From Spirochaetota bacterium (GTDB taxonomy: Bacteria > Spirochaetota > UBA4802 > UBA5550), in assembly GCA_041753395.1 (NCBI GenBank), contig JBGSUQ010000030.1, positions 10,133-74,132 on the forward strand: a stretch of DNA of 64,000 nt. The letters are read 5' to 3'. Below, one piece after another: positions 1 through 64,000 of this stretch. Numbering within the stretch: the stretch's first letter is position 1; each line of letters begins with the position of its first letter. The notes under the pieces are model-generated. The model did no database searches, was not told where the DNA came from, and worked only from the letters and a program-made list of their open reading frames with translations. The position numbers were made by a program, and so were the translations under genes.

Positions 1-74
1 TGTGCCGCAGATGCGATCATGATCCCCAGCGCCACAATAAGGATTATGGTCGCTGTTTTCTTCATTCTTTTCAT
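1..74 (-). CDS. partial CDS, N-terminus only (signal peptide/TM-bearing protein; continues beyond window start)
   Basis: Reverse strand reads GAGGAG-N6-ATG (ATG at 74..72), then MKRMKKTATIILIVALGIMIASAA. Hydrophobic signal-like N-terminus, cut by the window edge. Confidence 0.4.
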   Translation of the reverse strand, partial: MKRMKKTATIILIVALGIMIASAA

Positions 75-518
75 GACATACTCCTCTTCTTCACCGAATA
101 TCAGCCTGCCGGATATACAACAGCCATCAAGACCGTTGCATATATCAGGAAACACCAGCATGGCATAATGTCAAATATTATTGTACCATACCCTGTCAAA
201 AAGATCCTTAAACACAATCGAATAATAAGACCCCGGCAGATGTCATTTCAGCACAAATTTTTTTTATTTCCCTTTTTTCGATACCCCCGTTTGCCGGGAT
301 AAAAATAACAGGGGTAGACGATTTTTTGTTGAATAAAACATCGGTTATATATATTATTAGAGCAAAAGCCTTATACATCCGACCGTGCACAAATCCGGTC
401 AGTCATTTCGAATGAAGCGAGAAATACATTATTATGATTTCTCCTCATTATAAGGAAATCGGGATTCGTCGAAATGATAAAGTGTTAAACTATCAAATAC
501 TATTACAAGGAGCTGGTT

Positions 519-812
519 ATGGATAACGATCAAAAATCTTATATGCAGAAATTATCCGATATGATCCTGGAGTGGGACAAAAAGATCGATGAACTGATGA
601 AGCAGGGAAACGAAGCCGCATCAGTCATGAAAGAAGATTACGCCAAAATGGCCGAAGATCTCAAGGTAAAGAAAAAGGACGCCGAGGCCAAGCTGAAGGA
701 ACTGAAAAGCGTCAGCGGCGAAGGCTGGGTCGAGATCAAGAAAGGGGCCGAGCAGGCGGTAAACGACCTGTCGCAGGCCTTCGAAAAGGCCAAAGCGAAG
801 TTCAAGAAGTAA
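519..812 (+). CDS. small Lys/Glu-rich coiled-coil protein, function unknown
   Basis: 97-aa ORF with AAGGAG (507-512) 6 nt before the ATG. Heptad-like charged sequence. No family recognised. Confidence 0.6.
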   Translation: MDNDQKSYMQKLSDMILEWDKKIDELMKQGNEAASVMKEDYAKMAEDLKVKKKDAEAKLKELKSVSGEGWVEIKKGAEQAVNDLSQAFEKAKAKFKK

Positions 813-932
813 TAATCGCATATTGTTTCCGAAGCTCCCCTGTTCTTCTGCAGGGATTTCAGTATTACCTGCAAACTGTCTTCATTAATATATGGGGAGA
901 AGGAACAGTAAACGATCAAATCGTCAACCAAT

Positions 933-981
933 CATTGCACTAAAAAGGCGAGGTCAAAAACCTCGCCTTTTTAGTGCAATG
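933..981 (+). terminator. long perfect hairpin, probable bidirectional intrinsic terminator
   Basis: cattgcactaaaaaggcgaggt-caaaa-acctcgcctttttagtgcaatg: 22-bp perfect stem with a GC core flanked by A-run/T-run, downstream of the 519-812 gene. Confidence 0.7.
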
Positions 982-1001
982 TAAATAATCTTATCTTTCC
1001 C

Positions 1002-1039
1002 TATAGTTATCGGTTACCTGTTTTCATCCGATAACTATC
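1002..1039. repeat. inverted pair of the over-represented word CCGATAACTATC
   Basis: TATAGTTATCGG (1002-1013) and CCGATAACTATC (1028-1039) face each other across a 14-nt spacer, about 57 nt upstream of the ATG at 1096. See findings. Confidence 0.6.
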
Positions 1040-1095
1040 AGGAATCCCTAAAAATAAGAATTGATCAATATCGTCATCCCTGCTACTACACACAA

Positions 1096-1614
1096 ATGAA
1101 GCGAATTCTTCTCCTATGCACTGCTGTCATAGCCCTGTTTCCCCAGGGATGCCGGGACAACATCGATGAATTGATCCGGAACGGAGACTTCGAAGCCGGG
1201 TATTACTACCACAGCGGCGGCTTGCCGGCGGACCGGTTCGTAATCATTACAGTCGTGATCAACAAAAACGGCGGCGCTCTGAAACGTGAGGAGCGGTCAG
1301 CCAGTGATACAAAAAAAAATAGAGAAACTTTGACGCTCTTCAGAGTATCCAACGCGGACCTCAAAAAGCTCTATTCAACACTGGAACAGCAGGGCTTCTA
1401 TGCATTAAAAACAGTACAAATCGAAAATCCCGGCGCCAGGACCTTGTACCTCAAAATTAAAGCAGGCAGTACACAATATATCCAGGAGGAAAGCCCTGTT
1501 TTGTCCATGGCGTCCAATTTTGACAGGCGGAAATTCATGTCTATCATAAGCAAATTCAACGTCTTCGTGAAGGAGAGACTCCCGGCTGGACAGAAGCCGC
1601 TGGTTGATTTCTGA
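1096..1614 (+). CDS. secreted protein/probable lipoprotein, function unknown
   Basis: 172-aa ORF with N-terminus MKRILLLCTAVIALFPQGC (signal peptide ending in Cys). Confidence 0.65.
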   Translation: MKRILLLCTAVIALFPQGCRDNIDELIRNGDFEAGYYYHSGGLPADRFVIITVVINKNGGALKREERSASDTKKNRETLTLFRVSNADLKKLYSTLEQQGFYALKTVQIENPGARTLYLKIKAGSTQYIQEESPVLSMASNFDRRKFMSIISKFNVFVKERLPAGQKPLVDF

Positions 1615-1674
1615 ATGGATTTAGTAATCATCAATCCTCTATTTCTTGACACAATAAGGTAATTGCGGTAAGCA

Positions 1675-1691
1675 GGTACAGGTACTGTACC
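1675..1691. promoter_or_regulatory. 7-3-7 perfect inverted repeat, candidate metalloregulator operator
   Basis: GGTACAG-gta-CTGTACC lies 44 nt upstream of the ATG at 1735 and just downstream of a TTGACA at 1646-1651. Confidence 0.35.
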
Positions 1692-1734
1692 CTGCCGGAA
1701 CAGCAGGATGCGAAGTCGACAGAACGGAATAATT

Positions 1735-2592
1735 ATGAAAAAAAACTTTTTTTGCTCTGCAATACTAGCTGCGATTCTTATTACCGGATGCGGCAAGACG
1801 GGGGACAGGGCGGCACCATCCGGAATCAGGGTTGCCGTGTCTGTCTTCCCGCTCTATGATATCGCGCGGAATATCTCCGGCGACAGGGGGTCAGCTTTTT
1901 ACGTCATTCCCGCCGGTGCGGATCCCCATACCTTTGAGCCCAGGCCGTCAGTTGCCCGCGATTTGCAGAACACGACACTCTTCATAGGCGTCGCCCGCGA
2001 ATTCGATGGATGGATCGAACGCTATCTTCCCGCCTCTTCAGCCCGGTCCTATCTGATTGATACAAGGCGTGGCGCGCCGGAGCCGAACCCCCATATATGG
2101 CTCAGCGTGAAAAAAGCCAGGGAGATCGCCGAAGCCATGGCGAAGCAGATGAGCGCCGTTGATCCGGTGAATAGCAGGTACTACCGGGACAACCTAAGGG
2201 CCTACGAGGAGCAATTGAATGCGCTTGACAAATCCATTGCAGCCCTGTTCCTGAATACGACTAGGAAGTACTTCATCCAGTGGCACGAGGCGTGGAACTA
2301 CTTTGCTGCCGATTACGGGCTCACCATCGCTGCCACAGTCCAGCGCGAGGGCAGCGAGAAAGCCTCGGTGAGGTCAATGAAAGAGATCGTTGACCGGGCT
2401 CGGCGGGACAACATAACCGCCATCGTCGTGAGCCTCTCTTCTGAGGACAGGACCGCGCGGGTCCTGGCGGGTGAGATCGGGGGAACCATCGTGAGGCTCG
2501 ACGGCACCGGCGATCCCGCATCTTTGGACCGGTCGACGTACCTTAAATTCATGAAATACAACGCGGAAAAGCTGGCAGACGCATTGCGATAA
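1735..2592 (+). CDS. metal (Zn/Mn/Fe-type, cluster-9/TroA-like) ABC transporter substrate-binding lipoprotein
   Basis: MKKNFFCSAILAAILITGC lipobox. ZnuA/TroA-like sequence (DPHTFEP, NPHIWLS). The ORF track begins at 1708; I prefer the ATG at 1735 before the signal peptide. Confidence 0.85.
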   Translation: MKKNFFCSAILAAILITGCGKTGDRAAPSGIRVAVSVFPLYDIARNISGDRGSAFYVIPAGADPHTFEPRPSVARDLQNTTLFIGVAREFDGWIERYLPASSARSYLIDTRRGAPEPNPHIWLSVKKAREIAEAMAKQMSAVDPVNSRYYRDNLRAYEEQLNALDKSIAALFLNTTRKYFIQWHEAWNYFAADYGLTIAATVQREGSEKASVRSMKEIVDRARRDNITAIVVSLSSEDRTARVLAGEIGGTIVRLDGTGDPASLDRSTYLKFMKYNAEKLADALR

Positions 2593-2606
2593 TACAAGGA
2601 GTAATT

Positions 2607-3377
2607 GTGGGAGAAGCAGTGATATCATTAGAAAAGGTGTGGGTCCGGTACAACGACAGCGTGATCCTCGAGGACGTGAGCCTTACGGTTAATACGGGGG
2701 AGATCCTTTCCATCGTTGGACCCAACGGGAGCGGCAAGAGCACCCTCCTCCGCACCATCATGGGCTTCAAAGAGCCCTACCAGGGCACCGTCACGGTGCT
2801 AGGGAAGCCCCCCCGGAAAGCACCCCGGGGATCAATCGGTTACCTCCCCCAGAAGAGCACTGTGGACTTTACCATGCCGGTCAGCGTCTTTGACGTTGTC
2901 GCCATGGCCCGCTACGCCGGCAAGGGGATGTTCGAACGCCTGAATGGCGAAGACCGGTCCCGTATCGAGGAAGTCCTGAAGCAGGTGGAGATGGCTGACA
3001 AGATAGGCCACCATTTCGGCAGCCTCTCCGAGGGACAGAAGCAGCGGGTACTCATCGCCCGGGCCCTTGCCGTGGGACCGAAAATCCTGCTCCTGGACGA
3101 GCCGTCGACCGGCCTGGACGCCTTGGCACAGGACAACTTTTATCAGATGCTCCTGTCACTACGCACTTCGATGAACCTGACCATCGTCATGGTTTCCCAC
3201 GATATCGGCGCTGTATCAAGCATCGTTGACCGGCTGGCGTGTCTCAAGACCAGGCTGCATTTCCATGGCACGCCCGGAGATTGCCTCTCCAACGAATCGC
3301 TCTCCAGCGTGTTCGGGAAAAATGTCTATTACGTCAAACACGATAAAAACTGCGAGGGATGCGGAGAAAACAAATGA
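2607..3377 (+). CDS. metal ABC transporter ATP-binding protein
   Basis: GTG start with AAGGAG at 2596-2601. Walker A GPNGSGKST, signature LSEGQKQR, Walker B LLLDEP. Confidence 0.9.
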   Translation: MGEAVISLEKVWVRYNDSVILEDVSLTVNTGEILSIVGPNGSGKSTLLRTIMGFKEPYQGTVTVLGKPPRKAPRGSIGYLPQKSTVDFTMPVSVFDVVAMARYAGKGMFERLNGEDRSRIEEVLKQVEMADKIGHHFGSLSEGQKQRVLIARALAVGPKILLLDEPSTGLDALAQDNFYQMLLSLRTSMNLTIVMVSHDIGAVSSIVDRLACLKTRLHFHGTPGDCLSNESLSSVFGKNVYYVKHDKNCEGCGENK

Positions 3378-4186
3378 TAGAACTATTCCAGCTCCAATTC
3401 TTCCGCAACGCCTTTATCATGAGCTTAATCGTGGGTGTACTCTTCGGCATCCTATCCTTCTTCGTTGTTATGCGGAAGATGTCCTTCCTGGGAGCCGGCA
3501 TCGCTCATACCGCCTTCGGAGGCGTGGCCCTGGGCGTGCTCCTGGGGATCGATCCCTTCCTCACATCCTTCGCCTTCTGCGTGGCGGCGGCGATACTTAT
3601 CGGCAAGATGGTACGCTACGGCAGAATATCCTTCGACATGGGAATTGGCATATTCTTTTCGTTTTCCATGGCCCTTGGGGCCATCTTTCTCTCGCTGAAA
3701 AAGGGGTACTCCTTCGACCTCATGAGCTACCTTTTCGGGAACATACTGGCTGTTACCCCGGCTGACAATATCATCGCCCTGGCGACACTGGCCGTCTTCG
3801 TCCCCTTTATTTTCATATTCATCCACCGGATTCTCTTCATGACCATGGACGAGGAGGTGGCGGCCGTGAGCGGCGTCCGCACGGAACTGCTAGACACGAT
3901 CCTCCTAGTTTTCCTCGCGGGAATCATAGTCATCAGCATAAAAATCGTGGGGATTATACTGATATCGGCGCTGGTGGTTCTGCCGGCGAGCTTTGGCCTG
4001 CTGGTATCGAAGGATTACCGGAAGGTCATCCTGTCCGGCATCGTCTTTACGGTTGTAGTGATGATCGGGGGGCTCTTTCTATCCTATTTTCTGGATACGC
4101 CGGCCGGGGCCACCATGGTAACGGCAGGAACCATCCTCTATTTCCTCTCACTGGGAATGGTGAAAATTATCCTTCCCGACCGCTGA
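3374..4186 (+). CDS. metal ABC transporter permease (ZnuB/TroC-like)
   Basis: Multi-TM protein. The ATG at 3374 overlaps the upstream stop (ATGA); the ORF track start at 3359 is also possible. Confidence 0.85.
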   Translation: MIELFQLQFFRNAFIMSLIVGVLFGILSFFVVMRKMSFLGAGIAHTAFGGVALGVLLGIDPFLTSFAFCVAAAILIGKMVRYGRISFDMGIGIFFSFSMALGAIFLSLKKGYSFDLMSYLFGNILAVTPADNIIALATLAVFVPFIFIFIHRILFMTMDEEVAAVSGVRTELLDTILLVFLAGIIVISIKIVGIILISALVVLPASFGLLVSKDYRKVILSGIVFTVVVMIGGLFLSYFLDTPAGATMVTAGTILYFLSLGMVKIILPDR

Positions 4187-4188
4187 CA

Positions 4189-4794
4189 CTACCCCGCCAG
4201 GTATCCAACACCGCAGATCACAAGGAGCACCAGCATGAAGAAGAGTGTGACTCCCACCAGCAGCGCCGGGAAAATGTAAATAACGAATGCTTTTCCGAAT
4301 CCGGCGGAGTGCATCTCGGAAATCCCCTGGACCGCAACGAGAGCAGTCCAGACCAGGAGTCCAAGAGAAAAAAAGGTGTAGAAGAACAGGGGCGCAAAAT
4401 TGAACACCTTGAAGATATACACCAGGGGGAGGATAAATATCTTCGGGAAGAGGGAAAAATTAACCAGTATTACGAAATCGCGGATATTACCCTTGTAGCC
4501 GAAAAACTGCGCTGCCATGTCCATAAGGGCCGCCGAGATAACGACCGTAAGGGCGTGGTATAAAAACATAAAAATCCACCCGTAGGTGATTTTATAAAAG
4601 AAGAAGGGCGATTCTTTTCCCAGGAGCGACATGGTTATGATATCGATGACGGCTACTGCCGCAGGTATGATAAAGCTGAGCGCGAAGGATTTCGGCTCCT
4701 GCCGGTCGATCTGCCGGTAGAGGGCCCGCGGGTCCAGCAGGGCATACAGGAAGAGGTCCGCCCAGCGGAGCAATCTTAACTCTGAAATGATCAT
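4189..4794 (-). CDS. Yip1-family integral membrane protein
   Basis: 201 aa with about 5 TM helices in a Yip1-like layout. Its start overlaps the sppA stop by 4 nt. Confidence 0.7.
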   Translation of the reverse strand: MIISELRLLRWADLFLYALLDPRALYRQIDRQEPKSFALSFIIPAAVAVIDIITMSLLGKESPFFFYKITYGWIFMFLYHALTVVISAALMDMAAQFFGYKGNIRDFVILVNFSLFPKIFILPLVYIFKVFNFAPLFFYTFFSLGLLVWTALVAVQGISEMHSAGFGKAFVIYIFPALLVGVTLFFMLVLLVICGVGYLAG

Positions 4795-5750
4795 GGCAGG
4801 TACCTGTACTCGATCCGGTAATTATTTTCCTGCTCCAGGCTCCGCAGCCCCTGCTCCATGAGGTTCTGGCCGCGGAACATGCCTTCCATCCTGAATAACA
4901 TCTGCTCAAAAGGTGACTTCATTTCTTCATAGACCGGGCAGTCCTCGGAGAGCTTCGCCATCTGACGCGCCTTGTCAATGGCGTCCTCGAAGGTACCCAG
5001 CATGTCTACAAGCTTGTTTTTCAAAGCAGTCTCGCCGCTCATCACACGGCCGTCGGCAATGGGCTGAATATCGGATTCATTCTGGTTTCTGCCGAGTGCC
5101 ACATCTTTAAGAAATTTCCGGTATGACGAATCGATTATCTCCTGTATGAGCTGACGCTCCTCCGGGCTGATGTCCCGGAAGGTTGAGAGTATGTCTTTGT
5201 ATCTCCCGCTCTTGATGACATTCATATCGATCCCAATTTTTTCGAAGAGCCGGCGAAGGTTCGGCGACACCGCTATCACGCCGATGGACCCGGTAAGGCT
5301 CCCGTGGTTGGCCACGATGTAGTTGCACGCGGAAGCAATGTAATATCCGCCGGACGCAGCAATCTCCCCCATAGAGGCCACGAGGGGAATGTTCTTTTTT
5401 CTCAGCTTCCAGAGCTTCTGGTATACTTCCTGGGAGGCTCCAACAGTGCCCCCGGGAGAATTTATCCTCACCACCACAGCCTTGATGTCGCTGTTGCGCT
5501 CGAGGTCGTCAAGGCGGCGTATGATATTTTCTGCGCCCTGGGTCATGCTCAGGGGAGAAGTTGAGCCTATCATCTGTATAGCCCCTTCAACGCGGACGAT
5601 ACCTACCCCGGACCCCATCTGCGGCCCCCGGAAGGACATCCCGGCGCCGCGTTTCTGCTGCATATTCATGCTGATGTCTACAATCGCTATAACCGAAGAA
5701 AGGACCAGCAGTGCCAGTATGGAAATGAGTATTTTTCTGTTTCGATCCAT
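4791..5750 (-). CDS. sppA: signal peptide peptidase SppA (36K type)
   Basis: N-terminal TM, then a ClpP/crotonase-fold S49 peptidase sequence (RINSPGGTVGASQE, IAASGGYYIA). Confidence 0.9.
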   Translation of the reverse strand: MDRNRKILISILALLVLSSVIAIVDISMNMQQKRGAGMSFRGPQMGSGVGIVRVEGAIQMIGSTSPLSMTQGAENIIRRLDDLERNSDIKAVVVRINSPGGTVGASQEVYQKLWKLRKKNIPLVASMGEIAASGGYYIASACNYIVANHGSLTGSIGVIAVSPNLRRLFEKIGIDMNVIKSGRYKDILSTFRDISPEERQLIQEIIDSSYRKFLKDVALGRNQNESDIQPIADGRVMSGETALKNKLVDMLGTFEDAIDKARQMAKLSEDCPVYEEMKSPFEQMLFRMEGMFRGQNLMEQGLRSLEQENNYRIEYRYLP

Positions 5751-5818
5751 TGTTTTGCCTTATGACAAGTATAGTTATGCTTCGATATTCGGATAGTTAT
5801 CGGTATACAGAAAATAAA

Positions 5819-6115
5819 TTAATAGTGAGTTTTCCCGATGCAGATGCAAGCATACACCATGTCTTTGGGCGGCTCACATTTGTTTTTTTTCACAAATACT
5901 TTCATACTCGGATCAACGCCATCACAGGTACAATAGCTCACGGTTGTAAGCTCCTGACGGGATATGCTGGTCTTGGCTATCATTTCCGCCAGAATTACTT
6001 CCTGTTCGCAAATGTATACTTCAACGACCTGGTAGAGGCCCCTATTCGTACTATGGAGAACGCTTGTAACAACAAACAATAAAACAATGGTCACCAGTAG
6101 TATCAATCGTTTCAT
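5819..6115 (-). CDS. small secreted/anchored Cys-rich protein, unknown function
   Basis: 98 aa with N-terminus MKRLILLVTIVLLFVVTSV and 6 Cys in the mature part. Lower G+C than neighbours. Confidence 0.5.
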   Translation of the reverse strand: MKRLILLVTIVLLFVVTSVLHSTNRGLYQVVEVYICEQEVILAEMIAKTSISRQELTTVSYCTCDGVDPSMKVFVKKNKCEPPKDMVYACICIGKTHY

Positions 6116-6246
6116 GCTGCTCCTCCTTGAATGTGCAATCTGTACCTTCCTGAAACGTGCTGAATCACGACTAATCAGACAGGAATTAACCAGATAAAAT
6201 AAAGATATTCAAGAAGATAATAAAAATCAAGTACTATTTATAGGTC

Positions 6247-6275
6247 GTGGCCCCGCGTACACAACGCGGGGCCAC
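6247..6275 (-). terminator. GC-rich hairpin just 3' of rnpB
   Basis: gtggccccgcg-tacacaa-cgcggggccac: 11-bp stem, 12 nt downstream of the RNase P RNA 3' end on the minus strand. No clear U-tract. Confidence 0.5.
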
Positions 6276-6286
6276 CATGAATAATG

Positions 6287-6630
6287 GAGGGGGACATAAG
6301 CCGAATTCTGTTTATGCAGCAATCTATCTTGACCGGATGTTGCCATACGGTTCTGTGCGACCTACCCGCAGCTTCGAACGGGCCGTCCTCAAACAGCTGC
6401 TTACTTGGTCTTGCACCAGGTGGGGTTTACCTTGCCGTCGGCATTACTGCTGACGCGGTGAGCTCTTACCTCACCATTTCACCCTTACCCCTTGCGGGGC
6501 GGTATCTTTTCTGTTGCACTTTCCATCGCCTTACGGCGCCCGGGTGTTACCCGGCACCCTGCCCTGCGGTGTTCGGACTTTCCTCACCGCCCGCCTCGCG
6601 GCAGGCCAGCGCTACTGCTTGGCCCCCTCC
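6287..6630 (-). ncRNA. rnpB: RNase P RNA, bacterial type A
   Basis: The reverse complement carries the universal blocks GAGGAAAGUCCG, AGGGCAGGGUGCC, AGUGCAACAGAAA, GGUAAGGGUGAAA, GGUAAGAGC, GGUAAACCCCACC and ACAGAAUUCGGCUUAU. P1 pairs GGAGGGGG (5') with CCCCCUCC (3'). Ends are +/- a few nt. Confidence 0.95.
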
Positions 6631-6684
6631 ATGTATATCAATAACGATAAAGCTATTATGTGGCAAGTATAATTCATACTTTTT

Positions 6685-7146
6685 TTATGTTATGCAGTAT
6701 ATTGGGTGTGACATCAATTTTGCAGTTACTCCCCAGGAAAAGACCCAGTTGACTATATCATCAATTATCAATTTATTCATCGCATAACTTATTAAAGGAT
6801 AGTTATCGGGATTATTTTTCATTGAATCAACCATTTCATCAAGATATTCATCAATCGCTTGAGCTACAAGAAGGGATACGGATTTCTTGAAGGTTTTCCT
6901 TAAATCAAGAAACAATTCATATTCTCCTGGCCTCAAGCCAATATGCAGACGATGATATCCCCCCTTCTCCACTCTTTTTTGATACTGTATCTGTTCCCAC
7001 ATTTTTGAAAACCTATCATGATCTCTGGAAAGACGAAGCATTAATGAAGAAATAATTGATCCTTTCGATCGTCCTGTAAAAATTGATGCATTAACGAGTA
7101 ATTCAAAATAATAATTCTTTATATTTAATGTAGTTTCTATATTCAT
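6685..7146 (-). CDS. hypothetical protein in a low-GC islet (possibly DUF1564-like)
   Basis: 153-aa ORF at roughly 35% G+C by eye versus about 55-60% in neighbours. From memory it resembles Leptospira DUF1564 proteins (YQ...G...R...F segment); not verified. Confidence 0.55.
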   Translation of the reverse strand: MNIETTLNIKNYYFELLVNASIFTGRSKGSIISSLMLRLSRDHDRFSKMWEQIQYQKRVEKGGYHRLHIGLRPGEYELFLDLRKTFKKSVSLLVAQAIDEYLDEMVDSMKNNPDNYPLISYAMNKLIIDDIVNWVFSWGVTAKLMSHPIYCIT

Positions 7147-7254
7147 ATCACCCTCACTGGAGATATTAACGAACAGTAGAACGTGATACGAAAATTTTTT
7201 TACAACCGATAACTATCTATACACATATTGTAGTTGGATTCACAGGTATTATCT

Positions 7255-8691
7255 CTAATCATCTTCCATCTCTCGAGCACGCCTGATAAGGTTTATTGCC
7301 ATGTCGTGGAATATAAGGAAGTGTGAGGGTTTAAGCAGGTACCAGTAGACATACCCCCACAGTCCATGGGGAAGGAAATAAGCGGTCTGCACCAAGGAAT
7401 TCCCGTCTATATGGAATTCAAGCCATGCCTTTCCTGGTAGTTTCATCTGAGCAAGGAGAAGGAGCCTTTTGTCCTCCTGGATATCCGCAACCTTCCAGAA
7501 GTCCAGACTGTCCCCGATACGGAGGTGATCGGCATCTCTTCTTCCCCTGCTCATGCCGTAGCCGCCGATTAGTTTATCCAGGTAACCGCGGATCTCCCAT
7601 AAAAAATGATAAGAAAACCACCCGTTTTCACCTCCCAGCGCCATGATGGATCGGAACATATGGTGCGGCGATATATTCCCGAAATCCTTTATCTTCCTGT
7701 CCAGGAGCACCTCGTGGGCAATCTCATCATGGCCCTTGACGTCGCACAATTCAGCGCCGCTGCTGTCGCTCCATCTGCTCAAAACCTGTTTATTTTCGAT
7801 GTCATCAACTGCTTTGCGCATGGCCGCTTCGAATGACGCGGGAACGATACGGGGAAAATATATTTCAACGTTCCTGTTCCGGATCAGGGTTTCGCATCTT
7901 AATCCCTTCAGAAGCGCCACGGTCATGTGCCGGGGCACTGGAAAAATATTTATAAAAAATGCGGATGCCAGTCTGAGGGTCCAAGCGGGGATGGGAATGA
8001 TATATCTTTTCACCCCGATCACTTCGGCCGTTTTTTTGAGTATATCCCGGTAACTCATTATATCCGAGCCAATATCGATGACCACATCTCCCTTCACAGC
8101 GAGGTCCCTGGCGCCGTTAAGATAGGACAGGACGTCATCAACAGCAATCGGTTGTGTCATGGTATCGATTGAGCTGGGAGCAACCATGACCGGCGCTTTT
8201 TCCACAAAATTCCAGAGTATCTCGAAGCTGGCGCTGCCGGAGCCGATGATCATTGCGGCGCGAAACCAGATGGTCTGGATCCTGACAGGGCGGGCGGAGA
8301 GAATTTCACCCGTCTCGATGCGGCTCAGGAGGTGCTTGCTCGCGCATTCCTTAATGCCCAGTCCGCCGAGATATATAATCCTTTTAACGCCTGCCTCGAT
8401 ACAGGCTTCCCTGAAGTTCTCGGCGCTGATGCGGTCAAGTTCCCTGAAATCGCCTTTTGCTCCCATGGAGTGGATGAGGTAGTACGCAACATCGATTCCC
8501 CGGAGAGCAGCCTTGAGGGACTCCTTGTCAAAAGATGATCCCTCAACGATATCGACTTTCTTTCGGGAAACATCTTGGATCTTCTTTACATTTCTGACAA
8601 AAAGCCGCAACTCCACACTTTCATCCTCAAGGAGTTTAACTTTCAATCTGCGCCCGATATAACCAGTTGCACCTGTCAGCAGCACTTTCAT
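7255..8691 (-). CDS. NAD(P)-binding SDR/NmrA-like protein with C-terminal DUF2867-like domain
   Basis: MKVLLTGATGYIGRRL Rossmann motif at the chosen start. The ORF track extends to 8724. About 478 aa. Confidence 0.8.
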   Translation of the reverse strand: MKVLLTGATGYIGRRLKVKLLEDESVELRLFVRNVKKIQDVSRKKVDIVEGSSFDKESLKAALRGIDVAYYLIHSMGAKGDFRELDRISAENFREACIEAGVKRIIYLGGLGIKECASKHLLSRIETGEILSARPVRIQTIWFRAAMIIGSGSASFEILWNFVEKAPVMVAPSSIDTMTQPIAVDDVLSYLNGARDLAVKGDVVIDIGSDIMSYRDILKKTAEVIGVKRYIIPIPAWTLRLASAFFINIFPVPRHMTVALLKGLRCETLIRNRNVEIYFPRIVPASFEAAMRKAVDDIENKQVLSRWSDSSGAELCDVKGHDEIAHEVLLDRKIKDFGNISPHHMFRSIMALGGENGWFSYHFLWEIRGYLDKLIGGYGMSRGRRDADHLRIGDSLDFWKVADIQEDKRLLLLAQMKLPGKAWLEFHIDGNSLVQTAYFLPHGLWGYVYWYLLKPSHFLIFHDMAINLIRRAREMEDD

Positions 8692-8752
8692 AGGGCCAAT
8701 ACCCTTCTTTCCCGCTATCCGCATACTCGCTTAATGGGACAAGCCAATAATC

Positions 8753-9976
8753 TTATTTTTTCCGCTTCAATTTTCTATCAATTTCCTGGGCCCGCTTAAG
8801 GTACAATCCGTAGAAATAGGGCTTCTGCGATGCGAAGGCCATGGCCTGGTGAAGGATCAGCTCTTCGGCAAAATCGATCCGGTATTTCCATGTCTCGTAG
8901 TCAAAAGTGACAGAGCGGGCAAAGTAGAGCGGCTTCAGCGCTTCGATGATATCCTTTTTCATATGCGGGGTTCCGGTGTCGAAAGTATAGAGGATCTGGT
9001 ACACCGACTGGGTCCACATCAGCGTGTCCATGTCATAGTGGTCCTGCTCTATCATGTGCCTGATGTTAAGATACAAGTAGGGGCTCAGGTATTTTTTCAG
9101 CAGCTTCTCGCGCGACAGAAACTCGTTTCGCAGTTTCTCCTTCAAGTCGCGGATATCGATAGCAAGCTCCTGCGGAGAATCCAGTTTTTTCATGCCAAAT
9201 AAGGGCTTCGGTTTCGGATTATCCTCAGGCATGCCGATCCAATCAGCCTTTTTTGAAAGTACCTTGTCAAAAAATGTGGTCACCACTTGCGTGAACATGG
9301 GTCCCAGCTTCGGCGAACTGGCCTTGTGTATCTTTGCCCCGAGGCCGACCTCGCAAATCCTGAACTTGCCGATGATGGCATTCAGGGTCATGAAGATATC
9401 GATGCCGTAAAGACGTGTGGTGGGAAGCCATTTCTGCTCGAGCCAGTAGATAGCAAGACGCGGTGAAAAAGAAAAATCCCCACCAATGGGCTGACGTACA
9501 TTCTCACCCATGAGGCCATAGAGCAACGGATAACAGATATGATTGGTTATGGTACCGTCGAACTGGTGGCGACTGTATCGTGGGAGCGCATAGTCATATC
9601 CCTTGAGGATCGGCTCTATGAAGTGCTTGATCCATTCAGGGGTTACTGACCGGAGGTCGGCGTCCAGCACCACGGCCGCTTTAAGGGTTCCCGCATGGGT
9701 TTCCGCCGCTTTGAATAGGTTCATCAGGTTGTTTCCCTTCCCTTTCACGCCCCTGGGAGTGGAAATGTATTCCTTGGGGGTTGCCGTTGGGGTGGAGAGG
9801 AATGCACTCCTGGTGTCATCTTCACTGTTGTTGTCCACATTGATGATAACCGCTTCCATGTTGTGAAAATACCGCTGGATCCCGAGATCCACCTGCCGGG
9901 TGACATACCCGATGGTATCCGCCTCCATGTATGATGGAATCCCGACTATCAGTTCAACTCCCTTTCCCTGCTTCAT
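8753..9976 (-). CDS. GT-A fold glycosyltransferase, glucosylglycerate/mannosylglycerate-synthase-like
   Basis: GKGNN...VLDADL (DxD)...PIGGDF...YGIDIF pattern, typical of retaining compatible-solute-type GTs. Precise acceptor unknown. Confidence 0.7.
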   Translation of the reverse strand: MKQGKGVELIVGIPSYMEADTIGYVTRQVDLGIQRYFHNMEAVIINVDNNSEDDTRSAFLSTPTATPKEYISTPRGVKGKGNNLMNLFKAAETHAGTLKAAVVLDADLRSVTPEWIKHFIEPILKGYDYALPRYSRHQFDGTITNHICYPLLYGLMGENVRQPIGGDFSFSPRLAIYWLEQKWLPTTRLYGIDIFMTLNAIIGKFRICEVGLGAKIHKASSPKLGPMFTQVVTTFFDKVLSKKADWIGMPEDNPKPKPLFGMKKLDSPQELAIDIRDLKEKLRNEFLSREKLLKKYLSPYLYLNIRHMIEQDHYDMDTLMWTQSVYQILYTFDTGTPHMKKDIIEALKPLYFARSVTFDYETWKYRIDFAEELILHQAMAFASQKPYFYGLYLKRAQEIDRKLKRKK

Positions 9977-10185
9977 GTCGTTCTCCCGGTATCTGTTGTG
10001 TGGTTAAACTCAATGTACCGTCACATTGAAAAATAATCAATGATTTTTATACAAGTACGATCCCTTTTACTAGGGCGGCAACCGTATCGGGAGTATTGCC
10101 GTTAAACACCTTCCCAGCATTAATGGTTGACATATAACGGCTCATTCCCGGTATGATAAACCGCATTACATTCAGGGAGCAACCC

Positions 10186-10533
10186 GTGCACGAACTATCC
10201 ATCATGAGCGGCATCCTGGACATCGTCCTTGAGCACGCCAACAAGAATAACGCGAAGAAGGTCGCCGCCATCAACCTGCGGATCGGCCAGCTTTCCGACA
10301 TAATCCCCGAATGGGCGCAGTCCTATTTCGACATGCTCAGCAAGGATACCATCGCCGACGGCGCCGTTCTTGACATTGAGCACATCCCGGTCAAGGTCCG
10401 TTGCCGCGCCTGTGGAAATGAACATGCCTTCAAGGACAAAAAATGGAGCTTCACCTGCGTAAAGTGCGAATCCCCCGACATAGAGCTCCTGGAAGGGAGG
10501 GAATTTTCCATAGTGAGCATCGAGATAACCTGA
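10186..10533 (+). CDS. hypA: hydrogenase nickel incorporation protein HypA
   Basis: GTG start preceded by AGGGAG, giving (M)HELSIMSGILDIV. Has CRACG...CVKC zinc motifs. The ORF track start at 10153 is probably too early. Confidence 0.9.
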   Translation: MHELSIMSGILDIVLEHANKNNAKKVAAINLRIGQLSDIIPEWAQSYFDMLSKDTIADGAVLDIEHIPVKVRCRACGNEHAFKDKKWSFTCVKCESPDIELLEGREFSIVSIEIT

Positions 10534-11600
10534 TGGGAACCGATCTTAACAAAAAACTCGCCACGCGCCTCACGGGACTGCAACTGGAGCATGAAATAAG
10601 GATCATGGAGGTCTGCGGAACCCATACCACCGAGTTTTTCCGGACCGGCGTCAAGGACCTCTTCCCCGCGGGGCTCACGCTAGTGGACGGTCCCGGTTGC
10701 CCGGTGTGTGTCACTCCTAACGACTACCTGGACCGGGCAATAGAAATCGGCAAACAGCACCGTACCGTCATCGTTACTTTCGGCGACATGATCAAGGTTC
10801 CTTCATCCTATAGTTCCCTGACGAAAGAGAAGGCCGAGGGGATGGACATCCGTGTTGTATATTCACCTATAAACGCCCTGGAGATCGCCGAAGGAGACCC
10901 CGCCACCGAAGTGATATTTCTCAGCGTGGGTTTCGAGACCACGGCCCCGGCTGAAGCGGTCGCCGTGCTTGAAGCTAAAAAACGCGGCGTCAAAAACTTC
11001 TCACTCCTATCGGGGAACAAGCTCACCCCGCCGGCGGTGGAAGCCCTCCTGGCGGCGCAGGAAGTGAAGATCGACGGGTTCATCCTGCCGGGGCACGTTA
11101 GCGCCATCATCGGCGTCAAAGTCTGGCGTTTCATATCTGAAAAGTACGGCAGGCCCTGCGTGATATCCGGCTTCGACGCGCCAGACCTGATCATGGGCAT
11201 GCTCTCCCTTGTCGATTTTGTCCGAAAAAATAAAAACGAAACAATAAATCAATATACCCGCGTCGTCAGGGAGGACGGGAACACGAAGGCCCTTGATATA
11301 CTCAACCAGGTATTCAGGACATCCGACGCCCACTGGCGCGGCATTGGCGTTATCCCGGGAAGCGGCCTGGAGATCCGCAACGAATACGCGGAATTCGACG
11401 CAGCGCTGAAATTCCCTGTCACGCCGCCCGAGCCGAAGGAGGCAAAAGGATGCCGGTGCGGCGAGCTCCTGCGCGGACTCATCACACCGCCGGAGTGCGC
11501 ACTCTACGGGAAGGCCTGCACGCCGGAGGAGCCCGTCGGTCCCTGTATGGTGTCCATGGAAGGGCCCTGCGCTGCCTATTACAAGTACTGGAGCAGATGA
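10533..11600 (+). CDS. hypD: hydrogenase maturation protein HypD
   Basis: The ATG overlaps the hypA stop (TGATG). Motifs MEVCGTHT and GPGCPVCVTP. Confidence 0.93.
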   Translation: MGTDLNKKLATRLTGLQLEHEIRIMEVCGTHTTEFFRTGVKDLFPAGLTLVDGPGCPVCVTPNDYLDRAIEIGKQHRTVIVTFGDMIKVPSSYSSLTKEKAEGMDIRVVYSPINALEIAEGDPATEVIFLSVGFETTAPAEAVAVLEAKKRGVKNFSLLSGNKLTPPAVEALLAAQEVKIDGFILPGHVSAIIGVKVWRFISEKYGRPCVISGFDAPDLIMGMLSLVDFVRKNKNETINQYTRVVREDGNTKALDILNQVFRTSDAHWRGIGVIPGSGLEIRNEYAEFDAALKFPVTPPEPKEAKGCRCGELLRGLITPPECALYGKACTPEEPVGPCMVSMEGPCAAYYKYWSR

Positions 11601-12601
11601 TGCCTAAAACAATACTACCGGGACACGGGAGCGGTGGGAAGCTCATGAACGAGATGATCGACACGGTCATCCGGAAGCGCTTCGGCACTGGGAACGTCCA
11701 GCTTGATGATTCTGCGGTCCTCACCATCGGAGGTTCTACCATCGCCTTCACCACAGACACCTTTACCATCACACCGATCTTTTTCCCCGGCGGCGATATC
11801 GGGAAGCTCGCGGTGAACGGCACCGTTAACGACCTCGCAATGATGGGCGCCCGGCCGCTCTTCATATCGTGCGCTCTCATCCTGGAAGAAGGGCTCGACT
11901 TCGCGGACCTGGAGCGGATCCTCGACTCGATGAAATCGGAGGCGGACCGGGCCGGCGTAGCTATCGTCACCGGCGACACCAAGGTGGTTCCCAATGGCAA
12001 GGCTGACAGGATCTTCATCAACACCTCTGGCATCGGCATCATTGACAGAAAAATCCAGCGCGGGGAGATCGTCCCGGGAGACCGCATCATCGTGAGCGGC
12101 ACCATCGGCGACCACGGCATGTCTGTCATGGCCCTGCGCAACAGCCTGTCCTTTTCCCGGGGCCTGCAATCCGACTGCGCCCATCTAAACCACATGATCG
12201 CGAAGATCACCGATAACTATCCGGACAGCATCAAGTTTATGCGCGACCCGACCAGGGGCGGCGTGGCTTCCGTCCTGAATGAAATCGTGAAGGGAAAACA
12301 ATTCAGCGCCATGCTTGCCGAGGAGACCCTCCCCATCCGTGACGAGGTGAAAGGTGTGTGCAGCATCCTCGGCATCGAGGCCCTATACGCGGCCAATGAG
12401 GGCAAGGTTGTGCTCATCGTCAGGGAAGCTGACGCCAGCGGCATTGTGCAGATACTGAGGACAACTCCTGAAGGGAAAGACGCTACCGTGATCGGTGAAA
12501 TAACCACAGCGTTCCCGGGAAAGGCCTATATCGAAACGGCTATCGGCGGCAGAAGGATACTGCCGCTCCTAACCGAAGAGCAGCTGCCCAGGATATGCTG
12601 A
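11597..12601 (+). CDS. hypE: hydrogenase maturation protein HypE
   Basis: The ATG overlaps the hypD stop (ATGA). PurM-like fold sequence and the conserved C-terminal ...PRIC. Confidence 0.93.
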   Translation: MMPKTILPGHGSGGKLMNEMIDTVIRKRFGTGNVQLDDSAVLTIGGSTIAFTTDTFTITPIFFPGGDIGKLAVNGTVNDLAMMGARPLFISCALILEEGLDFADLERILDSMKSEADRAGVAIVTGDTKVVPNGKADRIFINTSGIGIIDRKIQRGEIVPGDRIIVSGTIGDHGMSVMALRNSLSFSRGLQSDCAHLNHMIAKITDNYPDSIKFMRDPTRGGVASVLNEIVKGKQFSAMLAEETLPIRDEVKGVCSILGIEALYAANEGKVVLIVREADASGIVQILRTTPEGKDATVIGEITTAFPGKAYIETAIGGRRILPLLTEEQLPRIC

Positions 12602-12622
12602 TTACTTATCAAGGAGAACAAT

Positions 12623-12859
12623 ATGTGTCTTGCAGTACCTATGACCATAACGAAAATTGAAGGTAACCGGGCGGTAGCCGAGGCCCGGGGCGTAGAAACC
12701 ATGGTCGACATCTCGCTGATGCCCGACGTGAAAATAAACGACAGGGTGATCGTGCACGCCGGGTTCATAATCGAGCGACTTGACGAAAAGGAAGCAAGCG
12801 AGATCGACAAGGTGTGGGACCAGTACCTGGAGCAGCTCGACAAGGAAGATAGCGCCTGA
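12623..12859 (+). CDS. hypC: hydrogenase assembly chaperone HypC/HupF
   Basis: 78 aa starting MCLAVPM, the invariant N-terminal Cys motif. Confidence 0.92.
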   Translation: MCLAVPMTITKIEGNRAVAEARGVETMVDISLMPDVKINDRVIVHAGFIIERLDEKEASEIDKVWDQYLEQLDKEDSA

Positions 12860-12861
12860 CA

Positions 12862-14142
12862 TCACTCAACGATGCATAGGTCCAGATACTGCGGCATCTC
12901 CACGGTGAATCGCGCCCATGAGCCATGCTCGGAATCAGCGGCGATGCGGCCGCAGTGCAGCTGAACGATTTTCCACGACACATACAGCCCGACCCCGCTC
13001 CCTTTCCGCTCTATCAATTCCGCATCTTTAAGCCGTGAAAACTTTTTAAAGAGAAGATGCCGATCCTGTTCGCTGAACCCCGGCCCCTCGTTCCATACGG
13101 ATAAAGAGAATTTCTTGAAGCCCTTCACGAGGGATACCCGCAGCACGCCGCCATGATTGCCGTATTTAATGCCGTTACTGATGAGGTTCATGATAACGAT
13201 CCTCATCAGGTCCGGATCGCACCGCACCGGGAACACGGTTGAGGCGTAATCGCGCTCCATTGTCACTTTCCGTTCCGCCAGCTGAGGAAGGAGTATGTCG
13301 ATTATCGGTTCAACAATATCATCGACGAAATCAATCAATTTCGGATGCAGTTCTATCACGCTGCTCTCGAAGCGTGACAGGTTCAGGTACTGGTTGCTGA
13401 CCGCATTGAGGTATTCCGCCTTTTTCAATATCCGTCCCAGGATTTCCCGCTGTTTTTCATCCAGCTTGCCGAAGTAGCCTTCCTGCAGGGTCTGGACAAG
13501 GGTCACGATAGAAGAAATGGGGCTCTTCAGCTCATGGGAGACAAAACTCAGCATTTCCATATAAGCCCGGTCATTCTTCTCGATACGGTCCGCTTGCTGC
13601 GCTTTTTCAAGATGATACTGAAGCAGTTTCGCTATTTCCTCCAGCAGCATGCCATGTCGGTCGGAATATGATCCCGTTCTGCGGGAGCCGCATGATAGCG
13701 TCCCCACGATCGAGCTGCCGGACTCGATCGGCACGACGATATGCGAACGTATGCCCTCCTCCACCAGCAGCCTGGACAGGTCAAGGACCTCAAATTCACT
13801 CCCGTGTTCGGCTGGATCGCTGATAAAGGGCCCGCCTGAATCCAGCGCCCGCTGGTAAAAGCTCTCCGGTATGTCAACAGTCTCCCCGGCGGCTGCTGCG
13901 ACCGGCTTGTAAGCGGCCCTGACGCTCTGGAGTACCACGCGGCGTCCGTCCTCTTCCAGTAACCCGGCGTCAAGCCTTTCGCAGGGGACAAGTCTGCCGA
14001 TGCCTTGAAATACGGCATCCATCGCCTCTTCAAGCGACTTCGCTGCAGTTACCCTCCCGGCAATTCCGGCAAGAATATCCCGTTCATCAGATGTAAGATC
14101 AGGTGTCTTCATTTCTTCCTGTGGTCTGCATGATAATGCCAT
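12862..14142 (-). CDS. cytoplasmic GAF-domain sensor histidine kinase
   Basis: No TM segment. N-terminal GAF-like region, H-box SHELKSPISSI, N box NLISNGIKYG, G boxes WNEGPGF and GSGVGL. Confidence 0.88.
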   Translation of the reverse strand: MALSCRPQEEMKTPDLTSDERDILAGIAGRVTAAKSLEEAMDAVFQGIGRLVPCERLDAGLLEEDGRRVVLQSVRAAYKPVAAAAGETVDIPESFYQRALDSGGPFISDPAEHGSEFEVLDLSRLLVEEGIRSHIVVPIESGSSIVGTLSCGSRRTGSYSDRHGMLLEEIAKLLQYHLEKAQQADRIEKNDRAYMEMLSFVSHELKSPISSIVTLVQTLQEGYFGKLDEKQREILGRILKKAEYLNAVSNQYLNLSRFESSVIELHPKLIDFVDDIVEPIIDILLPQLAERKVTMERDYASTVFPVRCDPDLMRIVIMNLISNGIKYGNHGGVLRVSLVKGFKKFSLSVWNEGPGFSEQDRHLLFKKFSRLKDAELIERKGSGVGLYVSWKIVQLHCGRIAADSEHGSWARFTVEMPQYLDLCIVE

Positions 14143-14225
14143 GCATCATGAATCATGTTATTGAAACCCGACAAATTTTCAAGAAGAATAATCAGTCTTT
14201 CTGCCGGGTATTTGAATTTTTATCC

Positions 14226-14255
14226 TTGACATAACTATTTTTTCCCCTTTTTAAT
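14226..14255 (+). promoter_or_regulatory. candidate sigma70-type promoter of the DRTGG operon
   Basis: TTGACA (14226-14231)-N18-TTTAAT (14250-14255), 54 nt before the ATG at 14309. Confidence 0.4.
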
Positions 14256-14308
14256 GCTGATGCCCCACTGGGGACACAGGCAAACCCCCGCGACGGGAAA
14301 CAATTATT

Positions 14309-14677
14309 ATGATATTGCGCGAAGCTATAGAACTACTGAAGGCCGATGTCCAGTACAACCAAAGCGTTCAGCTCGAAGCCGAAATACATAAGGCCCGGGC
14401 CAGCGATCTCATGAGCGAAGTCCTGGCTGATGACGCGGTCCCGGATATCCTTCTCACCGGACTGTGTAATTCCCACGTTATCCGGACCGCATCTGTATTC
14501 GGCATTAAAGCCGTTGTTTTCGTCCGGGGCGGCCCGGTAGACCAGAAGCTGATTGATTGCGCCCTCGATGAAAACATAGTGGTAATGACCACGCGGGACA
14601 GCCTGTTTACATCATGCGGAAAATTGTACGCTGCCGGCGTCAGAGCTGTCACGGAAAATCATAATCGGCGGGATTAA
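14309..14677 (+). CDS. DRTGG domain protein
   Basis: 122 aa with a DILLTG...RTA... pattern typical of the stand-alone DRTGG domain. Confidence 0.75.
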   Translation: MILREAIELLKADVQYNQSVQLEAEIHKARASDLMSEVLADDAVPDILLTGLCNSHVIRTASVFGIKAVVFVRGGPVDQKLIDCALDENIVVMTTRDSLFTSCGKLYAAGVRAVTENHNRRD

Positions 14678-14688
14678 GCACAATAACA

Positions 14689-15639
14689 ATGGAAACGCGC
14701 CTGGACAAAACACTGGAAATCCTCTTCGAGCTCAAGGTGGGCGACGCAATGAAGAAAGACGTCGTCACCGTGGGGCCCGATGATGCCATGGGAAAACTCA
14801 ATGAGGAAATGAGCATCCACCGGATCAGCGGCGTCCCGGTCGTCGAAGGGAAAAAACTTGCGGGCATCATCAGCATATCGGACCTCATAGCCTGGCTGTC
14901 AGCCGGCGTCAAAGACTCGAAAGTCAAAGACTGGATGGTAAAGGACCCGCAGTGCCTTTATGCTGACCAGCCGCTCATACACGCCATCAAGCGTTTTGAC
15001 CAGCTGCGGTTCGGGCGCTTTCCCGTCCTTGACCGGGAGAGCGGGGAACTGGTGGGGATCATCACCAACGGCGACATCATTCTGGGCACCCTGAAGAAGC
15101 TGGAGCAGGACTACAACGAGGAGGAGGTGCGCCGGTATCGCGCCAGCCACTTTTTCGAAGATATAAACGCCGACCACCTGGATCTCACCCTCGCCTTCAT
15201 CATTACCGGCAAGGATTTCGACCATGCCGGCCGGGCGTCCACCACCATGAAAAAAAACCTTAAGCGGCTGGGACTGCAGCCGGAGATCATACGACGGGCG
15301 GCCATCGCTTCATACGAAGCGGAGATGAATGTGGTCATCTACACCGATGGCGGCACGATGAAATTCACCATCACCGATGAAAAACTCACGATTATCGTCA
15401 AAGACCGCGGCCCGGGCATCGAAAATATAGAGCTGGCCATGCAGGATGGATACACCACCGCCGAGCCGTGGGTGCGCGAACTGGGCTTCGGTGCCGGTAT
15501 GGGCCTGCCCAACATCAAGAAGTGTTCCGATTTCATGGATCTCCAGTCCGTTGTGGGCGAAGGGACAACATTAAAACTTGAAATCATGATAGGGGTGAAC
15601 GATGAAAGTAAAAGAATTAATCCAGAAGCTAAATCTTGA
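14689..15639 (+). CDS. CBS-pair protein fused to a GHKL (anti-sigma/RsbW-like) ATPase domain
   Basis: Two CBS repeats (VTVGPDD...GVPVV; ...RFPVLD...GIITNGDI), then the kinase-like C-terminus DRGPGI...GFGAGMGLPN. Confidence 0.8.
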   Translation: METRLDKTLEILFELKVGDAMKKDVVTVGPDDAMGKLNEEMSIHRISGVPVVEGKKLAGIISISDLIAWLSAGVKDSKVKDWMVKDPQCLYADQPLIHAIKRFDQLRFGRFPVLDRESGELVGIITNGDIILGTLKKLEQDYNEEEVRRYRASHFFEDINADHLDLTLAFIITGKDFDHAGRASTTMKKNLKRLGLQPEIIRRAAIASYEAEMNVVIYTDGGTMKFTITDEKLTIIVKDRGPGIENIELAMQDGYTTAEPWVRELGFGAGMGLPNIKKCSDFMDLQSVVGEGTTLKLEIMIGVNDESKRINPEAKS

Positions 15640-15940
15640 ACTGACGAGCACATCCACTGCGCTCGATGCCGAGGTACAGAACGCGTATGCCAGCGACATC
15701 CTAAGCGATGTAATGTCCCATGCGAAGGACGGCAGTGTATGGATTACGCTCCAGACTCACCGGAATATTGTCTCGGTGGCGGAGCTGAAATCCTTTGCCG
15801 GGATAATCCTTGTCGGCGACCGCAAGCCCGACGATGAAACATTAAAAAAGGCGAACGAGGAAAATATCCCTATTTTCTCCACCAAGCTGTCGACATTTGA
15901 GATTGTCGGGAAACTGTATGAACTGGGGATACGGGGGTAG
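15602..15940 (+). CDS. DRTGG domain protein (second copy)
   Basis: 112 aa with ASDILSDVM...WITLQTHRNIVSVA. The ATG has an AGGGGTGA RBS and overlaps the upstream gene by 38 nt. Confidence 0.7.
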   Translation: MKVKELIQKLNLELTSTSTALDAEVQNAYASDILSDVMSHAKDGSVWITLQTHRNIVSVAELKSFAGIILVGDRKPDDETLKKANEENIPIFSTKLSTFEIVGKLYELGIRG

Positions 15941-16003
15941 GATTATTTGTTGCCCATGCGGATGGGACAATGCCAATTCGTCGCCTTCAGTGTCCGCCGA
16001 CCG

Positions 16004-16255
16004 TCACTCCTTTCGGTTGTGGATATACAGCAGCGTATCGATCGTTACCAGGGAAAAATTTACCATATAGAGATAGATCACATTGTCATAATTGAAAAAT
16101 ACCTTGTGCATAATGCCCGCGAGGTACCCCGCCATCACTATGAACAGGAAGACCAGGCTTTTCCCCTTGACTGATTTCGACTTCCATGACCGGTAGATTG
16201 AAAAGGGCCAGGCGGAGCCGAAGCAGACCAGCATGATGATTTCGAAAATACTCAT
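16004..16255 (-). CDS. small 3-TM membrane protein (PQ-loop/SemiSWEET-like?)
   Basis: Starts MSIFEIIMLVCFGSAWPFSIY with a GAGGAA RBS. About 83 aa. The family call is tentative. Confidence 0.5.
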   Translation of the reverse strand: MSIFEIIMLVCFGSAWPFSIYRSWKSKSVKGKSLVFLFIVMAGYLAGIMHKVFFNYDNVIYLYMVNFSLVTIDTLLYIHNRKE

Positions 16256-16460
16256 TGTAGTTCCTCTCGCAAAAAAGACCCGTTGGTATGGGTGCATATC
16301 ATTGTATCGATGTAATCAGCTACAGGCGGGAATAATAATTAATTGTCAATATTAATATTCGGATTACCGTACTGCGCTGGAAAGCCCGTTATTATATTAA
16401 TAACACAGTCCTTTCCCTTATCCCTTCCCATCGAGAGAGGGGATAATTCGTATAATGCTT

Positions 16461-17291
16461 TCAATATTTTTTCTTTTTCGCCGCCCTCGCCACGGTAAGG
16501 TCCGCGATCATGCGGCTCATCCAGCCGGGAGAAAATCGCTGTACATAGTAGAGGAGCCTCGCCCTGAATCCGGGCATGATCAGGTAGCACCCGCCAGCTA
16601 TTCCCCGTATGATAAACCTCGCCACGTAATCGGGTTTCAGAAGCCCCACCATGTTTTTCACCGCCCGCGACTCAGGTGGGATGGTCCTGCTCTCCTCGAC
16701 CAGGAAGGGGGTGTCTGTTTCGGGCGGGCAGGCCAGGTTGACCCGTATGCCGTACCGCCTGACTTCGCTGCGAAGGCACTCCGCGAATCCCACGAGGGCG
16801 AATTTCGATGTTGCATACGCACTGTAGCCGAACATGGCCATGAGGCCGGCCATGGACGAAATAATGACGATGGAGCCGCCCTTCTGCTTCATGTGGGGCA
16901 ACGCCGCAGCTATGACGTTTCGGGTTCCGTAGAGGTTGATCTTCATGACCCGGTCAAAGGCGTCGTAAGAAATATTTTCAAAGTAATCGGCGCTTCCGAT
17001 GCCGGCGCTGTTGATGAGGATATCGGGAATGCCGAAATCACCGACTGCACTGCCGATGACCTTGCGCACCATGGTGTTATCGCTGACGTCCAGGGGCATG
17101 GCCGCCACTCTCCCGGAACCGCTGCGGTTCCCCTCGACAATCGCCCGGGCCTCTTCCAGTTTTCTTGCGTCGCGGGCAAAAAGAAGCAGATCGGCTCCCA
17201 GGGACGCGAGCTGGCAGGCACTAGCCAGGCCTATGCCGCTCGATCCGCCGGTGATATAGATGCGCTTGCCTTTAAAAAAATGCATGGCCAT
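16461..17291 (-). CDS. SDR-family NAD(P)-dependent oxidoreductase
   Basis: ITGGSSGIGLA glycine motif and YSAYATSK (YxxxK) catalytic motif. Confidence 0.88.
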   Translation of the reverse strand: MAMHFFKGKRIYITGGSSGIGLASACQLASLGADLLLFARDARKLEEARAIVEGNRSGSGRVAAMPLDVSDNTMVRKVIGSAVGDFGIPDILINSAGIGSADYFENISYDAFDRVMKINLYGTRNVIAAALPHMKQKGGSIVIISSMAGLMAMFGYSAYATSKFALVGFAECLRSEVRRYGIRVNLACPPETDTPFLVEESRTIPPESRAVKNMVGLLKPDYVARFIIRGIAGGCYLIMPGFRARLLYYVQRFSPGWMSRMIADLTVARAAKKKKY

Positions 17292-17392
17292 TCCGCCTCC
17301 TTACAGTCTTCGGATTTCATGCATCATGATTACGGCACTTATCCTACCACGATTCCCGGCACCTGTCGACCGTCTTTATTAACTGCTTCATT

Positions 17393-20062
17393 TTATTGCT
17401 GATCTGTGGATTCCCGCTTTCGGATGGAGTCTATATTAGCGGTAAGCTCATTTGAAATCTGCTCGATGATCTTCGAATAACTCCTCACGGTATCTGCGTT
17501 CTGGAGCGTATTCTGAGCAATATCGGTAATCGTGTTGATCATATTGGTCAGCTCCTGGAGGACCATCACCTGCTCATTGGAAAAAGTGAAAATATCGCCC
17601 GATATGCCGCTCAGCTGCTCGATCTTCGTCTGGATGTTGGTGTTCATGCTGTTCAGGCCCGTGGTGAAGGCGATTGCGTCCTTCATAACATCCCCGGTCT
17701 CGAGGATCTTTGAACGGACGTTCGCAAAAATTTCAGCGGTGCCGCTGATATAATCGAGCTCGCCGGCAACCTGGGCCGTATGCTGGACGATAGTGGTCTG
17801 GATCCCCTTGACCAGCTCGGTGGTCTGATCGGCTAGCTTGTTCACCTCGTCGGCAACCACGGCAAAGCCCCTCCCCTGCTCGCCTGCCCGGGCCGCCTCA
17901 ATGGCGGCGTTCAGGGCCAGAAGGTTGATCTTGTCTGCCAGCTCATTAATGGAATTGACCGTCTCCTGTATTCTTTTCAGATATTCCGCCAGGCCGCTGA
18001 TGGCCTTGATCGACTTGTCGATGGTCTCGGCGCCGACGTCGACCTGCCGGATGGCCTCGTTGATACTGTCGGTGAGCCGCGATACCCGCTGCGTGAGCTG
18101 GCCGCTGTTTGCGTTGATCTCCGTGATCTCGTTCTTCACGCCCTCCGAGTTGTCCATCTGGACCTTGATCGATTCCAGGTTCTTTTCGAATGAGGAAGAC
18201 ATTTCTTCATATGCCGACGCTGCTTCCTCGACAATGGCCGTCAGCTCACGGGCAATGTCGGCCAGGTGCTGGGAAGCCTGGTTCAGGTCATTGCTGACAG
18301 TCTTGACCTCTACGCTGTTCGTGGATATGGTGCCGATCATCCCCCGGATCGTCTCTACCATGGTATTAAAGGAGCGGGTGACATAGCCGATCTCGTCCTC
18401 CATCATGACGGGAACGGACGTGTTAAGGTCGCCCTCGTTGACGGCGCGCACGCCGCGGGAAAGGTTCCGGAGAGGGGTGATGAGGACGCCGCGGAAAAAG
18501 AGCTGGAACCCGAAGCGTACGACCACCAGAACCACTCCCAGGAGGATCATGAGCTTGAGGACAGAATCATGCATGAACCCCCGGTACTTTTCATAGGGGA
18601 AGCCCACTTCATGGACGACTCCGGCGTTATAATCGGCACGGGTGTATGCTACATAATGGGCCCCGCTTTTCGACGCGGTTCGGAACATGCGCGTACCGGG
18701 TTTCTGGACCGGGGCAAGTAAGCGGAGCATTTCGATCTTCAGCTCGTTTCCATCGGCTTCGCTCCCGGCGAGACGGCGCTTTATGGCTTCGGCAAAGGAC
18801 CCGAAGCCCTTGTGCTCTTTTACCAGATAGGCCTCCATAGTTCCGCGGAACCCCTCATCGGGCAGATGCTGAATTTTATTCCCATGGTAAAAGGTTACCT
18901 TGTTCAACGACGATATCGTTTTATCAAATCGTTTCACCGCATCCGTGGAGCCTTCGGGCATTCCATCAAGCAATTTTATCAACTCCCCTTTGTAGCCTTC
19001 AAAATAAGGCTGGCTTTGCTCCAGGAACTGTTTCGCCCTGCCGAACTCCTTATCGCGAAGATACTGCTCGAGGATACCGCGGTAATAGGTATTGGCAAGA
19101 TCGACATTAATGGACGGGAATTCATCCGGATCAACCCCGTCATGCTTTGTTATCGCGTCTTTTTTCATCGCGTAGACGATGCGATACCGGGCGGCCTGCA
19201 GCAGCCGGCCGGTCACCAGGGTCATATCCATATCCTTGCGGTAAATCTCATCAAAGGCCTCGTCCCGCTCCTGCAGGGACAGGTAGCTGGAAAACTGCAG
19301 CACAATCAAAAATGTAACTAGGGTTATGCCAATAATCTTGCCGATAAAAGAAAAACGGTCCCGGGCGTTATTGATAAAGGTTATCATGAGAAGGAAAAAT
19401 CCGGTGAGATTCAACAGAACCCAGGAATTATTGAACACCTCCCGTCCCACAACGCCGTCGCGGCTCATGGTATTCAGAACAGAGGGAACGACGTTAGCTA
19501 ACAGATAGATGACGCTCAGCAGGGCAATAATCCATCGCTCCCTCCCCTTCAGGATGATGAATTTCCACAGGGAGATCAGTGCGATAATCCCGACATTGGC
19601 GACTATCACGATTGCGATGATCTTGCTTATCTCATCAGCGTTGAAATCCCAATAGTGGCCATTAAAAAGGAACACCTTTTCCGCTTTTACGGTCATAACG
19701 AAAAAAGCAAGGATAATAACAATTGTGACCACATACGCTATCCTGGCAAACCACTTGGTAAAGCGGGGATGACTTACTTCTGGAAAACACAAGTAAAAGA
19801 GGTTGCCATGAATCTCGGCGAGAAGAATGGTTGTGACGGTCACCCAGCGGTGGTAGGCTGCCAGGGGATGGTAAATGGTGGCGGATATCAGATACCCGAA
19901 ATTAAAAACGGCCAGGATGGCAAAGGCCATACCCAGGTGAAATGTCGCCCTGGATTTCTGTTCCAGGGACAACATGAAAATTGCAGAGATTACAAAAAAT
20001 GCGACGGCTATGAGGGACCCGATGGAGAATGAGTTTAAATATATAATTCTTTCCGCTCCCAT
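17393..20062 (-). CDS. methyl-accepting chemotaxis protein with N-terminal multi-TM sensor module
   Basis: About 7-8 N-terminal TM helices, a large intervening domain, a TM, HAMP, and an MCP signalling domain ([30 protein letters not shown]). Start chosen at ATG 20062, behind GGGGGGAG. Confidence 0.88.
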
Positions 20063-20287
20063 CTGCTCCCCCCTTGAAGGCAATGTCGCCGCGGGGCGCG
20101 GAGGACGTCGCCGCAGAACACCTCATTTAAGCATACTATGCCGTTATTATCAATTCATCATAATTAAAATAGACACGGATCCCTCGCTCTGTCAAGAATT
20201 ATCTCCGCCGTCATGTCAAAATAACATTAAGGTTGTAGCAGCCATCCTTGGGACACCGGCGCCATGGCGGCGGATCGAGCCATAAAG

Positions 20288-20307
20288 AAACCGGCCAGGA
20301 CCGGTTT
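20288..20307 (-). terminator. weak hairpin after the hox-operon response regulator
   Basis: aaaccgg-ccagga-ccggttt: 7-bp stem, followed on the minus strand by cTTTaT. Lies 29 nt after the stop at 20336. Confidence 0.4.
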
Positions 20308-20335
20308 TAGCTGAATATAAACCATAGGAACTTGA

Positions 20336-20710
20336 TTATATATGAAGCGCTTTCTTGATTGTCTTTACCATCTGATCCGGCGATACCGGCTTCTGGAACA
20401 TACCGTTAAAACCGAGCTTATCGAGCTCGATGTTCTGTGCCGTTGCGGCACCGATGCTGCTCAGGAGGTAAATGGGCAGCTTCTTGTCCTTCTTCCTGAT
20501 TTCGTGGGCTACCCTGGATCCCGCATCAACCTGCTCCATCATCATGTCGCAGAGGACCAGGTCCGGCTTAACTGTATCGACAGCCGCGATCCCGTCCTTG
20601 CCATTGCTCGCCGTGTACGCGTCAAAGCCGCTGGCCGAGAGTACCGCCTTGATGGAATCGGTAATATCAACATCGTCATCAATCACTAATATTTTTTTCT
20701 TATCAGCCAT
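20336..20710 (-). CDS. single-domain CheY-like response regulator (RR1)
   Basis: MADKKKILVIDDD start behind AAGGAG. Phospho-acceptor Asp in LVLCDMMM, then LLSSIG and FQKPV (Lys). The ORF-track N-terminal extension overlaps hoxW. Confidence 0.88.
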   Translation of the reverse strand: MADKKKILVIDDDVDITDSIKAVLSASGFDAYTASNGKDGIAAVDTVKPDLVLCDMMMEQVDAGSRVAHEIRKKDKKLPIYLLSSIGAATAQNIELDKLGFNGMFQKPVSPDQMVKTIKKALHI

Positions 20711-20727
20711 ACAATTTCTCCTTACTG

Positions 20728-21198
20728 TTAGTTTAACGTCACCGTCTCGGACATATTCATGATATCCGTTATTTTTCCCACAAGAAACCGGTACGCCTCT
20801 TCGAGGTTCTTTTCCGCCGCCGGCGTCAGCTCCTCGACGAACTCCCAGCCGTACCCACGGATGGCCAGGACATAGGCCCGAACCGATTTCCGGTACAGCT
20901 CGTGGCACAGGGCCAGGATGGAGCCGGGCGAGACGGAATGCGTTGTGAATGTAATTTCCCCCGACGGCTTCAGCTCGGTGAAGGTGAAAGGACCTTCGCC
21001 GCTCATGGCCGCGTCTACAAAAATGACCGTGCCGCTCTCCGACACCGCCACTGCGTCCTCGATCTGGAGCTGGTAGTTGCTATCGGTGGCGACCCCCGGA
21101 AGATGCGCTTCCTCGAGGCGCTCAACCAGGGCCGCTCCCAGGCCGTCGTCCTGACGGCCCGGGTTGCCGTATCCGTATACCAGTATCCTGTTTTGCAA
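20728..21198 (-). CDS. hoxW: hydrogenase maturation endopeptidase (HoxW/HybD family)
   Basis: ILVYGYGNPGRQDDGLG motif. Lies directly downstream of the large subunit gene. Confidence 0.88.
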   Translation of the reverse strand: MQNRILVYGYGNPGRQDDGLGAALVERLEEAHLPGVATDSNYQLQIEDAVAVSESGTVIFVDAAMSGEGPFTFTELKPSGEITFTTHSVSPGSILALCHELYRKSVRAYVLAIRGYGWEFVEELTPAAEKNLEEAYRFLVGKITDIMNMSETVTLN

Positions 21199-21202
21199 AG
21201 TA

Positions 21203-22654
21203 CTATTTTCTCTTCGTGTCGATAATATCGCCCGTCGAGTCGTACATGGTCACTTCGAGGGGCATCTTGCCCAGAGCGTGCGTCGCGCAGGAGAGGCATG
21301 GATCGTAGGCCCTGATGGCTACTTCGACACTGTTCATCATTCCCTCGGTGATCTCCGACTTGCCGGTAAAAACGCTCTTTGCAACGTTGTTAACGGCGCG
21401 GTTCATCGGCTCGTTGTTGTTCGTCGTGGAGACGATCAGGTTCGCCATGACGACCTGGTCCTGGTCGTTGATCTTGTAATGGTGGAACAGGGTCCCCCGC
21501 GGCGCTTCGATCAGGCCGACGCCCTCGTTTTGTTTCTTGCCCTTGGTCACCAGGTTCTTGCCCTGGATGTCCTTGTCAAGGAGAAGTTCCTTGATCATTT
21601 CGGCGGCGTGAAGGTTCTCGATCAGGCGGGCCCAGTGCATATGCATAGACATGTTGTTCGGCTTGCCCCTGGTGTAGGCCTTGTACTGTTCGAACTCCTT
21701 CTGCGCCAGCGGCGTCGGAATGAAGTCACAGGTGTTAAGACGCGCAAGCGGCCCGACCGTGTACCATCCGTCCTTCTTGCCGATCGACTTCAGGTAGGGG
21801 AACTTCATGTAGCTCCAGTTCTTGACCTCTTCCCCGATATGGTTGTAATAATCCTGGTAATCCACGTCGTTCAGGATCTTCTTCCCTTCGGAATCAACGG
21901 CGCGCAGCACGCCGTGGTAGAGATCGAGGGCCCCGTCCTTACGCACGAGTGAAAGGTGGCTGGACGGGAATACCGCGAAATTATCGAGCATGTCAGCGTG
22001 CTTGGAATGGAAATCCTTGAAGAAATCGACCGCGGCCTGCGCCCATGCGATCATCTTGTCGCAATTAAGGGGATCGGCCCCCTTCAGGAACTCGTCCCGC
22101 TCCTCGTTCGACAGGCTCTTGTTGATGCCGCCGGGTATCGCTCCGGTGCCGTGGATCTTCTTGCCCGCGGTCGCCCGGATGACTTCCTGGCCGAACTTCC
22201 TCATCAGCACCGCCTGTACGGCCAGGTCCTTGTGCTCGAGGACCACGCCGATGACGTTGCGGATCGCCGGGTCGCCGTCGATGCCGAAGAGCAGATCAGG
22301 CGATGCCAGGTGGAAAAAGTGCAGGGTGTGGGACTGGAACATCTGCCCGTAGTGCATCAGCCGCCGCATCTTTTCGCCCGTGGGGGTGAGCCCGTCGCCG
22401 GTCCCCGCGCCCACGATCACGTCAACGGCCTTCGCCGCTGCCAGGTGGTGGCTCACCGGGCAGATGCCGCACAGGCGCTGCACCAGCACCGGCATCTCCC
22501 AGTAGGGTCTTCCCTGAACAAAACGCTCGAAACCGCGGAACTCGACGATATGGAGCCGCGACTGGGCCACGTTGTTGCTGTCATCGAGCTGGATGGTCAC
22601 CTTGCCATGTCCCTCGACTCGTGTTATCGGTTCTATCGTTATTTTTCTAGCCAT
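21203..22654 (-). CDS. hoxH: [NiFe] hydrogenase large subunit, NAD-coupled bidirectional (group 3d-like)
   Basis: RVEGHGKVTI, N-terminal RLCGICPVSH, C-terminal DPCLSCATH followed by a 24-aa tail for proteolytic processing. Context with hoxF/U/Y. Confidence 0.93.
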   Translation of the reverse strand: MARKITIEPITRVEGHGKVTIQLDDSNNVAQSRLHIVEFRGFERFVQGRPYWEMPVLVQRLCGICPVSHHLAAAKAVDVIVGAGTGDGLTPTGEKMRRLMHYGQMFQSHTLHFFHLASPDLLFGIDGDPAIRNVIGVVLEHKDLAVQAVLMRKFGQEVIRATAGKKIHGTGAIPGGINKSLSNEERDEFLKGADPLNCDKMIAWAQAAVDFFKDFHSKHADMLDNFAVFPSSHLSLVRKDGALDLYHGVLRAVDSEGKKILNDVDYQDYYNHIGEEVKNWSYMKFPYLKSIGKKDGWYTVGPLARLNTCDFIPTPLAQKEFEQYKAYTRGKPNNMSMHMHWARLIENLHAAEMIKELLLDKDIQGKNLVTKGKKQNEGVGLIEAPRGTLFHHYKINDQDQVVMANLIVSTTNNNEPMNRAVNNVAKSVFTGKSEITEGMMNSVEVAIRAYDPCLSCATHALGKMPLEVTMYDSTGDIIDTKRK

Positions 22655-22719
22655 AATATTCTCCTGAAATTTTCCTTAAAAACACCATAGCGGGGTTTTT
22701 AAGTGGCCGTTTACAACGG

Positions 22720-23259
22720 CTAATCATACTTTAACACCTCATACGGCAAGTTGAGCGGCTTCCCGGACAGGAGCGCCGTTAATGCCTCCCATATCAGGTC
22801 CGCACGCGGCGGGCACCCGGGAAGGAAATAGTCGATCTTCACGATCTCGTGGAGTGGATAGACCCTGTCAAGGATCATCGGGATCTCCGGATCATTGGGG
22901 ATGATCTTGTCGTCAACCGTGACGCAGTTCAGATAAGCCTCTTCCAGGCACTCCTTGATGGGGATGCCGTTCCGCATCGCCGGCAGGCCGCCCATAATAG
23001 CGCACTCTCCCAGGGAGATGAGGATTTTGCAGTGCTTCCGGAACTCGATCAGGTTCTCGACGTTTTCGCTGTTACAGCAGCCCCCTTCAATGATGCCGAT
23101 GTCGCACTCCTTGGTGAACGTCTTGATGTCATCCACCGGCGACTTGTTGAACTCCACCAGATCGATGAGTTGTAGTATTCTATCGTCAATGTCAAGCAGA
23201 GACATATGGCACCCAAAACAACCCGCCAGCGACGCGGTAGCCACAACTGGTTTACTCAT
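22720..23259 (-). CDS. hoxY: [NiFe] hydrogenase small subunit (HoxY-type)
   Basis: 179 aa with ASLAGCFGCHMSLLD and GGCCNS...GCPP cluster ligands. Confidence 0.9.
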   Translation of the reverse strand: MSKPVVATASLAGCFGCHMSLLDIDDRILQLIDLVEFNKSPVDDIKTFTKECDIGIIEGGCCNSENVENLIEFRKHCKILISLGECAIMGGLPAMRNGIPIKECLEEAYLNCVTVDDKIIPNDPEIPMILDRVYPLHEIVKIDYFLPGCPPRADLIWEALTALLSGKPLNLPYEVLKYD

Positions 23260-23282
23260 TATAGTTTCCTCCGATCATTTCA

Positions 23283-23975
23283 TTACTTCTGAATTTCGCT
23301 GCCGATGGGCGCTTTGTCATACTTGCGTTTGCCGATGGGCACAATAAAACCGATTTCCTTCTTCAAGATAGCGCCCACCGGGCACTGATCCATTGCCTTC
23401 TTCGCCAGGTCGTCCGGCATCTTCGCCTCCAGTTCACGGTCGGCAACGATGGTGGAATGTCCCGAACGATCCGTCATCGCGAATATATGCCTGCCGTCCT
23501 TCGTGGTGACGCCCCGGACGCAGCGCCGGCACTGGATGCACCGGTTCGTGTCGATCATGATCTTCGTGTAGGTCGCATCCATCGCACGCTTCGGGAACAG
23601 GTAAGGAAAGCGCGGCGCCAGGAGCTGGTACCGGTACCCCAGGGCCTGGAGCTCGCAGTTCCCGCTCTTTTCGCAGGTGGGGCACATGTGGTTCCCTTCA
23701 ACGAAGAGCATCTCCACCAGGGCCTTACGCATGTCCTCCAGTTCCGGTATCGCATTTTCCACGATCATCCCTTCCGAGATGGGGGTCGTGCAGGCGGCCA
23801 TGTTTCTGCCGCCGACCTTGACCGTGCAGATGCGGCAGATACCGGCCGGCTTCAGGCCCTCGTACCAGCAGAGGACCGGAATGTATACGCCGCTGTCGCG
23901 GGCCGCCTCGACAATGGTCTGGCCCGCCTTGCCGGTGCACTCTTTTCCGTCTATTTCAAATGTTATCTTGCTCAT
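23283..23975 (-). CDS. hoxU: diaphorase Fe-S subunit HoxU (NuoG N-terminal-like)
   Basis: 2Fe-2S motif C-x10-C-x2-C, HMCPTCEKSGNCELQ, CIQCRRCVR and QCPVGA. Confidence 0.9.
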   Translation of the reverse strand: MSKITFEIDGKECTGKAGQTIVEAARDSGVYIPVLCWYEGLKPAGICRICTVKVGGRNMAACTTPISEGMIVENAIPELEDMRKALVEMLFVEGNHMCPTCEKSGNCELQALGYRYQLLAPRFPYLFPKRAMDATYTKIMIDTNRCIQCRRCVRGVTTKDGRHIFAMTDRSGHSTIVADRELEAKMPDDLAKKAMDQCPVGAILKKEIGFIVPIGKRKYDKAPIGSEIQK

Positions 23976-23976
23976 A

Positions 23977-25788
23977 TTAATGTCCCTCGATGTTTGAATT
24001 TCTTCCCGCGGTCTTGCAGTACTCCTGTACCGCCCTGTTCATGTCGAATTCGGTCACATAATCCACACCCTTCTGCAGCTTTGCTTCGTATGCGTCGCGG
24101 AAATTCTCGATGGTGGTCGAGATCGGGTTCGGTGACGTCTGCCCCAGGCCGCAGCGGCTCGTGGCCCTGACAATGGTACACCAGTCTGCGAGTTCCTTGA
24201 GGTCGGACCCGGTGCCCCTGCCCGCCATGATCTTTTCAAGGCGCTGCTTGAGGAGCACATTACCTGCCCTGCACGGTGTGCACCATCCGCACGATTCCTC
24301 AACGAAGAAATCCATGAAGTTGTGAACTATTTTCAGCAGGTCGGTATTGGGTCCGATGATAATGATGGAGCCGCCGGTGGGGAGTTCCTCGAAGGAAAGT
24401 TTTTCCCCGAAGTCCTTTTTACCCACACACTTGCCTGAAGGACCACCCACCTGGACCGCCACGGCATCGGAGCCGCCGGCATCATCGAGGAGGCTCTGCA
24501 GAGTGGTGCCGAACTCAACTTCATAAATGCCCGGCTTAGAACAGTCGCCGGATATGGACAGGACCTTAGTGCCGTGGGACTGGAAGGTCCCCATCCTGGC
24601 GAACCACTCGCCGCCCTGGACCATGATACGCGCCGCCGCGCAGAGACTTTCCACGTTATTGACCGTCGTGGGGTATCCCAGATAACCATTCTGCGCAGGG
24701 AACGGCGGCCGGTTCCGCGGCTCGCCCCGTTTTCCTTCAGCGGATTCTATCAGAGCCGATTCCTCGCCGCATATATAGGCGCCGGCGCCGAGCTTTATTG
24801 TAATGTCAAAATTAAAACCTTTTTTCCCCGCGACATTCTTGCCCATGAGATTGTTGTTCCTCATTGTTTCAAGGACGCTCTGGAGATACTTCAGCAGGTA
24901 TTCGTATTCAGCCCTCAGGTAGAGGACCCCTTCTTCGGCACCGATAGCGTATCCCGCCACGGTCATACCGTCAAAGAGCATCTGCGGCAATTCAGTCAAT
25001 ATGACGCGGTCCTTGAAGGTACCCGGTTCGCCTTCATCGGCGTTGCAGACCACATACATTTTCTTGCCATTAGAATTGCGGGTAAATTCCCATTTCATAC
25101 CGGTGGGGAACCCTGCGCCGCCCCGGCCGCGAAGGTTCGATTTTTTAATTTCCTCGATGACCGCTTCCGGCGTCATGCCCACGGCTTTCTTGATCCCGGA
25201 GCCGGTCTCGTAAGGTGCGAATATCACCGGACCTTTTTTCTGGATGTTGTTCTTAACCATGGCACCGATCAAAGCGGACTGGTTCTGTCCATCCCCGGTC
25301 TCCTTAACCATGGTCTTGACATCTTTCCCGGCCTTCATCTGGAACACGAGGTCTTTCGCTTTTTCCGGCGTAAGGTTCGTGAATACAATGCCGTTGATCA
25401 GTGCCGCCGGCTCCTGGTCGTTCATACCGATATCGGAAGTGTCATACAGACCGATCTGACCGTCGAATGTCGTTACTCCGAAGGAACACCCCGCCGCCTG
25501 CTCAAAGGCTTTGGCCACAGCATCTCTCCCTTTCATTTCAGCCACGGCGCTGTTGTTCAGGTAAACCGTGTATTTTCCCCTGGGCTCTTTTGAAAAGAAA
25601 TGATAGAAAGAAACAACACCATCAACGTCAACCTTAGAAACACCCAGGTTAATGGCGATGGCGGCTGATGCCTCATCCGAAACGAAGCCAAATTCACCCT
25701 GCACTTCGCGGATAATATCGAGCATCATGGTAGCGTCTTTGCCATGCTTCTTCACAGCTCTTGTGACTACATCACCTATACTGCCCAT
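23977..25788 (-). CDS. hoxF: diaphorase NAD/FMN subunit HoxF (NuoE-like + NuoF fusion)
   Basis: GRGGAGFPTGMKWEF, GEPGTFKD, ESCGWCTPCR. The N-terminal thioredoxin-like domain lacks the four Cys ligands. Confidence 0.92.
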   Translation of the reverse strand: MGSIGDVVTRAVKKHGKDATMMLDIIREVQGEFGFVSDEASAAIAINLGVSKVDVDGVVSFYHFFSKEPRGKYTVYLNNSAVAEMKGRDAVAKAFEQAAGCSFGVTTFDGQIGLYDTSDIGMNDQEPAALINGIVFTNLTPEKAKDLVFQMKAGKDVKTMVKETGDGQNQSALIGAMVKNNIQKKGPVIFAPYETGSGIKKAVGMTPEAVIEEIKKSNLRGRGGAGFPTGMKWEFTRNSNGKKMYVVCNADEGEPGTFKDRVILTELPQMLFDGMTVAGYAIGAEEGVLYLRAEYEYLLKYLQSVLETMRNNNLMGKNVAGKKGFNFDITIKLGAGAYICGEESALIESAEGKRGEPRNRPPFPAQNGYLGYPTTVNNVESLCAAARIMVQGGEWFARMGTFQSHGTKVLSISGDCSKPGIYEVEFGTTLQSLLDDAGGSDAVAVQVGGPSGKCVGKKDFGEKLSFEELPTGGSIIIIGPNTDLLKIVHNFMDFFVEESCGWCTPCRAGNVLLKQRLEKIMAGRGTGSDLKELADWCTIVRATSRCGLGQTSPNPISTTIENFRDAYEAKLQKGVDYVTEFDMNRAVQEYCKTAGRNSNIEGH

Positions 25789-26216
25789 ATTCCCTCTTTT
25801 TTATTTAATTTTTTATCATCTTTACAAACAACTCATAAATAAACAATTATAATAATATGTTTATTTTTATATTGCAAATGTTCATACTCTAATAAAAGAA
25901 ATTGTTATATTAAATATTATTATACGATATTTTGTTAGAAAAGCATCACTAAATATTGGGATAATTTGTTAATAGGTTGGTATAAATACAATAATAATTT
26001 TTGGTCGATGGTAAAAAAAAATAGCAGTTTAATGAAATATGTCACGGTTACTTTTTGATTATGGTCGGAACTTATATTACTCAATGATAATTATTATAGA
26101 TAGTATATTCCTTATAAAATTAAATTTTTGTATTCAGTTTCTTATAATTACCGATGTTCAAATCAATTCTTACAACAATAGATGTGGTATTTGACCGACT
26201 CTATGCCCTTTGTATA
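25789..26216 (-). promoter_or_regulatory. 428-bp very AT-rich intergenic block upstream of hoxF (promoter/regulatory region, elements undefined)
   Basis: Hand counts of 60-nt lines give about 13% G+C, against about 55-63% in the flanks. No ORF of 60 aa or more. Confidence 0.6.
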
Positions 26217-26591
26217 TCAAATTCCCAGAGATCTCTTGATGGATGATATCAGCTGCTCAGGATGGACAGGCTTCTGAAAAACGCCTTTGAAGCCAAGATT
26301 TCCGGTATCGATATTCGCCGCGGTTGCGTCGCCGATACTACTGAGAAGGAAGATGGGAGCGGCAACGTCCTTTTTCATCAGTTCCTCCGCAACCTTCATG
26401 CCCGCGTCAATCCGTTCCATCATCATGTCGCACAGGATCAGGTCGGGTTTTTTTTGAATCGCAGCATCAATTCCATCATGTCCGCTCATAGCCGTGGCGA
26501 CATCAAAACCGTTTTTTTCTAGAATGACTTTAATTGAATCGACAATATCGATATCATCGTCAATTACCAGTACCAGTTTTTTATCAGACAT
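26217..26591 (-). CDS. single-domain CheY-like response regulator (RR2, paralog of RR1)
   Basis: MSDKKLVLVIDDD start behind AAGGAGG. Same 124-aa length as RR1 and 75/124 identical in my ungapped hand alignment. Confidence 0.88.
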   Translation of the reverse strand: MSDKKLVLVIDDDIDIVDSIKVILEKNGFDVATAMSGHDGIDAAIQKKPDLILCDMMMERIDAGMKVAEELMKKDVAAPIFLLSSIGDATAANIDTGNLGFKGVFQKPVHPEQLISSIKRSLGI

Positions 26592-26658
26592 AACAAATCC
26601 TCCTTTGGACCGTAATAAGCTGCAAGTATGATTGCGCACAAATGTCAATTGCCGGGTA

Positions 26659-27132
26659 TCAACCACCCTGGGTCTGCGGAAACGCCGTGTTCGAGTAGAG
26701 ATACTCAACTTTTTCCTTGTGCTTCAACTCCTCGTTGGCCATTTTCAAAAGCATTTCCTTCACTTCACCGTCGGGCTGGATATCAGACAGACCCTTGTAA
26801 AAATTATAGGAATTCAACTCCCGGTGGGCGGCCACAAGGTATACGTCCTTCGTGTCAAGGTTCTTCTCTATGTCCGGCTTGTCCAGATACTGTGCGACTT
26901 TATAATCAATGACTTCCGTCATTCTCAACGCGCCGGAGCCGGTTTTCCCGCTTTTATATGATACGAGAAATTCCTTGTGTTTTTTCTCCTGATCGGCGAG
27001 AAACTTTAACGCGTCTTTTGCCGTCGGGTCGGTGACGGTGTTTCCCAGCTTCGCATAAAAATCGAAAGCCTCTTCCTCCCTCATTATCGCCTTATCAATG
27101 AGATTCTCAAGTGTTACATTTTCCATACGCAC
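26659..27132 (-). CDS. rubrerythrin/ferritin-like diiron four-helix protein (no rubredoxin domain)
   Basis: Two E...ExxH halves (EEEAFDFY...QEKKH; HRELNSYNFY...EELKH). Confidence 0.7.
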   Translation of the reverse strand: MRMENVTLENLIDKAIMREEEAFDFYAKLGNTVTDPTAKDALKFLADQEKKHKEFLVSYKSGKTGSGALRMTEVIDYKVAQYLDKPDIEKNLDTKDVYLVAAHRELNSYNFYKGLSDIQPDGEVKEMLLKMANEELKHKEKVEYLYSNTAFPQTQGG

Positions 27133-27227
27133 CGTCTCCCTTTTGTCATAATATCCGCATCCGCATGTGGAGAAAGAAAAGCGCCAGGACGCCGGGCGTT
27201 CCCGGAGTCCTGGCGTTACATCGTCTA

Positions 27228-28505
27228 TTATGCGTTTTTACCTTTAGGTGCCTTGTAAACCATGGCAATCAGAAAACCAACAGCTAAAAGACCGGCTGCG
27301 ATATACAGCGCCTGGGGTTTAAATGCCTCGAAAACAAGGGGGCCGATAATACCGGCGGCGCTCCATGCAGTGAGCATGAATCCATAGACCTTGCCGATAT
27401 AGGCCGGGCCGAAGGAGTCAGCTGCAAAAGCAGGCATGGTGGCGAAGCCGCCGCCGTAGCATGCGAGCAGGTAGCAGGACACTACGATGAAGAGCGTGTA
27501 ACTGGGCACATAGCCCATGGCAACGAGCAGATACAAAACGGACTGGGTTGCGAACATGATCATGAAGACCATCTTGCGGCCGATATTGTCTGAAAGTTTT
27601 GCCCAGAAGAGCCTTCCAAGACCGTTAAATATGGCGGCAATAGCTACAACGGTTCCGCCGGCAGCTGCAATAACTGCTGCATCGACTACATCGGGGTTTG
27701 AAAAAGTAAAAGTTTTCTGAGCCAGCGGAGAGTGCTGGGAAATTAGTCCAAGACCGGCTGAAACGTTGAGGCAGAGCATCGCCCACAGCATCCACCACTG
27801 AGGCCTTTTTACCGCTTCGCCGAACTGGAAGGAATCAGCAGCAGAAACGGATGTCTTGGCAGGGGTAAACCCGGCAGGCAGCCATCCCTTTGGCGGGTTC
27901 TTGAACAGCTGGGCCGCGCCCACAACAAGAACAAGAAAAATAACGCCCCAGATATACCAGGTCATGGCCACACCGGTAGAGGTGACCTTGCCGGCTTCGT
28001 CAACCACATTGTAAGCCTTGATCATGGCAGGTGCAATTTTTCCCATGAAGAATGCGCCGGCGCCGAAACCCATAACGGCCAGGCCGGTAACCAAGCCGCG
28101 CTTGTCAGGGAACCATTGGATCAGGGTCGCGATAGGAGTAACATATCCGAAACCATTACCAAGGGCCGCGATTACGCCAAAGCCGATATAGAGAAGTGCA
28201 ATGTTTCCTGTCTGGGCAGCATAACCTGCGACCAGGGTTCCAATACCGAAGAGAATACCGCCGGTGGTAGCCACAAAACGGGGGCCTTTTTTAAGCACCA
28301 GCGTTCCGCCAAAGGAGGCTGCAAGTCCAATGATGAGCATCAGCAGCATGAAAGTATACTGCACCGTTTTTCCGTCCCAGCCCCACATGTCCATCAATGG
28401 CAGTTTAAAAACAGACCATGCGTACACGGTACCGAGGCAGAGCTGTATAACAACAGCCGCGATGGCAATCAGCCATCTTTTTGATTCCAGGTTCTCGTTA
28501 CTCAT
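27228..28505 (-). CDS. MFS transporter, oxalate/formate antiporter (OFA) family
   Basis: 12-TM MFS with an OFA-type N-terminus (RWLIAIAAVVIQLCLGTVYAWSVF). Sits directly downstream of the fdh genes. Confidence 0.85.
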   Translation of the reverse strand: MSNENLESKRWLIAIAAVVIQLCLGTVYAWSVFKLPLMDMWGWDGKTVQYTFMLLMLIIGLAASFGGTLVLKKGPRFVATTGGILFGIGTLVAGYAAQTGNIALLYIGFGVIAALGNGFGYVTPIATLIQWFPDKRGLVTGLAVMGFGAGAFFMGKIAPAMIKAYNVVDEAGKVTSTGVAMTWYIWGVIFLVLVVGAAQLFKNPPKGWLPAGFTPAKTSVSAADSFQFGEAVKRPQWWMLWAMLCLNVSAGLGLISQHSPLAQKTFTFSNPDVVDAAVIAAAGGTVVAIAAIFNGLGRLFWAKLSDNIGRKMVFMIMFATQSVLYLLVAMGYVPSYTLFIVVSCYLLACYGGGFATMPAFAADSFGPAYIGKVYGFMLTAWSAAGIIGPLVFEAFKPQALYIAAGLLAVGFLIAMVYKAPKGKNA

Positions 28506-28564
28506 ATTTCCTCCAAATTTTTTCAGATCACCTATTATAATAAGTGTTATTAATGTTTATAACA

Positions 28565-30394
28565 TCAATGCCCGCCGCCGGCATAATACCGGCTCAGCGA
28601 TCTGTCGCATTGCGGACATTTGTGTTTCGAATCACAGTGTTGCAGAAACTCTTTCCTGAAGTATTTCAGCATCGTGGTGATGGGCATGATCGGCGACTGT
28701 CCGAGGGCGCACAGCGACGCCTTCTTCATGATCGTGGCCTTTTCCATCATCAGATCGATATCCCCCGGCATCGCGGTCCGGGACGCGAACTTCTTCGCAA
28801 AATGGTGCAGATGCGCGGTGCCAACGCGGCAGGGAACGCACTGGCCGCACGACTCGTGCTCAAAGAAGCTCAGTATCTGCAGAAGAAAATCAACGGCGCA
28901 TGTATTTTCGTCGCATACCAGCACAACGCCGGAACCGAGGGTGACTCCATTCTTGGTCGGCTGGTCGATATCAAGGGGAAGCTCCATCAGGTCCTTGCCG
29001 AGGATCCCGCCGGCGCTGCCGCCCACCTGCGCGAACTTGAATTTAGAGCCCTTGGCCATGCCTTTCCCGTACACATTGATTATTTCCTTGAGGGTAGCCC
29101 CCATGGGCAGTTCCACCAGCCCCGTGCGGGTGAGTTTCCCGGACAGGCAGTAGAGCTTGGTGCCGGAACAGTTGGTCGGACCGACCGATTTATACCAGTC
29201 AGCGCCCTTCTCGATGATCATCGGCACCGACATGAGGGTTTCCACATTATTGACGTTGGAGGGGAGATCGTTGAAGCCAGCGCCGCCGGGGAATGGCGGC
29301 TTGAAGCGGGGATATCCCCTCTTCCCTTCCATCGAGTTTATCAGCGAGGTCTCCTCGCCGCAGACGTAAGCCCCGCCGCCTTCCTTAATCATTATGTCAA
29401 AATCGAATTTTGACCCGAACAGGCCCTTGCCGAGCATCCCCTTTGCACGCGCCTGGTCGATGGCCGCCTGGAGCCGCTCGATCGAACGCCGGTATTCGCC
29501 CCTGATATAGATATATCCCAGGGTCGCGCCGATTGCATAACCGCAGATGGCCATCCCTTCCAGGAGAAGGTGGGGATTCTCTTCCATGAGAATCCTGTCC
29601 TTGAAGGTGCCGGGCTCTCCCTCGTCGGCATTGCATATCACGTATTTCTGCACCGGTCCCTTGGCGACAAAAGTCCATTTCATACCGGCCGGGAAGCCTG
29701 CGCCACCTCTGCCGCGGAGCCCTGAATCCTTGACGATATCAATGATCTTCGACACTTCCATTGTAACGGTCTTCTTCAAGGCCCCGTATCCGCCGGAGGA
29801 AACATAGCTGTCGATCTTCAGGGGATCAACCACACCGATATTGGCGATGAGGCGCTTCGTCTGCTTCGGATCGTCGATAATGCAGGCCTTTCCCTCAACT
29901 TCATCGCCGCACTCTTCGAAAAGAGAGGGCTTCTTTTTCTTGTAGGAATTCAGTATCGACACGATCCGTTTCGGGGTGAGGTTCCCGTGTATGTCGTAAT
30001 TGATCATCATGGCCGGCGCCACGGAGCAGACCCCGAGGCATTCACATTTTTCAATGTAAAAAAGCCCGTCTTTGGTCGCTTCGCCGATACCGATGCCAAG
30101 GTGCTTCTGTACCACGTCGAAGACCGAGGTCGCCCCCATAACGTGACACGGACCCGACTTGCATATCCGGATGAGGAATTTAGCCCTCGGCTTGGTCTTG
30201 AACATCGTATAGAACCCGACAAAACCGGCCACGGCGCTTTCGGGGATGTTCATCTCTTCCGCGACGGAACGCAGTGTATTCACATCCAGCTGGTTTTTGC
30301 CAGACTGGACCTCCAGGTCGCGCAGGATCAGCATAAGGTGTTCCGACGTCTTCCCGTATTTCTGAATTGTTTTTGTTATAGTTTCCTGTTTCAT
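28565..30394 (-). CDS. fdhB: NAD-dependent formate dehydrogenase beta/gamma fusion (NuoE + NuoF-like)
   Basis: Intact 2Fe-2S motif CKSGPC...CLGVC, plus GRGGAGFPAGMKWTF, GEPGTFKD and ESCGQCVPCR. Confidence 0.9.
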   Translation of the reverse strand: MKQETITKTIQKYGKTSEHLMLILRDLEVQSGKNQLDVNTLRSVAEEMNIPESAVAGFVGFYTMFKTKPRAKFLIRICKSGPCHVMGATSVFDVVQKHLGIGIGEATKDGLFYIEKCECLGVCSVAPAMMINYDIHGNLTPKRIVSILNSYKKKKPSLFEECGDEVEGKACIIDDPKQTKRLIANIGVVDPLKIDSYVSSGGYGALKKTVTMEVSKIIDIVKDSGLRGRGGAGFPAGMKWTFVAKGPVQKYVICNADEGEPGTFKDRILMEENPHLLLEGMAICGYAIGATLGYIYIRGEYRRSIERLQAAIDQARAKGMLGKGLFGSKFDFDIMIKEGGGAYVCGEETSLINSMEGKRGYPRFKPPFPGGAGFNDLPSNVNNVETLMSVPMIIEKGADWYKSVGPTNCSGTKLYCLSGKLTRTGLVELPMGATLKEIINVYGKGMAKGSKFKFAQVGGSAGGILGKDLMELPLDIDQPTKNGVTLGSGVVLVCDENTCAVDFLLQILSFFEHESCGQCVPCRVGTAHLHHFAKKFASRTAMPGDIDLMMEKATIMKKASLCALGQSPIMPITTMLKYFRKEFLQHCDSKHKCPQCDRSLSRYYAGGGH

Positions 30395-30408
30395 TTCATT
30401 ACCCCCGC

Positions 30409-33111
30409 CTACATGTTAATCTTTTCGATTTTACACGCACAGACCTTGTACTCAGGCATCTTGCATGTTGGATCGAGGGCGTCTATTGTCAGCTTGTTAG
30501 CAGCCGCCTCGACAAAGTGGAAGGGGATGAAGGCCACGTTCGGCATCGGGCGGTCGCTGATCCGCGCCTTTATCCGTATGCTACCCCTGCGCGTCGAGAC
30601 CGACACCAGCTCTCCGTCCTTGATGTTGTAATTACTCGCCTCATTCGGATTCATTTCAACATAATTCTCGTTTACGGTCTCCACAAGGATGCGCGAATTC
30701 CTGCTCATGGTTCCGGTGTGGAAATGCTCCAGTATCCGCCCCGTGGTCAATATGACCGGGTATTCCGGGTCCACTTCCTCCGCCGGCGGCGTGTACTCTA
30801 TGGCGCTCATCAGGCCCAGGCCACGGGAAAACTTTTCCCTGTGCAGATACTGCGTTCCCGGATGGGTCTCGTTGGGACACGGCCATTGTATGAGCTCTTT
30901 TTCGAGCCGCTCATAGGTGATGCCCGCGTACGACGGAGTCACGGTGCGCACTTCGTCGAAGATGTCCCGCGCCGACTTGTAATCCCATGGCACGCCCATC
31001 CTGTTTGCAATCTGTGTCAATATCCACCAGTCCTCTCGGGAATCGCCAGCCGGTTCGACCACCCGGTGCATCAGCTGCACCCGGCGCTCCGTATTGCTTA
31101 CGGTCCCCTCTTTTTCCAGGAATGCGAAGCCGGGGAGCACCACGTCGGCATACTGCGCTGTTTCAGTCATCATAATGTCCTGCACCACAACAAAATCGAG
31201 CTTCTCCATCGCCTCGATCACGTGGTGCTGGTTGGGATCGGACATGACCGGGTTTTCACCCAGAACGTAAAGTGCCTTGACGTCGCCGGCAATGGCCCCG
31301 TTAAGGGCCTCGACGATGGTCAGGCCCGGCTTGGCCGAAAGCTCGAAGGCGACCTTCCATGCTTCCTTGAACTTCTTCTTGTTGTCCTCGCTTCCCACCG
31401 GCTGGTAGGCCGGGTAGACCGCGTTGAGGGCTCCCATGTCGCAGGCGCCCTGGACGTTGCTCTGGCCGCGGAGCGGGTTCACGCCGCCGCCGGCCACGCC
31501 GATGTTGCCGAGAAGCATCTGGAGATTGGCGCAGCACTTAACGCCGTTGACCCCTGACTTGAACTGCGTAATACCCATGCAGTAGTAGAGGGCCATCGGC
31601 TTTGCTTCCGCCAGGATCCGCGCGGCCTTTACGATCAGCGACGGATCTTCAATGCCGCAGATGGAAGCTACGTGCTCCGGGGTATACTTTTCCAGAGTCT
31701 TTTTCAGCTCATCAAAACCCTCGCACCGGCTCGTCACATATTCCGCGTCGTGAAGGTTTTCCTTGAGAATAACATGGGCCAGTCCGTTCAGGATGGCGAT
31801 GTTGGTGCCCGGCTTTATCTGCAGAAATACATCTGCGTATTTAGCAAGTTCAATCCTTCTCGGGTCAACCACAACAAGCTTCTTCTTATTGAGGATGACC
31901 GCTTTCTTGATCATGGACCCGATGACAGGGTGGTTCTCGGTAGTGTTAGATCCGATTACGAGAAACGCCTCCGAAAGGGGGATCTCCCTGATCGAGTTAG
32001 TCATTGCTCCTGAACCGAGTGTTGCCGCCAGACCGGCGACAGTGGAGCTGTGGCACAATCGGGCGCAGTGATCGACATTGTTTGTTCCGATCACCGCCCT
32101 CATGAATTTCTGCATTAGGTAGTTTTCTTCATTAGTACACTTTGCCGAGGAAAAGGCCATGATGGAATCAGGGCCGCTCTGCGACTTGATATCCGACAAC
32201 CGGGAAGCCACAAGACCGAGGGCCTCGTCCCAGCTTGCCTCCTCGAATTTACCATTCTTCTTGATCAGCGGCTTCGTAAGGCGCTTGTCGCTCTGCACGA
32301 AATCAAAGCCGAAACGGCCCTTAATGCAGAGATGGCCTTCGTTGGGCCCGTTATCGTTGCCCATGGCCTTGACGAGTTGTCCTTCCTTGTTTGTATAAAA
32401 ATCAATCTGACACCCGACCCCGCAGTATATGCAGACGCTCGTTTCTTTCTTCAATTCCCACGCCTGGCCCCTGCCCAGTACGGTCTGGAACGAAAGGGCG
32501 CCCGTGGGGCAGAGCTGAACGCAGGTGCCGCACTGGACACAGGTGGAATCGCCGATAGGCGCGTACGCATCCGATGTCAGGTCGGTCGATGATCCCCTGC
32601 CGGTGAAGTCCCACACGCTGTTCATCTGTATTTCACTGCAGGCCTTGACGCAGCGACCGCAGAGGATGCAGCGGTTTTCATTGCGGCGGAGGCCCTTGCT
32701 CGAAACGGTATCCACCATACGCTCGCGGTGGGGGAACGCGCCGGTCGGCTCCGGCACCTCATAGCGGTGGCAGAGCCGCTGAAGCTCGCATTCGCCGTTC
32801 CACTCGCAGTAGAGGCAGTTATGGTCTCCTTCGGAGAGAAGCATTTCGAGAAGGCTCCTGCGTACCTGACGGATCTCGTCATCATCAGTATCGATTTTCA
32901 TCCCATTTGCCGCGGGTTCTGTACAGGACGTCTTTAATGCGCTATCGTTTATGCGCACCATGCATATCCTGCAGGCGCCTGTCTTGGTGATTCGTGGGTG
33001 GAAGCAGAGGTAAGGAATATCAATATTATTTTCCCTTGCGATTTCAAGAATCGTCTGGCCTTTTTTGCCGTTTACCTGCTTCCCGTCAATGGTTAGCTGG
33101 ATAGTATCCAT
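30409..33111 (-). CDS. fdhA: formate dehydrogenase alpha subunit (NuoG-like Fe-S N-terminus + molybdopterin domain), Cys type
   Basis: 900 aa with N-terminal 2Fe-2S/4Fe-4S motifs, Mo-bisPGD domain CIYCGVGC, and active-site region HCARLCHSSTVAG (Cys, no in-frame TGA). AAGGAG RBS. Confidence 0.9.
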   Translation of the reverse strand: MDTIQLTIDGKQVNGKKGQTILEIARENNIDIPYLCFHPRITKTGACRICMVRINDSALKTSCTEPAANGMKIDTDDDEIRQVRRSLLEMLLSEGDHNCLYCEWNGECELQRLCHRYEVPEPTGAFPHRERMVDTVSSKGLRRNENRCILCGRCVKACSEIQMNSVWDFTGRGSSTDLTSDAYAPIGDSTCVQCGTCVQLCPTGALSFQTVLGRGQAWELKKETSVCIYCGVGCQIDFYTNKEGQLVKAMGNDNGPNEGHLCIKGRFGFDFVQSDKRLTKPLIKKNGKFEEASWDEALGLVASRLSDIKSQSGPDSIMAFSSAKCTNEENYLMQKFMRAVIGTNNVDHCARLCHSSTVAGLAATLGSGAMTNSIREIPLSEAFLVIGSNTTENHPVIGSMIKKAVILNKKKLVVVDPRRIELAKYADVFLQIKPGTNIAILNGLAHVILKENLHDAEYVTSRCEGFDELKKTLEKYTPEHVASICGIEDPSLIVKAARILAEAKPMALYYCMGITQFKSGVNGVKCCANLQMLLGNIGVAGGGVNPLRGQSNVQGACDMGALNAVYPAYQPVGSEDNKKKFKEAWKVAFELSAKPGLTIVEALNGAIAGDVKALYVLGENPVMSDPNQHHVIEAMEKLDFVVVQDIMMTETAQYADVVLPGFAFLEKEGTVSNTERRVQLMHRVVEPAGDSREDWWILTQIANRMGVPWDYKSARDIFDEVRTVTPSYAGITYERLEKELIQWPCPNETHPGTQYLHREKFSRGLGLMSAIEYTPPAEEVDPEYPVILTTGRILEHFHTGTMSRNSRILVETVNENYVEMNPNEASNYNIKDGELVSVSTRRGSIRIKARISDRPMPNVAFIPFHFVEAAANKLTIDALDPTCKMPEYKVCACKIEKINM

Positions 33112-33568
33112 CGGAAACTCCTTTTTTCGTGATTCCTTTACCTATGGTAATATATTGTTGGTATTGGTTTGATTATGGCTGCATAATTCGTTTTTGATGT
33201 ATATAACAGTGGTGAGATTCTCATAGTATTATTAGTTAATAAAATTTAATAATACAGCTTTTTGCTATATTGTTTTTTGTTAATATTTAATCACTTATTT
33301 AGGGGATACTGTCATAAATGGCCGAAAAAAAACAAGATTAATTTATTAATAGAAATCAAAAAATGAGACAGAATAATGAATCACCATGAGGATTTCTCTA
33401 CAATCTAAAATAATTGAATAATTTATATTTTAATCTGATCTTCCCGATATTCTTGTGAAAAAAGGCAGTATATATGGAGGGATTAACTGCTGGATCAATC
33501 CGGGTTCAGAGAAAAATGAGTATAATCTCAAAACAGGACAGGGGGGATGAAGTATTGACTGATAACAA
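33112..33568 (-). promoter_or_regulatory. 457-bp intergenic region with AT-rich core upstream of fdhA
   Basis: Core about 33125-33470 at roughly 20-33% G+C on hand-counted lines. No credible ORF. Confidence 0.6.
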
Positions 33569-35842
33569 TCAGCATGACGGGTCAAGGAGACTTTTCGCCA
33601 CCGCGAGCTGCCCCAGGGCGATGCAGCCATCATTGCAGGGGACCTGTTTGTGGGTATATACCGTGAAGCCTTTTCCGCGCAGAACATCGATGATCCCCTC
33701 CAGGAGGACCCGGTTGTGAAAAACCCCGCCGCTCAGAGCAGCATCATTAAGGCCGGTCGCCGTGCGTATCCTGTCAGCAACCGCGGCTGTGGTGTGGATT
33801 ATGGCCTGGTGGAACGCGGCAGCGATATCATCCGCGGCAACGCCTTTCTCAATGAGGGAGACGATATGGGCAATCAGTTCGTCCGTACCGATAACTATCG
33901 GTCCATCAGCTGAAAAAGGCACGATATAAGGCCGCTCCGGTGCCCTGCCCCGCATGGCTGCCTCCTCCAGAAGCTGGGCAGCTTCCGCCTCGGCGCTCAC
34001 TGAGCGGGCTATGCCCAGGATGGCCGCCACGCCGTCAAATATCCGTCCGATACTGCAGGTTAGGGGCGAATTGATGTTCTTCTTTATTATCTCGATAACG
34101 CCGGTTGACGATTCATTGCGCTCCATCACCGGATAGTTATCGCCATACCGCTGATAAAGAAGGGACACGCCGATTTTCCACACATCCTTGATGGCGCTCT
34201 CTCCACCGGGCAGGGAAAACTCGCTAAAATGTGCCGCCCGCTCGAAACCGCCGCGGCTGGCCAGGAGGAATTCACTCCCCCACAGGGTGCTGTCGGTGCC
34301 GTAGCCCGTGCCATCAAATGCAATGCCGATCACCGGGCCCTCAAGGCCATTTTCCTCCATGACCGCCGCTATATGGGCGTGGTGATGCTGAACCTCAACC
34401 AGGCGCTTCCCCCGTGAAGCGAGTTCCTCAGCGTGCTGCCGGGTGAGATACGCCGGGTGCGCATCAGCCACTATCACCTCTGGATCGGCGTCGAATATCC
34501 TGATGAAGTGGTCCACTGTACGCTGGAACACCTCGTAGGTAAGCGGGTCCGCCATATCGCCCAGATACTGGCTCATGATGATGAAATTTTTTCTGGCAAT
34601 GGCAAAGCTGTTTTTTAAATCTCCGCCGGTGGCAAGCATGGTGACCGGTGAATTGCCCGATAAAAAGGGGACCGGGATGTACCCCCTCGACCTGCGTATG
34701 AAGTAGGGTTTTTTATTGACCACGTAGAGGACGCTGTCGTCCCCCTGGCCGATGATCTCCCTGTTATAGGTCACGAAATAATCGGCTATCCGCCCCAGGC
34801 GGTCGAACACCGTGTCGTCGCGGTACTCGATCGGCTCGTCCGAAACATTGCCGCTGGTCATCACCATGACCATATCGGGATCAATGATAAAGAGGTGGTG
34901 CTGGAACGGTGCGTAGGGGAGCATGATCCCCAGGTAGGTAAGGCCCGGCGCCACCTGCCGGCTGAGATCATGCCGCGTCTCCCTGAGGAGCACGATGGGC
35001 CGCTCCTTCGACATCAGCAGATCGCGCTCTTCCGGACCGATCTCAAGGAACCTGCCGGCTGCATCGGCAGATCCCGCCATGACGGCAAAGGGCTTGAAAG
35101 GGCGCCGCTTTCTCTTCCTGAGCTCCATGACGGCGGTATCGTTCCGGGCGTCGACTGCGAGATGGTACCCCCCTATACCCTTGATGGCCAGGACCGCCCC
35201 CTCTTTCAGGAGGGCTACGGTCCTTTCAGCCACGGTCTCATTCTCCGATTCAATCAGATCCTTTCTACTATTATAAAGAGTTATACGTGGTCCGCAGACA
35301 GGACACGCATTGGGCTGGGAGTGAAAGCGCCGGTCCATCGGTTCGGTGTATTCCGCCAGGCACCGTTCACACATCGGGAAAGGGTCCATAGCGGTGTTTT
35401 TTCTGTCATAAGGGATATCACGGACGATACTGAAGCGCGGTCCGCAGTTGATGCAGGTTATGAAGGGATAGTGGTGACGCCGGTCAGACGGGTCATTGAA
35501 CTCTTCGTGGCACCGGTCGCACAGGGCTACATCGGGCGAATAGAAAGCGAGACGCTCCGCTGTCACCACGCTCCGGTCGATACTGAAATCCGCCCGGCCC
35601 GAGGGCGCCGACCCGCTGACATCCACCGACATGATCAGGGCCAGGGGCGGTGCGGTTGCCGTCAGTTCCCGGAGGAAGATATCCAGCTCATCGCTTCCGC
35701 CATCGGCATGGATGATGACCCCTTCTGTGTCATTGAGGACACTTCCGGTGATATGGTGCCGATGCGCCAGCTGGTACACGAAGGGACGAAACCCGACGCC
35801 CTGAACGATCCCTTTTATCCTGATGTTCAGCGATTTTTTCAT
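33569..35842 (-). CDS. hypF: carbamoyltransferase HypF
   Basis: Acylphosphatase start IRIKGIVQGVGFRPFVY, four CxxC zinc-finger motifs, and YrdC-like and Kae1-like domains. Confidence 0.93.
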   Translation of the reverse strand: MKKSLNIRIKGIVQGVGFRPFVYQLAHRHHITGSVLNDTEGVIIHADGGSDELDIFLRELTATAPPLALIMSVDVSGSAPSGRADFSIDRSVVTAERLAFYSPDVALCDRCHEEFNDPSDRRHHYPFITCINCGPRFSIVRDIPYDRKNTAMDPFPMCERCLAEYTEPMDRRFHSQPNACPVCGPRITLYNSRKDLIESENETVAERTVALLKEGAVLAIKGIGGYHLAVDARNDTAVMELRKRKRRPFKPFAVMAGSADAAGRFLEIGPEERDLLMSKERPIVLLRETRHDLSRQVAPGLTYLGIMLPYAPFQHHLFIIDPDMVMVMTSGNVSDEPIEYRDDTVFDRLGRIADYFVTYNREIIGQGDDSVLYVVNKKPYFIRRSRGYIPVPFLSGNSPVTMLATGGDLKNSFAIARKNFIIMSQYLGDMADPLTYEVFQRTVDHFIRIFDADPEVIVADAHPAYLTRQHAEELASRGKRLVEVQHHHAHIAAVMEENGLEGPVIGIAFDGTGYGTDSTLWGSEFLLASRGGFERAAHFSEFSLPGGESAIKDVWKIGVSLLYQRYGDNYPVMERNESSTGVIEIIKKNINSPLTCSIGRIFDGVAAILGIARSVSAEAEAAQLLEEAAMRGRAPERPYIVPFSADGPIVIGTDELIAHIVSLIEKGVAADDIAAAFHQAIIHTTAAVADRIRTATGLNDAALSGGVFHNRVLLEGIIDVLRGKGFTVYTHKQVPCNDGCIALGQLAVAKSLLDPSC

Positions 35843-35869
35843 AGAATACCGAGCCGTCCCGGCCCGCTG

Positions 35870-36760
35870 CTATATCCGATATCCTATCATTCCGGTAAGA
35901 TAGATGGTGTGGCGCTCGCCCGGAAGCCGGTCATAATCCAGAATCCCGCAGCCGAGGCCGAGCTCGATGAAGACGCGGTTCATAGTAAAGCCGAAGACCA
36001 TCCGGGCCCCCAGGTCGACCGGCTGCAGACGCTTTGTATAATTCATTTTCCTACCCCAGAGAAAAACGCTGTACCGCGCCTTGGCGAAAAAGAGCACGGC
36101 CACGTCCAGGCCGGCGCCCATGTAGAACTCTTCCAAAATATGGAAGCGGTACAACACCGGTATGGTGAAGTGATTGGTGTCGAAGCTCGATTTGTCCACG
36201 TACTTATTAAGCGGCGCGCTGTACAGAAATCCCATCGGCAGTCTCGTAATCATGGTAAACAGGCTAACATTAATAATTTTGACCTGTATGATCCTCTGTT
36301 CGAAAAAAAGACCGGCCGAGACACAGTGCTGCTTATGAATATAGAAGAGGGCCTCCATGCCGCCACGGAAGCCAACGGTGAAGGAGCCCTTTTCATATCT
36401 ATACTTGAATATGTCCTCCTTTGACTGCCGCGGACCCAGGATCCCGTAGCCAAAGGCCCCGATGCTGAAGCCCATGTGGAAGGAGAATAAATTCTTCTTC
36501 CTTCTAATAGAAGTATATTCTTTCAGGCGGGCTTCTATCCCGTCATCAACGGGCTTACCGTCCAGTTTTTTGGCCTTCTCGCTGTCAGGGTCCCGCCAAT
36601 CGCCGCCCTCGCTGTCATGCAAGCCGGAATCCGACTTATCCGGAGCGGCCTCGGTTTTCTGCGGACTGCGTTTTGTATCCGCGGCTACATTCATGGCGAA
36701 AAGCCCGGAATACCCGCCGGTGAGAAATATCAGGAGCGATATCAGAATTAACTTTTTCAT
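35870..36760 (-). CDS. outer-membrane beta-barrel (porin-like) protein
   Basis: Signal peptide MKKLILISLLIFLTGGYSGLFA, alternating beta-strand pattern, C-terminal ...GMIGYRI. Lies 27 nt upstream of hypF. Confidence 0.7.
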   Translation of the reverse strand: MKKLILISLLIFLTGGYSGLFAMNVAADTKRSPQKTEAAPDKSDSGLHDSEGGDWRDPDSEKAKKLDGKPVDDGIEARLKEYTSIRRKKNLFSFHMGFSIGAFGYGILGPRQSKEDIFKYRYEKGSFTVGFRGGMEALFYIHKQHCVSAGLFFEQRIIQVKIINVSLFTMITRLPMGFLYSAPLNKYVDKSSFDTNHFTIPVLYRFHILEEFYMGAGLDVAVLFFAKARYSVFLWGRKMNYTKRLQPVDLGARMVFGFTMNRVFIELGLGCGILDYDRLPGERHTIYLTGMIGYRI

Positions 36761-36867
36761 GCCTGGTCCCCGATTGTCAGATCAGCATAAGGCTAACCGT
36801 GATTACATAACCCCGTCAATACATTTTTGGATGAAAGTTAAACGGCGCGCGACCCGGCTCTGGAAAG

Positions 36868-37160
36868 GCCGGCGCTCCCCTCTCCTTAAAGCCTCGCCCG
36901 GGCTCCGCGCGCCTTATCCTTGGTAAGACCTCACCCGCACTCCGTGCACGCCGAACGCTTTTTGGACATCCTGTCCGCTTTCGGCACTAAAACATCCTGT
37001 TTAGCGCCTCTCTTTTTTTAAAAGGAGAAGGTTTCCGCAATAAAGAATTTTTTCTATTCTCCCCTCTCCATTTTATGGAGGGGCTCCCGACAGGATGTCG
37101 CAGTGGCGAGCGCAGACAGGACGTCCGAATAGCGCTCGCCGGCCGGGGTGAGGTCTCTGA
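36868..37160. repeat. cluster of GC-rich palindromic intergenic repeat units (same family as 62421-62582)
   Basis: Shares the ordered blocks TAAGACCTCACCC..., GCGCC(C)TCTC..AAAAGGAGA(A/G)GG, CCCCTCTCCATTT(T/G)ATGGAG(A)GGGG and GGGGTGAGGT with the 62.4-kb locus. Also has internal inverted repeats GACATCCTGTC/GACAGGATGTC. Confidence 0.75.
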
Positions 37161-37241
37161 AAAAAAAGTATAGACAGTTTTATCAACACCTGTCAAAAAG
37201 GATGTGATAGTATGATCGTGGAAAGAGGAAGGGGACTTCAC

Positions 37242-37910
37242 ATGGAAATCAAAATCCTGAAAGACATTCTGCAGCTAAATAAGAACGCAGCCGCCGAGGT
37301 CAAAGACCTTTTAAAGAAGAAAAAGGTATACATGATCGACATGATGAGCTCGCCGGGTTCCGGAAAGACAACACTGAACGACAAGCTGATTGGCGCGCTT
37401 AAAACTAAATACCGCATCGCAGTCATAGAGGGAGATATAAAGACAACCAAGGACGCCGAGCGGCTTGCCTGCCACAATATTCCGATCTTCCAGATCGAAA
37501 CTGACCGCTTTGGCGGCGACTGCCACCTGGAAAGCACCTGGATAAAAAAATGTCTGGACCAGTTCGACCTTGACAACCTGGACCTGGTCATCGTGGAAAA
37601 CATAGGCAACCTGGTGTGCCCCGCCGAATTCCAGCTGGGCGACGATGAGCGGATCGTGGTCCTCAGCATTACCGAAGGAGAGGACAAGCCGGCCAAGTAT
37701 CCCCTCATGTTTAATTCTTCGGACACCATGGTACTGAATAAAATGGACCTCCTCCCGCACCTCGATTACAGCGTGGACGAGTTGATGGACAACCTGAAAA
37801 AGGTTAACCCGAAGATCAGGGTTTTCCAGGTGAGCGCAAAAACCGGCGACGGTATGGGGCCATTACTGGAGCACATCAGTGGCAATATCGAAAAAAAAAT
37901 CCGGGCCTGA
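37242..37910 (+). CDS. hypB: hydrogenase nickel-insertion GTPase HypB
   Basis: GSGKTTL P-loop, GGDCHLE, ENIGNLVCPAEF, NKMDL. Start at the ATG behind GAGGAAGGGG. No His-rich or CxxCGC N-terminus. Confidence 0.92.
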   Translation: MEIKILKDILQLNKNAAAEVKDLLKKKKVYMIDMMSSPGSGKTTLNDKLIGALKTKYRIAVIEGDIKTTKDAERLACHNIPIFQIETDRFGGDCHLESTWIKKCLDQFDLDNLDLVIVENIGNLVCPAEFQLGDDERIVVLSITEGEDKPAKYPLMFNSSDTMVLNKMDLLPHLDYSVDELMDNLKKVNPKIRVFQVSAKTGDGMGPLLEHISGNIEKKIRA

Positions 37911-37943
37911 TCCGGTACTGCACAATCGGCCGGTATAACCATC

Positions 37944-39380
37944 ATGGGATTCAGCACAGTAACATTCCTGTTCTACTTTCTGCCGCTAATATTAATAGCG
38001 TATTGTGCCGTGCCGGCGAAGTACAAGATCCCCCTGCTCCTAGCAGGCAGCTATCTTTTTTATTTCTGGGGCTCCCCCACCGGCGCCGCCGTCCTGCTGC
38101 TGGGAACGGTCATCGACTACCTTTTCGGAAGCGCCATCCACCGGGCTGAACGCGCGAAGATGAAAAAAACCCTCCTCGCCGCTTCAGTAACGATCAATAT
38201 TCTCATACTTTTTTATTTCAAATACTCAAACTTTTTTGTCGGAGAGATAAACCGCGCCCTGACATTCTTCGGGGCCTCGTCGGTCCCCTGGACTGCGGTT
38301 ATATTCCCTGTGGGCATATCCTTTATAACATTCCACAAAATAAGCTACCTGGTGGACATTTACTACGGCCGGGTCGCGCCGGCAGAGAGCTTCACCACCT
38401 ACGCCATATACCTTGCGATGTTCCCGAAACTGACACAGGGGCCCATCGTGAGGTACCACACCATTTCGGAACAGCTGACAACACCGAAGTACAGCCTTGA
38501 CAACATGTTCGAGGGAAGCATCCGCTTCTGTGTCGGCCTCTCGAAAAAGGTACTCCTGGCAGACCCCATGGGAGCCGTGGCGAACCCCATCTTAAGCATG
38601 GATATATCATCCCTGACCGTGGGATATGCATGGCTCGGGATTGTCTGCTACAGCTTCCAGCTCTTTTTCGACTTTTCCGGCTACACCGACATGGCCATCG
38701 GCATCGGGCGGATACTGGGCTTCACCATCCCGGAAAACTTCAACCGCCCTTTCTATTCACAGAGCTTTACCGAGCATTGGACACGCTGGCACATCACGCT
38801 GAGCAACTTTTTCCTTGAATACGTCTATATACCGTTGGGTGGCAACCGCGTTGGCACATTGAAAACGTACCGCAACCTCTGGATTGTTTTTCTCGTCTCC
38901 GGCTTATGGCACGGTGCCAACTGGACCTATCTTGCCTGGGGTTTTTACAACGGCCTCTTCATATTCCTGGACCGCATTGTGCTGATCAGATTGCTGAAAC
39001 GGGTACCGGTGCCGCTGAAAATAGCGCTTTTCTACATGCTCCTCCTCGTGGGCTACGCGCTGTTCAGATCTGAAACCATCACCGGTGCCTTCCTATACAT
39101 CCAACGGATGTTCGACTTCACCGCCATTGGCGCAATCAACTCGCCGTTCCTTCTGTCAAAACTAATCGGCAACCGGGAGCTTTTCGTGATGGCGGTAAGC
39201 CTGCTGATATGCTTTTTTCCCCAGCCGGCCATTGAAAAATGCAGGCTCCTTATTACATCGCGAATAAGCGGTACAGGCATTGTCCGGCTGAAGATTGCAG
39301 CGGCATGCCTGATCTTCGTACTGTCGCTGATATCGCTGATTAACAACAGCTTCAGCCCATTCATATATTTCAGGTTTTAA
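37944..39380 (+). CDS. MBOAT-family O-acyltransferase (AlgI/DltB-like)
   Basis: Multi-TM with the MBOAT signature WTRWHITLSNFFLEYVYIPLGGNR. Confidence 0.88.
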   Translation: MGFSTVTFLFYFLPLILIAYCAVPAKYKIPLLLAGSYLFYFWGSPTGAAVLLLGTVIDYLFGSAIHRAERAKMKKTLLAASVTINILILFYFKYSNFFVGEINRALTFFGASSVPWTAVIFPVGISFITFHKISYLVDIYYGRVAPAESFTTYAIYLAMFPKLTQGPIVRYHTISEQLTTPKYSLDNMFEGSIRFCVGLSKKVLLADPMGAVANPILSMDISSLTVGYAWLGIVCYSFQLFFDFSGYTDMAIGIGRILGFTIPENFNRPFYSQSFTEHWTRWHITLSNFFLEYVYIPLGGNRVGTLKTYRNLWIVFLVSGLWHGANWTYLAWGFYNGLFIFLDRIVLIRLLKRVPVPLKIALFYMLLLVGYALFRSETITGAFLYIQRMFDFTAIGAINSPFLLSKLIGNRELFVMAVSLLICFFPQPAIEKCRLLITSRISGTGIVRLKIAAACLIFVLSLISLINNSFSPFIYFRF

Positions 39381-39382
39381 TA

Positions 39383-40531
39383 ATGAAGGATAAAAAAATT
39401 TTTATCATCGCGGCTAATATCTTCATAGCCATTGTGCTCATCCAGACCTATCTCCGCCCCATTAAAGACATGATACTGAGCGGCGCGGAAAAAAAAGCGG
39501 TTCCCGGCGTACCGGCCGTCAGCGACGTTATAACGGGAAAATTCCAGAACAGCATTGAAACGTGGCTCAAGCAGAACATAGGTTTCCGCGGCACCTTCGT
39601 AAAGACCGACAACCAGATAAATTTTTCCATCTTCAATGAATTCTCACGCAGCCACCCGAGGAAGATACTGCTGGGAAAAGACAAGCAGCTCTTTGAAGAA
39701 CATTATATTGATGCCTTCAACAAGAAAAACAGCCAGCCGGCATCCACCCTGCAGAAAAAGGCCGACGCATTGAAAGAGCTGCAGGAAAAACTTGCGGCCA
39801 GGAATGTCAAGTTCCTGCTTCTGGTATCACCCAGCAAGGCGACCATATATCCTGAATACCTTCCGGAGAAATACATCCTCCGTCATGCCGTATCAAAAAA
39901 AGATAATTACCAGATCATCATGCCCATGCTGAAACAAAACGGGGTCAACGTTCTTGACGGAAGGGAGCTTTTCCTGGAGATGAAGAAAAACGGAATCCCC
40001 CAGCTGTTCCCGTCGAGCGGTTCCCACTGGAGTCTCTACGGCGGATACCTGTTCGGGACCAGGCTGATCGTGAAGATGGAGCAGTTGCTGGGACGACACC
40101 TGGTGCACATGCCGGCGAAAAAGCTTATACCAAGCAGGGAGCCCATGGGGCTTGACAAGGATGTTGCCCGCCTCGGCAACCTCCTTTTCACCAGGTCACT
40201 CTTCACTGAATACATCTACCCCGAAACATACCCCGGTGCCCAGGCCGGATCATACCGGCCCGATATCCTCATGCTGGGTGACAGCTTCTGCTGGAACATT
40301 ATCCCCTATCTTGAGTCAAACAAGGTTTTTTCACGCCTTAATTTTTATTATTACTTCAACACAGATCATTCATTCCCCGATAAAAAGCATGCTCCCATCG
40401 ACAGGACCCGGGTTAATTGGAACCGCGACGTCTTCAACCGTGACATCATTCTAATTGAAATCAATGAAATTGCACTGGAAGAAGTCGGCTACGGCTTCCT
40501 TGAAACGGCACTGAGCGCCCTCGACCGTTAA
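39383..40531 (+). CDS. AlgJ/AlgX-like (SGNH-type) O-acylation partner protein, membrane anchored
   Basis: N-terminal TM and a GSHW motif (PSSGSHWSLYGG). Starts 2 nt after the MBOAT gene. Confidence 0.65.
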   Translation: MKDKKIFIIAANIFIAIVLIQTYLRPIKDMILSGAEKKAVPGVPAVSDVITGKFQNSIETWLKQNIGFRGTFVKTDNQINFSIFNEFSRSHPRKILLGKDKQLFEEHYIDAFNKKNSQPASTLQKKADALKELQEKLAARNVKFLLLVSPSKATIYPEYLPEKYILRHAVSKKDNYQIIMPMLKQNGVNVLDGRELFLEMKKNGIPQLFPSSGSHWSLYGGYLFGTRLIVKMEQLLGRHLVHMPAKKLIPSREPMGLDKDVARLGNLLFTRSLFTEYIYPETYPGAQAGSYRPDILMLGDSFCWNIIPYLESNKVFSRLNFYYYFNTDHSFPDKKHAPIDRTRVNWNRDVFNRDIILIEINEIALEEVGYGFLETALSALDR

Positions 40532-40551
40532 CCGCCCTCCCAATAAAATGA

Positions 40552-40565
40552 ACTGGCATGTCAGT
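40552..40565. promoter_or_regulatory. near copy (13/14) of the ACTGACATGTCAGT palindrome
   Basis: ACTGgCATGTCAGT, 92 nt upstream of the acyl-CoA ligase ATG at 40657. Confidence 0.5.
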
Positions 40566-40656
40566 TTTTTTATTGCATTTTCAGATGCCAATTTTATCAT
40601 TGTCAGACTGACCGGACGGATTACTTAAATAATACATATATATGTCAGGAGGTTCC

Positions 40657-42486
40657 ATGAGTACGCTGAATCTTAAAAACACCACGATACCGGTTGTCTT
40701 CAAGGAGCAGGTCGCAAAATACAGCGACCGCGCCTGCGTCGCATACCGGGACAATAAGCTGGGCAAATACGTCGACATATCCTGGAACGAGATGAACAGG
40801 ATGGCCCGACAGCTCGGATGCTATCTGCTTTCCGCGGGAGTGAAAAAAGGCGACCGCGTTGCCCTCTTCTCGCAAAACAGGCCGGAATGGTGGGTAGCCG
40901 ACCTGGCGATCCTCTCCGTGGGCGCGATCAATGTTCCGATCTACGCTACGAACTCGGCCGAGGAATCACGTTATATATTGATCAATTCCGGCGCGAAAAT
41001 ATGCATCGCCGGCTCCAAGGACCACATGGAGAAGATACTGGAAGCCAGGAAGAAGGTCCCCGGCTTCAAAACTACCATCGTCATTGATACCGTCAAAGCG
41101 CCGAACAAGTCCGTCATCACCTTCAACGAGGCATTGAAAAAGGGCGCGGCCTACAAGAACCAGGGCGAGCTCGACAGGAGAATAAAAGCCATCAAGGCGC
41201 AGGACCTTGCGACCATTATATACACTTCAGGCACCACGGGAGACCCCAAGGGAGTCATGCTGACCCATGACAACTTCGTATCAGACGCGCGCCAGATTAA
41301 TAACGACTTCAGCAAGTATATCGACGACACCCATGTTCTGCTGTCGTTCCTGCCGCTGTCGCACTCCCTGGAGCGGACGGCGGGCTACTACTTCCCGCTT
41401 TTTGCCGGATGCAAGGTGGCCTTCGCCGAAGATTTCGCCAAGGTGGTCGACAACATGAAGGAGGTGCGCCCTACCTTCATCATCAGCGTGCCGCGGCTGT
41501 ACGAGAAGATTCATTCCGTAATCCTTTCCCGCCTTCCTGAAGCGTCAAAGGTCAAGCAGTTCATGTTCAAACTGGCGGTTGCCACGGCGAAAAAAAACCT
41601 CCCCTACGTGTGCACCGACACGCCGCTGCCGGCGCTCCTGGGGCTCCGCGTCAAGCTCTTTGACAAGCTGGTGTTCTCGAAGTTCCGTGAAGGCCTTGGC
41701 ATGGAGCGCATGGAATTTGCCGTGTCCGGCGGGGCGCCCCTGTCAGTCTCTGACGCAGAGTTCTTCATCGGCATGGGCATCAAGATACTGGAAGGGTTCG
41801 GTCTTACGGAAACGACCCCGGTCACGAACGTAAACCCGCCCTGGAAGATAAAGCCCGGCACCGTTGGCCCCGTCCTTTCTGAGACCAAGGTCAGGATTTC
41901 CGACGAAGGGGAACTCCTCATCAAGGGACCCCAGGTCATGAAGGGATATTACAAGAATCCCAAGGCAACGAAAGAAGTCTTCACCAGGGACGGATGGTTC
42001 AGGACCGGCGACCTGGCCCGTATCGATGATGACGGCTACGTGGCCATAACCGGCAGGATCAAGGACATCATTGTCACCGCCGGTGGTAAAAACATTTCCC
42101 CGCAGAACATCGAGAGCAGCCTCAAGGGATCGAAATATATCGAGCAGGTGGCCATCATCGGCGACCGCCGGAAGTACCTTTCCGCGCTCATTATCCCGTC
42201 TTTTGAGAACGTACAGAAGTGGGCGAAGTCCAGAGGCCTGACCTTCTCGACCAGCAACGACATGGTCAACAGCAAGGAAGTGCACGATCTGATACAGGGC
42301 GAGATCACCAGGGAGATGAAGAGCTATGCCCGGGTCGAGCAGATCCGCAAGTTCTCGCTCCTTGACACCGAATGGACCCAGGACACGGGCGAAATAACCC
42401 CGTCCCTCAAGGTGAAGCGCAAAGTCGTCGAGGAAAAATATAAAAATGCCATTGAAGACATGTATCCCGCCGGAGGGAATGACTGA
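40657..42486 (+). CDS. long-chain fatty acid--CoA ligase (AMP-forming)
   Basis: AGGAGG RBS. AMP-binding motifs YTSGTTGDPKGV, GFGLTET, TGD...DGY...GR.KD. Confidence 0.9.
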   Translation: MSTLNLKNTTIPVVFKEQVAKYSDRACVAYRDNKLGKYVDISWNEMNRMARQLGCYLLSAGVKKGDRVALFSQNRPEWWVADLAILSVGAINVPIYATNSAEESRYILINSGAKICIAGSKDHMEKILEARKKVPGFKTTIVIDTVKAPNKSVITFNEALKKGAAYKNQGELDRRIKAIKAQDLATIIYTSGTTGDPKGVMLTHDNFVSDARQINNDFSKYIDDTHVLLSFLPLSHSLERTAGYYFPLFAGCKVAFAEDFAKVVDNMKEVRPTFIISVPRLYEKIHSVILSRLPEASKVKQFMFKLAVATAKKNLPYVCTDTPLPALLGLRVKLFDKLVFSKFREGLGMERMEFAVSGGAPLSVSDAEFFIGMGIKILEGFGLTETTPVTNVNPPWKIKPGTVGPVLSETKVRISDEGELLIKGPQVMKGYYKNPKATKEVFTRDGWFRTGDLARIDDDGYVAITGRIKDIIVTAGGKNISPQNIESSLKGSKYIEQVAIIGDRRKYLSALIIPSFENVQKWAKSRGLTFSTSNDMVNSKEVHDLIQGEITREMKSYARVEQIRKFSLLDTEWTQDTGEITPSLKVKRKVVEEKYKNAIEDMYPAGGND

Positions 42487-42496
42487 CGAGCACAGC

Positions 42497-42530
42497 AACG
42501 GCGCGGTAAAAACCGCGCCGTTGTTTTATC
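42497..42530 (+). terminator. intrinsic terminator
   Basis: aacggcgcggt-aaaa-accgcgccgtt followed by gTTTTaTc, 11 nt after the stop codon. Confidence 0.8.
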
Positions 42531-42770
42531 CTGGTCTGCATATTTTTCCTGCTATTCTAAAAACCCGTTCCTCTTTAAGCAATTATATTGAGAAATTTTT
42601 CATTATTAAACGCGAGTATGAACAAATTTGAAACATCGGACGGCGTATTGAAACTAATATCATGGGGCGATATATCGCACCTTACAGGAATAGAAGCCCT
42701 GGATGATTTTTAATCGCCTCGAGTTATTGTAGTGAATCAGAAACCGCATTACACAAGGAGGTTCTGCACC

Positions 42771-43139
42771 ATGAATAAAGCACGAAACGCCATGACGCTG
42801 ACACTACCGACCGCCCTGGCAATGATAATCGCCGCAACAATTTCCGCTACATGCAATCAGGGCACAGCTCCGAAAAAGCAGGTACGGGAATGGATCGCGA
42901 AAGGGGCCCTGATTGTCGACGTGCGGACTCCGGGCGAATTCAGCAGCGGCCACTATAACGGCGCCATAAACATCCCCCTCGCGGACATCGAGAAGAACCT
43001 TGACAGGTTCGGCAGCAGGGATGGCCTGATAGTAGTCTACTGCAGAACGGGAAACCGGAGCGGAAAAGCAAAGGCAATACTTGAAAAAAACGGTTTCAAG
43101 AATGTAATAAACGGCGGCGGCTTGAAAGACATGCCGTGA
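42771..43139 (+). CDS. secreted single-domain rhodanese (sulfurtransferase)
   Basis: AAGGAGG RBS, signal peptide, VDVRTPGEF, and active-site loop CRTGNRS. Confidence 0.85.
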   Translation: MNKARNAMTLTLPTALAMIIAATISATCNQGTAPKKQVREWIAKGALIVDVRTPGEFSSGHYNGAINIPLADIEKNLDRFGSRDGLIVVYCRTGNRSGKAKAILEKNGFKNVINGGGLKDMP

Positions 43140-43214
43140 CACATTACAGATTAAAAATATCATTGCCGGCGTGCTTATAATTGACAAATAGCCGCCGGCA
43201 CATCCAATACAGCC

Positions 43215-43811
43215 ATGATCAATCTTACAAAGAAGAATCTTGATAATGCCGCCGACGTATTATCACGTGCCTTTTACAAAGATCCTTTATTCAATTACTT
43301 TTTTCCTGAAGAAAACACGAGGAGGCAGCTGTCTTTTTATACGTTCAGGTTCATAGTGTCCCACACCCTTGCCAGGGGATTCGTTGTGGCAACCTCCGAA
43401 GCCTTTGAAGGCGCCGCCATATGGCTCCCGTCGGAACGGATCCAGCGGGGATTGATTGATCAAATCAGGTTCGGAGCCCTCACAACATTAATCCGCCAGG
43501 GAAAGAAAAGAATCGACCGCCAGATGAAGGCAAGCCATCACATGCAATCGATACACCGAGACCTGATAGCCTTACCCCACATCTACCTCTCGACAATCGG
43601 CATAGACGAGCCACATCGCGGAAAAAGACTGGCCTCCATCCTGATGCAGCCCGGACTCGACATGGCTGACAGGAAAAAACTTCCCTGCTACCTGGATACG
43701 CATAATGAGATCAACATAGGGATATATGAACGGTTCGGCTTTAAAGTCGTTCATGAATCAATAATCCCGGATTCATCAGTGCGTCACTGGTCGATGATAA
43801 GATACAGATGA
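43215..43811 (+). CDS. GNAT-family N-acetyltransferase
   Basis: 198 aa with acetyl-CoA motif HRGKRLAS and C-terminal YERFGF. Confidence 0.8.
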   Translation: MINLTKKNLDNAADVLSRAFYKDPLFNYFFPEENTRRQLSFYTFRFIVSHTLARGFVVATSEAFEGAAIWLPSERIQRGLIDQIRFGALTTLIRQGKKRIDRQMKASHHMQSIHRDLIALPHIYLSTIGIDEPHRGKRLASILMQPGLDMADRKKLPCYLDTHNEINIGIYERFGFKVVHESIIPDSSVRHWSMIRYR

Positions 43812-44066
43812 GACCATCGGCGCCGAATAATTATTTTTTCATGGAGATTCTCCTCCTGGTTAATAAAATATACCAGGCACAACCTCATCGTGTGCCGTGG
43901 CCTGTTATGGCATAAACTACCATTACCAGTCTTACTATTCGACCTTACCGCTAAGGCAGGACACGTTTTTCCTCAATATTTTCCGCTCCCTGGATACACA
44001 GCCGACCCCGGAGCTCTACTGTTCAGAAAGTAAAATAATGGGCCACCGGACACGGCCAAATACTAT

Positions 44067-44094
44067 TTGACACGTTGCTTTATGGGGATATTAT
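44067..44094 (+). promoter_or_regulatory. candidate sigma70-type promoter for the DUF2207-like gene pair
   Basis: TTGACA (44067-44072)-N16-TATTAT (44089-44094). GGAGGA RBS at 44101-44106 and ATG at 44114, which implies a very short leader. Confidence 0.35.
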
Positions 44095-44113
44095 TTCTTC
44101 GGAGGAACGCGCC

Positions 44114-47023
44114 ATGAAACTGTTTATCCGGCCTGTCCACGCAATAACCGCTGTGATTTTTTTTCTGATACTGATGGGCGAGGCCGCCATTCCTGTCCGC
44201 AACGCCCACGGCCGCGCCGGCCGCGGCGAGAGCTACCGCTCATCGGGATCAAGCTCGAGCTCAAGGTCATCATACCGCTCAAGTTCCAGTTCCGGCTCAT
44301 CATACCGTTCATCATCAAGCTACAGGAGCTCATCGTCATCATCATCGAGCTCTTCATCCACATCCTCAACATCGGGCTCATCCACCTACAGGTCGTCAAC
44401 ACCGTCGCCGAAGATGGTCAAGGACTACGATAATAACTACACCTTTAACGCCTGGTCCACACTCCTCACCGTTAACCGCGATAGCTCGGTAGACGTGGCC
44501 GAGACCTATGATGTGACCCTGACGGAATACCAGTACGGCATTCTCCGGCCCCTGGACCCGATATTTCAGTACGAAAGCAAACAGTATAACACACTGATGG
44601 TAACCGATCTGAAGTGCCCCCAGGGATACGCGGAATACAAGGATGGTATCATCCAATTCGGATATAAAGACAAAAAGATTACGGGGAAGCAAAACTTTAC
44701 GCTGAATTACCACGTCACCGGCATGGTAGTCCCGTCCGGGAAAGGTGCCCGTCTCCAGTGGCGGCCCCTGCTGAATTGGTCAATAAAGGGAGCCTCAGTC
44801 AGGATTATCCTCCCCGACGGGGCTACACCGCTGCGGACAAAACTGGTTGAAATAATGTCGAAATCCTCATCACTGTATCGTCGCTTGGAAATGCCCGGAG
44901 AGGAAAAGGAGTTGCCCTGCAGCGTTATTGGAAACGTAATAACCTTTCCTTATACCTATACATATGACTATACATGGGAACATTTTCTGGATCTCACCGT
45001 TGACCTGCCCGCGGGCGTGATCGATACCGCCGCGGCAGTGGCGGGACTTGAAAAGGCCCTGAAAGACAAACAATATCCCTCGGTGCGGGAATACCGGGAC
45101 GATATTACCATTAACGAGGACCGGACCGTTGACAGAAAGGAGTCCTATTCAATAGCGCCGGAGAGCAGGACTGACAGCACCATCATGAGGCGCCGGGAAA
45201 GGTTCTATACCGTATTGACCCGGGAAGCAAAACCAGGCTCCGATCCATGGCTCCTGGTGATGGGGGACCAGTATTTCTACGGCTTCGACAAGAGATCGTG
45301 CAGCGGCGACGACTACACGCGGGACTCGGTGTGTGTCCCGATGGAAAAGGGCGGCACAACCCGCTTCAGCTATTCCATGGTCGGGAATTACAATCTGAAA
45401 GATCCGTTCTTCTTCGAGCTGCGCATCCCCTCGGCGCACGTTAAAAGAAGTGACCACGTCAGTTTCGAGATTACCCTTCCCCCCATCGTGAAAAAGGAGC
45501 AGGTGCAGGTAAAGCTCTATCTCATCAGCGGTTTTTTTAACGGCAACAACGCCTACGGTGTATGGCGGGATTACAGCGACAAAACAAAAAATGAATTGCT
45601 TCTGCATGAAGCGGATTTCACGAGCAGGTGGAAAGGGAACAAGCTGATCTGCGAATATCCGGCGGGACTCATCGACGAACAGTTCCTGCTGGCGCGGGTG
45701 TTCCTTCCCCCGGCGGGATTCAGGGACGTAGGGGGCTTCAAGAACACGCGGATCACGCTTTCGAACACCTGGCATTTTAAAAAGAAGAAATTCCTGATAG
45801 TGTCCTTCATTATCGCATGCATCCTTGCCGCCTTCATCGTGCCCGTTGTCAGAAAGAGAACAAAGGGGGCTGATACGCCCGCTACATTAAAACCGCCCAC
45901 GCCCTCATCATCCGAGAAGTTCATCGCAGGGGTGCGGGCCGAAGACCCGGCCTTCTCGCCCGAGGCTTTCCTTGAGCGGTGCGGCACGATTGCGGGGAAA
46001 ATCCAGGAGGCCTGGTCCAACGGTAACATGGCCCCGGTCCGGAACCTCGTGTCCCAGGGCGTGTACAACCGGTTCCACATCCAGCTGAAGCTCATGAGGG
46101 AACAGGAAAAAGTCGAGAACCTGATGGACGGGTTCAGGATTGACAGCCTCATCCTGGACGGATCCTCGATGTCGCAGTCATACCAGACGCTCCACGTGTT
46201 CCTGACCGCCTACGCCCGGGACATCACGGTCCCGATATCCATGCCGGAGGACGAGAAAAGGCGCACCCTGAAAAAAGCGATGGATATAAGTTTCACGGAA
46301 GTCTACTCCTTCACGAGGAAGCGCGGCGCGAGGACTGACGCGGCAAAGAACCTCCTCGCCGGCCAGTGCCCCAACTGCGGCAACATCGCTGACGCGGCGG
46401 GGGAATCCAATAAATGCAAAACCTGCGGCAGCATCTACAACTCCGGCGAATACGACTGGGTCCTCTCGGAGATAACCCAGGCTGAAGAGTGGAAGGCCGG
46501 GTCCGCGGCGGATTTTTCCGGGCTTGCGGAGCTCGAGACAAAAAACCTCTCGGTCAACCGCCAGGTCATCGAGGACCGCGCCTCATACCTCTTCTGGCGG
46601 TGGATAGCCTGCCAGGCGATGGGGAGCGCCGTGCCCCTGGCCCGGGACGCCACAGAGAAGTTCATCGATAAAATCAAGTCCGATGACATGAGCGCGATGG
46701 ACTTTCTGCAGACTGCCGTCGGTTCGGTCGACCTGCTGAAAATAACGGACGATGACAGGGAATTCCGCGCCGTCGTGCTGGTGCTCTGGAGCGCGGCCAA
46801 CAGCCCGGAAAGTGAGCCCCGGCACCACGAGCATGAATTAAAGCTTGTCCTGCCCCGGCAGACAAAGAACCCTTACGGCTTCGCGGACCATGGCTGCGAC
46901 ACCTGCGGCGCACCCCTCCCCGAGAGCGACGCTGCAAAATGCTCCTACTGCGGAAGCGCTCTCCAGAAGACGAACAGCGACTGGCTCCTCGACGGGGCCG
47001 TGACGCACAGGGCGGGCTCGTGA
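44114..47023 (+). CDS. bitopic envelope protein: anchor + YRSS/poly-Ser tract + DUF2207-like domain + TM + cytoplasmic Tim44-like domain + two zinc ribbons
   Basis: 969 aa from the ATG behind GGAGGA (the ORF track starts at TTG 44075). Second TM FLIVSFIIACILAAFIVPVV, Tim44-like FSPEAFLERCGTIAGKIQEAW..., CPNC-x12-CKTC and CDTC-x11-CSYC. Confidence 0.8.
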   Translation: MKLFIRPVHAITAVIFFLILMGEAAIPVRNAHGRAGRGESYRSSGSSSSSRSSYRSSSSSGSSYRSSSSYRSSSSSSSSSSSTSSTSGSSTYRSSTPSPKMVKDYDNNYTFNAWSTLLTVNRDSSVDVAETYDVTLTEYQYGILRPLDPIFQYESKQYNTLMVTDLKCPQGYAEYKDGIIQFGYKDKKITGKQNFTLNYHVTGMVVPSGKGARLQWRPLLNWSIKGASVRIILPDGATPLRTKLVEIMSKSSSLYRRLEMPGEEKELPCSVIGNVITFPYTYTYDYTWEHFLDLTVDLPAGVIDTAAAVAGLEKALKDKQYPSVREYRDDITINEDRTVDRKESYSIAPESRTDSTIMRRRERFYTVLTREAKPGSDPWLLVMGDQYFYGFDKRSCSGDDYTRDSVCVPMEKGGTTRFSYSMVGNYNLKDPFFFELRIPSAHVKRSDHVSFEITLPPIVKKEQVQVKLYLISGFFNGNNAYGVWRDYSDKTKNELLLHEADFTSRWKGNKLICEYPAGLIDEQFLLARVFLPPAGFRDVGGFKNTRITLSNTWHFKKKKFLIVSFIIACILAAFIVPVVRKRTKGADTPATLKPPTPSSSEKFIAGVRAEDPAFSPEAFLERCGTIAGKIQEAWSNGNMAPVRNLVSQGVYNRFHIQLKLMREQEKVENLMDGFRIDSLILDGSSMSQSYQTLHVFLTAYARDITVPISMPEDEKRRTLKKAMDISFTEVYSFTRKRGARTDAAKNLLAGQCPNCGNIADAAGESNKCKTCGSIYNSGEYDWVLSEITQAEEWKAGSAADFSGLAELETKNLSVNRQVIEDRASYLFWRWIACQAMGSAVPLARDATEKFIDKIKSDDMSAMDFLQTAVGSVDLLKITDDDREFRAVVLVLWSAANSPESEPRHHEHELKLVLPRQTKNPYGFADHGCDTCGAPLPESDAAKCSYCGSALQKTNSDWLLDGAVTHRAGS

Positions 47024-47108
47024 GGCTGCTGAAGACAGAAGATACCGAAAGCGGTACGCCATGGCGATTACCGCTAATGTGTATATAATTCTACCGGAGG
47101 CATGATAC

Positions 47109-48764
47109 ATGAAGCAGATTACCCGTTCCATCCGCGTCCTTACTGTCGCGATATTCTTCCTGATACTGTTGGGCGACGCCGCCATACCGGTCCGTGACGC
47201 CCTGGGCCGCGCCGGCCGCGGCGACAGTTACCGTTCGTCCAGCTCAAGCTCCAGTTCGAGCTCAAGCTCCGGTTCATCACGGGATTATTATGACAGGTCC
47301 GGCCGCCTGACCCCATCGTATAGATCCACAGCCCCCAGCGGTCCCGGGTCATCGGCGCCGCTGGTACAGTACCGCAAAGAGTACGACATCAATTACGACA
47401 TCAACTCTTACTCCGCCGTCTTAAAAGTGAACTCCAACGGCACCGTCAACGTCACCGAGACCTTTGACGTGACCATCAACAAGGAACAGCAGGGCATCGC
47501 CCGGCCGATGCACAAAAGATACCTGTACAATGACCTGGCCATATCGGACGTCGCCTGTACTCAGGGATACGCGGCGTATTCACGCGATACCTTAAGCGGG
47601 TACAGTTATTTTGAGTTCGGATACAAGGATAAAAAGGTAACAGGGCGCCACATCTTCACACTGAACTACACAGCGAGCGGCATGGTGCTCCCCCGCGGTT
47701 CCGGGTCCCGGCTGTTATGGAGGTCCTGCATCGGCAAAGAAGCAAAGATAGATAGCGTGAAAGTAAACATCCCCGCCGGAACAGCGCCGGTCAACGCGAT
47801 GGCAAACCTCATCCCCCTCAGGGGAGGTACCGCCCAGGGCGCCGGTGATCTTCAATGCGTCATCGCAGGGAACCAGGTAACGGTACCCGTCAACCGGAAG
47901 GAGGAGGCCATACTGGACATCACGGTGCATCTGCCCCAGGGCGCCGTTGATGCAGATGCCATGCGGGCCGGATTGAAGAAGCTCCTGGCGGATAACCAGA
48001 GGGATGCCGCCCTCAGGGAATTCCGGACCGCCATGATGATCAAAGACAACCTGTCCGTCGACATCGAAGACTCCTATGAATGCACTTCCGACAGTCCCCG
48101 CATCCTGATGAAAATGTGGTACCTGGACTATCTGCTGTTGTACACGGCGGACAATAAAAACCCCGGCAAGGCTCCGGGCTGGGTGCAAAACAAGCTGTAC
48201 CTGTACGGCTTTGACAAGAAATCGTGCGACATGGACAATTACACCTTTGACGGGGTGTGCATCCCGGCGCCGGAAACCGGCCAGAATAAAACAAGCCTCC
48301 GCTATACAATGCACGGCAATTTCAACCCCGGAGAGCCCTTCTTCCTTGAATTCAAGCTGCCTCCCACAACGGTCAGGGAGGCCGGCCGCGTCCACTTCGA
48401 GATCGCCTTTCCGCCCTTTGTGAAAAAGGACAAAGTCCTTCCGAGGCTTTATCTCTATACCGGTGGTTTTGACAGCGAGGCCATGCTGGGCGAAGTTGAT
48501 TTCGAAAACCGCTGGAACGGGAACAGGCTTATTGGCGATTTCAATGACGGGCTCTACGACGGGCAGTTTCTGAAGTTGCGGATAATGCTTCCCCGGGAAG
48601 GATTTACATCATCGGGGCCCGGTCTGATGGCGCAGCTGTCCCGTCACTGGTACTTCAACCGGTGGATATTCATCGGTGTGATTGCTGCACTGCTCCTGCT
48701 GGCAGGCGGCGGAGCCGGGCTCTTCCGGTTTATGAAAAAGAAAAAGGTTCAGGCGGGCGCCTGA
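47109..48764 (+). CDS. paralog of the preceding gene: anchor + poly-Ser tract + DUF2207-like domain + C-terminal TM
   Basis: 551 aa, GGAGG RBS. Collinear similarity to residues 1 to about 590 of the upstream protein. Ends with the TM WIFIGVIAALLLLAGGGAGLF plus a basic tail. Confidence 0.8.
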   Translation: MKQITRSIRVLTVAIFFLILLGDAAIPVRDALGRAGRGDSYRSSSSSSSSSSSSGSSRDYYDRSGRLTPSYRSTAPSGPGSSAPLVQYRKEYDINYDINSYSAVLKVNSNGTVNVTETFDVTINKEQQGIARPMHKRYLYNDLAISDVACTQGYAAYSRDTLSGYSYFEFGYKDKKVTGRHIFTLNYTASGMVLPRGSGSRLLWRSCIGKEAKIDSVKVNIPAGTAPVNAMANLIPLRGGTAQGAGDLQCVIAGNQVTVPVNRKEEAILDITVHLPQGAVDADAMRAGLKKLLADNQRDAALREFRTAMMIKDNLSVDIEDSYECTSDSPRILMKMWYLDYLLLYTADNKNPGKAPGWVQNKLYLYGFDKKSCDMDNYTFDGVCIPAPETGQNKTSLRYTMHGNFNPGEPFFLEFKLPPTTVREAGRVHFEIAFPPFVKKDKVLPRLYLYTGGFDSEAMLGEVDFENRWNGNRLIGDFNDGLYDGQFLKLRIMLPREGFTSSGPGLMAQLSRHWYFNRWIFIGVIAALLLLAGGGAGLFRFMKKKKVQAGA

Positions 48765-48955
48765 TGGACGGAACCATTCGATCAGGCATAAAGCCCGGCA
48801 TGAAGGTCGCTATCGTTCTGAAGAATGACCAGCGGACGGGCAGGCTCACCGAGGGGATCGTAAAGGATATCCTCACCAATTCGACAACACACCCCCACGG
48901 CATAAAGGTACGCCTTGAGAGCGGCGCCGTGGGCCGGGTAAAGAAGATACTTTAA
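48764..48955 (+). CDS. YwbE-family small protein (DUF2196)
   Basis: 63 aa. IVLKNDQRTGRLTEGIVKDILTNSTTHPHGIKVRLESGAVGRV matches the YwbE family as I remember it. The ATG overlaps the upstream stop (TGATG). Confidence 0.8.
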   Translation: MDGTIRSGIKPGMKVAIVLKNDQRTGRLTEGIVKDILTNSTTHPHGIKVRLESGAVGRVKKIL

Positions 48956-49094
48956 ACTCCATGAAAACCAGAAGAGGATGTCCTCAATGTTATTGCAAGA
49001 AGCCCTCTATCTTTTAAGGGCGACAAAGCTATCTTTATAGACCCCCCTGTCCGCCTGCTACCCATTACCCACATCGTAATGAGTCAGCAATTCA

Positions 49095-49215
49095 ACCCCC
49101 TAAATCCCCCGGAGGGGGACTTAAGGATACTAAGCCAGGTATCTTTGAGCCCCCCTCCGGGGAGTCTGGGGGGCATAATACTACAAGATCGCTTCGCTAC
49201 GCTCGCGATGACAGA
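49095..49215. repeat. GC-rich palindromic intergenic repeat units (second type)
   Basis: CCCCCTAAATCCCCCGGAGGGGGACTT, CCCCCCTCCGGGGAG..GGGGGG and ATCGCTTCGCTACGCTCGCGATGAC hairpin-forming blocks. The 105-aa track ORF here is a translation of these repeats. Confidence 0.6.
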
Positions 49216-49272
49216 TGTAATGCATGACGTATGGAACAGCCCCTTCAGATTTATTTCCTTGAATAAATTTAT

Positions 49273-49833
49273 CTACTTTCCCAGCATCCCGTTCTTGAGC
49301 TCAGCCTGTATCGGGTTGCCGCCGATCCAGATACCGAAGAGGACTTTCTTGAATGGCAGGCCTTCGACCGATGACCTTGGAAGGCCGTTTTTATAGACCT
49401 GTACGCCCTTGCCGGGCTGATACACGATATCGTAAAAATCGCCGATCTTGATGCCGTCCTTGAAGGTGTTAATGAACTTGTCTATGCCGGCCTGGTAGGG
49501 CGCCATGTTCCCACTGGTCGATTTCCTGAATCCGTCCCGGGTGTTCTCAGCCATGCGCTCCGGCGTCACCATGCCGGAAACAATATGGAGCCGCAGGGAC
49601 ATCGGCTCGTCCGCGCTGACGATCCTGACGGCGTTCGTGTCCTTCGCTTTAAGGTAGAGAGCGCCGATATAGATATCCATCATGAACTTGGTCCTCATGC
49701 CGGTCCCGTTCAGCACGAGCGCCGTCCCGCCCGCTTTGAAGCTGTCGGGGATAGTGACTCCCTTCACCGTTTTCGCTTCAGCGACGCAGATGGCCGCCAC
49801 TGCTATTATTAATACCGCAAACAATCTCTTCAT
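49273..49833 (-). CDS. secreted chalcone-isomerase-fold protein (fatty-acid-binding FAP/Chalcone_3-like)
   Basis: Start at MKRLFAVLIIAVAAICVAEA (signal peptide). LNGTGMRTKFMMDIYIGALYL and FKKVLFGIWIGGNPIQAELKNGMLG are typical of the family. Confidence 0.75.
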   Translation of the reverse strand: MKRLFAVLIIAVAAICVAEAKTVKGVTIPDSFKAGGTALVLNGTGMRTKFMMDIYIGALYLKAKDTNAVRIVSADEPMSLRLHIVSGMVTPERMAENTRDGFRKSTSGNMAPYQAGIDKFINTFKDGIKIGDFYDIVYQPGKGVQVYKNGLPRSSVEGLPFKKVLFGIWIGGNPIQAELKNGMLGK

Positions 49834-50046
49834 GTACATTGACCTCTCGATGATTTTTTGTGTTGATGGATTATTAATAAGGTCAGCCACGGAGGCACGG
49901 AGATTTAGGTACAATTTTTCTCTGTGTCTCAGTGCCTCTGTGGCAAATCTTTTCTTTAAAAGACCCGGTTATCGCATCCACGGATCCTAAAATAACGACG
50001 CGAGGGATGCCCCCGCGCCGTCATGGTCATGCATGTGTGTATCGGT

Positions 50047-51225
50047 CTATTTTACTTTCTCAACAAGAAGCGCAGCAGCGTTGCCGAAAGCGCCACACAG
50101 AGACGCGAGGCCGTACTTCTCGTTCGGGAAGTCAGTCTTCAGAACATTAAGCAGCGTGACGATAATGCGCGCGCCGGACTGTCCCAGCGGGTGGCCGAGG
50201 GCCAGCGCGCCGCCCCATACGTTGACCTTCTTGAAGGGCGCATTCTCGTTATCAAGCTTCAGCTCGCGGATGCAGGCCAGGGCCTGGCTCGCGAAGGCCT
50301 CATTCAGCTCAACGGCGCCGATATCGGCGGCGGAGAGACCGCTCTTCTTGAACAGCTTCTGGACCGCCGGTACGGGGCCGATGCCCATGATCGTCGGGTC
50401 GCAGCCGGCGAGAACGGCATGACTGAACTTATAGTGATACTCGAGTCCAAGCTGGTCAGCTTTCTTCCGGCTCATGAGCAGGAGGGCCGCTGCTCCCTGG
50501 GTGAGGGGCGACGATGTCGCGGCAGTCACCACGCCGTTCGGCCTAAAAGAAGACGTCATTGCCTTCATCTTTTCCGGCTCTGACTTTGACCGGACCCACT
50601 GGTCCTTATCCACCAGCATCTCGGCGCCATTGTCATCAACGCCCTTGACCGGGATTATCTCGTTTTTAAACTTGCCGGCCTGCTGGGCCTCATAAGCTTT
50701 TTTATTCGACCATATCGCCATGTTTTCCATATCTTCCCGGGCGATCTTGTACACTTCGGCAACTTTCTCGGCCGTGGGGCCCATGGGGAGGTCCGCGCCG
50801 TTCCAGTACTTGAGGATCCTCGGCGGGAAATTTATGTTCGCGCCCATGGGGATCTTCTCCATGTCTTCAACCCCGGCGGCAAGCATAATGTCGGCATCGC
50901 CTGTCATGATAGCGCGCGCCGCGTGCATGGTGGCTGACATGCCGGAGGGACATTGGTTCGTTATCGTGTTAGTCCCCACTGTCACCGGCAACCCGGAGGC
51001 AAGCCATCCAAGCCGTCCGATATCGTTCTGCATGCCGGATATGTTCGCACATCCAACCAATACTCCGTCAAGATCCTCGGGGTTGACTTTCTTGTTTCTT
51101 TCAAAAATGCCCTGATATACATAGGTCAGCAGTTCATCGGGCCTGAGATTCCTGAACCAGCCCTTGTCCTTGTGCGCCCGTCCGTTCGGGGTACGCACAC
51201 CGTCGATAAATACAGCTTCTTCCAT
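50047..51225 (-). CDS. thiolase (acetyl-CoA C-acyltransferase)
   Basis: 392 aa in thiolase-fold order: nucleophile region NQCPSGM, C-terminal GHPLGQSGARI and LCGAFG. Confidence 0.88.
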   Translation of the reverse strand: MEEAVFIDGVRTPNGRAHKDKGWFRNLRPDELLTYVYQGIFERNKKVNPEDLDGVLVGCANISGMQNDIGRLGWLASGLPVTVGTNTITNQCPSGMSATMHAARAIMTGDADIMLAAGVEDMEKIPMGANINFPPRILKYWNGADLPMGPTAEKVAEVYKIAREDMENMAIWSNKKAYEAQQAGKFKNEIIPVKGVDDNGAEMLVDKDQWVRSKSEPEKMKAMTSSFRPNGVVTAATSSPLTQGAAALLLMSRKKADQLGLEYHYKFSHAVLAGCDPTIMGIGPVPAVQKLFKKSGLSAADIGAVELNEAFASQALACIRELKLDNENAPFKKVNVWGGALALGHPLGQSGARIIVTLLNVLKTDFPNEKYGLASLCGAFGNAAALLVEKVK

Positions 51226-51296
51226 AATACATTCTCCTGTGACTGTTTGTGTTTATATACTAATAAATAAACCGGTATGGTACATTTAATTTGTGT

Positions 51297-51324
51297 CTTT
51301 CCCCCGCCGAAGGCGGGGGAAAGA
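51297..51324 (-). terminator. hairpin between the acyl-CoA ligase and thiolase genes
   Basis: tctttcccccgcc-gaa-ggcgggggaaaga: 13-bp stem, no clear U-tract. Confidence 0.4.
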
Positions 51325-51471
51325 CGGTATTATATGTTAAAACCATTTTATTTAAAGTATAATAATCCCCCCGTTCAGTATATGGAACGAGAAGGATTTT
51401 TTTATCGATCATTACAATCGAAATAAGTGCCTTGCCGCAGGGCAAGCGGCGCGCCTCCTCGGCGTCGCCCT

Positions 51472-53406
51472 CTATGCCCTGGCTTTTTCCTTCTTCCCTT
51501 CCTTGTTTTTTACGCCCTTCCCGGCGCTCACCGGCAATGAACTCAGGTCCTTTGCCGCCATCTCGCGAAGCAGCTTCTTGTTGACCTTGTGGACTTCCGT
51601 CAGCGGCATGCTGTCGATGATCATGACAACCCGGGGCACCGCGTATTTCGCCACCTTCTCTTTTAGGTAGTCGATTATTTCCTGCTCGGTAATATCATTC
51701 CGGTATTTCTCCCTCGGCTGAATATAAACCCCGACCCGCTCGCTCCCCTCCCGCTCGGGATCGGGGATGCCGACGGTCGCCGCCATCTCGACCTTGGGGT
51801 GGTGGTACAGGATGTCATCCACCTCGCGTGAATATACCTTGTACCCGGACACGATGATCATGTCTTTTGTGCGGTCGACGATGTAGAAAAAACCGTTCTC
51901 GTCGATCCTGACCACATCGCTGGTATGGATATATCCATCCTCATCGATGCCGCTGCCGCGGTCCGGCCAGTAGCCCATCATACGGTTCGGCCCCCGCAGG
52001 AGCATCTCCCCTCTTTCACCCTTGAGCATATCATCAATGGTCACTTCTTTCCCGGTTTCGACCGAAAGGAACTTCACCTCCACATCAGGGTACGGGATGC
52101 CGATAGTACCGCGCTTTTCAGCGGCCCTGCCGGTCGCCTTTTTATTGGCGGCCGGTTTTTTGCTGGTCATCTTTGCCATGAAGGCAAAGGCCCTGGTTAC
52201 CAAATAACCTACATTGCGGGTGCCGACAAGGCGGAGCAGCAGGTTTATAAACATCAGACCACCCGGTATACTTAAGGCAATCGTATTGATCTTCATACTA
52301 GTCCGGCCTCCAAAGAGACGCACCAGGAATGAAGTGTTGAGATGGGTCGTCGGGGACATTTCGGACAGGCCGTATCCCTCCAGGATACCGCCCCCCGCCT
52401 TGCTTTCGAATTTATCCTGCACATTGGTGGGCAGCGCCGCTGAACCGGACACGCCCAGCATGGCGTATCCATCGAGTTCCTCGGACAGCTTCATGAACTG
52501 TGTCGGCACACCGAACTGCATGAGAGGGCAATGCTCCTTGATCATCTGGATCATGCCGGCGGTGTCCCTCGGGTCCGGCACCAGTATCTGGTTGAAACCC
52601 AGAAGGGTCATGTTGTGCATGACAGAGTGCCCGTAGGTGTGAAAGAAGGGAAGGCCCATGAGTACCGTTATGGCCCCCTTGAGGAGTATGGCCTGCAATC
52701 CGAAGGCGTACATGCCCTGCATGCTGTTGGCGTAGATGTTCCGGTGGGTCAGCATGCATCCCTTGGCCAGGCCCGTCGTCCCCCCGGTAAACATGAGGGT
52801 CTCGATATCATTTTCAACATCAAAGGTTATATCAGGCGGCGCCGGCGGCGTTTTATCGATAAGATCGTTCATCCACAATGCGTCGGCGGGTATATTGTTT
52901 CCTCTGGCCGGTGAGACTGCAGCCGGTTTATTTGAGAAATCGTTGAGATCGCAGAGGATCAGGAACTCTATCTTGCATTTTTTCATTACCTGCGCGGCCA
53001 CATCAGCATGCTCGCTCAAGGTGACCAGGGCCCTCGGTTTCCCGTCGTTGAATTTATGTTCCAGAGAGGAAACAGAATCAAGGGAACTGCTGGGGATATG
53101 TATCAGGCCTGCCCGTGATATGGCGTAATCGGTCAGCACAAACTGTATCGATGTAGGTAAAATGGCGGCGACTCGGTCCCCTTTTTTAAGGCCCAGATTG
53201 CAGAAGGCCGTTGCCAGCCGGTCGACTTTATCCTTCAGCTGCGGGTACGTGATTTTATGATTAAATTGAATGAGTCCGTTTTTCTTGTATTTTTTTGCGG
53301 TGGTATAAAGGAGTTCATACACCGGCTTATCAGGGTAGGGTTGTAATGAAACCGGTATTCCCGTTACCGTGTACTCCTTGTGCCAGGGCAGTGATTTTTT
53401 TTTCAT
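51472..53406 (-). CDS. AMP-forming acyl-CoA ligase with internal hydrophobic/basic insertion and Lys-rich tail
   Basis: MFTGGTTGLAKGCM and EGYGLSE, then about 65-75 extra residues before GTIGIPYPDVEVK. Tail GKGVKNKEGKKEKARA. Confidence 0.85.
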   Translation of the reverse strand: MKKKSLPWHKEYTVTGIPVSLQPYPDKPVYELLYTTAKKYKKNGLIQFNHKITYPQLKDKVDRLATAFCNLGLKKGDRVAAILPTSIQFVLTDYAISRAGLIHIPSSSLDSVSSLEHKFNDGKPRALVTLSEHADVAAQVMKKCKIEFLILCDLNDFSNKPAAVSPARGNNIPADALWMNDLIDKTPPAPPDITFDVENDIETLMFTGGTTGLAKGCMLTHRNIYANSMQGMYAFGLQAILLKGAITVLMGLPFFHTYGHSVMHNMTLLGFNQILVPDPRDTAGMIQMIKEHCPLMQFGVPTQFMKLSEELDGYAMLGVSGSAALPTNVQDKFESKAGGGILEGYGLSEMSPTTHLNTSFLVRLFGGRTSMKINTIALSIPGGLMFINLLLRLVGTRNVGYLVTRAFAFMAKMTSKKPAANKKATGRAAEKRGTIGIPYPDVEVKFLSVETGKEVTIDDMLKGERGEMLLRGPNRMMGYWPDRGSGIDEDGYIHTSDVVRIDENGFFYIVDRTKDMIIVSGYKVYSREVDDILYHHPKVEMAATVGIPDPEREGSERVGVYIQPREKYRNDITEQEIIDYLKEKVAKYAVPRVVMIIDSMPLTEVHKVNKKLLREMAAKDLSSLPVSAGKGVKNKEGKKEKARA

Positions 53407-53592
53407 TATGCAACCCTCCGATCCTTGAAAAATAGAAAATTATCAAGGAGACCATTTGCACTTTCAACAATTCCGTCCATCCGGTATTATTAAAAGTGCT
53501 CCTGATCCCCCCGACAACTATCCGACTTAAACAGTGTAGCTGGAAATGGTCAGTGCCCGGCCACGCGTCCCAGTGACGCACCGGTTCCGGTT

Positions 53593-54165
53593 TTAGCTGA
53601 ACAGAGGCTGCGTTCCCATTGCGAAGGCCATGTCGCCTTCAATCTTCATTGCGCCGGACATGAACAGGTTAACCGGGTTTGTCTCTTTCCTCATCAGGGC
53701 GCTGGTATCCTTGGCGCTCATCTTGAATACAGAGCTCGGATCGGACGCCCCGTTCAGTATGGCCTGGAGTTTCATGACGCTGCCGTCATCGTTTGTGATT
53801 TCGGCCACAAAGCTTCCCTTGAGGGAGTTAAGGGCGTTGTACTTGGCCTTGTTCAGATCGTTCTGGATTCCCAGGATCATATCGAGATTCTGGGTTTTGA
53901 TCATTTTCTCCATGTCGTCTTTGCTGACTTTCAGCCGGAGCTTCGGACTCGCGATGTCGCCTTTCTTGTATTCGACATTGGCGCCGTTCTTAAGGGTATA
54001 GCTGTGCTGGTCCCCCGAAACATCGACGACCATGGTGATCTCCGTTCCCGCGAGATCAGTTGCTGCATTCGAGTTGGCCAGCTGTTCTTTAGCAACGCTC
54101 GGCATTATCTCGGACAAGAGTTTTTCAACGCTGGTATCAGCAGAAATAGTTGGTATTGAAGCCAT
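53593..54165 (-). CDS. SCP2 (sterol carrier protein 2)-domain lipid-binding protein
   Basis: C-terminal NLFMSGAMKIEGDMAFAM is the SCP2 signature region. Confidence 0.75.
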   Translation of the reverse strand: MASIPTISADTSVEKLLSEIMPSVAKEQLANSNAATDLAGTEITMVVDVSGDQHSYTLKNGANVEYKKGDIASPKLRLKVSKDDMEKMIKTQNLDMILGIQNDLNKAKYNALNSLKGSFVAEITNDDGSVMKLQAILNGASDPSSVFKMSAKDTSALMRKETNPVNLFMSGAMKIEGDMAFAMGTQPLFS

Positions 54166-54201
54166 AGGGCATCCTCCTTAGGATTGTGTGAATAGTTGTT
54201 A

Positions 54202-54227
54202 GGTAAAACTGACATGTCAGTTTTACC
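54202..54227. promoter_or_regulatory. perfect 26-bp palindrome containing ACTGACATGTCAGT (predicted TetR operator O1)
   Basis: ggtaaaACTGACATGTCAGTtttacc, 37 nt upstream of the SCP2 ATG. It overlaps a second palindrome, ttttaccatatggtaaaa (54221-54238). Confidence 0.65.
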
Positions 54228-54316
54228 ATATGGTAAAATCCGTCAACAATTTTTTTTTATTACCGGCAAAAAACAATAAATTCCATTGACAAATTCAACC
54301 GGGTGTTTTATTTTAG

Positions 54317-54330
54317 ACTGACATGTCAGT
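54317..54330. promoter_or_regulatory. ACTGACATGTCAGT palindrome (predicted operator O2)
   Basis: Exact 14-mer in the SCP2/TetR divergent intergenic region, 144 nt upstream of the tetR ATG. Confidence 0.6.
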
Positions 54331-54473
54331 TTTATCAATACGGGAAATTATGTCAATACTATTTTTCCAGCGGCGGTGTAAAATCAGGCAAATTGAACGC
54401 AGTGTCAGGTATTCCATAGATGCCGGACGCACATCGGTCCATATCGGCCAATGCACGGAGAGTACTATACAAT

Positions 54474-55082
54474 ATGAAAGCCAATGAGCGTAAACAACTG
54501 ATACTTGAACGGGCGAAGCACCTGTTTTCACAAAAAGGATATTATAATACCCAGATTTCGGATATTGTCGACGACGCGAAAATTGCCCGGGGTACGGTAT
54601 ACCAGTATTTTAAAAACAAGGATGATATATTCATCACTCTGATACGAAATTACTACACAGACTGGGAAAAGTATATATCGCTGGAAATGCACAAGGTGGA
54701 GCTGAAGACCATCACCCCGGTGGACTACCTGGCCTTCAGGGTCAAGCACACGCTCCAGTTCCTCGCCAATGACGCCGACCTATGCAATATCGTCCTCAGG
54801 ATGGGAATCGGCCTGAGCGGTGAACTTGAAACGAGCATTAAGCGCTTTGAAAAAAAGATCAAGAATCTTATCGTGGGCGATCTGGAACTCGGCATACGCA
54901 ACAACAATGTGCGAAAGGATATCGACATCGAGATGACAGGGAACCTGATTACCGGGGCGCTTCTCCGGGTCGCTCTCAATTATTTCGGCAACAGGAAAAA
55001 CAAGCGTGACGCGGAAGAAATAGATAAAATGACCCGGGAAATCGTGGCCGTCTTTGCGCCGGCAATTTTTATAAAGAAATAA
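54474..55082 (+). CDS. TetR/AcrR-family transcriptional regulator
   Basis: MKANERKQLILERAKHLFSQKGYYNTQISDIVDDAKIARGTVYQYFKNKDDIF is a canonical TetR HTH. The ORF track start at 54420 is probably too early. Confidence 0.88.
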   Translation: MKANERKQLILERAKHLFSQKGYYNTQISDIVDDAKIARGTVYQYFKNKDDIFITLIRNYYTDWEKYISLEMHKVELKTITPVDYLAFRVKHTLQFLANDADLCNIVLRMGIGLSGELETSIKRFEKKIKNLIVGDLELGIRNNNVRKDIDIEMTGNLITGALLRVALNYFGNRKNKRDAEEIDKMTREIVAVFAPAIFIKK

Positions 55083-55221
55083 TCCTGGCCGCACCCATAA
55101 TAAACGCCCGAAGGGGGAGTCCGGCCGCCTATTGCGCCTGATGACCGAAAACATAAAAAGCGCCGTTTTATGACGCCCGTTAAAAAAATAGTTGACTGAC
55201 AGGGGCGCCGCCAGTACTTGA

Positions 55222-55235
55222 ACTGACATGTCAGT
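55222..55235. promoter_or_regulatory. ACTGACATGTCAGT palindrome (predicted operator O3)
   Basis: Exact 14-mer 34 nt upstream of the first ACAD ATG, with a TTGACT at 55192-55197 just upstream. Confidence 0.6.
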
Positions 55236-55268
55236 CTATTCTTACGATCCACATGCGAGGAGAAGATT

Positions 55269-56375
55269 ATGGAAGAAAAAGATTTCAGTTTTGGAATGTC
55301 CGAAGAACAGAGCACGATGAAAGAAACGATCGCGCGGCTGGTGAAAGGCGTCATCGCGGATAACGCGCACGACATGGACGAGAAGAAAGCAATCCCGGCG
55401 GAATTTATCCAGAAGGTCTGGGAGCTGGGCGCCACGATATCGCCCATACCCGAGGAGCTCGGGGGATATGGTATGGAATACTCGCCCATCATGAACGCGA
55501 TCATCCTGGAGGAACTCGCGGCAGGCGACATGGCCCTTGCCATTGCGGCGACCCTGCCCTCCTCGTTCCTGTACCCCATCATGGAAATGGGTACGGACGA
55601 GCAGAAGAAAAAGTATATCACACCCTACTGCGACGCGTCGTACAAGCCGTGCACGGTCGCGATCAACGAGCCGCGGTTCAAATTCGACGCGATGTCGCTG
55701 GAAACGAAGGCTGAAAAGAAAGGCGGCTCCTGTGTCATCAACGGAAAAAAATGCTTCGTCCCCATGGCGAAGGATTCAGCTCACGTGCTCGTTGCCGCAA
55801 GTCTTGACGGTAAGGGTGAACTCTTTATTGTATCGAAAGACAATCCCGGCGTCAAAATCGGCGAACGGGAAAAGAACCTGGGCCTGTATGCCCTGGAGAC
55901 GTACCCGGTATCCTTTGAAAATTGTGAGGTTCCGGAAGCAGACCGGCTGGGCGGTTCCCAGGGATGCGACTACGGTAAATTTCTGCAAAAATCCAGGATA
56001 GCCCTTTCCGCCATCGGCACCGGCGTCTCCCGGGCCTCCTTCGAATACGCCAGGGACTACTCCAAGGAGCGCGTGCAGTTCGGCGAGGCCATAGCATGCC
56101 GGCAGTCCATCGCCTTCATGATCGCGGAGATGTCCTACGAAGTCGACGGCATGAGGCTCCTGACCTGGAAGGCGGCATCGGCCATAGAGGCCGGGAAAGA
56201 CGCGAAGCGCGAGTCATTCCTTGCGAAAATCTTCGCCGGGGATGCGACCATGAAAATCACCGACTACGGCGTCCAGATCCTCGGCGGACACGGGTTCATT
56301 CGTGACCATCCGGTAGAGCGGTATTACCGCAACGGCCGGGGGATCGCTATCCTTGAAGGGATGGCAACGGTATAA
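55269..56375 (+). CDS. acyl-CoA dehydrogenase family protein (short C-terminus)
   Basis: 368 aa with the ACAD fold order. Ends ...YYRNGRGIAILEGMATV, 5 residues after the EG catalytic-base motif. Confidence 0.85.
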   Translation: MEEKDFSFGMSEEQSTMKETIARLVKGVIADNAHDMDEKKAIPAEFIQKVWELGATISPIPEELGGYGMEYSPIMNAIILEELAAGDMALAIAATLPSSFLYPIMEMGTDEQKKKYITPYCDASYKPCTVAINEPRFKFDAMSLETKAEKKGGSCVINGKKCFVPMAKDSAHVLVAASLDGKGELFIVSKDNPGVKIGEREKNLGLYALETYPVSFENCEVPEADRLGGSQGCDYGKFLQKSRIALSAIGTGVSRASFEYARDYSKERVQFGEAIACRQSIAFMIAEMSYEVDGMRLLTWKAASAIEAGKDAKRESFLAKIFAGDATMKITDYGVQILGGHGFIRDHPVERYYRNGRGIAILEGMATV

Positions 56376-56393
56376 CAAAAGGGAGGAACGACA

Positions 56394-57596
56394 ATGATAA
56401 ATCTTGAAGCAAACCAGAAAATGATAGAAGTGCGCAACAGCATCAACAACCTGGCCAAGGGGATGCTCCGGCCGATAGCGCGAAAATATGACGTAAACGA
56501 GCATGAATATCCAAAAGAGCTCGATATGTTCCGGTCCATCAAGATCATGGGCGGGGGCAAAAAGAAAAAGAAAGAGGGCGACGAGCCGAAAAAAGACGAC
56601 AAGCCGGCCACCAAAAAACTGGGCACCAACCTGTCGACCGTCATCAGCATCGAGGAAATGTGCTGGGGCGACGCGGGCCTGCTCCTGTCGCTTCCGAACG
56701 CGGGCCTCGGCAACGCGGCCATTGCCGCGGTCGCCACGGACGAGCAGATGGAGCGTTTCGGGAACAAGTGGGCCGCCATGGCCATTACCGAGCCCGGCTC
56801 CGGGTCGGATTCCGGGTCGATTACGGCGACGGCGAAGCTCGAAGGCGATGAGTGGGTCCTGAACGGGGAAAAAATCTTCGTGACCTGCGCGGACCGGTGC
56901 GACGTGGTGGTCGTATGGGCCACGGTCGACAAGAAGGCCGGCAAGTCGGGAATCAAGTCCTTCGTCGTTGAAAAGGACCGCCCCGGCTTCAAGCTGGAGA
57001 AGCTCGAGCACAAGCTCGGCATCCGCGCATCGGACACCGGCACCTTCGTCCTCACCGACTGCCGCATACCGCGGACCAATCTCCTGGGAAGCGCGGAAGT
57101 AAAGACCGCCACCGAGGGGTTCAAGGGCGTCATGAAGACTTTCGACAACACCAGGCCCATGGTCGCGTCCATGGCCCTCGGCATCACCCGGGCGTCCCTC
57201 GACTTCACCCGGGAAAAAATCGAGGAAAGCGGCATCAAGCTCGATTATGAAAAAAATTTGAACAATGTCAGCAGTCTCGAAAAGGAGTTTTACCTCATGG
57301 AGGCCAACCTCGAGGCGATGCGGCTTCTCACCTGGCGCGCCGCCTGGATGGCTGACAACGGCGAATTCAACAACCTGGAGGCCTCCATGTCAAAGGCGAA
57401 GTCCGGCCGGTGGGGGACCCTGATAACGCAGAAATGCTGCGACCTCCTGGGGCCCCTCGGCTACACCCAGGACAATCTCGCTGAAAAATGGATGCGCGAC
57501 AGCAAGATCATGGACATCTTCGAGGGCACGGGCCAGATCCAGCACCTGATCGTGGCGCGGAACGTCCTGGGATTTTCCAGCAAACAGCTCAAGTAA
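56394..57596 (+). CDS. acyl-CoA dehydrogenase
   Basis: 400 aa with ITEPGSGSD and ...IFEGTGQIQ. Lys-rich insert GGGKKKKKEGDEPKKDDKPATKK near the N-terminus. Confidence 0.88.
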   Translation: MINLEANQKMIEVRNSINNLAKGMLRPIARKYDVNEHEYPKELDMFRSIKIMGGGKKKKKEGDEPKKDDKPATKKLGTNLSTVISIEEMCWGDAGLLLSLPNAGLGNAAIAAVATDEQMERFGNKWAAMAITEPGSGSDSGSITATAKLEGDEWVLNGEKIFVTCADRCDVVVVWATVDKKAGKSGIKSFVVEKDRPGFKLEKLEHKLGIRASDTGTFVLTDCRIPRTNLLGSAEVKTATEGFKGVMKTFDNTRPMVASMALGITRASLDFTREKIEESGIKLDYEKNLNNVSSLEKEFYLMEANLEAMRLLTWRAAWMADNGEFNNLEASMSKAKSGRWGTLITQKCCDLLGPLGYTQDNLAEKWMRDSKIMDIFEGTGQIQHLIVARNVLGFSSKQLK

Positions 57597-57602
57597 CTTC
57601 CG

Positions 57603-57637
57603 CCCGCCCGGAGCCGCCGTCGGCGGCTCCGGGCGGG
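57603..57637 (+). other. intercistronic GC-rich stem-loop (16-bp perfect stem)
   Basis: cccgcccggagccgcc-gtc-ggcggctccgggcggg, 7 nt after the ACAD stop. No U-tract. Confidence 0.6.
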
Positions 57638-57673
57638 GGTTACTATACAATACCAAATACAAGGAGCAATAGA

Positions 57674-58837
57674 ATGAACATCAACGATGTAAAAAAAATC
57701 GCGGTCCTGGGGTCCGGTGCAATGGGGCACGGTATAGCCCAGGTCTGCATCCAGGCCGGATTTACCGTCGTAATGCGGGACATCAAGCAGGAGTTCCTGG
57801 ACAACGGCGTGGCAAAAATCAGGGAGAGTCTTGATTTCCTGGTGGGTAAAGGGAAAATGGCCGCTGCGGACAAAGACAAGGCCATGTCTCTGCTATCCAC
57901 TACTCTCGACACCAAGGAAGCTGTCAGGGACGTTCAGCTTGTTGTCGAAGCGGTCCCGGAAATCATGGACCTGAAAAAAACTGTTTTCAAGGAAGTTTCC
58001 GATGCGTGCCCGGCCGCTGCCATCCTGGCGACAAACACCTCGACCATGAGCATATCCGAAATCGGCAGCGTGGTGAAAAACCCCGAGCGCTTCGTGGGCC
58101 TGCACTTCTTCAACCCGGTCAACCGGATGAAGCTTGTTGAAGTCATCTATGGAGATAAAACCAGTGATTCGACAGCGGATCTCATGTGCGAAATAGCTAA
58201 AAAATTCGAAAAGATCCCGATAAAGGTCCTGAAAGACCGGCCCGGATTCATCGCCAACCGGATCAGCGCCCCGAACCAGGCCCTCCTCTCGGCTATACTC
58301 GACGAAGGCAAAACCAAGCCCCAGGAACTGGACGCCGTGATGAAAAAAATGGGCGCAAAGATGGCCCCCTTCGAAACCGCCGATTTCGTCGGCCTTGACG
58401 TTTTCTGCCACACCCTGGACTATTATGCCAAGACCCTCTCCCCGCAGTATAAGCCGGGTAAGTACCTGACCGACAAGATAGCAAAAAAAGAGCTTGGCAT
58501 GAAGAGTGGAAAGGGTATATATGAGTGGAAAGACGGGAAAGCGGTGATCGATATATCAAAAACATCGGAAGACCTGACCCCCATACACCTGCTGGCCGTG
58601 CAGATAAACGAGGCGGTCAAGGTATGGAAGGAAGGACTGGCGAAATCGATCCAGGACATCGATGACGCTGTTAAATACGGCATGAACGCTTTCGCCGGCC
58701 CCTTTGCCCTGGCGGCAGGCATGCAGCCGCAGCAGCTCGCAGATGCCCTGAACATGATCAGCCAGAGGTTCAAACTCGATATTCTGAAGCCTGAACCGGA
58801 AATTGTTGACGGATCATTTAAGACCATAGGAAGATAA
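57674..58837 (+). CDS. 3-hydroxyacyl-CoA dehydrogenase
   Basis: AAGGAG RBS. KKIAVLGSGAMGHGIA Rossmann motif and a HADH C-terminal domain. The ORF-track extension to 57488 crosses the hairpin. Confidence 0.9.
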   Translation: MNINDVKKIAVLGSGAMGHGIAQVCIQAGFTVVMRDIKQEFLDNGVAKIRESLDFLVGKGKMAAADKDKAMSLLSTTLDTKEAVRDVQLVVEAVPEIMDLKKTVFKEVSDACPAAAILATNTSTMSISEIGSVVKNPERFVGLHFFNPVNRMKLVEVIYGDKTSDSTADLMCEIAKKFEKIPIKVLKDRPGFIANRISAPNQALLSAILDEGKTKPQELDAVMKKMGAKMAPFETADFVGLDVFCHTLDYYAKTLSPQYKPGKYLTDKIAKKELGMKSGKGIYEWKDGKAVIDISKTSEDLTPIHLLAVQINEAVKVWKEGLAKSIQDIDDAVKYGMNAFAGPFALAAGMQPQQLADALNMISQRFKLDILKPEPEIVDGSFKTIGR

Positions 58838-58902
58838 ACCGTTTCCGGCCGCGTCGCCGGAACGGTATGCGCGGCCGGAGCATACACCCAAGGAGGCACA
58901 CA

Positions 58903-59673
58903 ATGTCAGACGCAGTTTTACTTGAACAGAGAGATAAAGTCGCACTATTAACTATAAATAAACCCAAAGCGAACCAGTTGAGCCATGAGGTATTCGAAAC
59001 GATCCGCAAATACCTGGATCCCATTGAAATGGATAAAAACACCCTGGCAGTTGTCATCACCGGGTCCGGTGACAAGATCTTCAGCGCCGGCGCCGACCTT
59101 TCCAGCGGGTTCGGCGACTTCAACGCCGTTGATTTTCTGAAGCGAGGCCAGGATGTATGGAACAAAGTGGAATTCTTTCCCAAACCGATCATCGCGGCAA
59201 TGAACGGCCACGCCCTGGGCGGAGGATTTGAACTCGCCCTAGCCTGCCACTTCCGCTTTTTGAAGAAGGGCGCCCGCGTCGGCCTTACCGAAACCAACCT
59301 GGGCATCATGCCGGGCTACGGAGGGTCACTCAGGCTGCCGCGCATGGTCGGCAGATCAAAAGCGCTGGAAATGATGTTTCTGGGAAAGCAGGTCGAGGCT
59401 GAAGAGGCACTGGCCCTCGGGATTGTCGATCGCCTATGCGAGGAAGGAAAGACCCTCGACGACGCCATCGCTTTTGCCAACGAGCTGGCGAAGCGTCCGC
59501 CGCTGTCAATCAGGTCCATATTGAAAGTCGTGGCCATGAGCCCATACGTTTCCCCGGAACTGCACCTTAAGGTCGAGCGGGAGGAGCTGGCGAAGCTCTT
59601 TACCACCAAGGACATGATGGAAGGCATGACCGCTTTTGCGCAGAAACGTGAACCGCAATTTAAAGGAGAATAA
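58903..59673 (+). CDS. enoyl-CoA hydratase/isomerase (crotonase)
   Basis: AAGGAGG RBS. FSAGADL oxyanion-hole motif and AAMNGHALGGGFELALAC. Confidence 0.9.
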   Translation: MSDAVLLEQRDKVALLTINKPKANQLSHEVFETIRKYLDPIEMDKNTLAVVITGSGDKIFSAGADLSSGFGDFNAVDFLKRGQDVWNKVEFFPKPIIAAMNGHALGGGFELALACHFRFLKKGARVGLTETNLGIMPGYGGSLRLPRMVGRSKALEMMFLGKQVEAEEALALGIVDRLCEEGKTLDDAIAFANELAKRPPLSIRSILKVVAMSPYVSPELHLKVEREELAKLFTTKDMMEGMTAFAQKREPQFKGE

Positions 59674-59719
59674 CGGAGGAATAAGGCCGTCCCCCGTTCA
59701 ACGCGGGACGGCCGAACCC

Positions 59720-61792
59720 ATGAACAGAATACTATACTCAATCCTGGCGCTGACAGTGATGCTGGCGGCGCCGCTCCATGCTGACACCCTCACCCTGGGG
59801 ACGGGCGACACCTATCAGGTGCCTATCGAAATCGTGCGCGATGAAAAAGGCTCTCTCACCTTCGATGATGTGAAGGGTTCCGCGCAGTTTGTCAAAACGG
59901 CAGAAAACGCCTTCGGCTTTATCACTGACGCTATCTGGGCGCGCTTTACCGTCACGATTCCCGAGGGAAATGAAACCGAATGGTACCTTGAAATCGGGTA
60001 TCCTCTGCTGAACAGGATTGACATATACCTTCCTGACGAGAATAAAAATTATACAACCAGACAAATCGGGAACAGGCTTCCCTTCGATAAGCGGGACATA
60101 GACCATCATAATTTTCTCATCCGGCTGAACACCGATCCGGGAACTTACACCTATTATCTCCGCTTCCAGTCGGAAAGCTCCATGAACATTCCCATGACCA
60201 TACACTCCTTCAAGAACGTCATATCCGAACTCAACATACAGAAAACGGTGTTCGGGCTCTTCTACGGCGCCCTGCTGATTATACTGATTTACAACCTGCT
60301 CCTTGCCATATCCATGAAGGACCTCACCTATCTGTCCTACGCGTTCTTCATTGCCTCACTGCTTTTCGTCTCCCTGGAGCTTAACGGCTACGGGTTCCAG
60401 TACCTCTGGCCCAATACCGTGTGGATGAACGACATGGTGCCGTTCTTCCTGTTTGCGGCGAACCTGACCCTGACCATTTTTTCAATGATGTACATTCAAT
60501 ATAAACTGCTCCCGAAATACTTCAGGATTATATTGTTCATCTATCTCGGGATCATCAGCATATTTCTGCTGTTATCGCTTTTCATGCCCTACCACCTGAG
60601 CATCATGTTCGGCGCCGGCGCCTATCTGCCCGGCATCACCCTCGTGATGATACTTTCGGTCATGCTGATGTTGAAAAAAAAACGCGAGGCGAGCTGGTAC
60701 ACCATTGCCTGGTCCTTCCTCTTCGCCGGGGTCATCGCCACCGTGGGTAACCGGTTCGGCCTGCTGCCCAATAACGTCGTCACGCTGTGGGGGTTCCAGA
60801 TAGGAACCGCCTTCTCCATCGCGCTCTTCTCGCTTGGTCTCGCAGACCGGGTCAACTCGCTGAAAAACAACCTCGAGGAGATGAACGTTAATCTGGAGAA
60901 AAAGGTCGACGAACGCACCAGTGAGCTCACCCAGGCCAAGACCGAGATCGAGGCCACCAATGAGGAGCTCGAGGCCATAAACGACCAGCTGGTCCAGACC
61001 AACCGCGAGCTCGAGGATTCCCAGATGATGTACCGGAAAGACATGAATATGGCGGCCCACCTCCAGTCATCGCTCCTTCCGAAAAAACCGCCGGTTTCCG
61101 GGCTGTACGACTTCGCACTGCTGTTCCTTCCCAAGTCGGGCGTGTCCGGCGATTTCTATGACTTCTACCTCGACCATGACAAAGTCGCCGGTGTTGGGAT
61201 CTTCGACGTTTCCGGACACGGCATAGGGCCGGGCCTCCTGACCCTCATGGCAAAATCGATCATCTCAGTAAGTTTCATGGAGCACCGGAAGGATAGCCTC
61301 ACGACCGTCGTGGAAAATATAAACAAGAAGCTCATATCCGAGATAAAGGACGTGGACAACTACCTTACCGGCGTCATGCTCCGATTCGAGGATGACCGTA
61401 TCGAGTACATCAACTGCGCGCACCCGGACGTTATCTGCAAGAAAGTTGAAATCGACAGGACCGGCAAGGTCCTCGACAAAAGCGGGAAGCGCGTCAGCGG
61501 GCCGATCCTCGGCATTGATGCGCAGGGGCACGCGGGTCCTGTAGGCTTCGAGGAGATATCCTTCAAGCTGAAACAGGGTGACTGTCTTCTCCTCTACACC
61601 GATTCGATGCTTGAATCAACAAACTCCTCGGGTAAGTCCTATGGCGATACCATGATCATGAAATCGCTGCAGAACGCGAAGGGTGATTCGGCCCAGGATT
61701 TATTGAACAGCGTCATAGGTGATTTTTTCAATTACATCGCCCCCCGTGAAATCATCGATGACCTCACCGTCATTCTCATCAGAAAAAAATAA
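59720..61792 (+). CDS. 7TMR-DISM receptor fused to PP2C (SpoIIE-type) phosphatase
   Basis: Signal peptide, extracellular DISMED2-like domain, 7 TM helices, coiled coil, and a C-terminal PP2C region (GDFYDF...DVSGHG...LYTDS). Confidence 0.85.
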   Translation: MNRILYSILALTVMLAAPLHADTLTLGTGDTYQVPIEIVRDEKGSLTFDDVKGSAQFVKTAENAFGFITDAIWARFTVTIPEGNETEWYLEIGYPLLNRIDIYLPDENKNYTTRQIGNRLPFDKRDIDHHNFLIRLNTDPGTYTYYLRFQSESSMNIPMTIHSFKNVISELNIQKTVFGLFYGALLIILIYNLLLAISMKDLTYLSYAFFIASLLFVSLELNGYGFQYLWPNTVWMNDMVPFFLFAANLTLTIFSMMYIQYKLLPKYFRIILFIYLGIISIFLLLSLFMPYHLSIMFGAGAYLPGITLVMILSVMLMLKKKREASWYTIAWSFLFAGVIATVGNRFGLLPNNVVTLWGFQIGTAFSIALFSLGLADRVNSLKNNLEEMNVNLEKKVDERTSELTQAKTEIEATNEELEAINDQLVQTNRELEDSQMMYRKDMNMAAHLQSSLLPKKPPVSGLYDFALLFLPKSGVSGDFYDFYLDHDKVAGVGIFDVSGHGIGPGLLTLMAKSIISVSFMEHRKDSLTTVVENINKKLISEIKDVDNYLTGVMLRFEDDRIEYINCAHPDVICKKVEIDRTGKVLDKSGKRVSGPILGIDAQGHAGPVGFEEISFKLKQGDCLLLYTDSMLESTNSSGKSYGDTMIMKSLQNAKGDSAQDLLNSVIGDFFNYIAPREIIDDLTVILIRKK

Positions 61793-61805
61793 AGGGGAGA
61801 AAACG

Positions 61806-62387
61806 CTACTTCCCTCGCATAGCCTCGATTGTGTTCCGCAGCTTCTTCAGGGCCGGGCCGTCCTCGCGCCACACGTAGCAGGTATTAAGGAGGGTCTTCA
61901 TGAAAAATTTGACCCTGTTCGGGTCTGACATGAATGACGCCATTTCCATCGGCTTCTGGGCCCTGCTTGAAAAAACACCCTGAAGCGTCGCCGGTCCCAT
62001 GGCGATCAAAAGGGTCAGCAGGTGCGTGCAGCTTTTAGTACCGCCCAGGAGCGATTTCATCCTGCTGGAAAAACCCCTGGTGATCTTCTCGCCCCTGATA
62101 GCGTCCAGGGTCCCCTGCACATCGGCGCACTCATCACGTGGAACCGCGACAAGCTCCACTTCGACATCCTCAATGATAAAGCCTGATATAGCAACCAGAA
62201 GGCGGACAATCATGTTGTGGATCTCGCCGGCAAGCCTCTTCTCTCCGGTCACCAGGTAGTAATCCTTAAGGCGCCGGTCGATGAGCCGTCCCTCCACGAT
62301 AACCCTGTCATCACCGGCGGGATAGGTAGCGATCGTGATAGTCCTTTCATGGGCCTTATCCGCGGCCATCTGCATGAACCTGCTCAT
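61806..62387 (-). CDS. DUF2889-like protein
   Basis: 193 aa. The central ...GGTKSCTHLL... resembles the DUF2889 GCTHL motif. Tentative. Confidence 0.55.
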   Translation of the reverse strand: MSRFMQMAADKAHERTITIATYPAGDDRVIVEGRLIDRRLKDYYLVTGEKRLAGEIHNMIVRLLVAISGFIIEDVEVELVAVPRDECADVQGTLDAIRGEKITRGFSSRMKSLLGGTKSCTHLLTLLIAMGPATLQGVFSSRAQKPMEMASFMSDPNRVKFFMKTLLNTCYVWREDGPALKKLRNTIEAMRGK

Positions 62388-62420
62388 TTAAATACTCCCT
62401 TATCAGAATAACCCCAATCC

Positions 62421-62582
62421 CTATAAGACCTCACCCCCGCTCTGCGCACCCTCTCTCATAAGACCTCACCCCGCCTCCGGCGCGCCCTCTCCTTAAAAAG
62501 GAGAGGGCTTCCGGAAAAATTACATTATTCATTTTTCCCCCTCTCCATTTGATGGAGAGGGGGACAGAGGGGGTGAGGTAAT
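62421..62582. repeat. GC-rich palindromic repeat units (same family as 36868-37160)
   Basis: Two TAAGACCTCACCCC units and the hairpins ccctctcc-ttaaaaa-ggagaggg (62475-62497) and ccccctctccat-ttg-atggagaggggg (62537-62563), ending GGGGTGAGGT. Confidence 0.75.
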
Positions 62583-63551
62583 ATCCGTCCGGGGGGTCTT
62601 CACCAGTATGTCCTTCAACGGGGCATATTTTATTTCGGTGAGATCAAACTCGAAATGCCGCCGTTCCCCTCCTTCATCGATAAAGGACACGCGGAAGATA
62701 TCGGATATGAAGGCGTTCTCCGCGAGCTGTATGACCCCGTAATCGCGCAGCTGCTTAAGGTAGGTCCGGATGATCCCGAAGGCCATCTTCTGGATGTCCA
62801 GGTCCCGGTGATGCTCATGGTCATAGAGACCCAGGTTCACGTCAGCGACACGGTATTCCCCCATGCAGGTATCAACGTTGATGCCGGTCTCTACGCCGTA
62901 GCGCTGCCAGAAGTGCACGATGTTGAAGAACTCCAGCGTCGCCGCCGCCTCTCCGGAGAGGGGGTAATGGAAGTCGGTGATCCTTTTCAGGTCGGGATGG
63001 TCTATGACTGACATGAGGGGCTGGGCCACGAATTTCTTGATCCGCCCCATTTCTCGCCAGAAGCTGGCCCTGGCAAAATCATGTCCCCTGAGAATGGCGC
63101 CGCTCAGGGCCAGGACGAAATGCGATCCGAAGTATTTCGGCACCACGTCTGCATCGAGGAAGACCACGATGACGTCCAGGGGATTGTCGCTTTTTGCGCA
63201 GGTCGTATTAATGTGATACAGGGCGCGCCGCATATCGGCCCCCTTGCCCCTCTCATCGCCCATATCGGGGACTACGCTGGTGTTGCATATGAGTATCTCG
63301 GATCCTCCCCATGCTTCACGTGCCCGGCGTTCAGTCTCTTCCTCATCTTCTCCAGCCCGGCGGTGCGAAACCAGAATCCCGTCAATGTAATCGCCCAGCT
63401 CGGACCGGAGGAGCTTTATTTTGTCATGGATCAGTCCCGCCTCCCGCTCGCCGAAGGTGGAAAAAACAACGATGATCTTCCTGTGGTCCTTTATTCCACG
63501 GAGGTCATCTAATGCAAATTCTGAGCTTTCATATTGGGTTATGGTCTTCAT
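62529..63551 (-). CDS. GT-A fold glycosyltransferase, mannosylglycerate/glucosyl-3-phosphoglycerate-synthase-like
   Basis: GKGADMRRAL...FLDADV...PLSGE...YGVETG pattern. The start is uncertain (ATG 63551 preferred; TTG 63602 and ATG 63584 possible). The last 17 codons (SPPLSPSPSNGEGEK) run into the repeat element, so the true C-terminus is doubtful. Confidence 0.7.
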   Translation of the reverse strand: MKTITQYESSEFALDDLRGIKDHRKIIVVFSTFGEREAGLIHDKIKLLRSELGDYIDGILVSHRRAGEDEEETERRAREAWGGSEILICNTSVVPDMGDERGKGADMRRALYHINTTCAKSDNPLDVIVVFLDADVVPKYFGSHFVLALSGAILRGHDFARASFWREMGRIKKFVAQPLMSVIDHPDLKRITDFHYPLSGEAAATLEFFNIVHFWQRYGVETGINVDTCMGEYRVADVNLGLYDHEHHRDLDIQKMAFGIIRTYLKQLRDYGVIQLAENAFISDIFRVSFIDEGGERRHFEFDLTEIKYAPLKDILVKTPRTDITSPPLSPSPSNGEGEK

Positions 63552-63602
63552 ACTAATGGGGCCCGGGTTATAAACTTTAATCATTTTTGCAATTATTGTC
63601 AA

Positions 63603-64000
63603 GCCCTTATGGGAAGAAGGCGCTTACTTACAAGGTTATAGAGTCAGTTATGAAAATTGATAGGAGGTCAGAGTAATAATCAGCGAACAAATATAAAGAT
63701 GTGTTAGATTATAATTATATATTTTATTAAAAATGTACAATTTTAACCATTGCGATTTAAAAAAATTATAAAAATACCCATGTGGGTGGGTTTTATTTTA
63801 ATAATTTATTTGATTTTAATCTTAAAATCTATTACAATATATACCGAAGATAACTATAGGTAATTTACTTATGAATGAATAAGAATATTGATTAGGTTAT
63901 AATAAGTAATTATCGTAAAAAAGGATTTAAGAATAAACTTAATTATTATTTTCAGATTTAAAAACATTTATGGGTATATTTAAAATGAATAATAAATTTT
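63603..64000. other. AT-rich block at window end (upstream of the 62529-63551 gene)
   Basis: Mostly below 25% G+C by eye, with no ORF. Contains GATAACTATA at 63849-63858. Extent is unknown because the window ends here. Confidence 0.5.

Follow-up and report, generated by a model that had tools for sequence, protein, structure and literature searches.

An over-represented near-palindromic DNA word in a spirochaete genome is a candidate box for a tandem ribbon-helix-helix protein family

The window analyzed here is a stretch of 64,000 nucleotides (64 kb) from an uncultured Spirochaetota bacterium (assembly GCA_041753395.1, contig JBGSUQ010000030.1, positions 10,133 to 74,132 of the forward strand). 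Along it lie a gene for a 172-residue protein with no function assigned, which starts at the ATG at 1096 and precedes an operon for a ZnuA/ABC-3 metal transporter, then sppA, an AT-rich reading frame termed ORF153, hypE, hypF, and a gene for an AMP-binding enzyme. Copies of the 10-mer GATAACTATC are found both within and between these genes (Table 1). All seven exact copies listed in the original prediction were recovered, at positions 1030, 7208, 12212, and 33890 on the plus strand and 5792, 6798, and 34132 on the minus strand. Markov models of orders 1-4, with both strands counted, gave an expectation for the window of 0.05-0.14 copies of the 10-mer and 0.004-0.011 copies of the 12-mer CCGATAACTATC. 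The 12-mer, whose 5' CC is present in six of the exact copies, is the most frequent 12-mer in the window. When one mismatch to GATAACTATC was allowed, 15 matches were obtained compared with 2.83 +/- 1.78 in shuffles of the window, and none of 100 shuffles reached 15. The word is real, and its frequency is far beyond chance. The fuller consensus, A-CCGATAACTATC-(C/G)(G)(T), is a near-palindrome in which the AC centre is invariant.

Table 1. The ORF153 gene and copies of the word in the window (position 1 is the first nucleotide of the window).
Position	Strand	Feature	Context
1002..1013	-	Near copy CCGATAACTATA, 1 mismatch	Left arm of inverted pair with 1028-1039
1028..1039	+	Exact CCGATAACTATC	Ends 56 nt upstream of ATG at 1096
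5792..5803	-	Exact word	41 nt upstream of sppA (S49 peptidase) ATG at 5750
6685..7146	-	ORF153, AT-rich (33% GC), 153 aa, predicted tandem ribbon-helix-helix	Candidate binder of the word
6798..6809	-	Exact word within ORF153	Codes for Pro-Asp-Asn-Tyr-Pro
7206..7217	+	Exact word	59 nt upstream of ORF153 ATG (7146)
12210..12221	+	Exact word within hypE	Thr-Asp-Asn-Tyr-Pro
33888..33901	+	Full 14-mer CCGATAACTATCGG within hypF	Antisense to hypF; read Gly-Pro-Ile-Val-Ile-Gly
34132..34143	-	GCGATAACTATC within hypF	Sense to hypF; Gly-Asp-Asn-Tyr-Pro
53511..53522	+	Near copy CCGACAACTATC(CGA), intergenic	105 nt upstream of ATG 53406, AMP-binding enzyme gene
63849..63858	+	Weak near copy GATAACTATA, without CC flank	Upstream of ORF 62529-63602

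The three near copies in Table 1 were also confirmed, the one at 63849 being a doubtful member of the set. One-mismatch matches at 522, 3592, 4432, 13192, and 33561 seem to reflect chance or conserved coding sequence, and the variant at 3592 is identical in relatives because it lies inside a conserved transporter gene. The promoter-like placement claimed for the intergenic copies was borne out at the ATGs at 1096, 5750, and 7146. The inverted pair before the first of these has a spacer of 14 nt, is preceded by a hairpin at 933-981, and is degenerate or missing in the relative L122. The copy before sppA is in the sense orientation for that gene; relatives carry two direct copies there, 70-72 nt apart, and compared with them the window lacks exactly one copy plus spacer. 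The copy at 7206 lies 38 nt past the stop codon of a DUF2867/NAD-binding gene and is inverted with respect to the copy inside ORF153, with 408 bp between the two. It is kept in the relatives L123, L125, and L130 and has one mismatch in L122. Four copies are coding (one in hypE, two in hypF, and one in ORF153), and three of the four are read in frame as Asp-Asn-Tyr-Pro with the identical codons GAT AAC TAT CC, as originally described. The hypE copy is retained in L122, was lost in L125 through synonymous changes, and was lost in L130 through an amino-acid change; to judge from these comparisons, it is evolutionarily labile.

The word was next followed in related genomes, where its density is ~1 per 7-12 kb. 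In 270 kb from 12 related loci, 40 exact 10-mers were counted against 0.5 expected, so that the over-representation noted in the window holds in relatives, and the word is a property of the clade. About half of the copies are intergenic, even though ORF calls cover ~90% of the DNA; 18 of the 40 (45%) were called coding. In 124 kb located by way of the protein family described below, not by way of the word, 10 copies are >150 nt away from the family gene. Intergenic arrays hold 2-5 copies within 150 bp and include tight pairs with a centre-to-centre distance of 17-22 bp, and L157 has five direct copies at a spacing of 21-22 bp. Inverted pairs have spacers of 1-27 nt that share no sequence across loci, and these pairs are often near gene ends, sometimes across a stop codon. 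Between orthologous arrays, the differences are point mutations rather than insertions. With pairs at 17-22 bp and turnover by point mutation, the arrays look like protein-binding sites. The densest conserved cluster, present in five species, is the one around ORF153. Variants were also encountered: the L207 genome has its own dialect, (T/G)GGATAACTATC, and in a variant pair of L178, CCGATAAGTATCGG, both arms are altered in concert. An inverted pair of the standard 14-mer is also carried by low-GC metagenome contigs, and one of these contigs is from Bacteroidota by a neighbouring protein. Separately, a second clade-specific word, GGGGTCAGAGCA, was observed to occupy the same intergenic arrays.

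Several known classes of element were compared with the word and rejected. Operators of the CRP/FNR type (TTGAT-N4-ATCAA geometry) have conserved 5-bp arms and a free 4-bp centre. CCGAT-N4-ATCGG with up to one mismatch gave 8 matches against 4.25 expected, and the centre was AACT/AGTT in all but three, which resemble chance or conserved coding matches. Since other centres are not enriched, the AACT centre belongs to the recognized word. The CRP/FNR analogy of the original prediction therefore fails, while its broader idea of an operator lives on in the many-target regulator that is now favoured. Promoters of the sigma-28 (FliA) type have a -10 element of consensus GCCGATAA, with TAAA ~15 nt upstream and a fixed orientation to the gene. 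The word contains CCGATAA, which was compared with that -10 element; however, no -35 TAAA was seen by eye in 125 site contexts, and the word is found in either orientation and also within genes. A MITE, already discounted in the original prediction, was rejected on the variable length and sequence of the spacers, the change of arrays by point mutation, and the in-frame copies in genes.

ORF153 gave no match to Pfam, even at E<=10. An AF2 model based on five sequences contains strand 3-10, helix 11-24, and helix 28-41, followed by strand 64-71, helix 73-86, and helix 90-110, that is, a beta-alpha-alpha unit twice, with moderate confidence (pLDDT 66, pTM 0.63). The best Foldseek matches in the PDB were chains E, F, and G of F-plasmid relaxosome entries (probability 1.0, E 4e-3), which we take to be TraY, the Foldseek output naming no chains; single-chain Arc was matched as well. 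In the family profile, the 44 N-terminal residues cover the whole of CopG (E 0.0023) and also align with the MazE and VapB antitoxins. Sub-threshold matches to RHH_1, RHH_5, or RHH_3 were given by 5 of 29 family members, and weak matches to aCcr1 were seen too. ORF153 thus models as a ribbon-helix-helix (RHH) protein with two beta-alpha-alpha units in one chain. The original prediction had recorded that this low-GC reading frame holds a copy of the word, but had overlooked it as the probable binder, a role suggested by the modelled tandem RHH fold and the word-carrying family. A HMMER profile search placed at least 668 clusters in this family, which is previously undescribed and has no Pfam or NCBIfam model; the named members are from Spirochaetota in every case. 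One genome has at least three paralogs, its 4.8-Mb contig carrying three with ~35% identity. Residues T5, T6, and N8 of the first strand and W64 and H68 of the second are near-invariant and are likely to be groove-facing, DNA-reading positions, which fits a conserved target. A C-terminal extra domain is also conserved (NY...CW.IYWG.P).

The copy inside the family gene was then compared among members. It is identical in five ORF153 orthologues with 61-67% protein identity, and the exact word is present at the same codons in the distant members L203, L204, L205, and L206. One mismatch is found in L202 and L208. The core alone remains in L207, where the flanks match neither the L207 dialect nor the standard word. 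L200 is without the in-gene copy, but two copies lie upstream, at 80 and 144 nt. Members that are only 30-40% identical hold the word at the conserved Asp-Asn-Tyr codons. Among 222 proteins, 74% have T, P, S, or A (NCN codons) directly before Asp, and 84% have R, L, P, Q, or H directly after Tyr, the last five being exactly the amino acids with CNN codons. Since the flanks are limited family-wide to residues of the NCN and CNN codon classes, the constraint acts at the nucleotide level. The DNA-level constraint claimed at the outset is thereby upheld for the family, whereas the argument from identical codons gives no proof for hypE, where relatives use GAC AAC TAC or D-A-Y-P. No covariation of residue 66 with the flanks of the in-gene word was found in the family. 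The conservation of the in-gene copy shows a need of the gene for the word, whichever protein binds it.

One interpretation of these data, to which we assign a probability of about one half, is that this Spirochaetota-restricted family of ~150-residue tandem RHH proteins has the word (A)CCGATAACTATC(C/G)(G) as its cognate box. The protein would be a pseudo-dimer made of one chain and would read the near-palindromic box by placing a two-stranded beta-sheet in its major groove, and a pseudo-dimer of this kind would permit the asymmetric AC centre and the unequal right arm. The box upstream of the gene and the one at the Asp-Asn-Tyr codons could serve autoregulation or act as a nucleation point. 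Other boxes lie 10-80 nt upstream of starts, at gene ends, in two-helical-turn arrays, and occasionally inside genes, and by occupying many loci the protein or proteins may act as a global regulator or a nucleoid-associated protein. Some points sit uneasily with this. Confidence in the AF2 model is moderate, residue 66 shows no covariation with the in-gene flanks, and the flanks of the L207 in-gene copy fit neither the dialect nor the standard word. For one RHH unit, 12-13 invariant bases make a long site, three paralogs of ~35% identity must all read one word, coding copies outside the family gene do not appear to be conserved (hypE, for example), and a Bacteroidota contig has the word pair although the named family members are absent from that phylum. 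A broader version, held only tentatively, is a chromosome-wide Spirochaetota box system with a nucleoid-organizing or self-marking role, in which fast-evolving AT-rich RHH paralogs read one word that is present in several hundred copies per genome and is fixed in their own coding sequence, dictating the Asp-Asn-Tyr flanks. Such a system would differ from an ordinary operon repressor.

The proposed pair has partial counterparts in known systems. Repressors of the CopG, Arc, and MetJ type and RHH antitoxins bind cooperatively to short repeated or palindromic operators, and CopG, MazE, and VapB align with the N terminus of the family profile. These proteins are, however, homodimers with operators at their own promoters, whereas the ORF153 family is predicted to be a fused pseudo-dimer, with a word of 12-14 bp at ~1 per 7-12 kb and one copy within coding sequence. 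The systems ParB-parS (with a parS in spo0J/parB), Noc-NBS, and SlmA-SBS use dispersed near-palindromic boxes of 12-16 bp. Like them, the word occurs in and between genes, with one copy in the presumed binder's own gene, but ParB, Noc, and SlmA have HTH/CTPase or TetR folds rather than RHH, and intergenic arrays of 2-5 copies are atypical for all three. ParB, an HTH protein, binds parS close to oriC, and parS itself is a palindrome of 16 bp, TGTTNCACGTGAAACA. A parS/ParB centromere was rejected because the word differs in sequence from parS and the window has no ori-linked genes (dnaA, parAB, or gid) and no sign of origin-proximal clustering.

It could be that the word is the box of another trans-acting protein and that the RHH genes are simply its best-conserved targets. 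The in-gene and upstream copies prove just that the gene needs the word, and a few contigs with the word come from organisms without a known family member. However, no different DNA-binding gene recurs beside the word, and the one family always linked to it has a predicted DNA-binding fold with conserved residues facing the groove, so this reading is considered unlikely. About as unlikely is a short palindromic repeat, of the REP/BIME type or another, that is under selection or spreading as a DNA or RNA hairpin (a terminator, an mRNA stabilizer, or a selfish element) and has no dedicated regulator. Short near-palindromic units in alternating orientation, intergenic arrays by gene ends with some pairs over a stop codon, decay by point mutation, the concerted arm change in L178, and the second word in the same arrays are all features expected of such repeats, yet conserved single and direct copies cannot make the long hairpin, spacers are unrelated between loci, the unit is 14 nt compared with 20-40 nt in REPs, the word is also in coding DNA, and its fixation within one gene family is left unexplained. 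An Rfam search found no matching family. The specific case of REP/BIME elements with a RAYT was rejected on the unit length, on the coding share of the sampled copies, and on the absence of Y1 transposase (Y1_Tnp) among the 25 commonest Pfam families of flanking genes, 111 more families having been matched.

The likeness to TraY, a relaxosome accessory protein that binds asymmetric sites and bends DNA, raises the prospect of a site for recombination or transfer (att, res, or oriT-like), with the RHH protein as an accessory DNA-bending factor. Like TraY, ORF153 is predicted to combine two RHH units in a single chain. Relatives differ in whether an MCP gene stands between two inverted copies, and the loss upstream of sppA is clean, comprising one direct copy and a 60-nt spacer. 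Nevertheless, no inversion or excision is seen in ten contigs that represent one species in different samples, slippage on 14-nt microhomology can account for the 72-nt loss, no recombinase or relaxase is near any examined family gene, and hundreds of such sites per genome would be hazardous. An inverton was rejected in particular, as the 6798/7206 pair is in a single orientation in all 15 contigs that cover it and the hypF segment would gain stop codons if inverted. Membership of the TraY family or a relaxosome role was rejected likewise: ORF153 has no Pfam TraY match, no oriT or conjugation genes lie near it, no relaxase or transfer genes are in the window or around nine family genes, and a search for a plasmid match found none. 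The family also differs from TraY in its conserved C-terminal domain and in being chromosomal, multi-copy, and restricted to Spirochaetota. Taken together, a recombination or transfer site seems very unlikely. A role in DNA uptake comparable to that of the DUS in Neisseria or the USS in Pasteurellaceae, one of the ideas of the original prediction, fits poorly and is highly improbable. The word resembles these sequences in being an over-represented 10-12-mer on both strands with lineage dialects (L207), some inverted pairs at gene ends, and coding copies in permissive frames. Known uptake sequences occur at ~1 per kb and are roughly uniform, whereas the word is ~10-fold sparser, strongly clustered, intergenic-enriched, and tied to a DNA-binding family, not to proteins of pili or competence; conservation of the hypE copy does not extend across relatives, and the in-gene copy across the RHH family is unaccounted for. 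To our knowledge, competence is not known in this spirochaete group. Finally, a local fluke or by-product of Asp-Asn-Tyr-Pro motifs might be suspected from the three coding copies and from the conserved D-N-Y motif of the family, but this is refuted by the copy number in the window, the intergenic share, and the codon-class limits on flanking residues, which cannot come from protein selection. The motif D-N-Y-P is itself over-represented, at 3 in ~19,000 codons.

If the word is indeed the cognate box of the RHH family, a family that has at least 668 clusters but lacks annotation would be paired with a defined DNA word, giving a testable regulator-site or nucleoid-protein-site pair in poorly studied environmental spirochaetes of anaerobic digesters, sludge, and sediments. 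In practice, the box can be predicted from family members, and family members from the box. The word in the coding sequence of members with 30-40% identity is also a clear natural case of a DNA constraint shaping a protein alignment. For annotation, the hypE and hypF copies are best regarded as probable labile passengers, hypE being the example checked in relatives. In addition, overlap with the RNase P RNA gene marks the long ORF at 6284-6787 as spurious.

Seven exact copies of the 10-mer GATAACTATC were present in the window, all of them at the positions first reported for them and six with the 5′ CC, and an unbiased k-mer census returned CCGATAACTATC as the most frequent 12-mer. Markov models of order 1–4, applied to both strands of the window, predicted 0.05–0.14 copies of the 10-mer, against the seven observed, and 0.004–0.011 copies of the 12-mer. 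With up to one mismatch allowed, GATAACTATC gave 15 matches compared with 2.83 ± 1.78 in dinucleotide shuffles, and a count of 15 was reached in none of 100 shuffles. The word is a real, non-random feature, and chance is hardly credible as its explanation. The promoter-like and coding contexts described in the original prediction were likewise confirmed, with small adjustments to the distances (see table).

Copies of the word in the window and their relation to neighboring genes
Feature	Position in window	Context
Inverted pair of the word	1002/1028	End 56 nt 5′ of ATG 1096
Word copy 5′ of sppA	5792–5803	41 nt before the sppA ATG
Word copy 5′ of ORF153		59 nt 5′ of ATG 7146
Three of the four coding copies		hypE, hypF and ORF 6685–7146; read as Asp-Asn-Tyr-Pro, codons GAT AAC TAT CC
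Fourth coding copy		hypF, antisense; translated frame Gly-Pro-Ile-Val-Ile-Gly

When 270 kb of related loci were seeded with the hexamer TAACTA, the consensus was A-CC-G-A-TAACTA-T-C-(C/G)-(G)-(T), a 16-bp near-palindrome in which conservation was strongest in the left arm and the AC centre. The pattern CCGAT-N4-ATCGG bearing other centres was not enriched; an FNR-type operator was rejected on this ground, and the CRP/FNR analogy raised earlier was not borne out.

The DNA of the window is chromosomal and derives from an uncultured Spirochaetota bacterium. It encodes a ZnuA/ABC-3 transporter, sppA, hypA, hypD, hypE, hypF and hypB, a Hox-type NAD-reducing [NiFe] hydrogenase, a formate-dehydrogenase-like enzyme, chemotaxis and signaling genes, and a β-oxidation operon; neither ori-linked genes nor a GC-skew switch that would place the window relative to the origin or terminus were found in it. 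No PLSDB match was obtained for its first 12.7 kb, and no plasmid match was found for a 33-nt palindrome. A protein-guided scan of reference genomes identified syntenic loci in Spirochaetota MAGs (L122–L125, 86–90% protein identity), one of them on a single contig of 4.8 Mb, in which exact matches to the word numbered 5, 4, 3 and 5, respectively. Orthologous positions were kept for the copies upstream of and inside ORF153, the 153-residue protein encoded on the minus strand at 6685–7146, and for that upstream of sppA. Between ORF153 and sppA lies an RNase P RNA gene (6282–6630, minus strand; Rfam RF00010, 294 bits), and the mechanically called ORF that overlaps it (6284–6787, 167 amino acids) is almost certainly spurious. 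No RNA family was detected at the word arrays, the only matches being to RNase P RNA and to a single c-di-AMP riboswitch, both elsewhere.

In at least eight related genomes, 12 loci totalling 270 kb contained 40 exact 10-mers where 0.5 would be expected, most of these loci having been ascertained via the word or via the gene carrying it. About half of the 40 copies were intergenic, though ORF calls span ~ 90% of that DNA. The 124 kb entered by way of the protein family contained 10 copies at distances of over 150 nt to that gene, a density of about one per 12 kb. In the window-like clade loci from the metagenome scan described below, the word formed intergenic arrays of 2–5 copies within ~ 150 bp, with tight pairs spaced 17–22 bp centre to centre, and in one array five direct copies followed each other in steps of 21–22 bp, the last of them 25 nt 5′ of a start codon. 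The neighboring genes in these loci had no functional theme (AAA ATPases, a MacB-like ABC component, a TonB receptor, a citrate transporter, a TetR regulator and CobU). An orientation bias towards downstream genes looked strong and was rejected as an artefact, because the pairs had been ascertained in the [-,+] arrangement; at unbiased sites the orientation was mixed.

A search of metagenomes with the inverted-pair pattern ATAGTTATCGG-N(0–30)-CCGATAACTAT returned 57 loci, about 20 of which were window-like in tetranucleotide composition, one being assigned to Spirochaetota by its LepA protein, and no common gene family was found around the 57 pairs. The inverted 14-mer pair CCGATAGTTATCGG-N-CCGATAACTATCGG was also present in low-GC metagenome contigs (L141, L145–L150, L153, L154, L158, L164, L167 and L177), of which L158 is Bacteroidota by an adjoining T9SS protein, and the flanks of these contigs held no further copies of the word. 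The 14-mer pair was absent from viral contigs, where among the matches listed the single 14-mer occurred in single copies only, consistent with chance; no viral relative of P0240, a paralog of the ORF153 family, was found. Among the 57 matches are generic long hairpins and tandem coding repeats of 15 nt, probably unrelated to the word. Tandem 15-nt repeats of the form CCGATNNNNATCGGN, which if translated would give Gly-Pro-Ile-x-Ile pentapeptide repeats, were seen in L171 (1059–1100), L173 (30–71) and L175 (1586–1640) and probably represent an unrelated phenomenon that matches the pattern by accident.

ORF153 gave no Pfam match. An AlphaFold2 model built from five sequences predicted a β-α-α unit twice (pLDDT 66, pTM 0.63), an earlier single-sequence model having been useless (pLDDT 44). 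The best PDB matches of the model were chains E, F and G of F-plasmid relaxosome entries (probability 1.0, E 4e-3, target-normalised TM 0.5–0.67), which we take to be TraY, the search output carrying no chain names. TraY is a classical single-chain tandem ribbon–helix–helix (RHH) protein. In a profile of 110 family members the first 44 positions aligned with the whole of CopG (E 0.0023), and RHH antitoxins aligned too. These three lines, from modeling and sequence comparison, point to ORF153 being a tandem RHH protein. The residues predicted to face the DNA groove (T5, T6 and N8 in strand 1; W64 and H68 in strand 2) showed almost no variation, consistent with a conserved target in DNA.

A word-index search recovered just five relatives of ORF153, an orphan-like picture that was corrected by an exhaustive HMMER search, in which the representative clusters numbered 668 (449 at E ≤ 1e-10). 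Nearly all proteins among the best 150 of the 668 clusters were 140–200 amino acids long, all named members came from Spirochaetota, and three paralogs were located on the 4.8-Mb contig (CAVSFD010000002.1) at 0.03, 2.25 and 4.63 Mb. The family is previously undescribed and multi-copy; by sequence, ORF153 itself fell into no curated family, and five of 29 members gave sub-threshold matches to RHH_1, RHH_5 or RHH_3. Orthologues of ORF153 among the syntenic genomes were just 61–67% identical, diverging much faster than their neighbors (86–90%). The ORF153 gene has a GC content of 33% compared with 52% for the window, and the nine family genes examined (32–44%) were in every case 13–21 points below their host loci (49–58%).

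The in-gene copy was compared in DNA from eight more distant family members, 29–44% identical to ORF153, a distance at which synonymous sites should be randomised. Here too the word coincided with the codons for the conserved Asp-Asn-Tyr motif, being exact in L203, L204, L205 and L206, altered by one mismatch in L202 and L208, and reduced to the core GATAACTAT in L207, while L200 encodes Ser-Asn-Tyr and has no internal copy, its two exact copies lying upstream at 80 and 144 nt. In an alignment of 222 members, Asp was preceded in 74% by Thr, Pro, Ser or Ala, residues with NCN codons, and Tyr was followed in 84% by Arg, Leu, Pro, Gln or His; this second set is chemically disparate and consists of precisely those residues that have CNN codons. 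This restriction of the flanks to codon classes is a family-wide, nucleotide-level constraint on xCC GAT AAC TAT Cxx, and the DNA-level constraint suspected from the window was in this respect broadly right. Coding copies outside the family gene are labile: the T-D-N-Y-P of hypE is encoded with GAC AAC TAC in L125 and is replaced by D-A-Y-P in L130, a further relative. The upstream and in-gene boxes of the ORF153 gene lie ~ 410 bp apart, and the pair is conserved in 4–5 species. The genome of L207 uses the dialect (T/G)GGATAACTATC, from which the copy inside its family gene departs, and no covariation was found between residue 66 and the flanks of the in-gene copy.

The best-supported interpretation of these data, to which a probability of about 0.5 is given, takes the word to be the cognate box of the tandem RHH family of ORF153. 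We infer that the family protein, rather than another factor, is the binder; predicted binding at the upstream and in-gene boxes would regulate the family gene itself, and binding elsewhere may regulate many other loci, so that the original suspicion of a global operator would be broadly right. A single-chain pseudo-dimer would account for the asymmetry of the centre and for the lesser strength of the right arm of the box. On the modeled fold, ORF153 may be likened in its mode, an RHH readout of short repeated boxes, to TraY, CopG and Arc, although the conjugative context of TraY is absent around ORF153. Dispersed boxes, one of them within the gene of the presumed binder, also recall parS in spo0J, Noc boxes and SlmA boxes, from which fold, sequence and array architecture all differ. 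What is new is the link between the word and an undescribed, multi-copy tandem RHH family whose genes carry it in their coding sequence. Literature searches with the word and its variants returned only primers or nothing, with no paper mentioning the word in the library searched, and a topical search gave nothing relevant.

That some other protein binds the word is a rather unlikely alternative to recognition by the RHH family. A REP-like hairpin element, which the inverted pairs might recall, is unlikely, and a DNA uptake sequence, as first entertained, is very improbable; the word fits the definitions of both poorly. Orthologous arrays differ by point mutations and not by insertions, which bears out the earlier exclusion of a MITE. 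An inverton was rejected, ten contigs that represent one species in different samples being structurally identical, and a sigma-28 promoter was rejected from the contexts of the word sites.

A recombination or transfer site, with a TraY-like protein as accessory factor, is improbable, and is kept alive by two indels bounded by the word. In some relatives a gene for a methyl-accepting chemotaxis protein of 537 amino acids (L125 11449–13329, with equivalents in L123 and L130) sits between a copy of the word at the DUF2867 gene's stop codon, the TAA lying inside the word in L122, L124 and L125, and the inverted copy upstream of ORF153; this gene is absent from the window (7206–7260) and from L122. 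Upstream of sppA, relatives carry two direct copies 70–72 nt apart (L122 12949–13032), and the window shows the clean loss of exactly one copy and the spacer. However, microhomology-mediated events would equally produce such indels.

Several other repeats were observed. A second clade-specific word, GGGGTCAGAGCA, absent from the window, occurred in or beside arrays of the main word (L161 2097; L163 4870; L165 2371 and 2471; L197 ~ 11885). A variant inverted pair in L178 (7060–7090) has an AG/CT centre in both arms (CCGATACTTATCGG-TTA-CCGATAAGTATCGG), a concerted change of the two. The 30-nt perfect palindrome GATAGTTATCGGGCTAGCCCGATAACTATC was found in L151, L155, L162, L183, L189, L190, L193 and L195 (PDWJ01 contigs, from an organism of 31–35% GC), and its location 7–10 nt from contig ends suggests a multi-copy element that breaks assembly. 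In the window, the GC-rich palindromic CGCCGGCGCC / GCGCCGGCGCC occurred at five places (24778–24790, 28054–28066, 52837–52848, 59084–59096 and 60609–60623). The 14-bp perfect palindrome ACTGACATGTCAGT was present three times (54208–54221, 54317–54330 and 55222–55235), flanking a TetR-family gene (54420–55082) and lying upstream of an acyl-CoA dehydrogenase/β-oxidation operon, and is probably the local TetR operator.

Follow-up and report, generated by a model that had tools for sequence, protein, structure and literature searches.

In an uncultured spirochaete, the predicted operon of a soluble NAD-linked formate dehydrogenase (FDH) adjoins that of a soluble NAD-linked nickel–iron hydrogenase (Hox). 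Because the two operons recur as neighbours in relatives and have a promoter-region element in common, they are probably switched on together. Coupling of formate to H2 through NAD(H) is plausible. Both lie in the 64,000-nucleotide stretch of DNA that we analysed (the window), where all 11 genes listed by a sequence-only reading were found at the positions given, on the minus strand, with Pfam/NCBIfam support, as was the terminator-like hairpin that it had placed after the last of them. In order of transcription, the features and their flanking genes are as follows:

33569–35842 (−): hypF, [NiFe] maturation carbamoyltransferase (Pfam HypF_C_2, zf-HYPF, Acylphosphatase)
33252–33344 (−): AT-rich promoter-region element, fdhA copy (profile match E = 3e-8)
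30409–33111 (−): fdhA, FdsA-type catalytic subunit, 900 aa (TIGR01591 865 bits, cut-off 666)
32000–32058 (−): SECIS-like hairpin within fdhA (Rfam SECIS_3)
28565–30394 (−): fdhB, NuoE+NuoF fusion
27228–28505 (−): MFS transporter gene, 425 aa, SfMCT-like (NF049980 372 bits)
26659–27132 (−): ferritin-like diiron-carboxylate protein gene, 157 aa (Pfam Rubrerythrin 50 bits)
26217–26591 (−): RR2, stand-alone CheY-like receiver, last gene of the FDH cassette, 124 aa counted from an inner ATG (Pfam Response_reg 72 bits)
25903–26003 (−): AT-rich promoter-region element, hoxF copy (profile match E = 4e-12)
23977–25788 (−): hoxF, NuoE-like + NuoF fusion
23283–23975 (−): hoxU, 230-aa Fe–S subunit resembling the NuoG N-terminus (Fer2_4, NADH-G_4Fe-4S_3)
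22720–23259 (−): hoxY, NuoB-like small subunit, short, 179 aa (Pfam Oxidored_q6 98 bits)
21203–22654 (−): hoxH, [NiFe] large subunit (closest solved structure 5XF9_D)
20728–21198 (−): hoxW, hydrogenase maturation endopeptidase (TIGR00072 71 bits, cut-off 47)
20336–20710 (−): RR1, stand-alone 124-aa CheY-like receiver, last gene of the hox operon (Pfam Response_reg 72 bits)
20288–20307 (−): terminator-like hairpin 3′ of RR1, read from the sequence (7-bp stem AAACCGG/CCGGTTT, 6-nt loop, T-rich tail)
17393–20083 (−): methyl-accepting chemotaxis protein gene (Pfam MCPsignal, HAMP), by synteny a conserved neighbour downstream of RR1 within the genus

Both operons are embedded in a larger [NiFe] island with a full hyp set nearby (hypA, hypD, hypE and hypC at 10153–12859, hypB at 37212–37910, and hypF). 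The two receivers are paralogues that cross-match at ~55–60% identity, and an RR1 homologue lies 3′ of hoxW at nearly all Spirochaetota loci and at no locus from other phyla.

The AT-rich blocks noted earlier ahead of each operon were recovered at 25789–26216 and 33112–33568 (21–31% G+C against ~55% in the genes), and each contains one copy of the ~100-nt element, upstream of hoxF and of fdhA, respectively. A profile built solely from the hoxF-upstream copies of other genomes, searched against the 4.9-Mb genome, returned exactly two significant sites, the copies listed above, with the next-best match at E = 1.4. The two copies have conserved boxes and are 57% identical (75–80% between orthologous copies), which we read as paralogy. 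Co-regulation, one half of the earlier suggestion of “co-evolution or co-regulation”, thus gains support from an element confined to the regions ahead of hoxF and fdhA, whereas co-evolution is not supported: the FdhA and HoxH trees are discordant, the cassettes are separable and their co-occurrence is not significantly enriched.

In a survey of 122 genomes of the order, orthologs of Hox were found in 79, of this FDH in 41 and of both in 31, leaving 48 genomes with Hox alone and 10 with FDH alone. For this co-occurrence the odds ratio is 2.1 (p = 0.11), in a sample where relatedness makes the genomes non-independent. In one of the genomes with FDH alone (G014), a hoxW fragment and RR1 are left as a deletion relic. 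Adjacency itself is nevertheless conserved: of the 17 genomes in which a single contig carries Hox and FDH together, 14 have them at most 18.3 kb apart, against a chance expectation of ~1% per genome, although the distance between the cassettes reaches 2.9 Mb in other relatives. Four families show this proximity, in at least five arrangements, including fdh→hox, hox→fdh, divergent and a condensed fdhA–fdhB–Rbr–hoxF layout (G121, L038), and since the arrangement labels are scattered over both the FdhA and the HoxH trees, the proximity outlasts repeated rearrangement.

This pattern bears on an alternative in which the adjacency is a by-product of genome dynamics: a mobile five-gene FDH cassette would have landed next to the [NiFe] island, in an AT-rich slot of variable content, and the two enzymes would serve separate purposes, with no net flux between formate and H2. 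Within the genus, the hypF|hoxF junction is indeed variable: it holds the FDH cassette in this genome (G000) and two others (G003, G015), a Usp–Usp–Na/H exchanger–TrkA set in G007 and an unrelated 459-aa gene in G011, whilst hypF directly abuts hoxF in G016, as it also does in L018–L021. The predicted ancestral neighbour upstream of hoxF is hypF. Moreover, FdhA of this clade groups with other genera and families and not with that of the same-genus genomes G013 and G008, unlike HoxH, and each cassette also occurs alone. We still regard the by-product account as unlikely, given the recurrent proximity described above and a promoter-region element that is duplicated ahead of both operons and has long been retained.

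The FDH is a predicted two-subunit FdsA-type enzyme, FdhAB, and both it and Hox are, by homology, ordinary known enzyme types. FdhA joins a NuoG-like Fe–S N-terminus to a Mo/W-bisPGD domain and aligns over its full length, N-terminus included, with FoDH1 of Methylorubrum extorquens (PDB 7E5Z/7VW6; 7VW6_A/7E5Z_A, 707 bits) and FdsGBAD of Rhodobacter capsulatus (PDB 6TG9; 6TG9_A, 681 bits). Its active-site residues Cys353-His354 and Arg548 have counterparts in both enzymes (Cys/Sec-His and Arg), and the cysteine active site proposed earlier corresponds to Cys353 in the motif CARLCH. FoDH1 likewise has two subunits, its beta subunit being a fused NuoE/NuoF-type flavoprotein. In contrast to FoDH1 and Fds, the operon lacks fdsD and fdsC (FdhD is encoded elsewhere), the cassette adds the MFS carrier, diiron protein and receiver, and the orthologs in relatives are all selenoproteins.

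Selenocysteine occupies the Cys353-equivalent position in 40 of the 40 other genomes with an FdhA ortholog, and an alignment shows TGA at that codon in eight relatives. Here the codon (32053–32055) is TGC, a single-base change from TGA, and the contig of run X1 also reads TGC. It lies near the 5′ end of the SECIS-like hairpin, which scores 31.6 bits against Rfam SECIS_3 compared with 34.2 bits for the TGA-bearing ortholog in G003; still intact, the hairpin is a relic of selenocysteine decoding. The genome also encodes a selenocysteine FdhBA paralogue (contig C25), and so resembles the spirochaete Treponema primitia, which carries a selenocysteine/cysteine FDH gene pair (PMC3892789, PMC3428693). 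The T. primitia enzymes, however, are FdhF-type, long-diverged paralogues, whereas the cysteine form here stands one codon base from its selenocysteine orthologs and keeps the SECIS-like hairpin.

As for the other cassette proteins, the carrier had been called a formate-type transporter of the OFA (oxalate/formate antiporter) family, yet the oxalate/formate models scored below their cut-offs while the SfMCT-type (L-lactate) model NF049980 exceeded its own (372 vs. 320 bits). The best solved match is SfMCT (6G9X, 136 bits; OxlT, 87 bits), an MFS protein of Syntrophobacter fumaroxidans that carries L-lactate in symport with H+ (PDB 6G9X/6HCL), a distant relative at ~30% identity judged by eye, whose carboxylate-binding Y119, N276 and R280 align with Y121, N294 and R298. 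An SfMCT-type monocarboxylate transporter therefore fits better than an oxalate/formate antiporter, and the protein probably moves a monocarboxylate. PMC6573034 reports no transport of formate by SfMCT; it is the conservation of the gene inside the FDH cassette, and thus gene context, that suggests formate as substrate. The diiron protein has a rubrerythrin-type domain, lacks a rubredoxin domain, has solved relatives in 2FZF and 1VJX (TM1526), and probably protects against oxidants.

The hydrogenase is encoded by a hoxFUYHW operon of predicted SH type (group 3d-like), a class assigned from the closest solved structures. Consistent with the earlier reading of Hox as an NAD-type [NiFe] hydrogenase, the closest solved relative of HoxH is 5XF9_D of the NAD-reducing group 3d hydrogenase of Hydrogenophilus thermoluteolus (PDB 5XF9; 542 bits, E = 1e-161), and it carries the Ni-binding motifs RLCGIC (residue 60) and DPCLSCATH (residue 451) and a 24-residue C-terminal extension. 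HoxF is closest to 5XF9_A, the HoxF of the same SH (residues 20–596, 392 bits), while for HoxU the NCBIfam model NF005745 gives 188 bits, below cut-off yet the best full-length match. The HoxFUYH subunit set is common to this operon and the SH of H. thermoluteolus and Cupriavidus necator, as are the short HoxU and HoxY, the HoxW protease, the C-terminal extension and a fused HoxF without 2Fe–2S ligands; the NuoE-like part has a single Cys here and thus no 2Fe–2S site. The operon differs in that neither HoxI nor HoxE turned up in it, in ending with a CheY-like receiver, and in its host, a spirochaete that is uncultured, apparently anaerobic and equipped with a Wood–Ljungdahl cluster.

Complex-I-type FMN/NADH motifs (GRGGAGF, GEPG, ESCGxCxPCR) are present in both FdhB and HoxF, as had been noted before. 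A further alternative is that one or both enzymes bifurcate or confurcate electrons, handling NADH and reduced ferredoxin together, so that coupling would not run by NAD alone. The best solved matches of FdhB are Bfu-type B subunits (7T2R_B at 444 bits, 9BOV_B, 9N5U_B, 8OH5_B, 8A6T_B), its NuoF part being nearer to these HydB-type proteins than to the FoDH1/Fds beta subunits (NAD-FDH beta subunits, 284–322 bits only); the second-best match of HoxH is 7T2R_D, the large subunit of the bifurcating NiFe-HydABCSL (484 bits); and, besides the 2Fe–2S ligands C78, C83, C119 and C123, FdhB has an extra Cys cluster (C587, C593, C596) at its C-terminal end. Against this, the C-terminal 2×[4Fe–4S] ferredoxin domain is absent from both FdhB and HoxF in Pfam searches, their alignments to Bfu-type B subunits end before it, and there is no separate HydC-like subunit. 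HoxF matches an SH HoxF over its full length and has lost the 2Fe–2S ligands of its NuoE-like domain, and HoxU is of the short SH type and not a long HydA-like subunit, which makes bifurcation distinctly improbable in our estimation, even though Fdh1 and Hox of S. fumaroxidans are described as confurcating (PMC5947623).

We therefore favour, with moderate confidence, a reading in which FdhAB and Hox are soluble, NAD(H)-linked and each self-sufficient, are encoded by adjacent, probably co-induced operons, and meet via the NAD(H) pool. The Mo/W-dependent FdhAB would connect CO2/formate to NAD+/NADH through its own NuoE+NuoF flavoprotein, and HoxFUYH would connect H+/H2 to the same couple through its HoxFU diaphorase; since the electron path between active site and FMN is complete in each, they would need no physical contact and meet only via free NAD(H). 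That they instead form one complex, a soluble formate hydrogenlyase with direct Fe–S electron transfer, is very improbable despite the gene adjacency and the condensed layout, because each comes with a complete NuoEF(G)-type module of its own, the cassettes are separate in relatives, no HycB-like connector genes occur in the two operons and no [FeFe] hydrogenase was found in the genome. Hydrogen-dependent CO2 reductase (HDCR; Acetobacterium woodii, Thermoanaerobacter kivui), by comparison, wires FdhF2 to an [FeFe] hydrogenase via HycB filaments, and the membrane-bound FHL of E. coli wires FdhH to a group 4 [NiFe] hydrogenase. The pair here could reach the same chemistry (formate <-> H2 + CO2), but having neither connector nor membrane subunits nor an [FeFe] hydrogenase, any coupling must use a diffusible cofactor.

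Under standard conditions, NADH-driven production of H2 or formate is endergonic (NAD ~−320 mV vs. −414 and −430 mV). An NAD pool is common to any two NAD-linked enzymes. Because the cassettes are separable, their co-occurrence is not enriched, their trees are discordant and the slot that the FDH cassette occupies is variable within the genus, we put formate/H2 coupling no higher than plausible. A published precedent for such a neighbourhood exists in another phylum, where the cytoplasmic NuoEFG-type Fdh1 of S. fumaroxidans (Sfum_2703-06) lies a few genes from Hox (Sfum_2712-16), both being abundant in syntrophic growth (PMC5947623, PMC3570798) and proposed to be confurcating (PMC5947623); the likeness is one of gene layout, and the published accounts mention neither a common promoter element nor receiver genes.

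For the spirochaete, operons that begin behind paralogous elements and end with paralogous receivers would be induced jointly, and FdhAB and Hox would act as parallel valves or entry points for NADH, making it when H2 or formate is high and possibly disposing of it when either is very low. Should the two run in opposite directions, the net reaction would be formate <-> H2 + CO2. No association of the FDH cassette with acetyl-CoA synthase was found across the survey (18/51 genomes with the cassette vs. 23/71 without it). This genome does hold a full Wood–Ljungdahl cluster (contig C8), and a possible use of the pair would thus be the route H2 → NADH → formate → formyl-THF.

The formate dehydrogenase (FDH) and [NiFe] hydrogenase genes of the window form two blocks, together eleven genes on the minus strand between 20336 and 33568, which are part of a larger [NiFe] island. 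The gene list and coordinates of the sequence-only reading proved correct, all genes being found in place on that strand. The upstream block is the FDH cassette and the downstream block the hox operon:

Features of the [NiFe] island (positions in the window)
10153-12859: hypA, hypD, hypE and hypC, part of the larger island
20288-20307: terminator-like hairpin, closing the hox block after RR1
20336-20710, minus: RR1, second 124-aa receiver, last gene of the downstream block
20728-21198, minus: hoxW, downstream block
21203-22654, minus: hoxH, downstream block
23977-25788, minus: hoxF, downstream block, followed by hoxU and hoxY
26217-26591, minus: RR2, 124-aa receiver, upstream block
26659-27132, minus: ferritin-like diiron protein, upstream block
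27228-28505, minus: MFS carrier, upstream block
28565-30394, minus: fdhB, upstream block
30409-33111, minus: fdhA, upstream block
33569-35842: hypF, directly upstream of the FDH cassette
37212-37910: hypB, [NiFe] island

Intergenic gaps within each block measure 1-95 nt, with Shine-Dalgarno-like sequences before most genes, and a 428-nt AT-rich gap separates the FDH block from the hox block. The G+C content of the two AT-rich blocks is 21-31%, versus ~55% in the genes. Among the FDH and hox cluster genes the MFS carrier encodes the sole membrane protein, all enzyme subunits being soluble, and the 157-aa protein of the cassette is a ferritin-like diiron-carboxylate protein. Consensus promoter and terminator scans yielded no more information than an AT-rich composition would lead one to expect, and an Rfam scan of the window from 16 to 38 kb returned no riboswitch or other RNA, only a SECIS-like match. 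The stretch was present in a hot-springs metagenome run, its probable source, and also in a biofilm run from that study.

When the AT-rich blocks of the genus were compared in pairs, an AT-rich element of ~100 nt emerged that lies upstream of both hoxF (25903-26003) and fdhA (33252-33344) on the minus strand and is conserved in genus relatives. Its boxes are, in order, an A-tract with TTGTTTTT, TATCCCA, GTGATG, TAACAAAAA, GTATAA and TATAAC. When a profile built only from the hoxF-upstream copies of five other genomes was searched against the 4.9-Mb genome, exactly two matches were significant, at E = 4e-12 before hoxF and E = 3e-8 before fdhA, and the next match had E = 1.4. The two copies are 57% identical, which is lower than the 75-80% between orthologous copies and implies that the duplication of the element is old and that its boxes have been kept. 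A structured RNA was considered and rejected, as RNAalifold predicts no base pairs in the shared element, and we read it at the DNA level, where GTGATG and GTATAA(T), 18-19 nt apart, could be a -35/-10 pair. Across the order, the sequences preceding hoxF (46) and fdhA (15) had no 8- or 10-mers in common beyond those of shuffled controls. The single element of one genus relative (G016), tested for descent from the fdhA-type copy, gave close identities (64-68% vs 60-63%). The shared element is the strongest evidence here for co-regulation of the FDH and hox operons, which is likely.

RR1 and RR2 are paralogous receivers that carry neither an output domain nor a DNA-binding domain. A receiver trailing hoxW is confined to Spirochaetota loci, and within the genus RR1 is followed by a chemotaxis receptor gene (methyl-accepting chemotaxis protein, 896 aa, 17393-20083, minus) with a promoter-like site of its own. 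It is conceivable that H2 metabolism is linked to taxis, given the CheY-like RR1 and this neighbour.

FdhA of the formate dehydrogenase passes the Fdh-alpha equivalog TIGR01591 (865 bits, cut-off 666) and can be aligned from end to end, NuoG-like N-terminus included, with FoDH1 alpha of M. extorquens (7VW6_A, 707 bits) and FdsA of R. capsulatus (6TG9_A, 681 bits). Its active site holds a Cys353-His354 pair and R548 in RGQSNVQG, and its N-terminal Fe-S domains comprise Fer2_4, NADH-G_4Fe-4S_3, two Fer4 and Molybdop_Fe4S4. FdhB fuses a NuoE and a NuoF part and has the complete set of four 2Fe-2S cysteines as well as the FMN/NADH motifs. Judged by ranking against solved structures, which for both FdhA and HoxH takes the place of reference-set trees, FdhA/FdhB is an FdsA-type (complex-I-like) NAD+-dependent Mo/W formate dehydrogenase. 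FdsD and FdsC/FdhD genes are absent from the five-gene cassette, and one FdhD is encoded elsewhere, on contig C25; their presence in the operon, as in the fds genes of Rhodobacter and Cupriavidus, is a feature of the Fds subtype and not general to NAD-linked FDHs. In one relative (G091, locus L103, 8451-12865) the FDH cassette is separated from the hox operon by a second, more distant FdhB/FdhA pair (38% and 46% identity), which places two FDHs beside one hydrogenase.

The hydrogenase was assigned in the same manner. The best solved relative of HoxH is the large subunit of the Hydrogenophilus NAD+-reducing hydrogenase (5XF9_D, 542 bits, E = 1e-161), followed by the large subunit of the bifurcating NiFe-HydABCSL enzyme (7T2R_D, 484 bits), the Mvh/Vhu-type chains 5ODC_F and 9SW2_F (391-410 bits) and 9SFI_g (378 bits), with sulfhydrogenase-type and F420-reducing (Frh) enzymes at about 84-105 bits. 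HoxH has the Ni-Fe ligand CxxC motifs (RLCGIC at residue 60, DPCLSCATH at 451) and a C-terminal extension of 24 residues after the last His, and the HoxW endopeptidase matches TIGR00072. HoxY and HoxU measure 179 and 230 aa. The HoxF/HoxU diaphorase shows the Pfam domains Complex1_51K, NADH_4Fe-4S and Fer2_4 together with the FMN/NADH motifs, and HoxF matches 5XF9_A over its full length (residues 20-596). Since its NuoE-like N-terminus has a single Cys, this part holds no 2Fe-2S site. The enzyme fits an SH-type, group 3d NAD-coupled [NiFe] hydrogenase. By bit-score ranking HoxH does not fall outside the NAD(P)-linked group 3 clades, an outcome that would have spoken against the sequence-only reading.

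In favour of a ferredoxin-dependent, bifurcating mode, the NuoF part of FdhB matches bifurcating-enzyme B subunits with higher scores (400-444 bits) than it does the beta subunits of NAD-FDHs (284-322 bits). Against it stand the domain contents: neither FdhB nor HoxF has a Pfam match to Fer4, FdhB ends right after its NuoF 4Fe-4S domain, and its alignment to 7T2R_B stops at residue 533 of the 597 in that chain, 14 residues before the end of FdhB. The C-terminal 2x[4Fe-4S] ferredoxin domain of a Bfu-type B subunit and a separate HydC were both missing, the NuoE-like part being fused. Both FDH and Hox thus appear to be simple NAD(H)-linked enzymes, and the ferredoxin-dependent mode is a minority possibility.

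Codon 353 of FdhA sets this genome (G000) apart. It reads TGC (32053-32055, minus), a single base different from TGA, and all 41 FdhA ortholog matches from 40 other genomes of the order contain an in-frame TGA, which in the nine loci checked aligns with the Cys353 codon in the same motif. The bases after the codon are identical between this genome and its relatives, and the SECIS-like hairpin (32000-32058, minus) is intact (Rfam SECIS_3, 31.6 bits; 34.2 bits in the TGA-bearing G003 ortholog). A contig assembled separately from sequencing run X1 (depth ~22) also has TGC with no variant listed, bearing in mind that contigs can hide rare variants and that X1 is probably the source sample. The genome keeps SelA and tRNA-Sec, and its contig C25 bears another FdhBA pair, this one with selenocysteine. 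Read from these alignments, its FdhA has undergone a recent, enzyme-specific Sec-to-Cys switch, and the nearly identical natural Sec/Cys FDH pair lets the cost of selenium loss be compared in one protein background.

The carrier of the cassette had been proposed as a formate-type transporter, and this specificity does not hold. It passes the curated model of the L-lactate transporter SfMCT (NF049980, 372 vs a cut-off of 320) and falls short of the oxalate/formate models (TIGR00890, 206 vs 375; TIGR04259, 170 vs 335); its best solved match is likewise SfMCT (136 bits), with OxlT (8HPJ) at 87 bits. Residues Y121, N294 and R298 align with Y119, N276 and R280 of SfMCT, the carboxylate-binding residues of that protein (PMC6573034), and on account of their conservation the carrier is assigned as a monocarboxylate carrier. 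Formate as its substrate is suggested solely by its place inside the FDH cassette, which is kept in most relatives.

Orthologs were searched over the 122 genomes of the order (numbered G000 onwards), with FdhA orthologs defined by at least 71% identity. HoxH orthologs were found in 79 genomes and FdhA orthologs in 41, with both in 31; in 14 of these the genes lie on different contigs, where distance cannot be judged, and in 17 on one contig. The gene starts fall within 18.3 kb of each other in 14 of the 17 one-contig genomes, the other three being 23 kb, 67 kb and 2.9 Mb apart, and several layouts occur:

Layouts of the FDH cassette and hox operon in the order
hypF-[FDH cassette]-[hox]: G000, G003, G015
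[hox]-[FDH cassette]: G036, G021, G024
divergent: G083, G061, G062, G091
fdhA-fdhB-Rbr (the diiron protein)-hoxF: G121 and locus L038
fdhAB, short spacer, hox: G082, G111

The adjacency is therefore conserved in relatives. The layouts are scattered over the FdhA and HoxH trees and sisters differ (adjacent in G121, 2.9 Mb apart in G118), which implies that proximity has been kept or regained through many rearrangements. Outside the order, 47 HoxF-centred loci (Bacteroidales, Chloroflexota, Aminicenantes and others) have hoxFUYHW without this FDH. Within it, 48 genomes have hox without the FDH cassette and ten have FDH without hox, and co-occurrence is not significantly enriched over the 122 genomes (odds ratio 2.1, p = 0.11).

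In the FdhA tree the G000 clade joins G036 and G021, which belong to other genera and families, and not G013 and G008 of its own genus, whereas HoxH follows the genus. Of the two explanations first offered for the juxtaposition, co-evolution was rejected on these discordant trees, and co-regulation stands as likely, backed by the element before both operons. The hypF-hoxF junction is a variable slot in the genus (loci L006, L007, L008; genomes G016, G007, G011), being empty in G016 (435 nt), occupied in G007 by Usp-Usp-Na/H exchanger-TrkA_N with the exchanger split into two ORFs, and in G011 by an unrelated 459-aa gene. Together with the discordant trees, this slot points to the FDH as a mobile cassette rather than a co-evolving partner. 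In G014 (L014, 14258-14920) a piece of hoxW (residues 67-148), RR1 and the chemotaxis receptor gene come after the FDH cassette; the hoxW piece and RR1 are a relic of hoxFUYH deletion.

The hox operon has its own distribution. HoxH is ~70-81% identical in MAGs of Bacteroidales, Chloroflexota, Aminicenantes and Chitinivibrionales (L048-L094), an unusually high identity that suggests lateral spread of the operon across phyla. The hoxFUYHW order is kept in most of these loci, and a hypF homologue lies divergently upstream in the Bacteroidales ones. One HoxH ortholog of the order (G117:C150:3851-5299) has an in-frame TAG and is possibly a pseudogene or an assembly error.

The genome encodes a complete Wood-Ljungdahl cluster (contig C8:14000-34000, L106), with Fhs, FolD, AcsV-like, AcsD, CODH, ACS alpha/beta and AcsC, and at 96% completeness contains no match to Fe_hyd_lg_C ([FeFe] hydrogenase). 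Acetyl-CoA synthase (ACS) occurs in 51 of the 122 genomes, including 15 of the 17 of the genus (G000 counted). Its open frame is ~1065-1186 aa in several families (G082, G056, G075, G083, G025, G027 and others) versus ~735-800 aa in the genus, and may there be fused to a further domain. A dedicated Wood-Ljungdahl role for FdhAB was rejected, as the cassette is found in 18 of the 51 genomes with acetyl-CoA synthase and 23 of the 71 without. Given the Wood-Ljungdahl cluster, FDH and Hox, a route from H2 via NADH and formate to formyl-THF would be possible in this genome. The potentials are ~-320 mV for NAD, -414 mV for H+/H2 and ~-430 mV for CO2/formate, so both enzymes would run easily towards NADH, and would make H2 or formate only when these products are very scarce; the sum reaction (formate <-> H2 + CO2) lies near equilibrium. 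FDH and Hox could perform an NAD-mediated formate/H2 interconversion. The sequence-only interpretation is upheld in part, namely for the types of the two enzymes, their conserved proximity and their likely co-regulation.

HDCR and FHL wire two active sites directly. The arrangement found here is unlike either, in agreement with the sequence-only reading: in contrast to HDCR, the cluster lacks genes for the [FeFe] hydrogenase HydA2 and HycB-type connectors, and in contrast to membrane-bound FHL (group 4 [NiFe] + FdhH, membrane subunits), it holds soluble enzyme subunits only, with no membrane hydrogenase subunits. Both enzymes belong to known families, and a specialist would find the pair moderately surprising. 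A similar neighbourhood has been published for S. fumaroxidans, where a cytoplasmic NuoEFG-type Fdh1 (Sfum_2703-06) lies close to Hox (Sfum_2712-16), both being abundant (PMC5947623).

We put forward, as a tentative and rather doubtful proposal, that FDH and hox form one co-regulated unit for soluble, NAD(H)-mediated interconversion of H2:CO2 and formate, controlled by the shared element and the CheY-like receivers, which in this spirochaete, with its Wood-Ljungdahl cluster, would take the place of HDCR-type or Fdh-Hyd complexes as the way into or out of the methyl branch. The unique ~100-nt element before both operons gives a handle for testing co-regulation. Whether anaerobes are able to live syntrophically or as acetogens depends on how they balance H2, formate and NADH. 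Should the two enzymes be co-induced and exchange electrons via NAD(H), they would offer a simple and modular substitute for HDCR, FHL and bifurcating Fdh-Hyd complexes, and this route, if true, would be that of a spirochaete lineage still without a cultured member.
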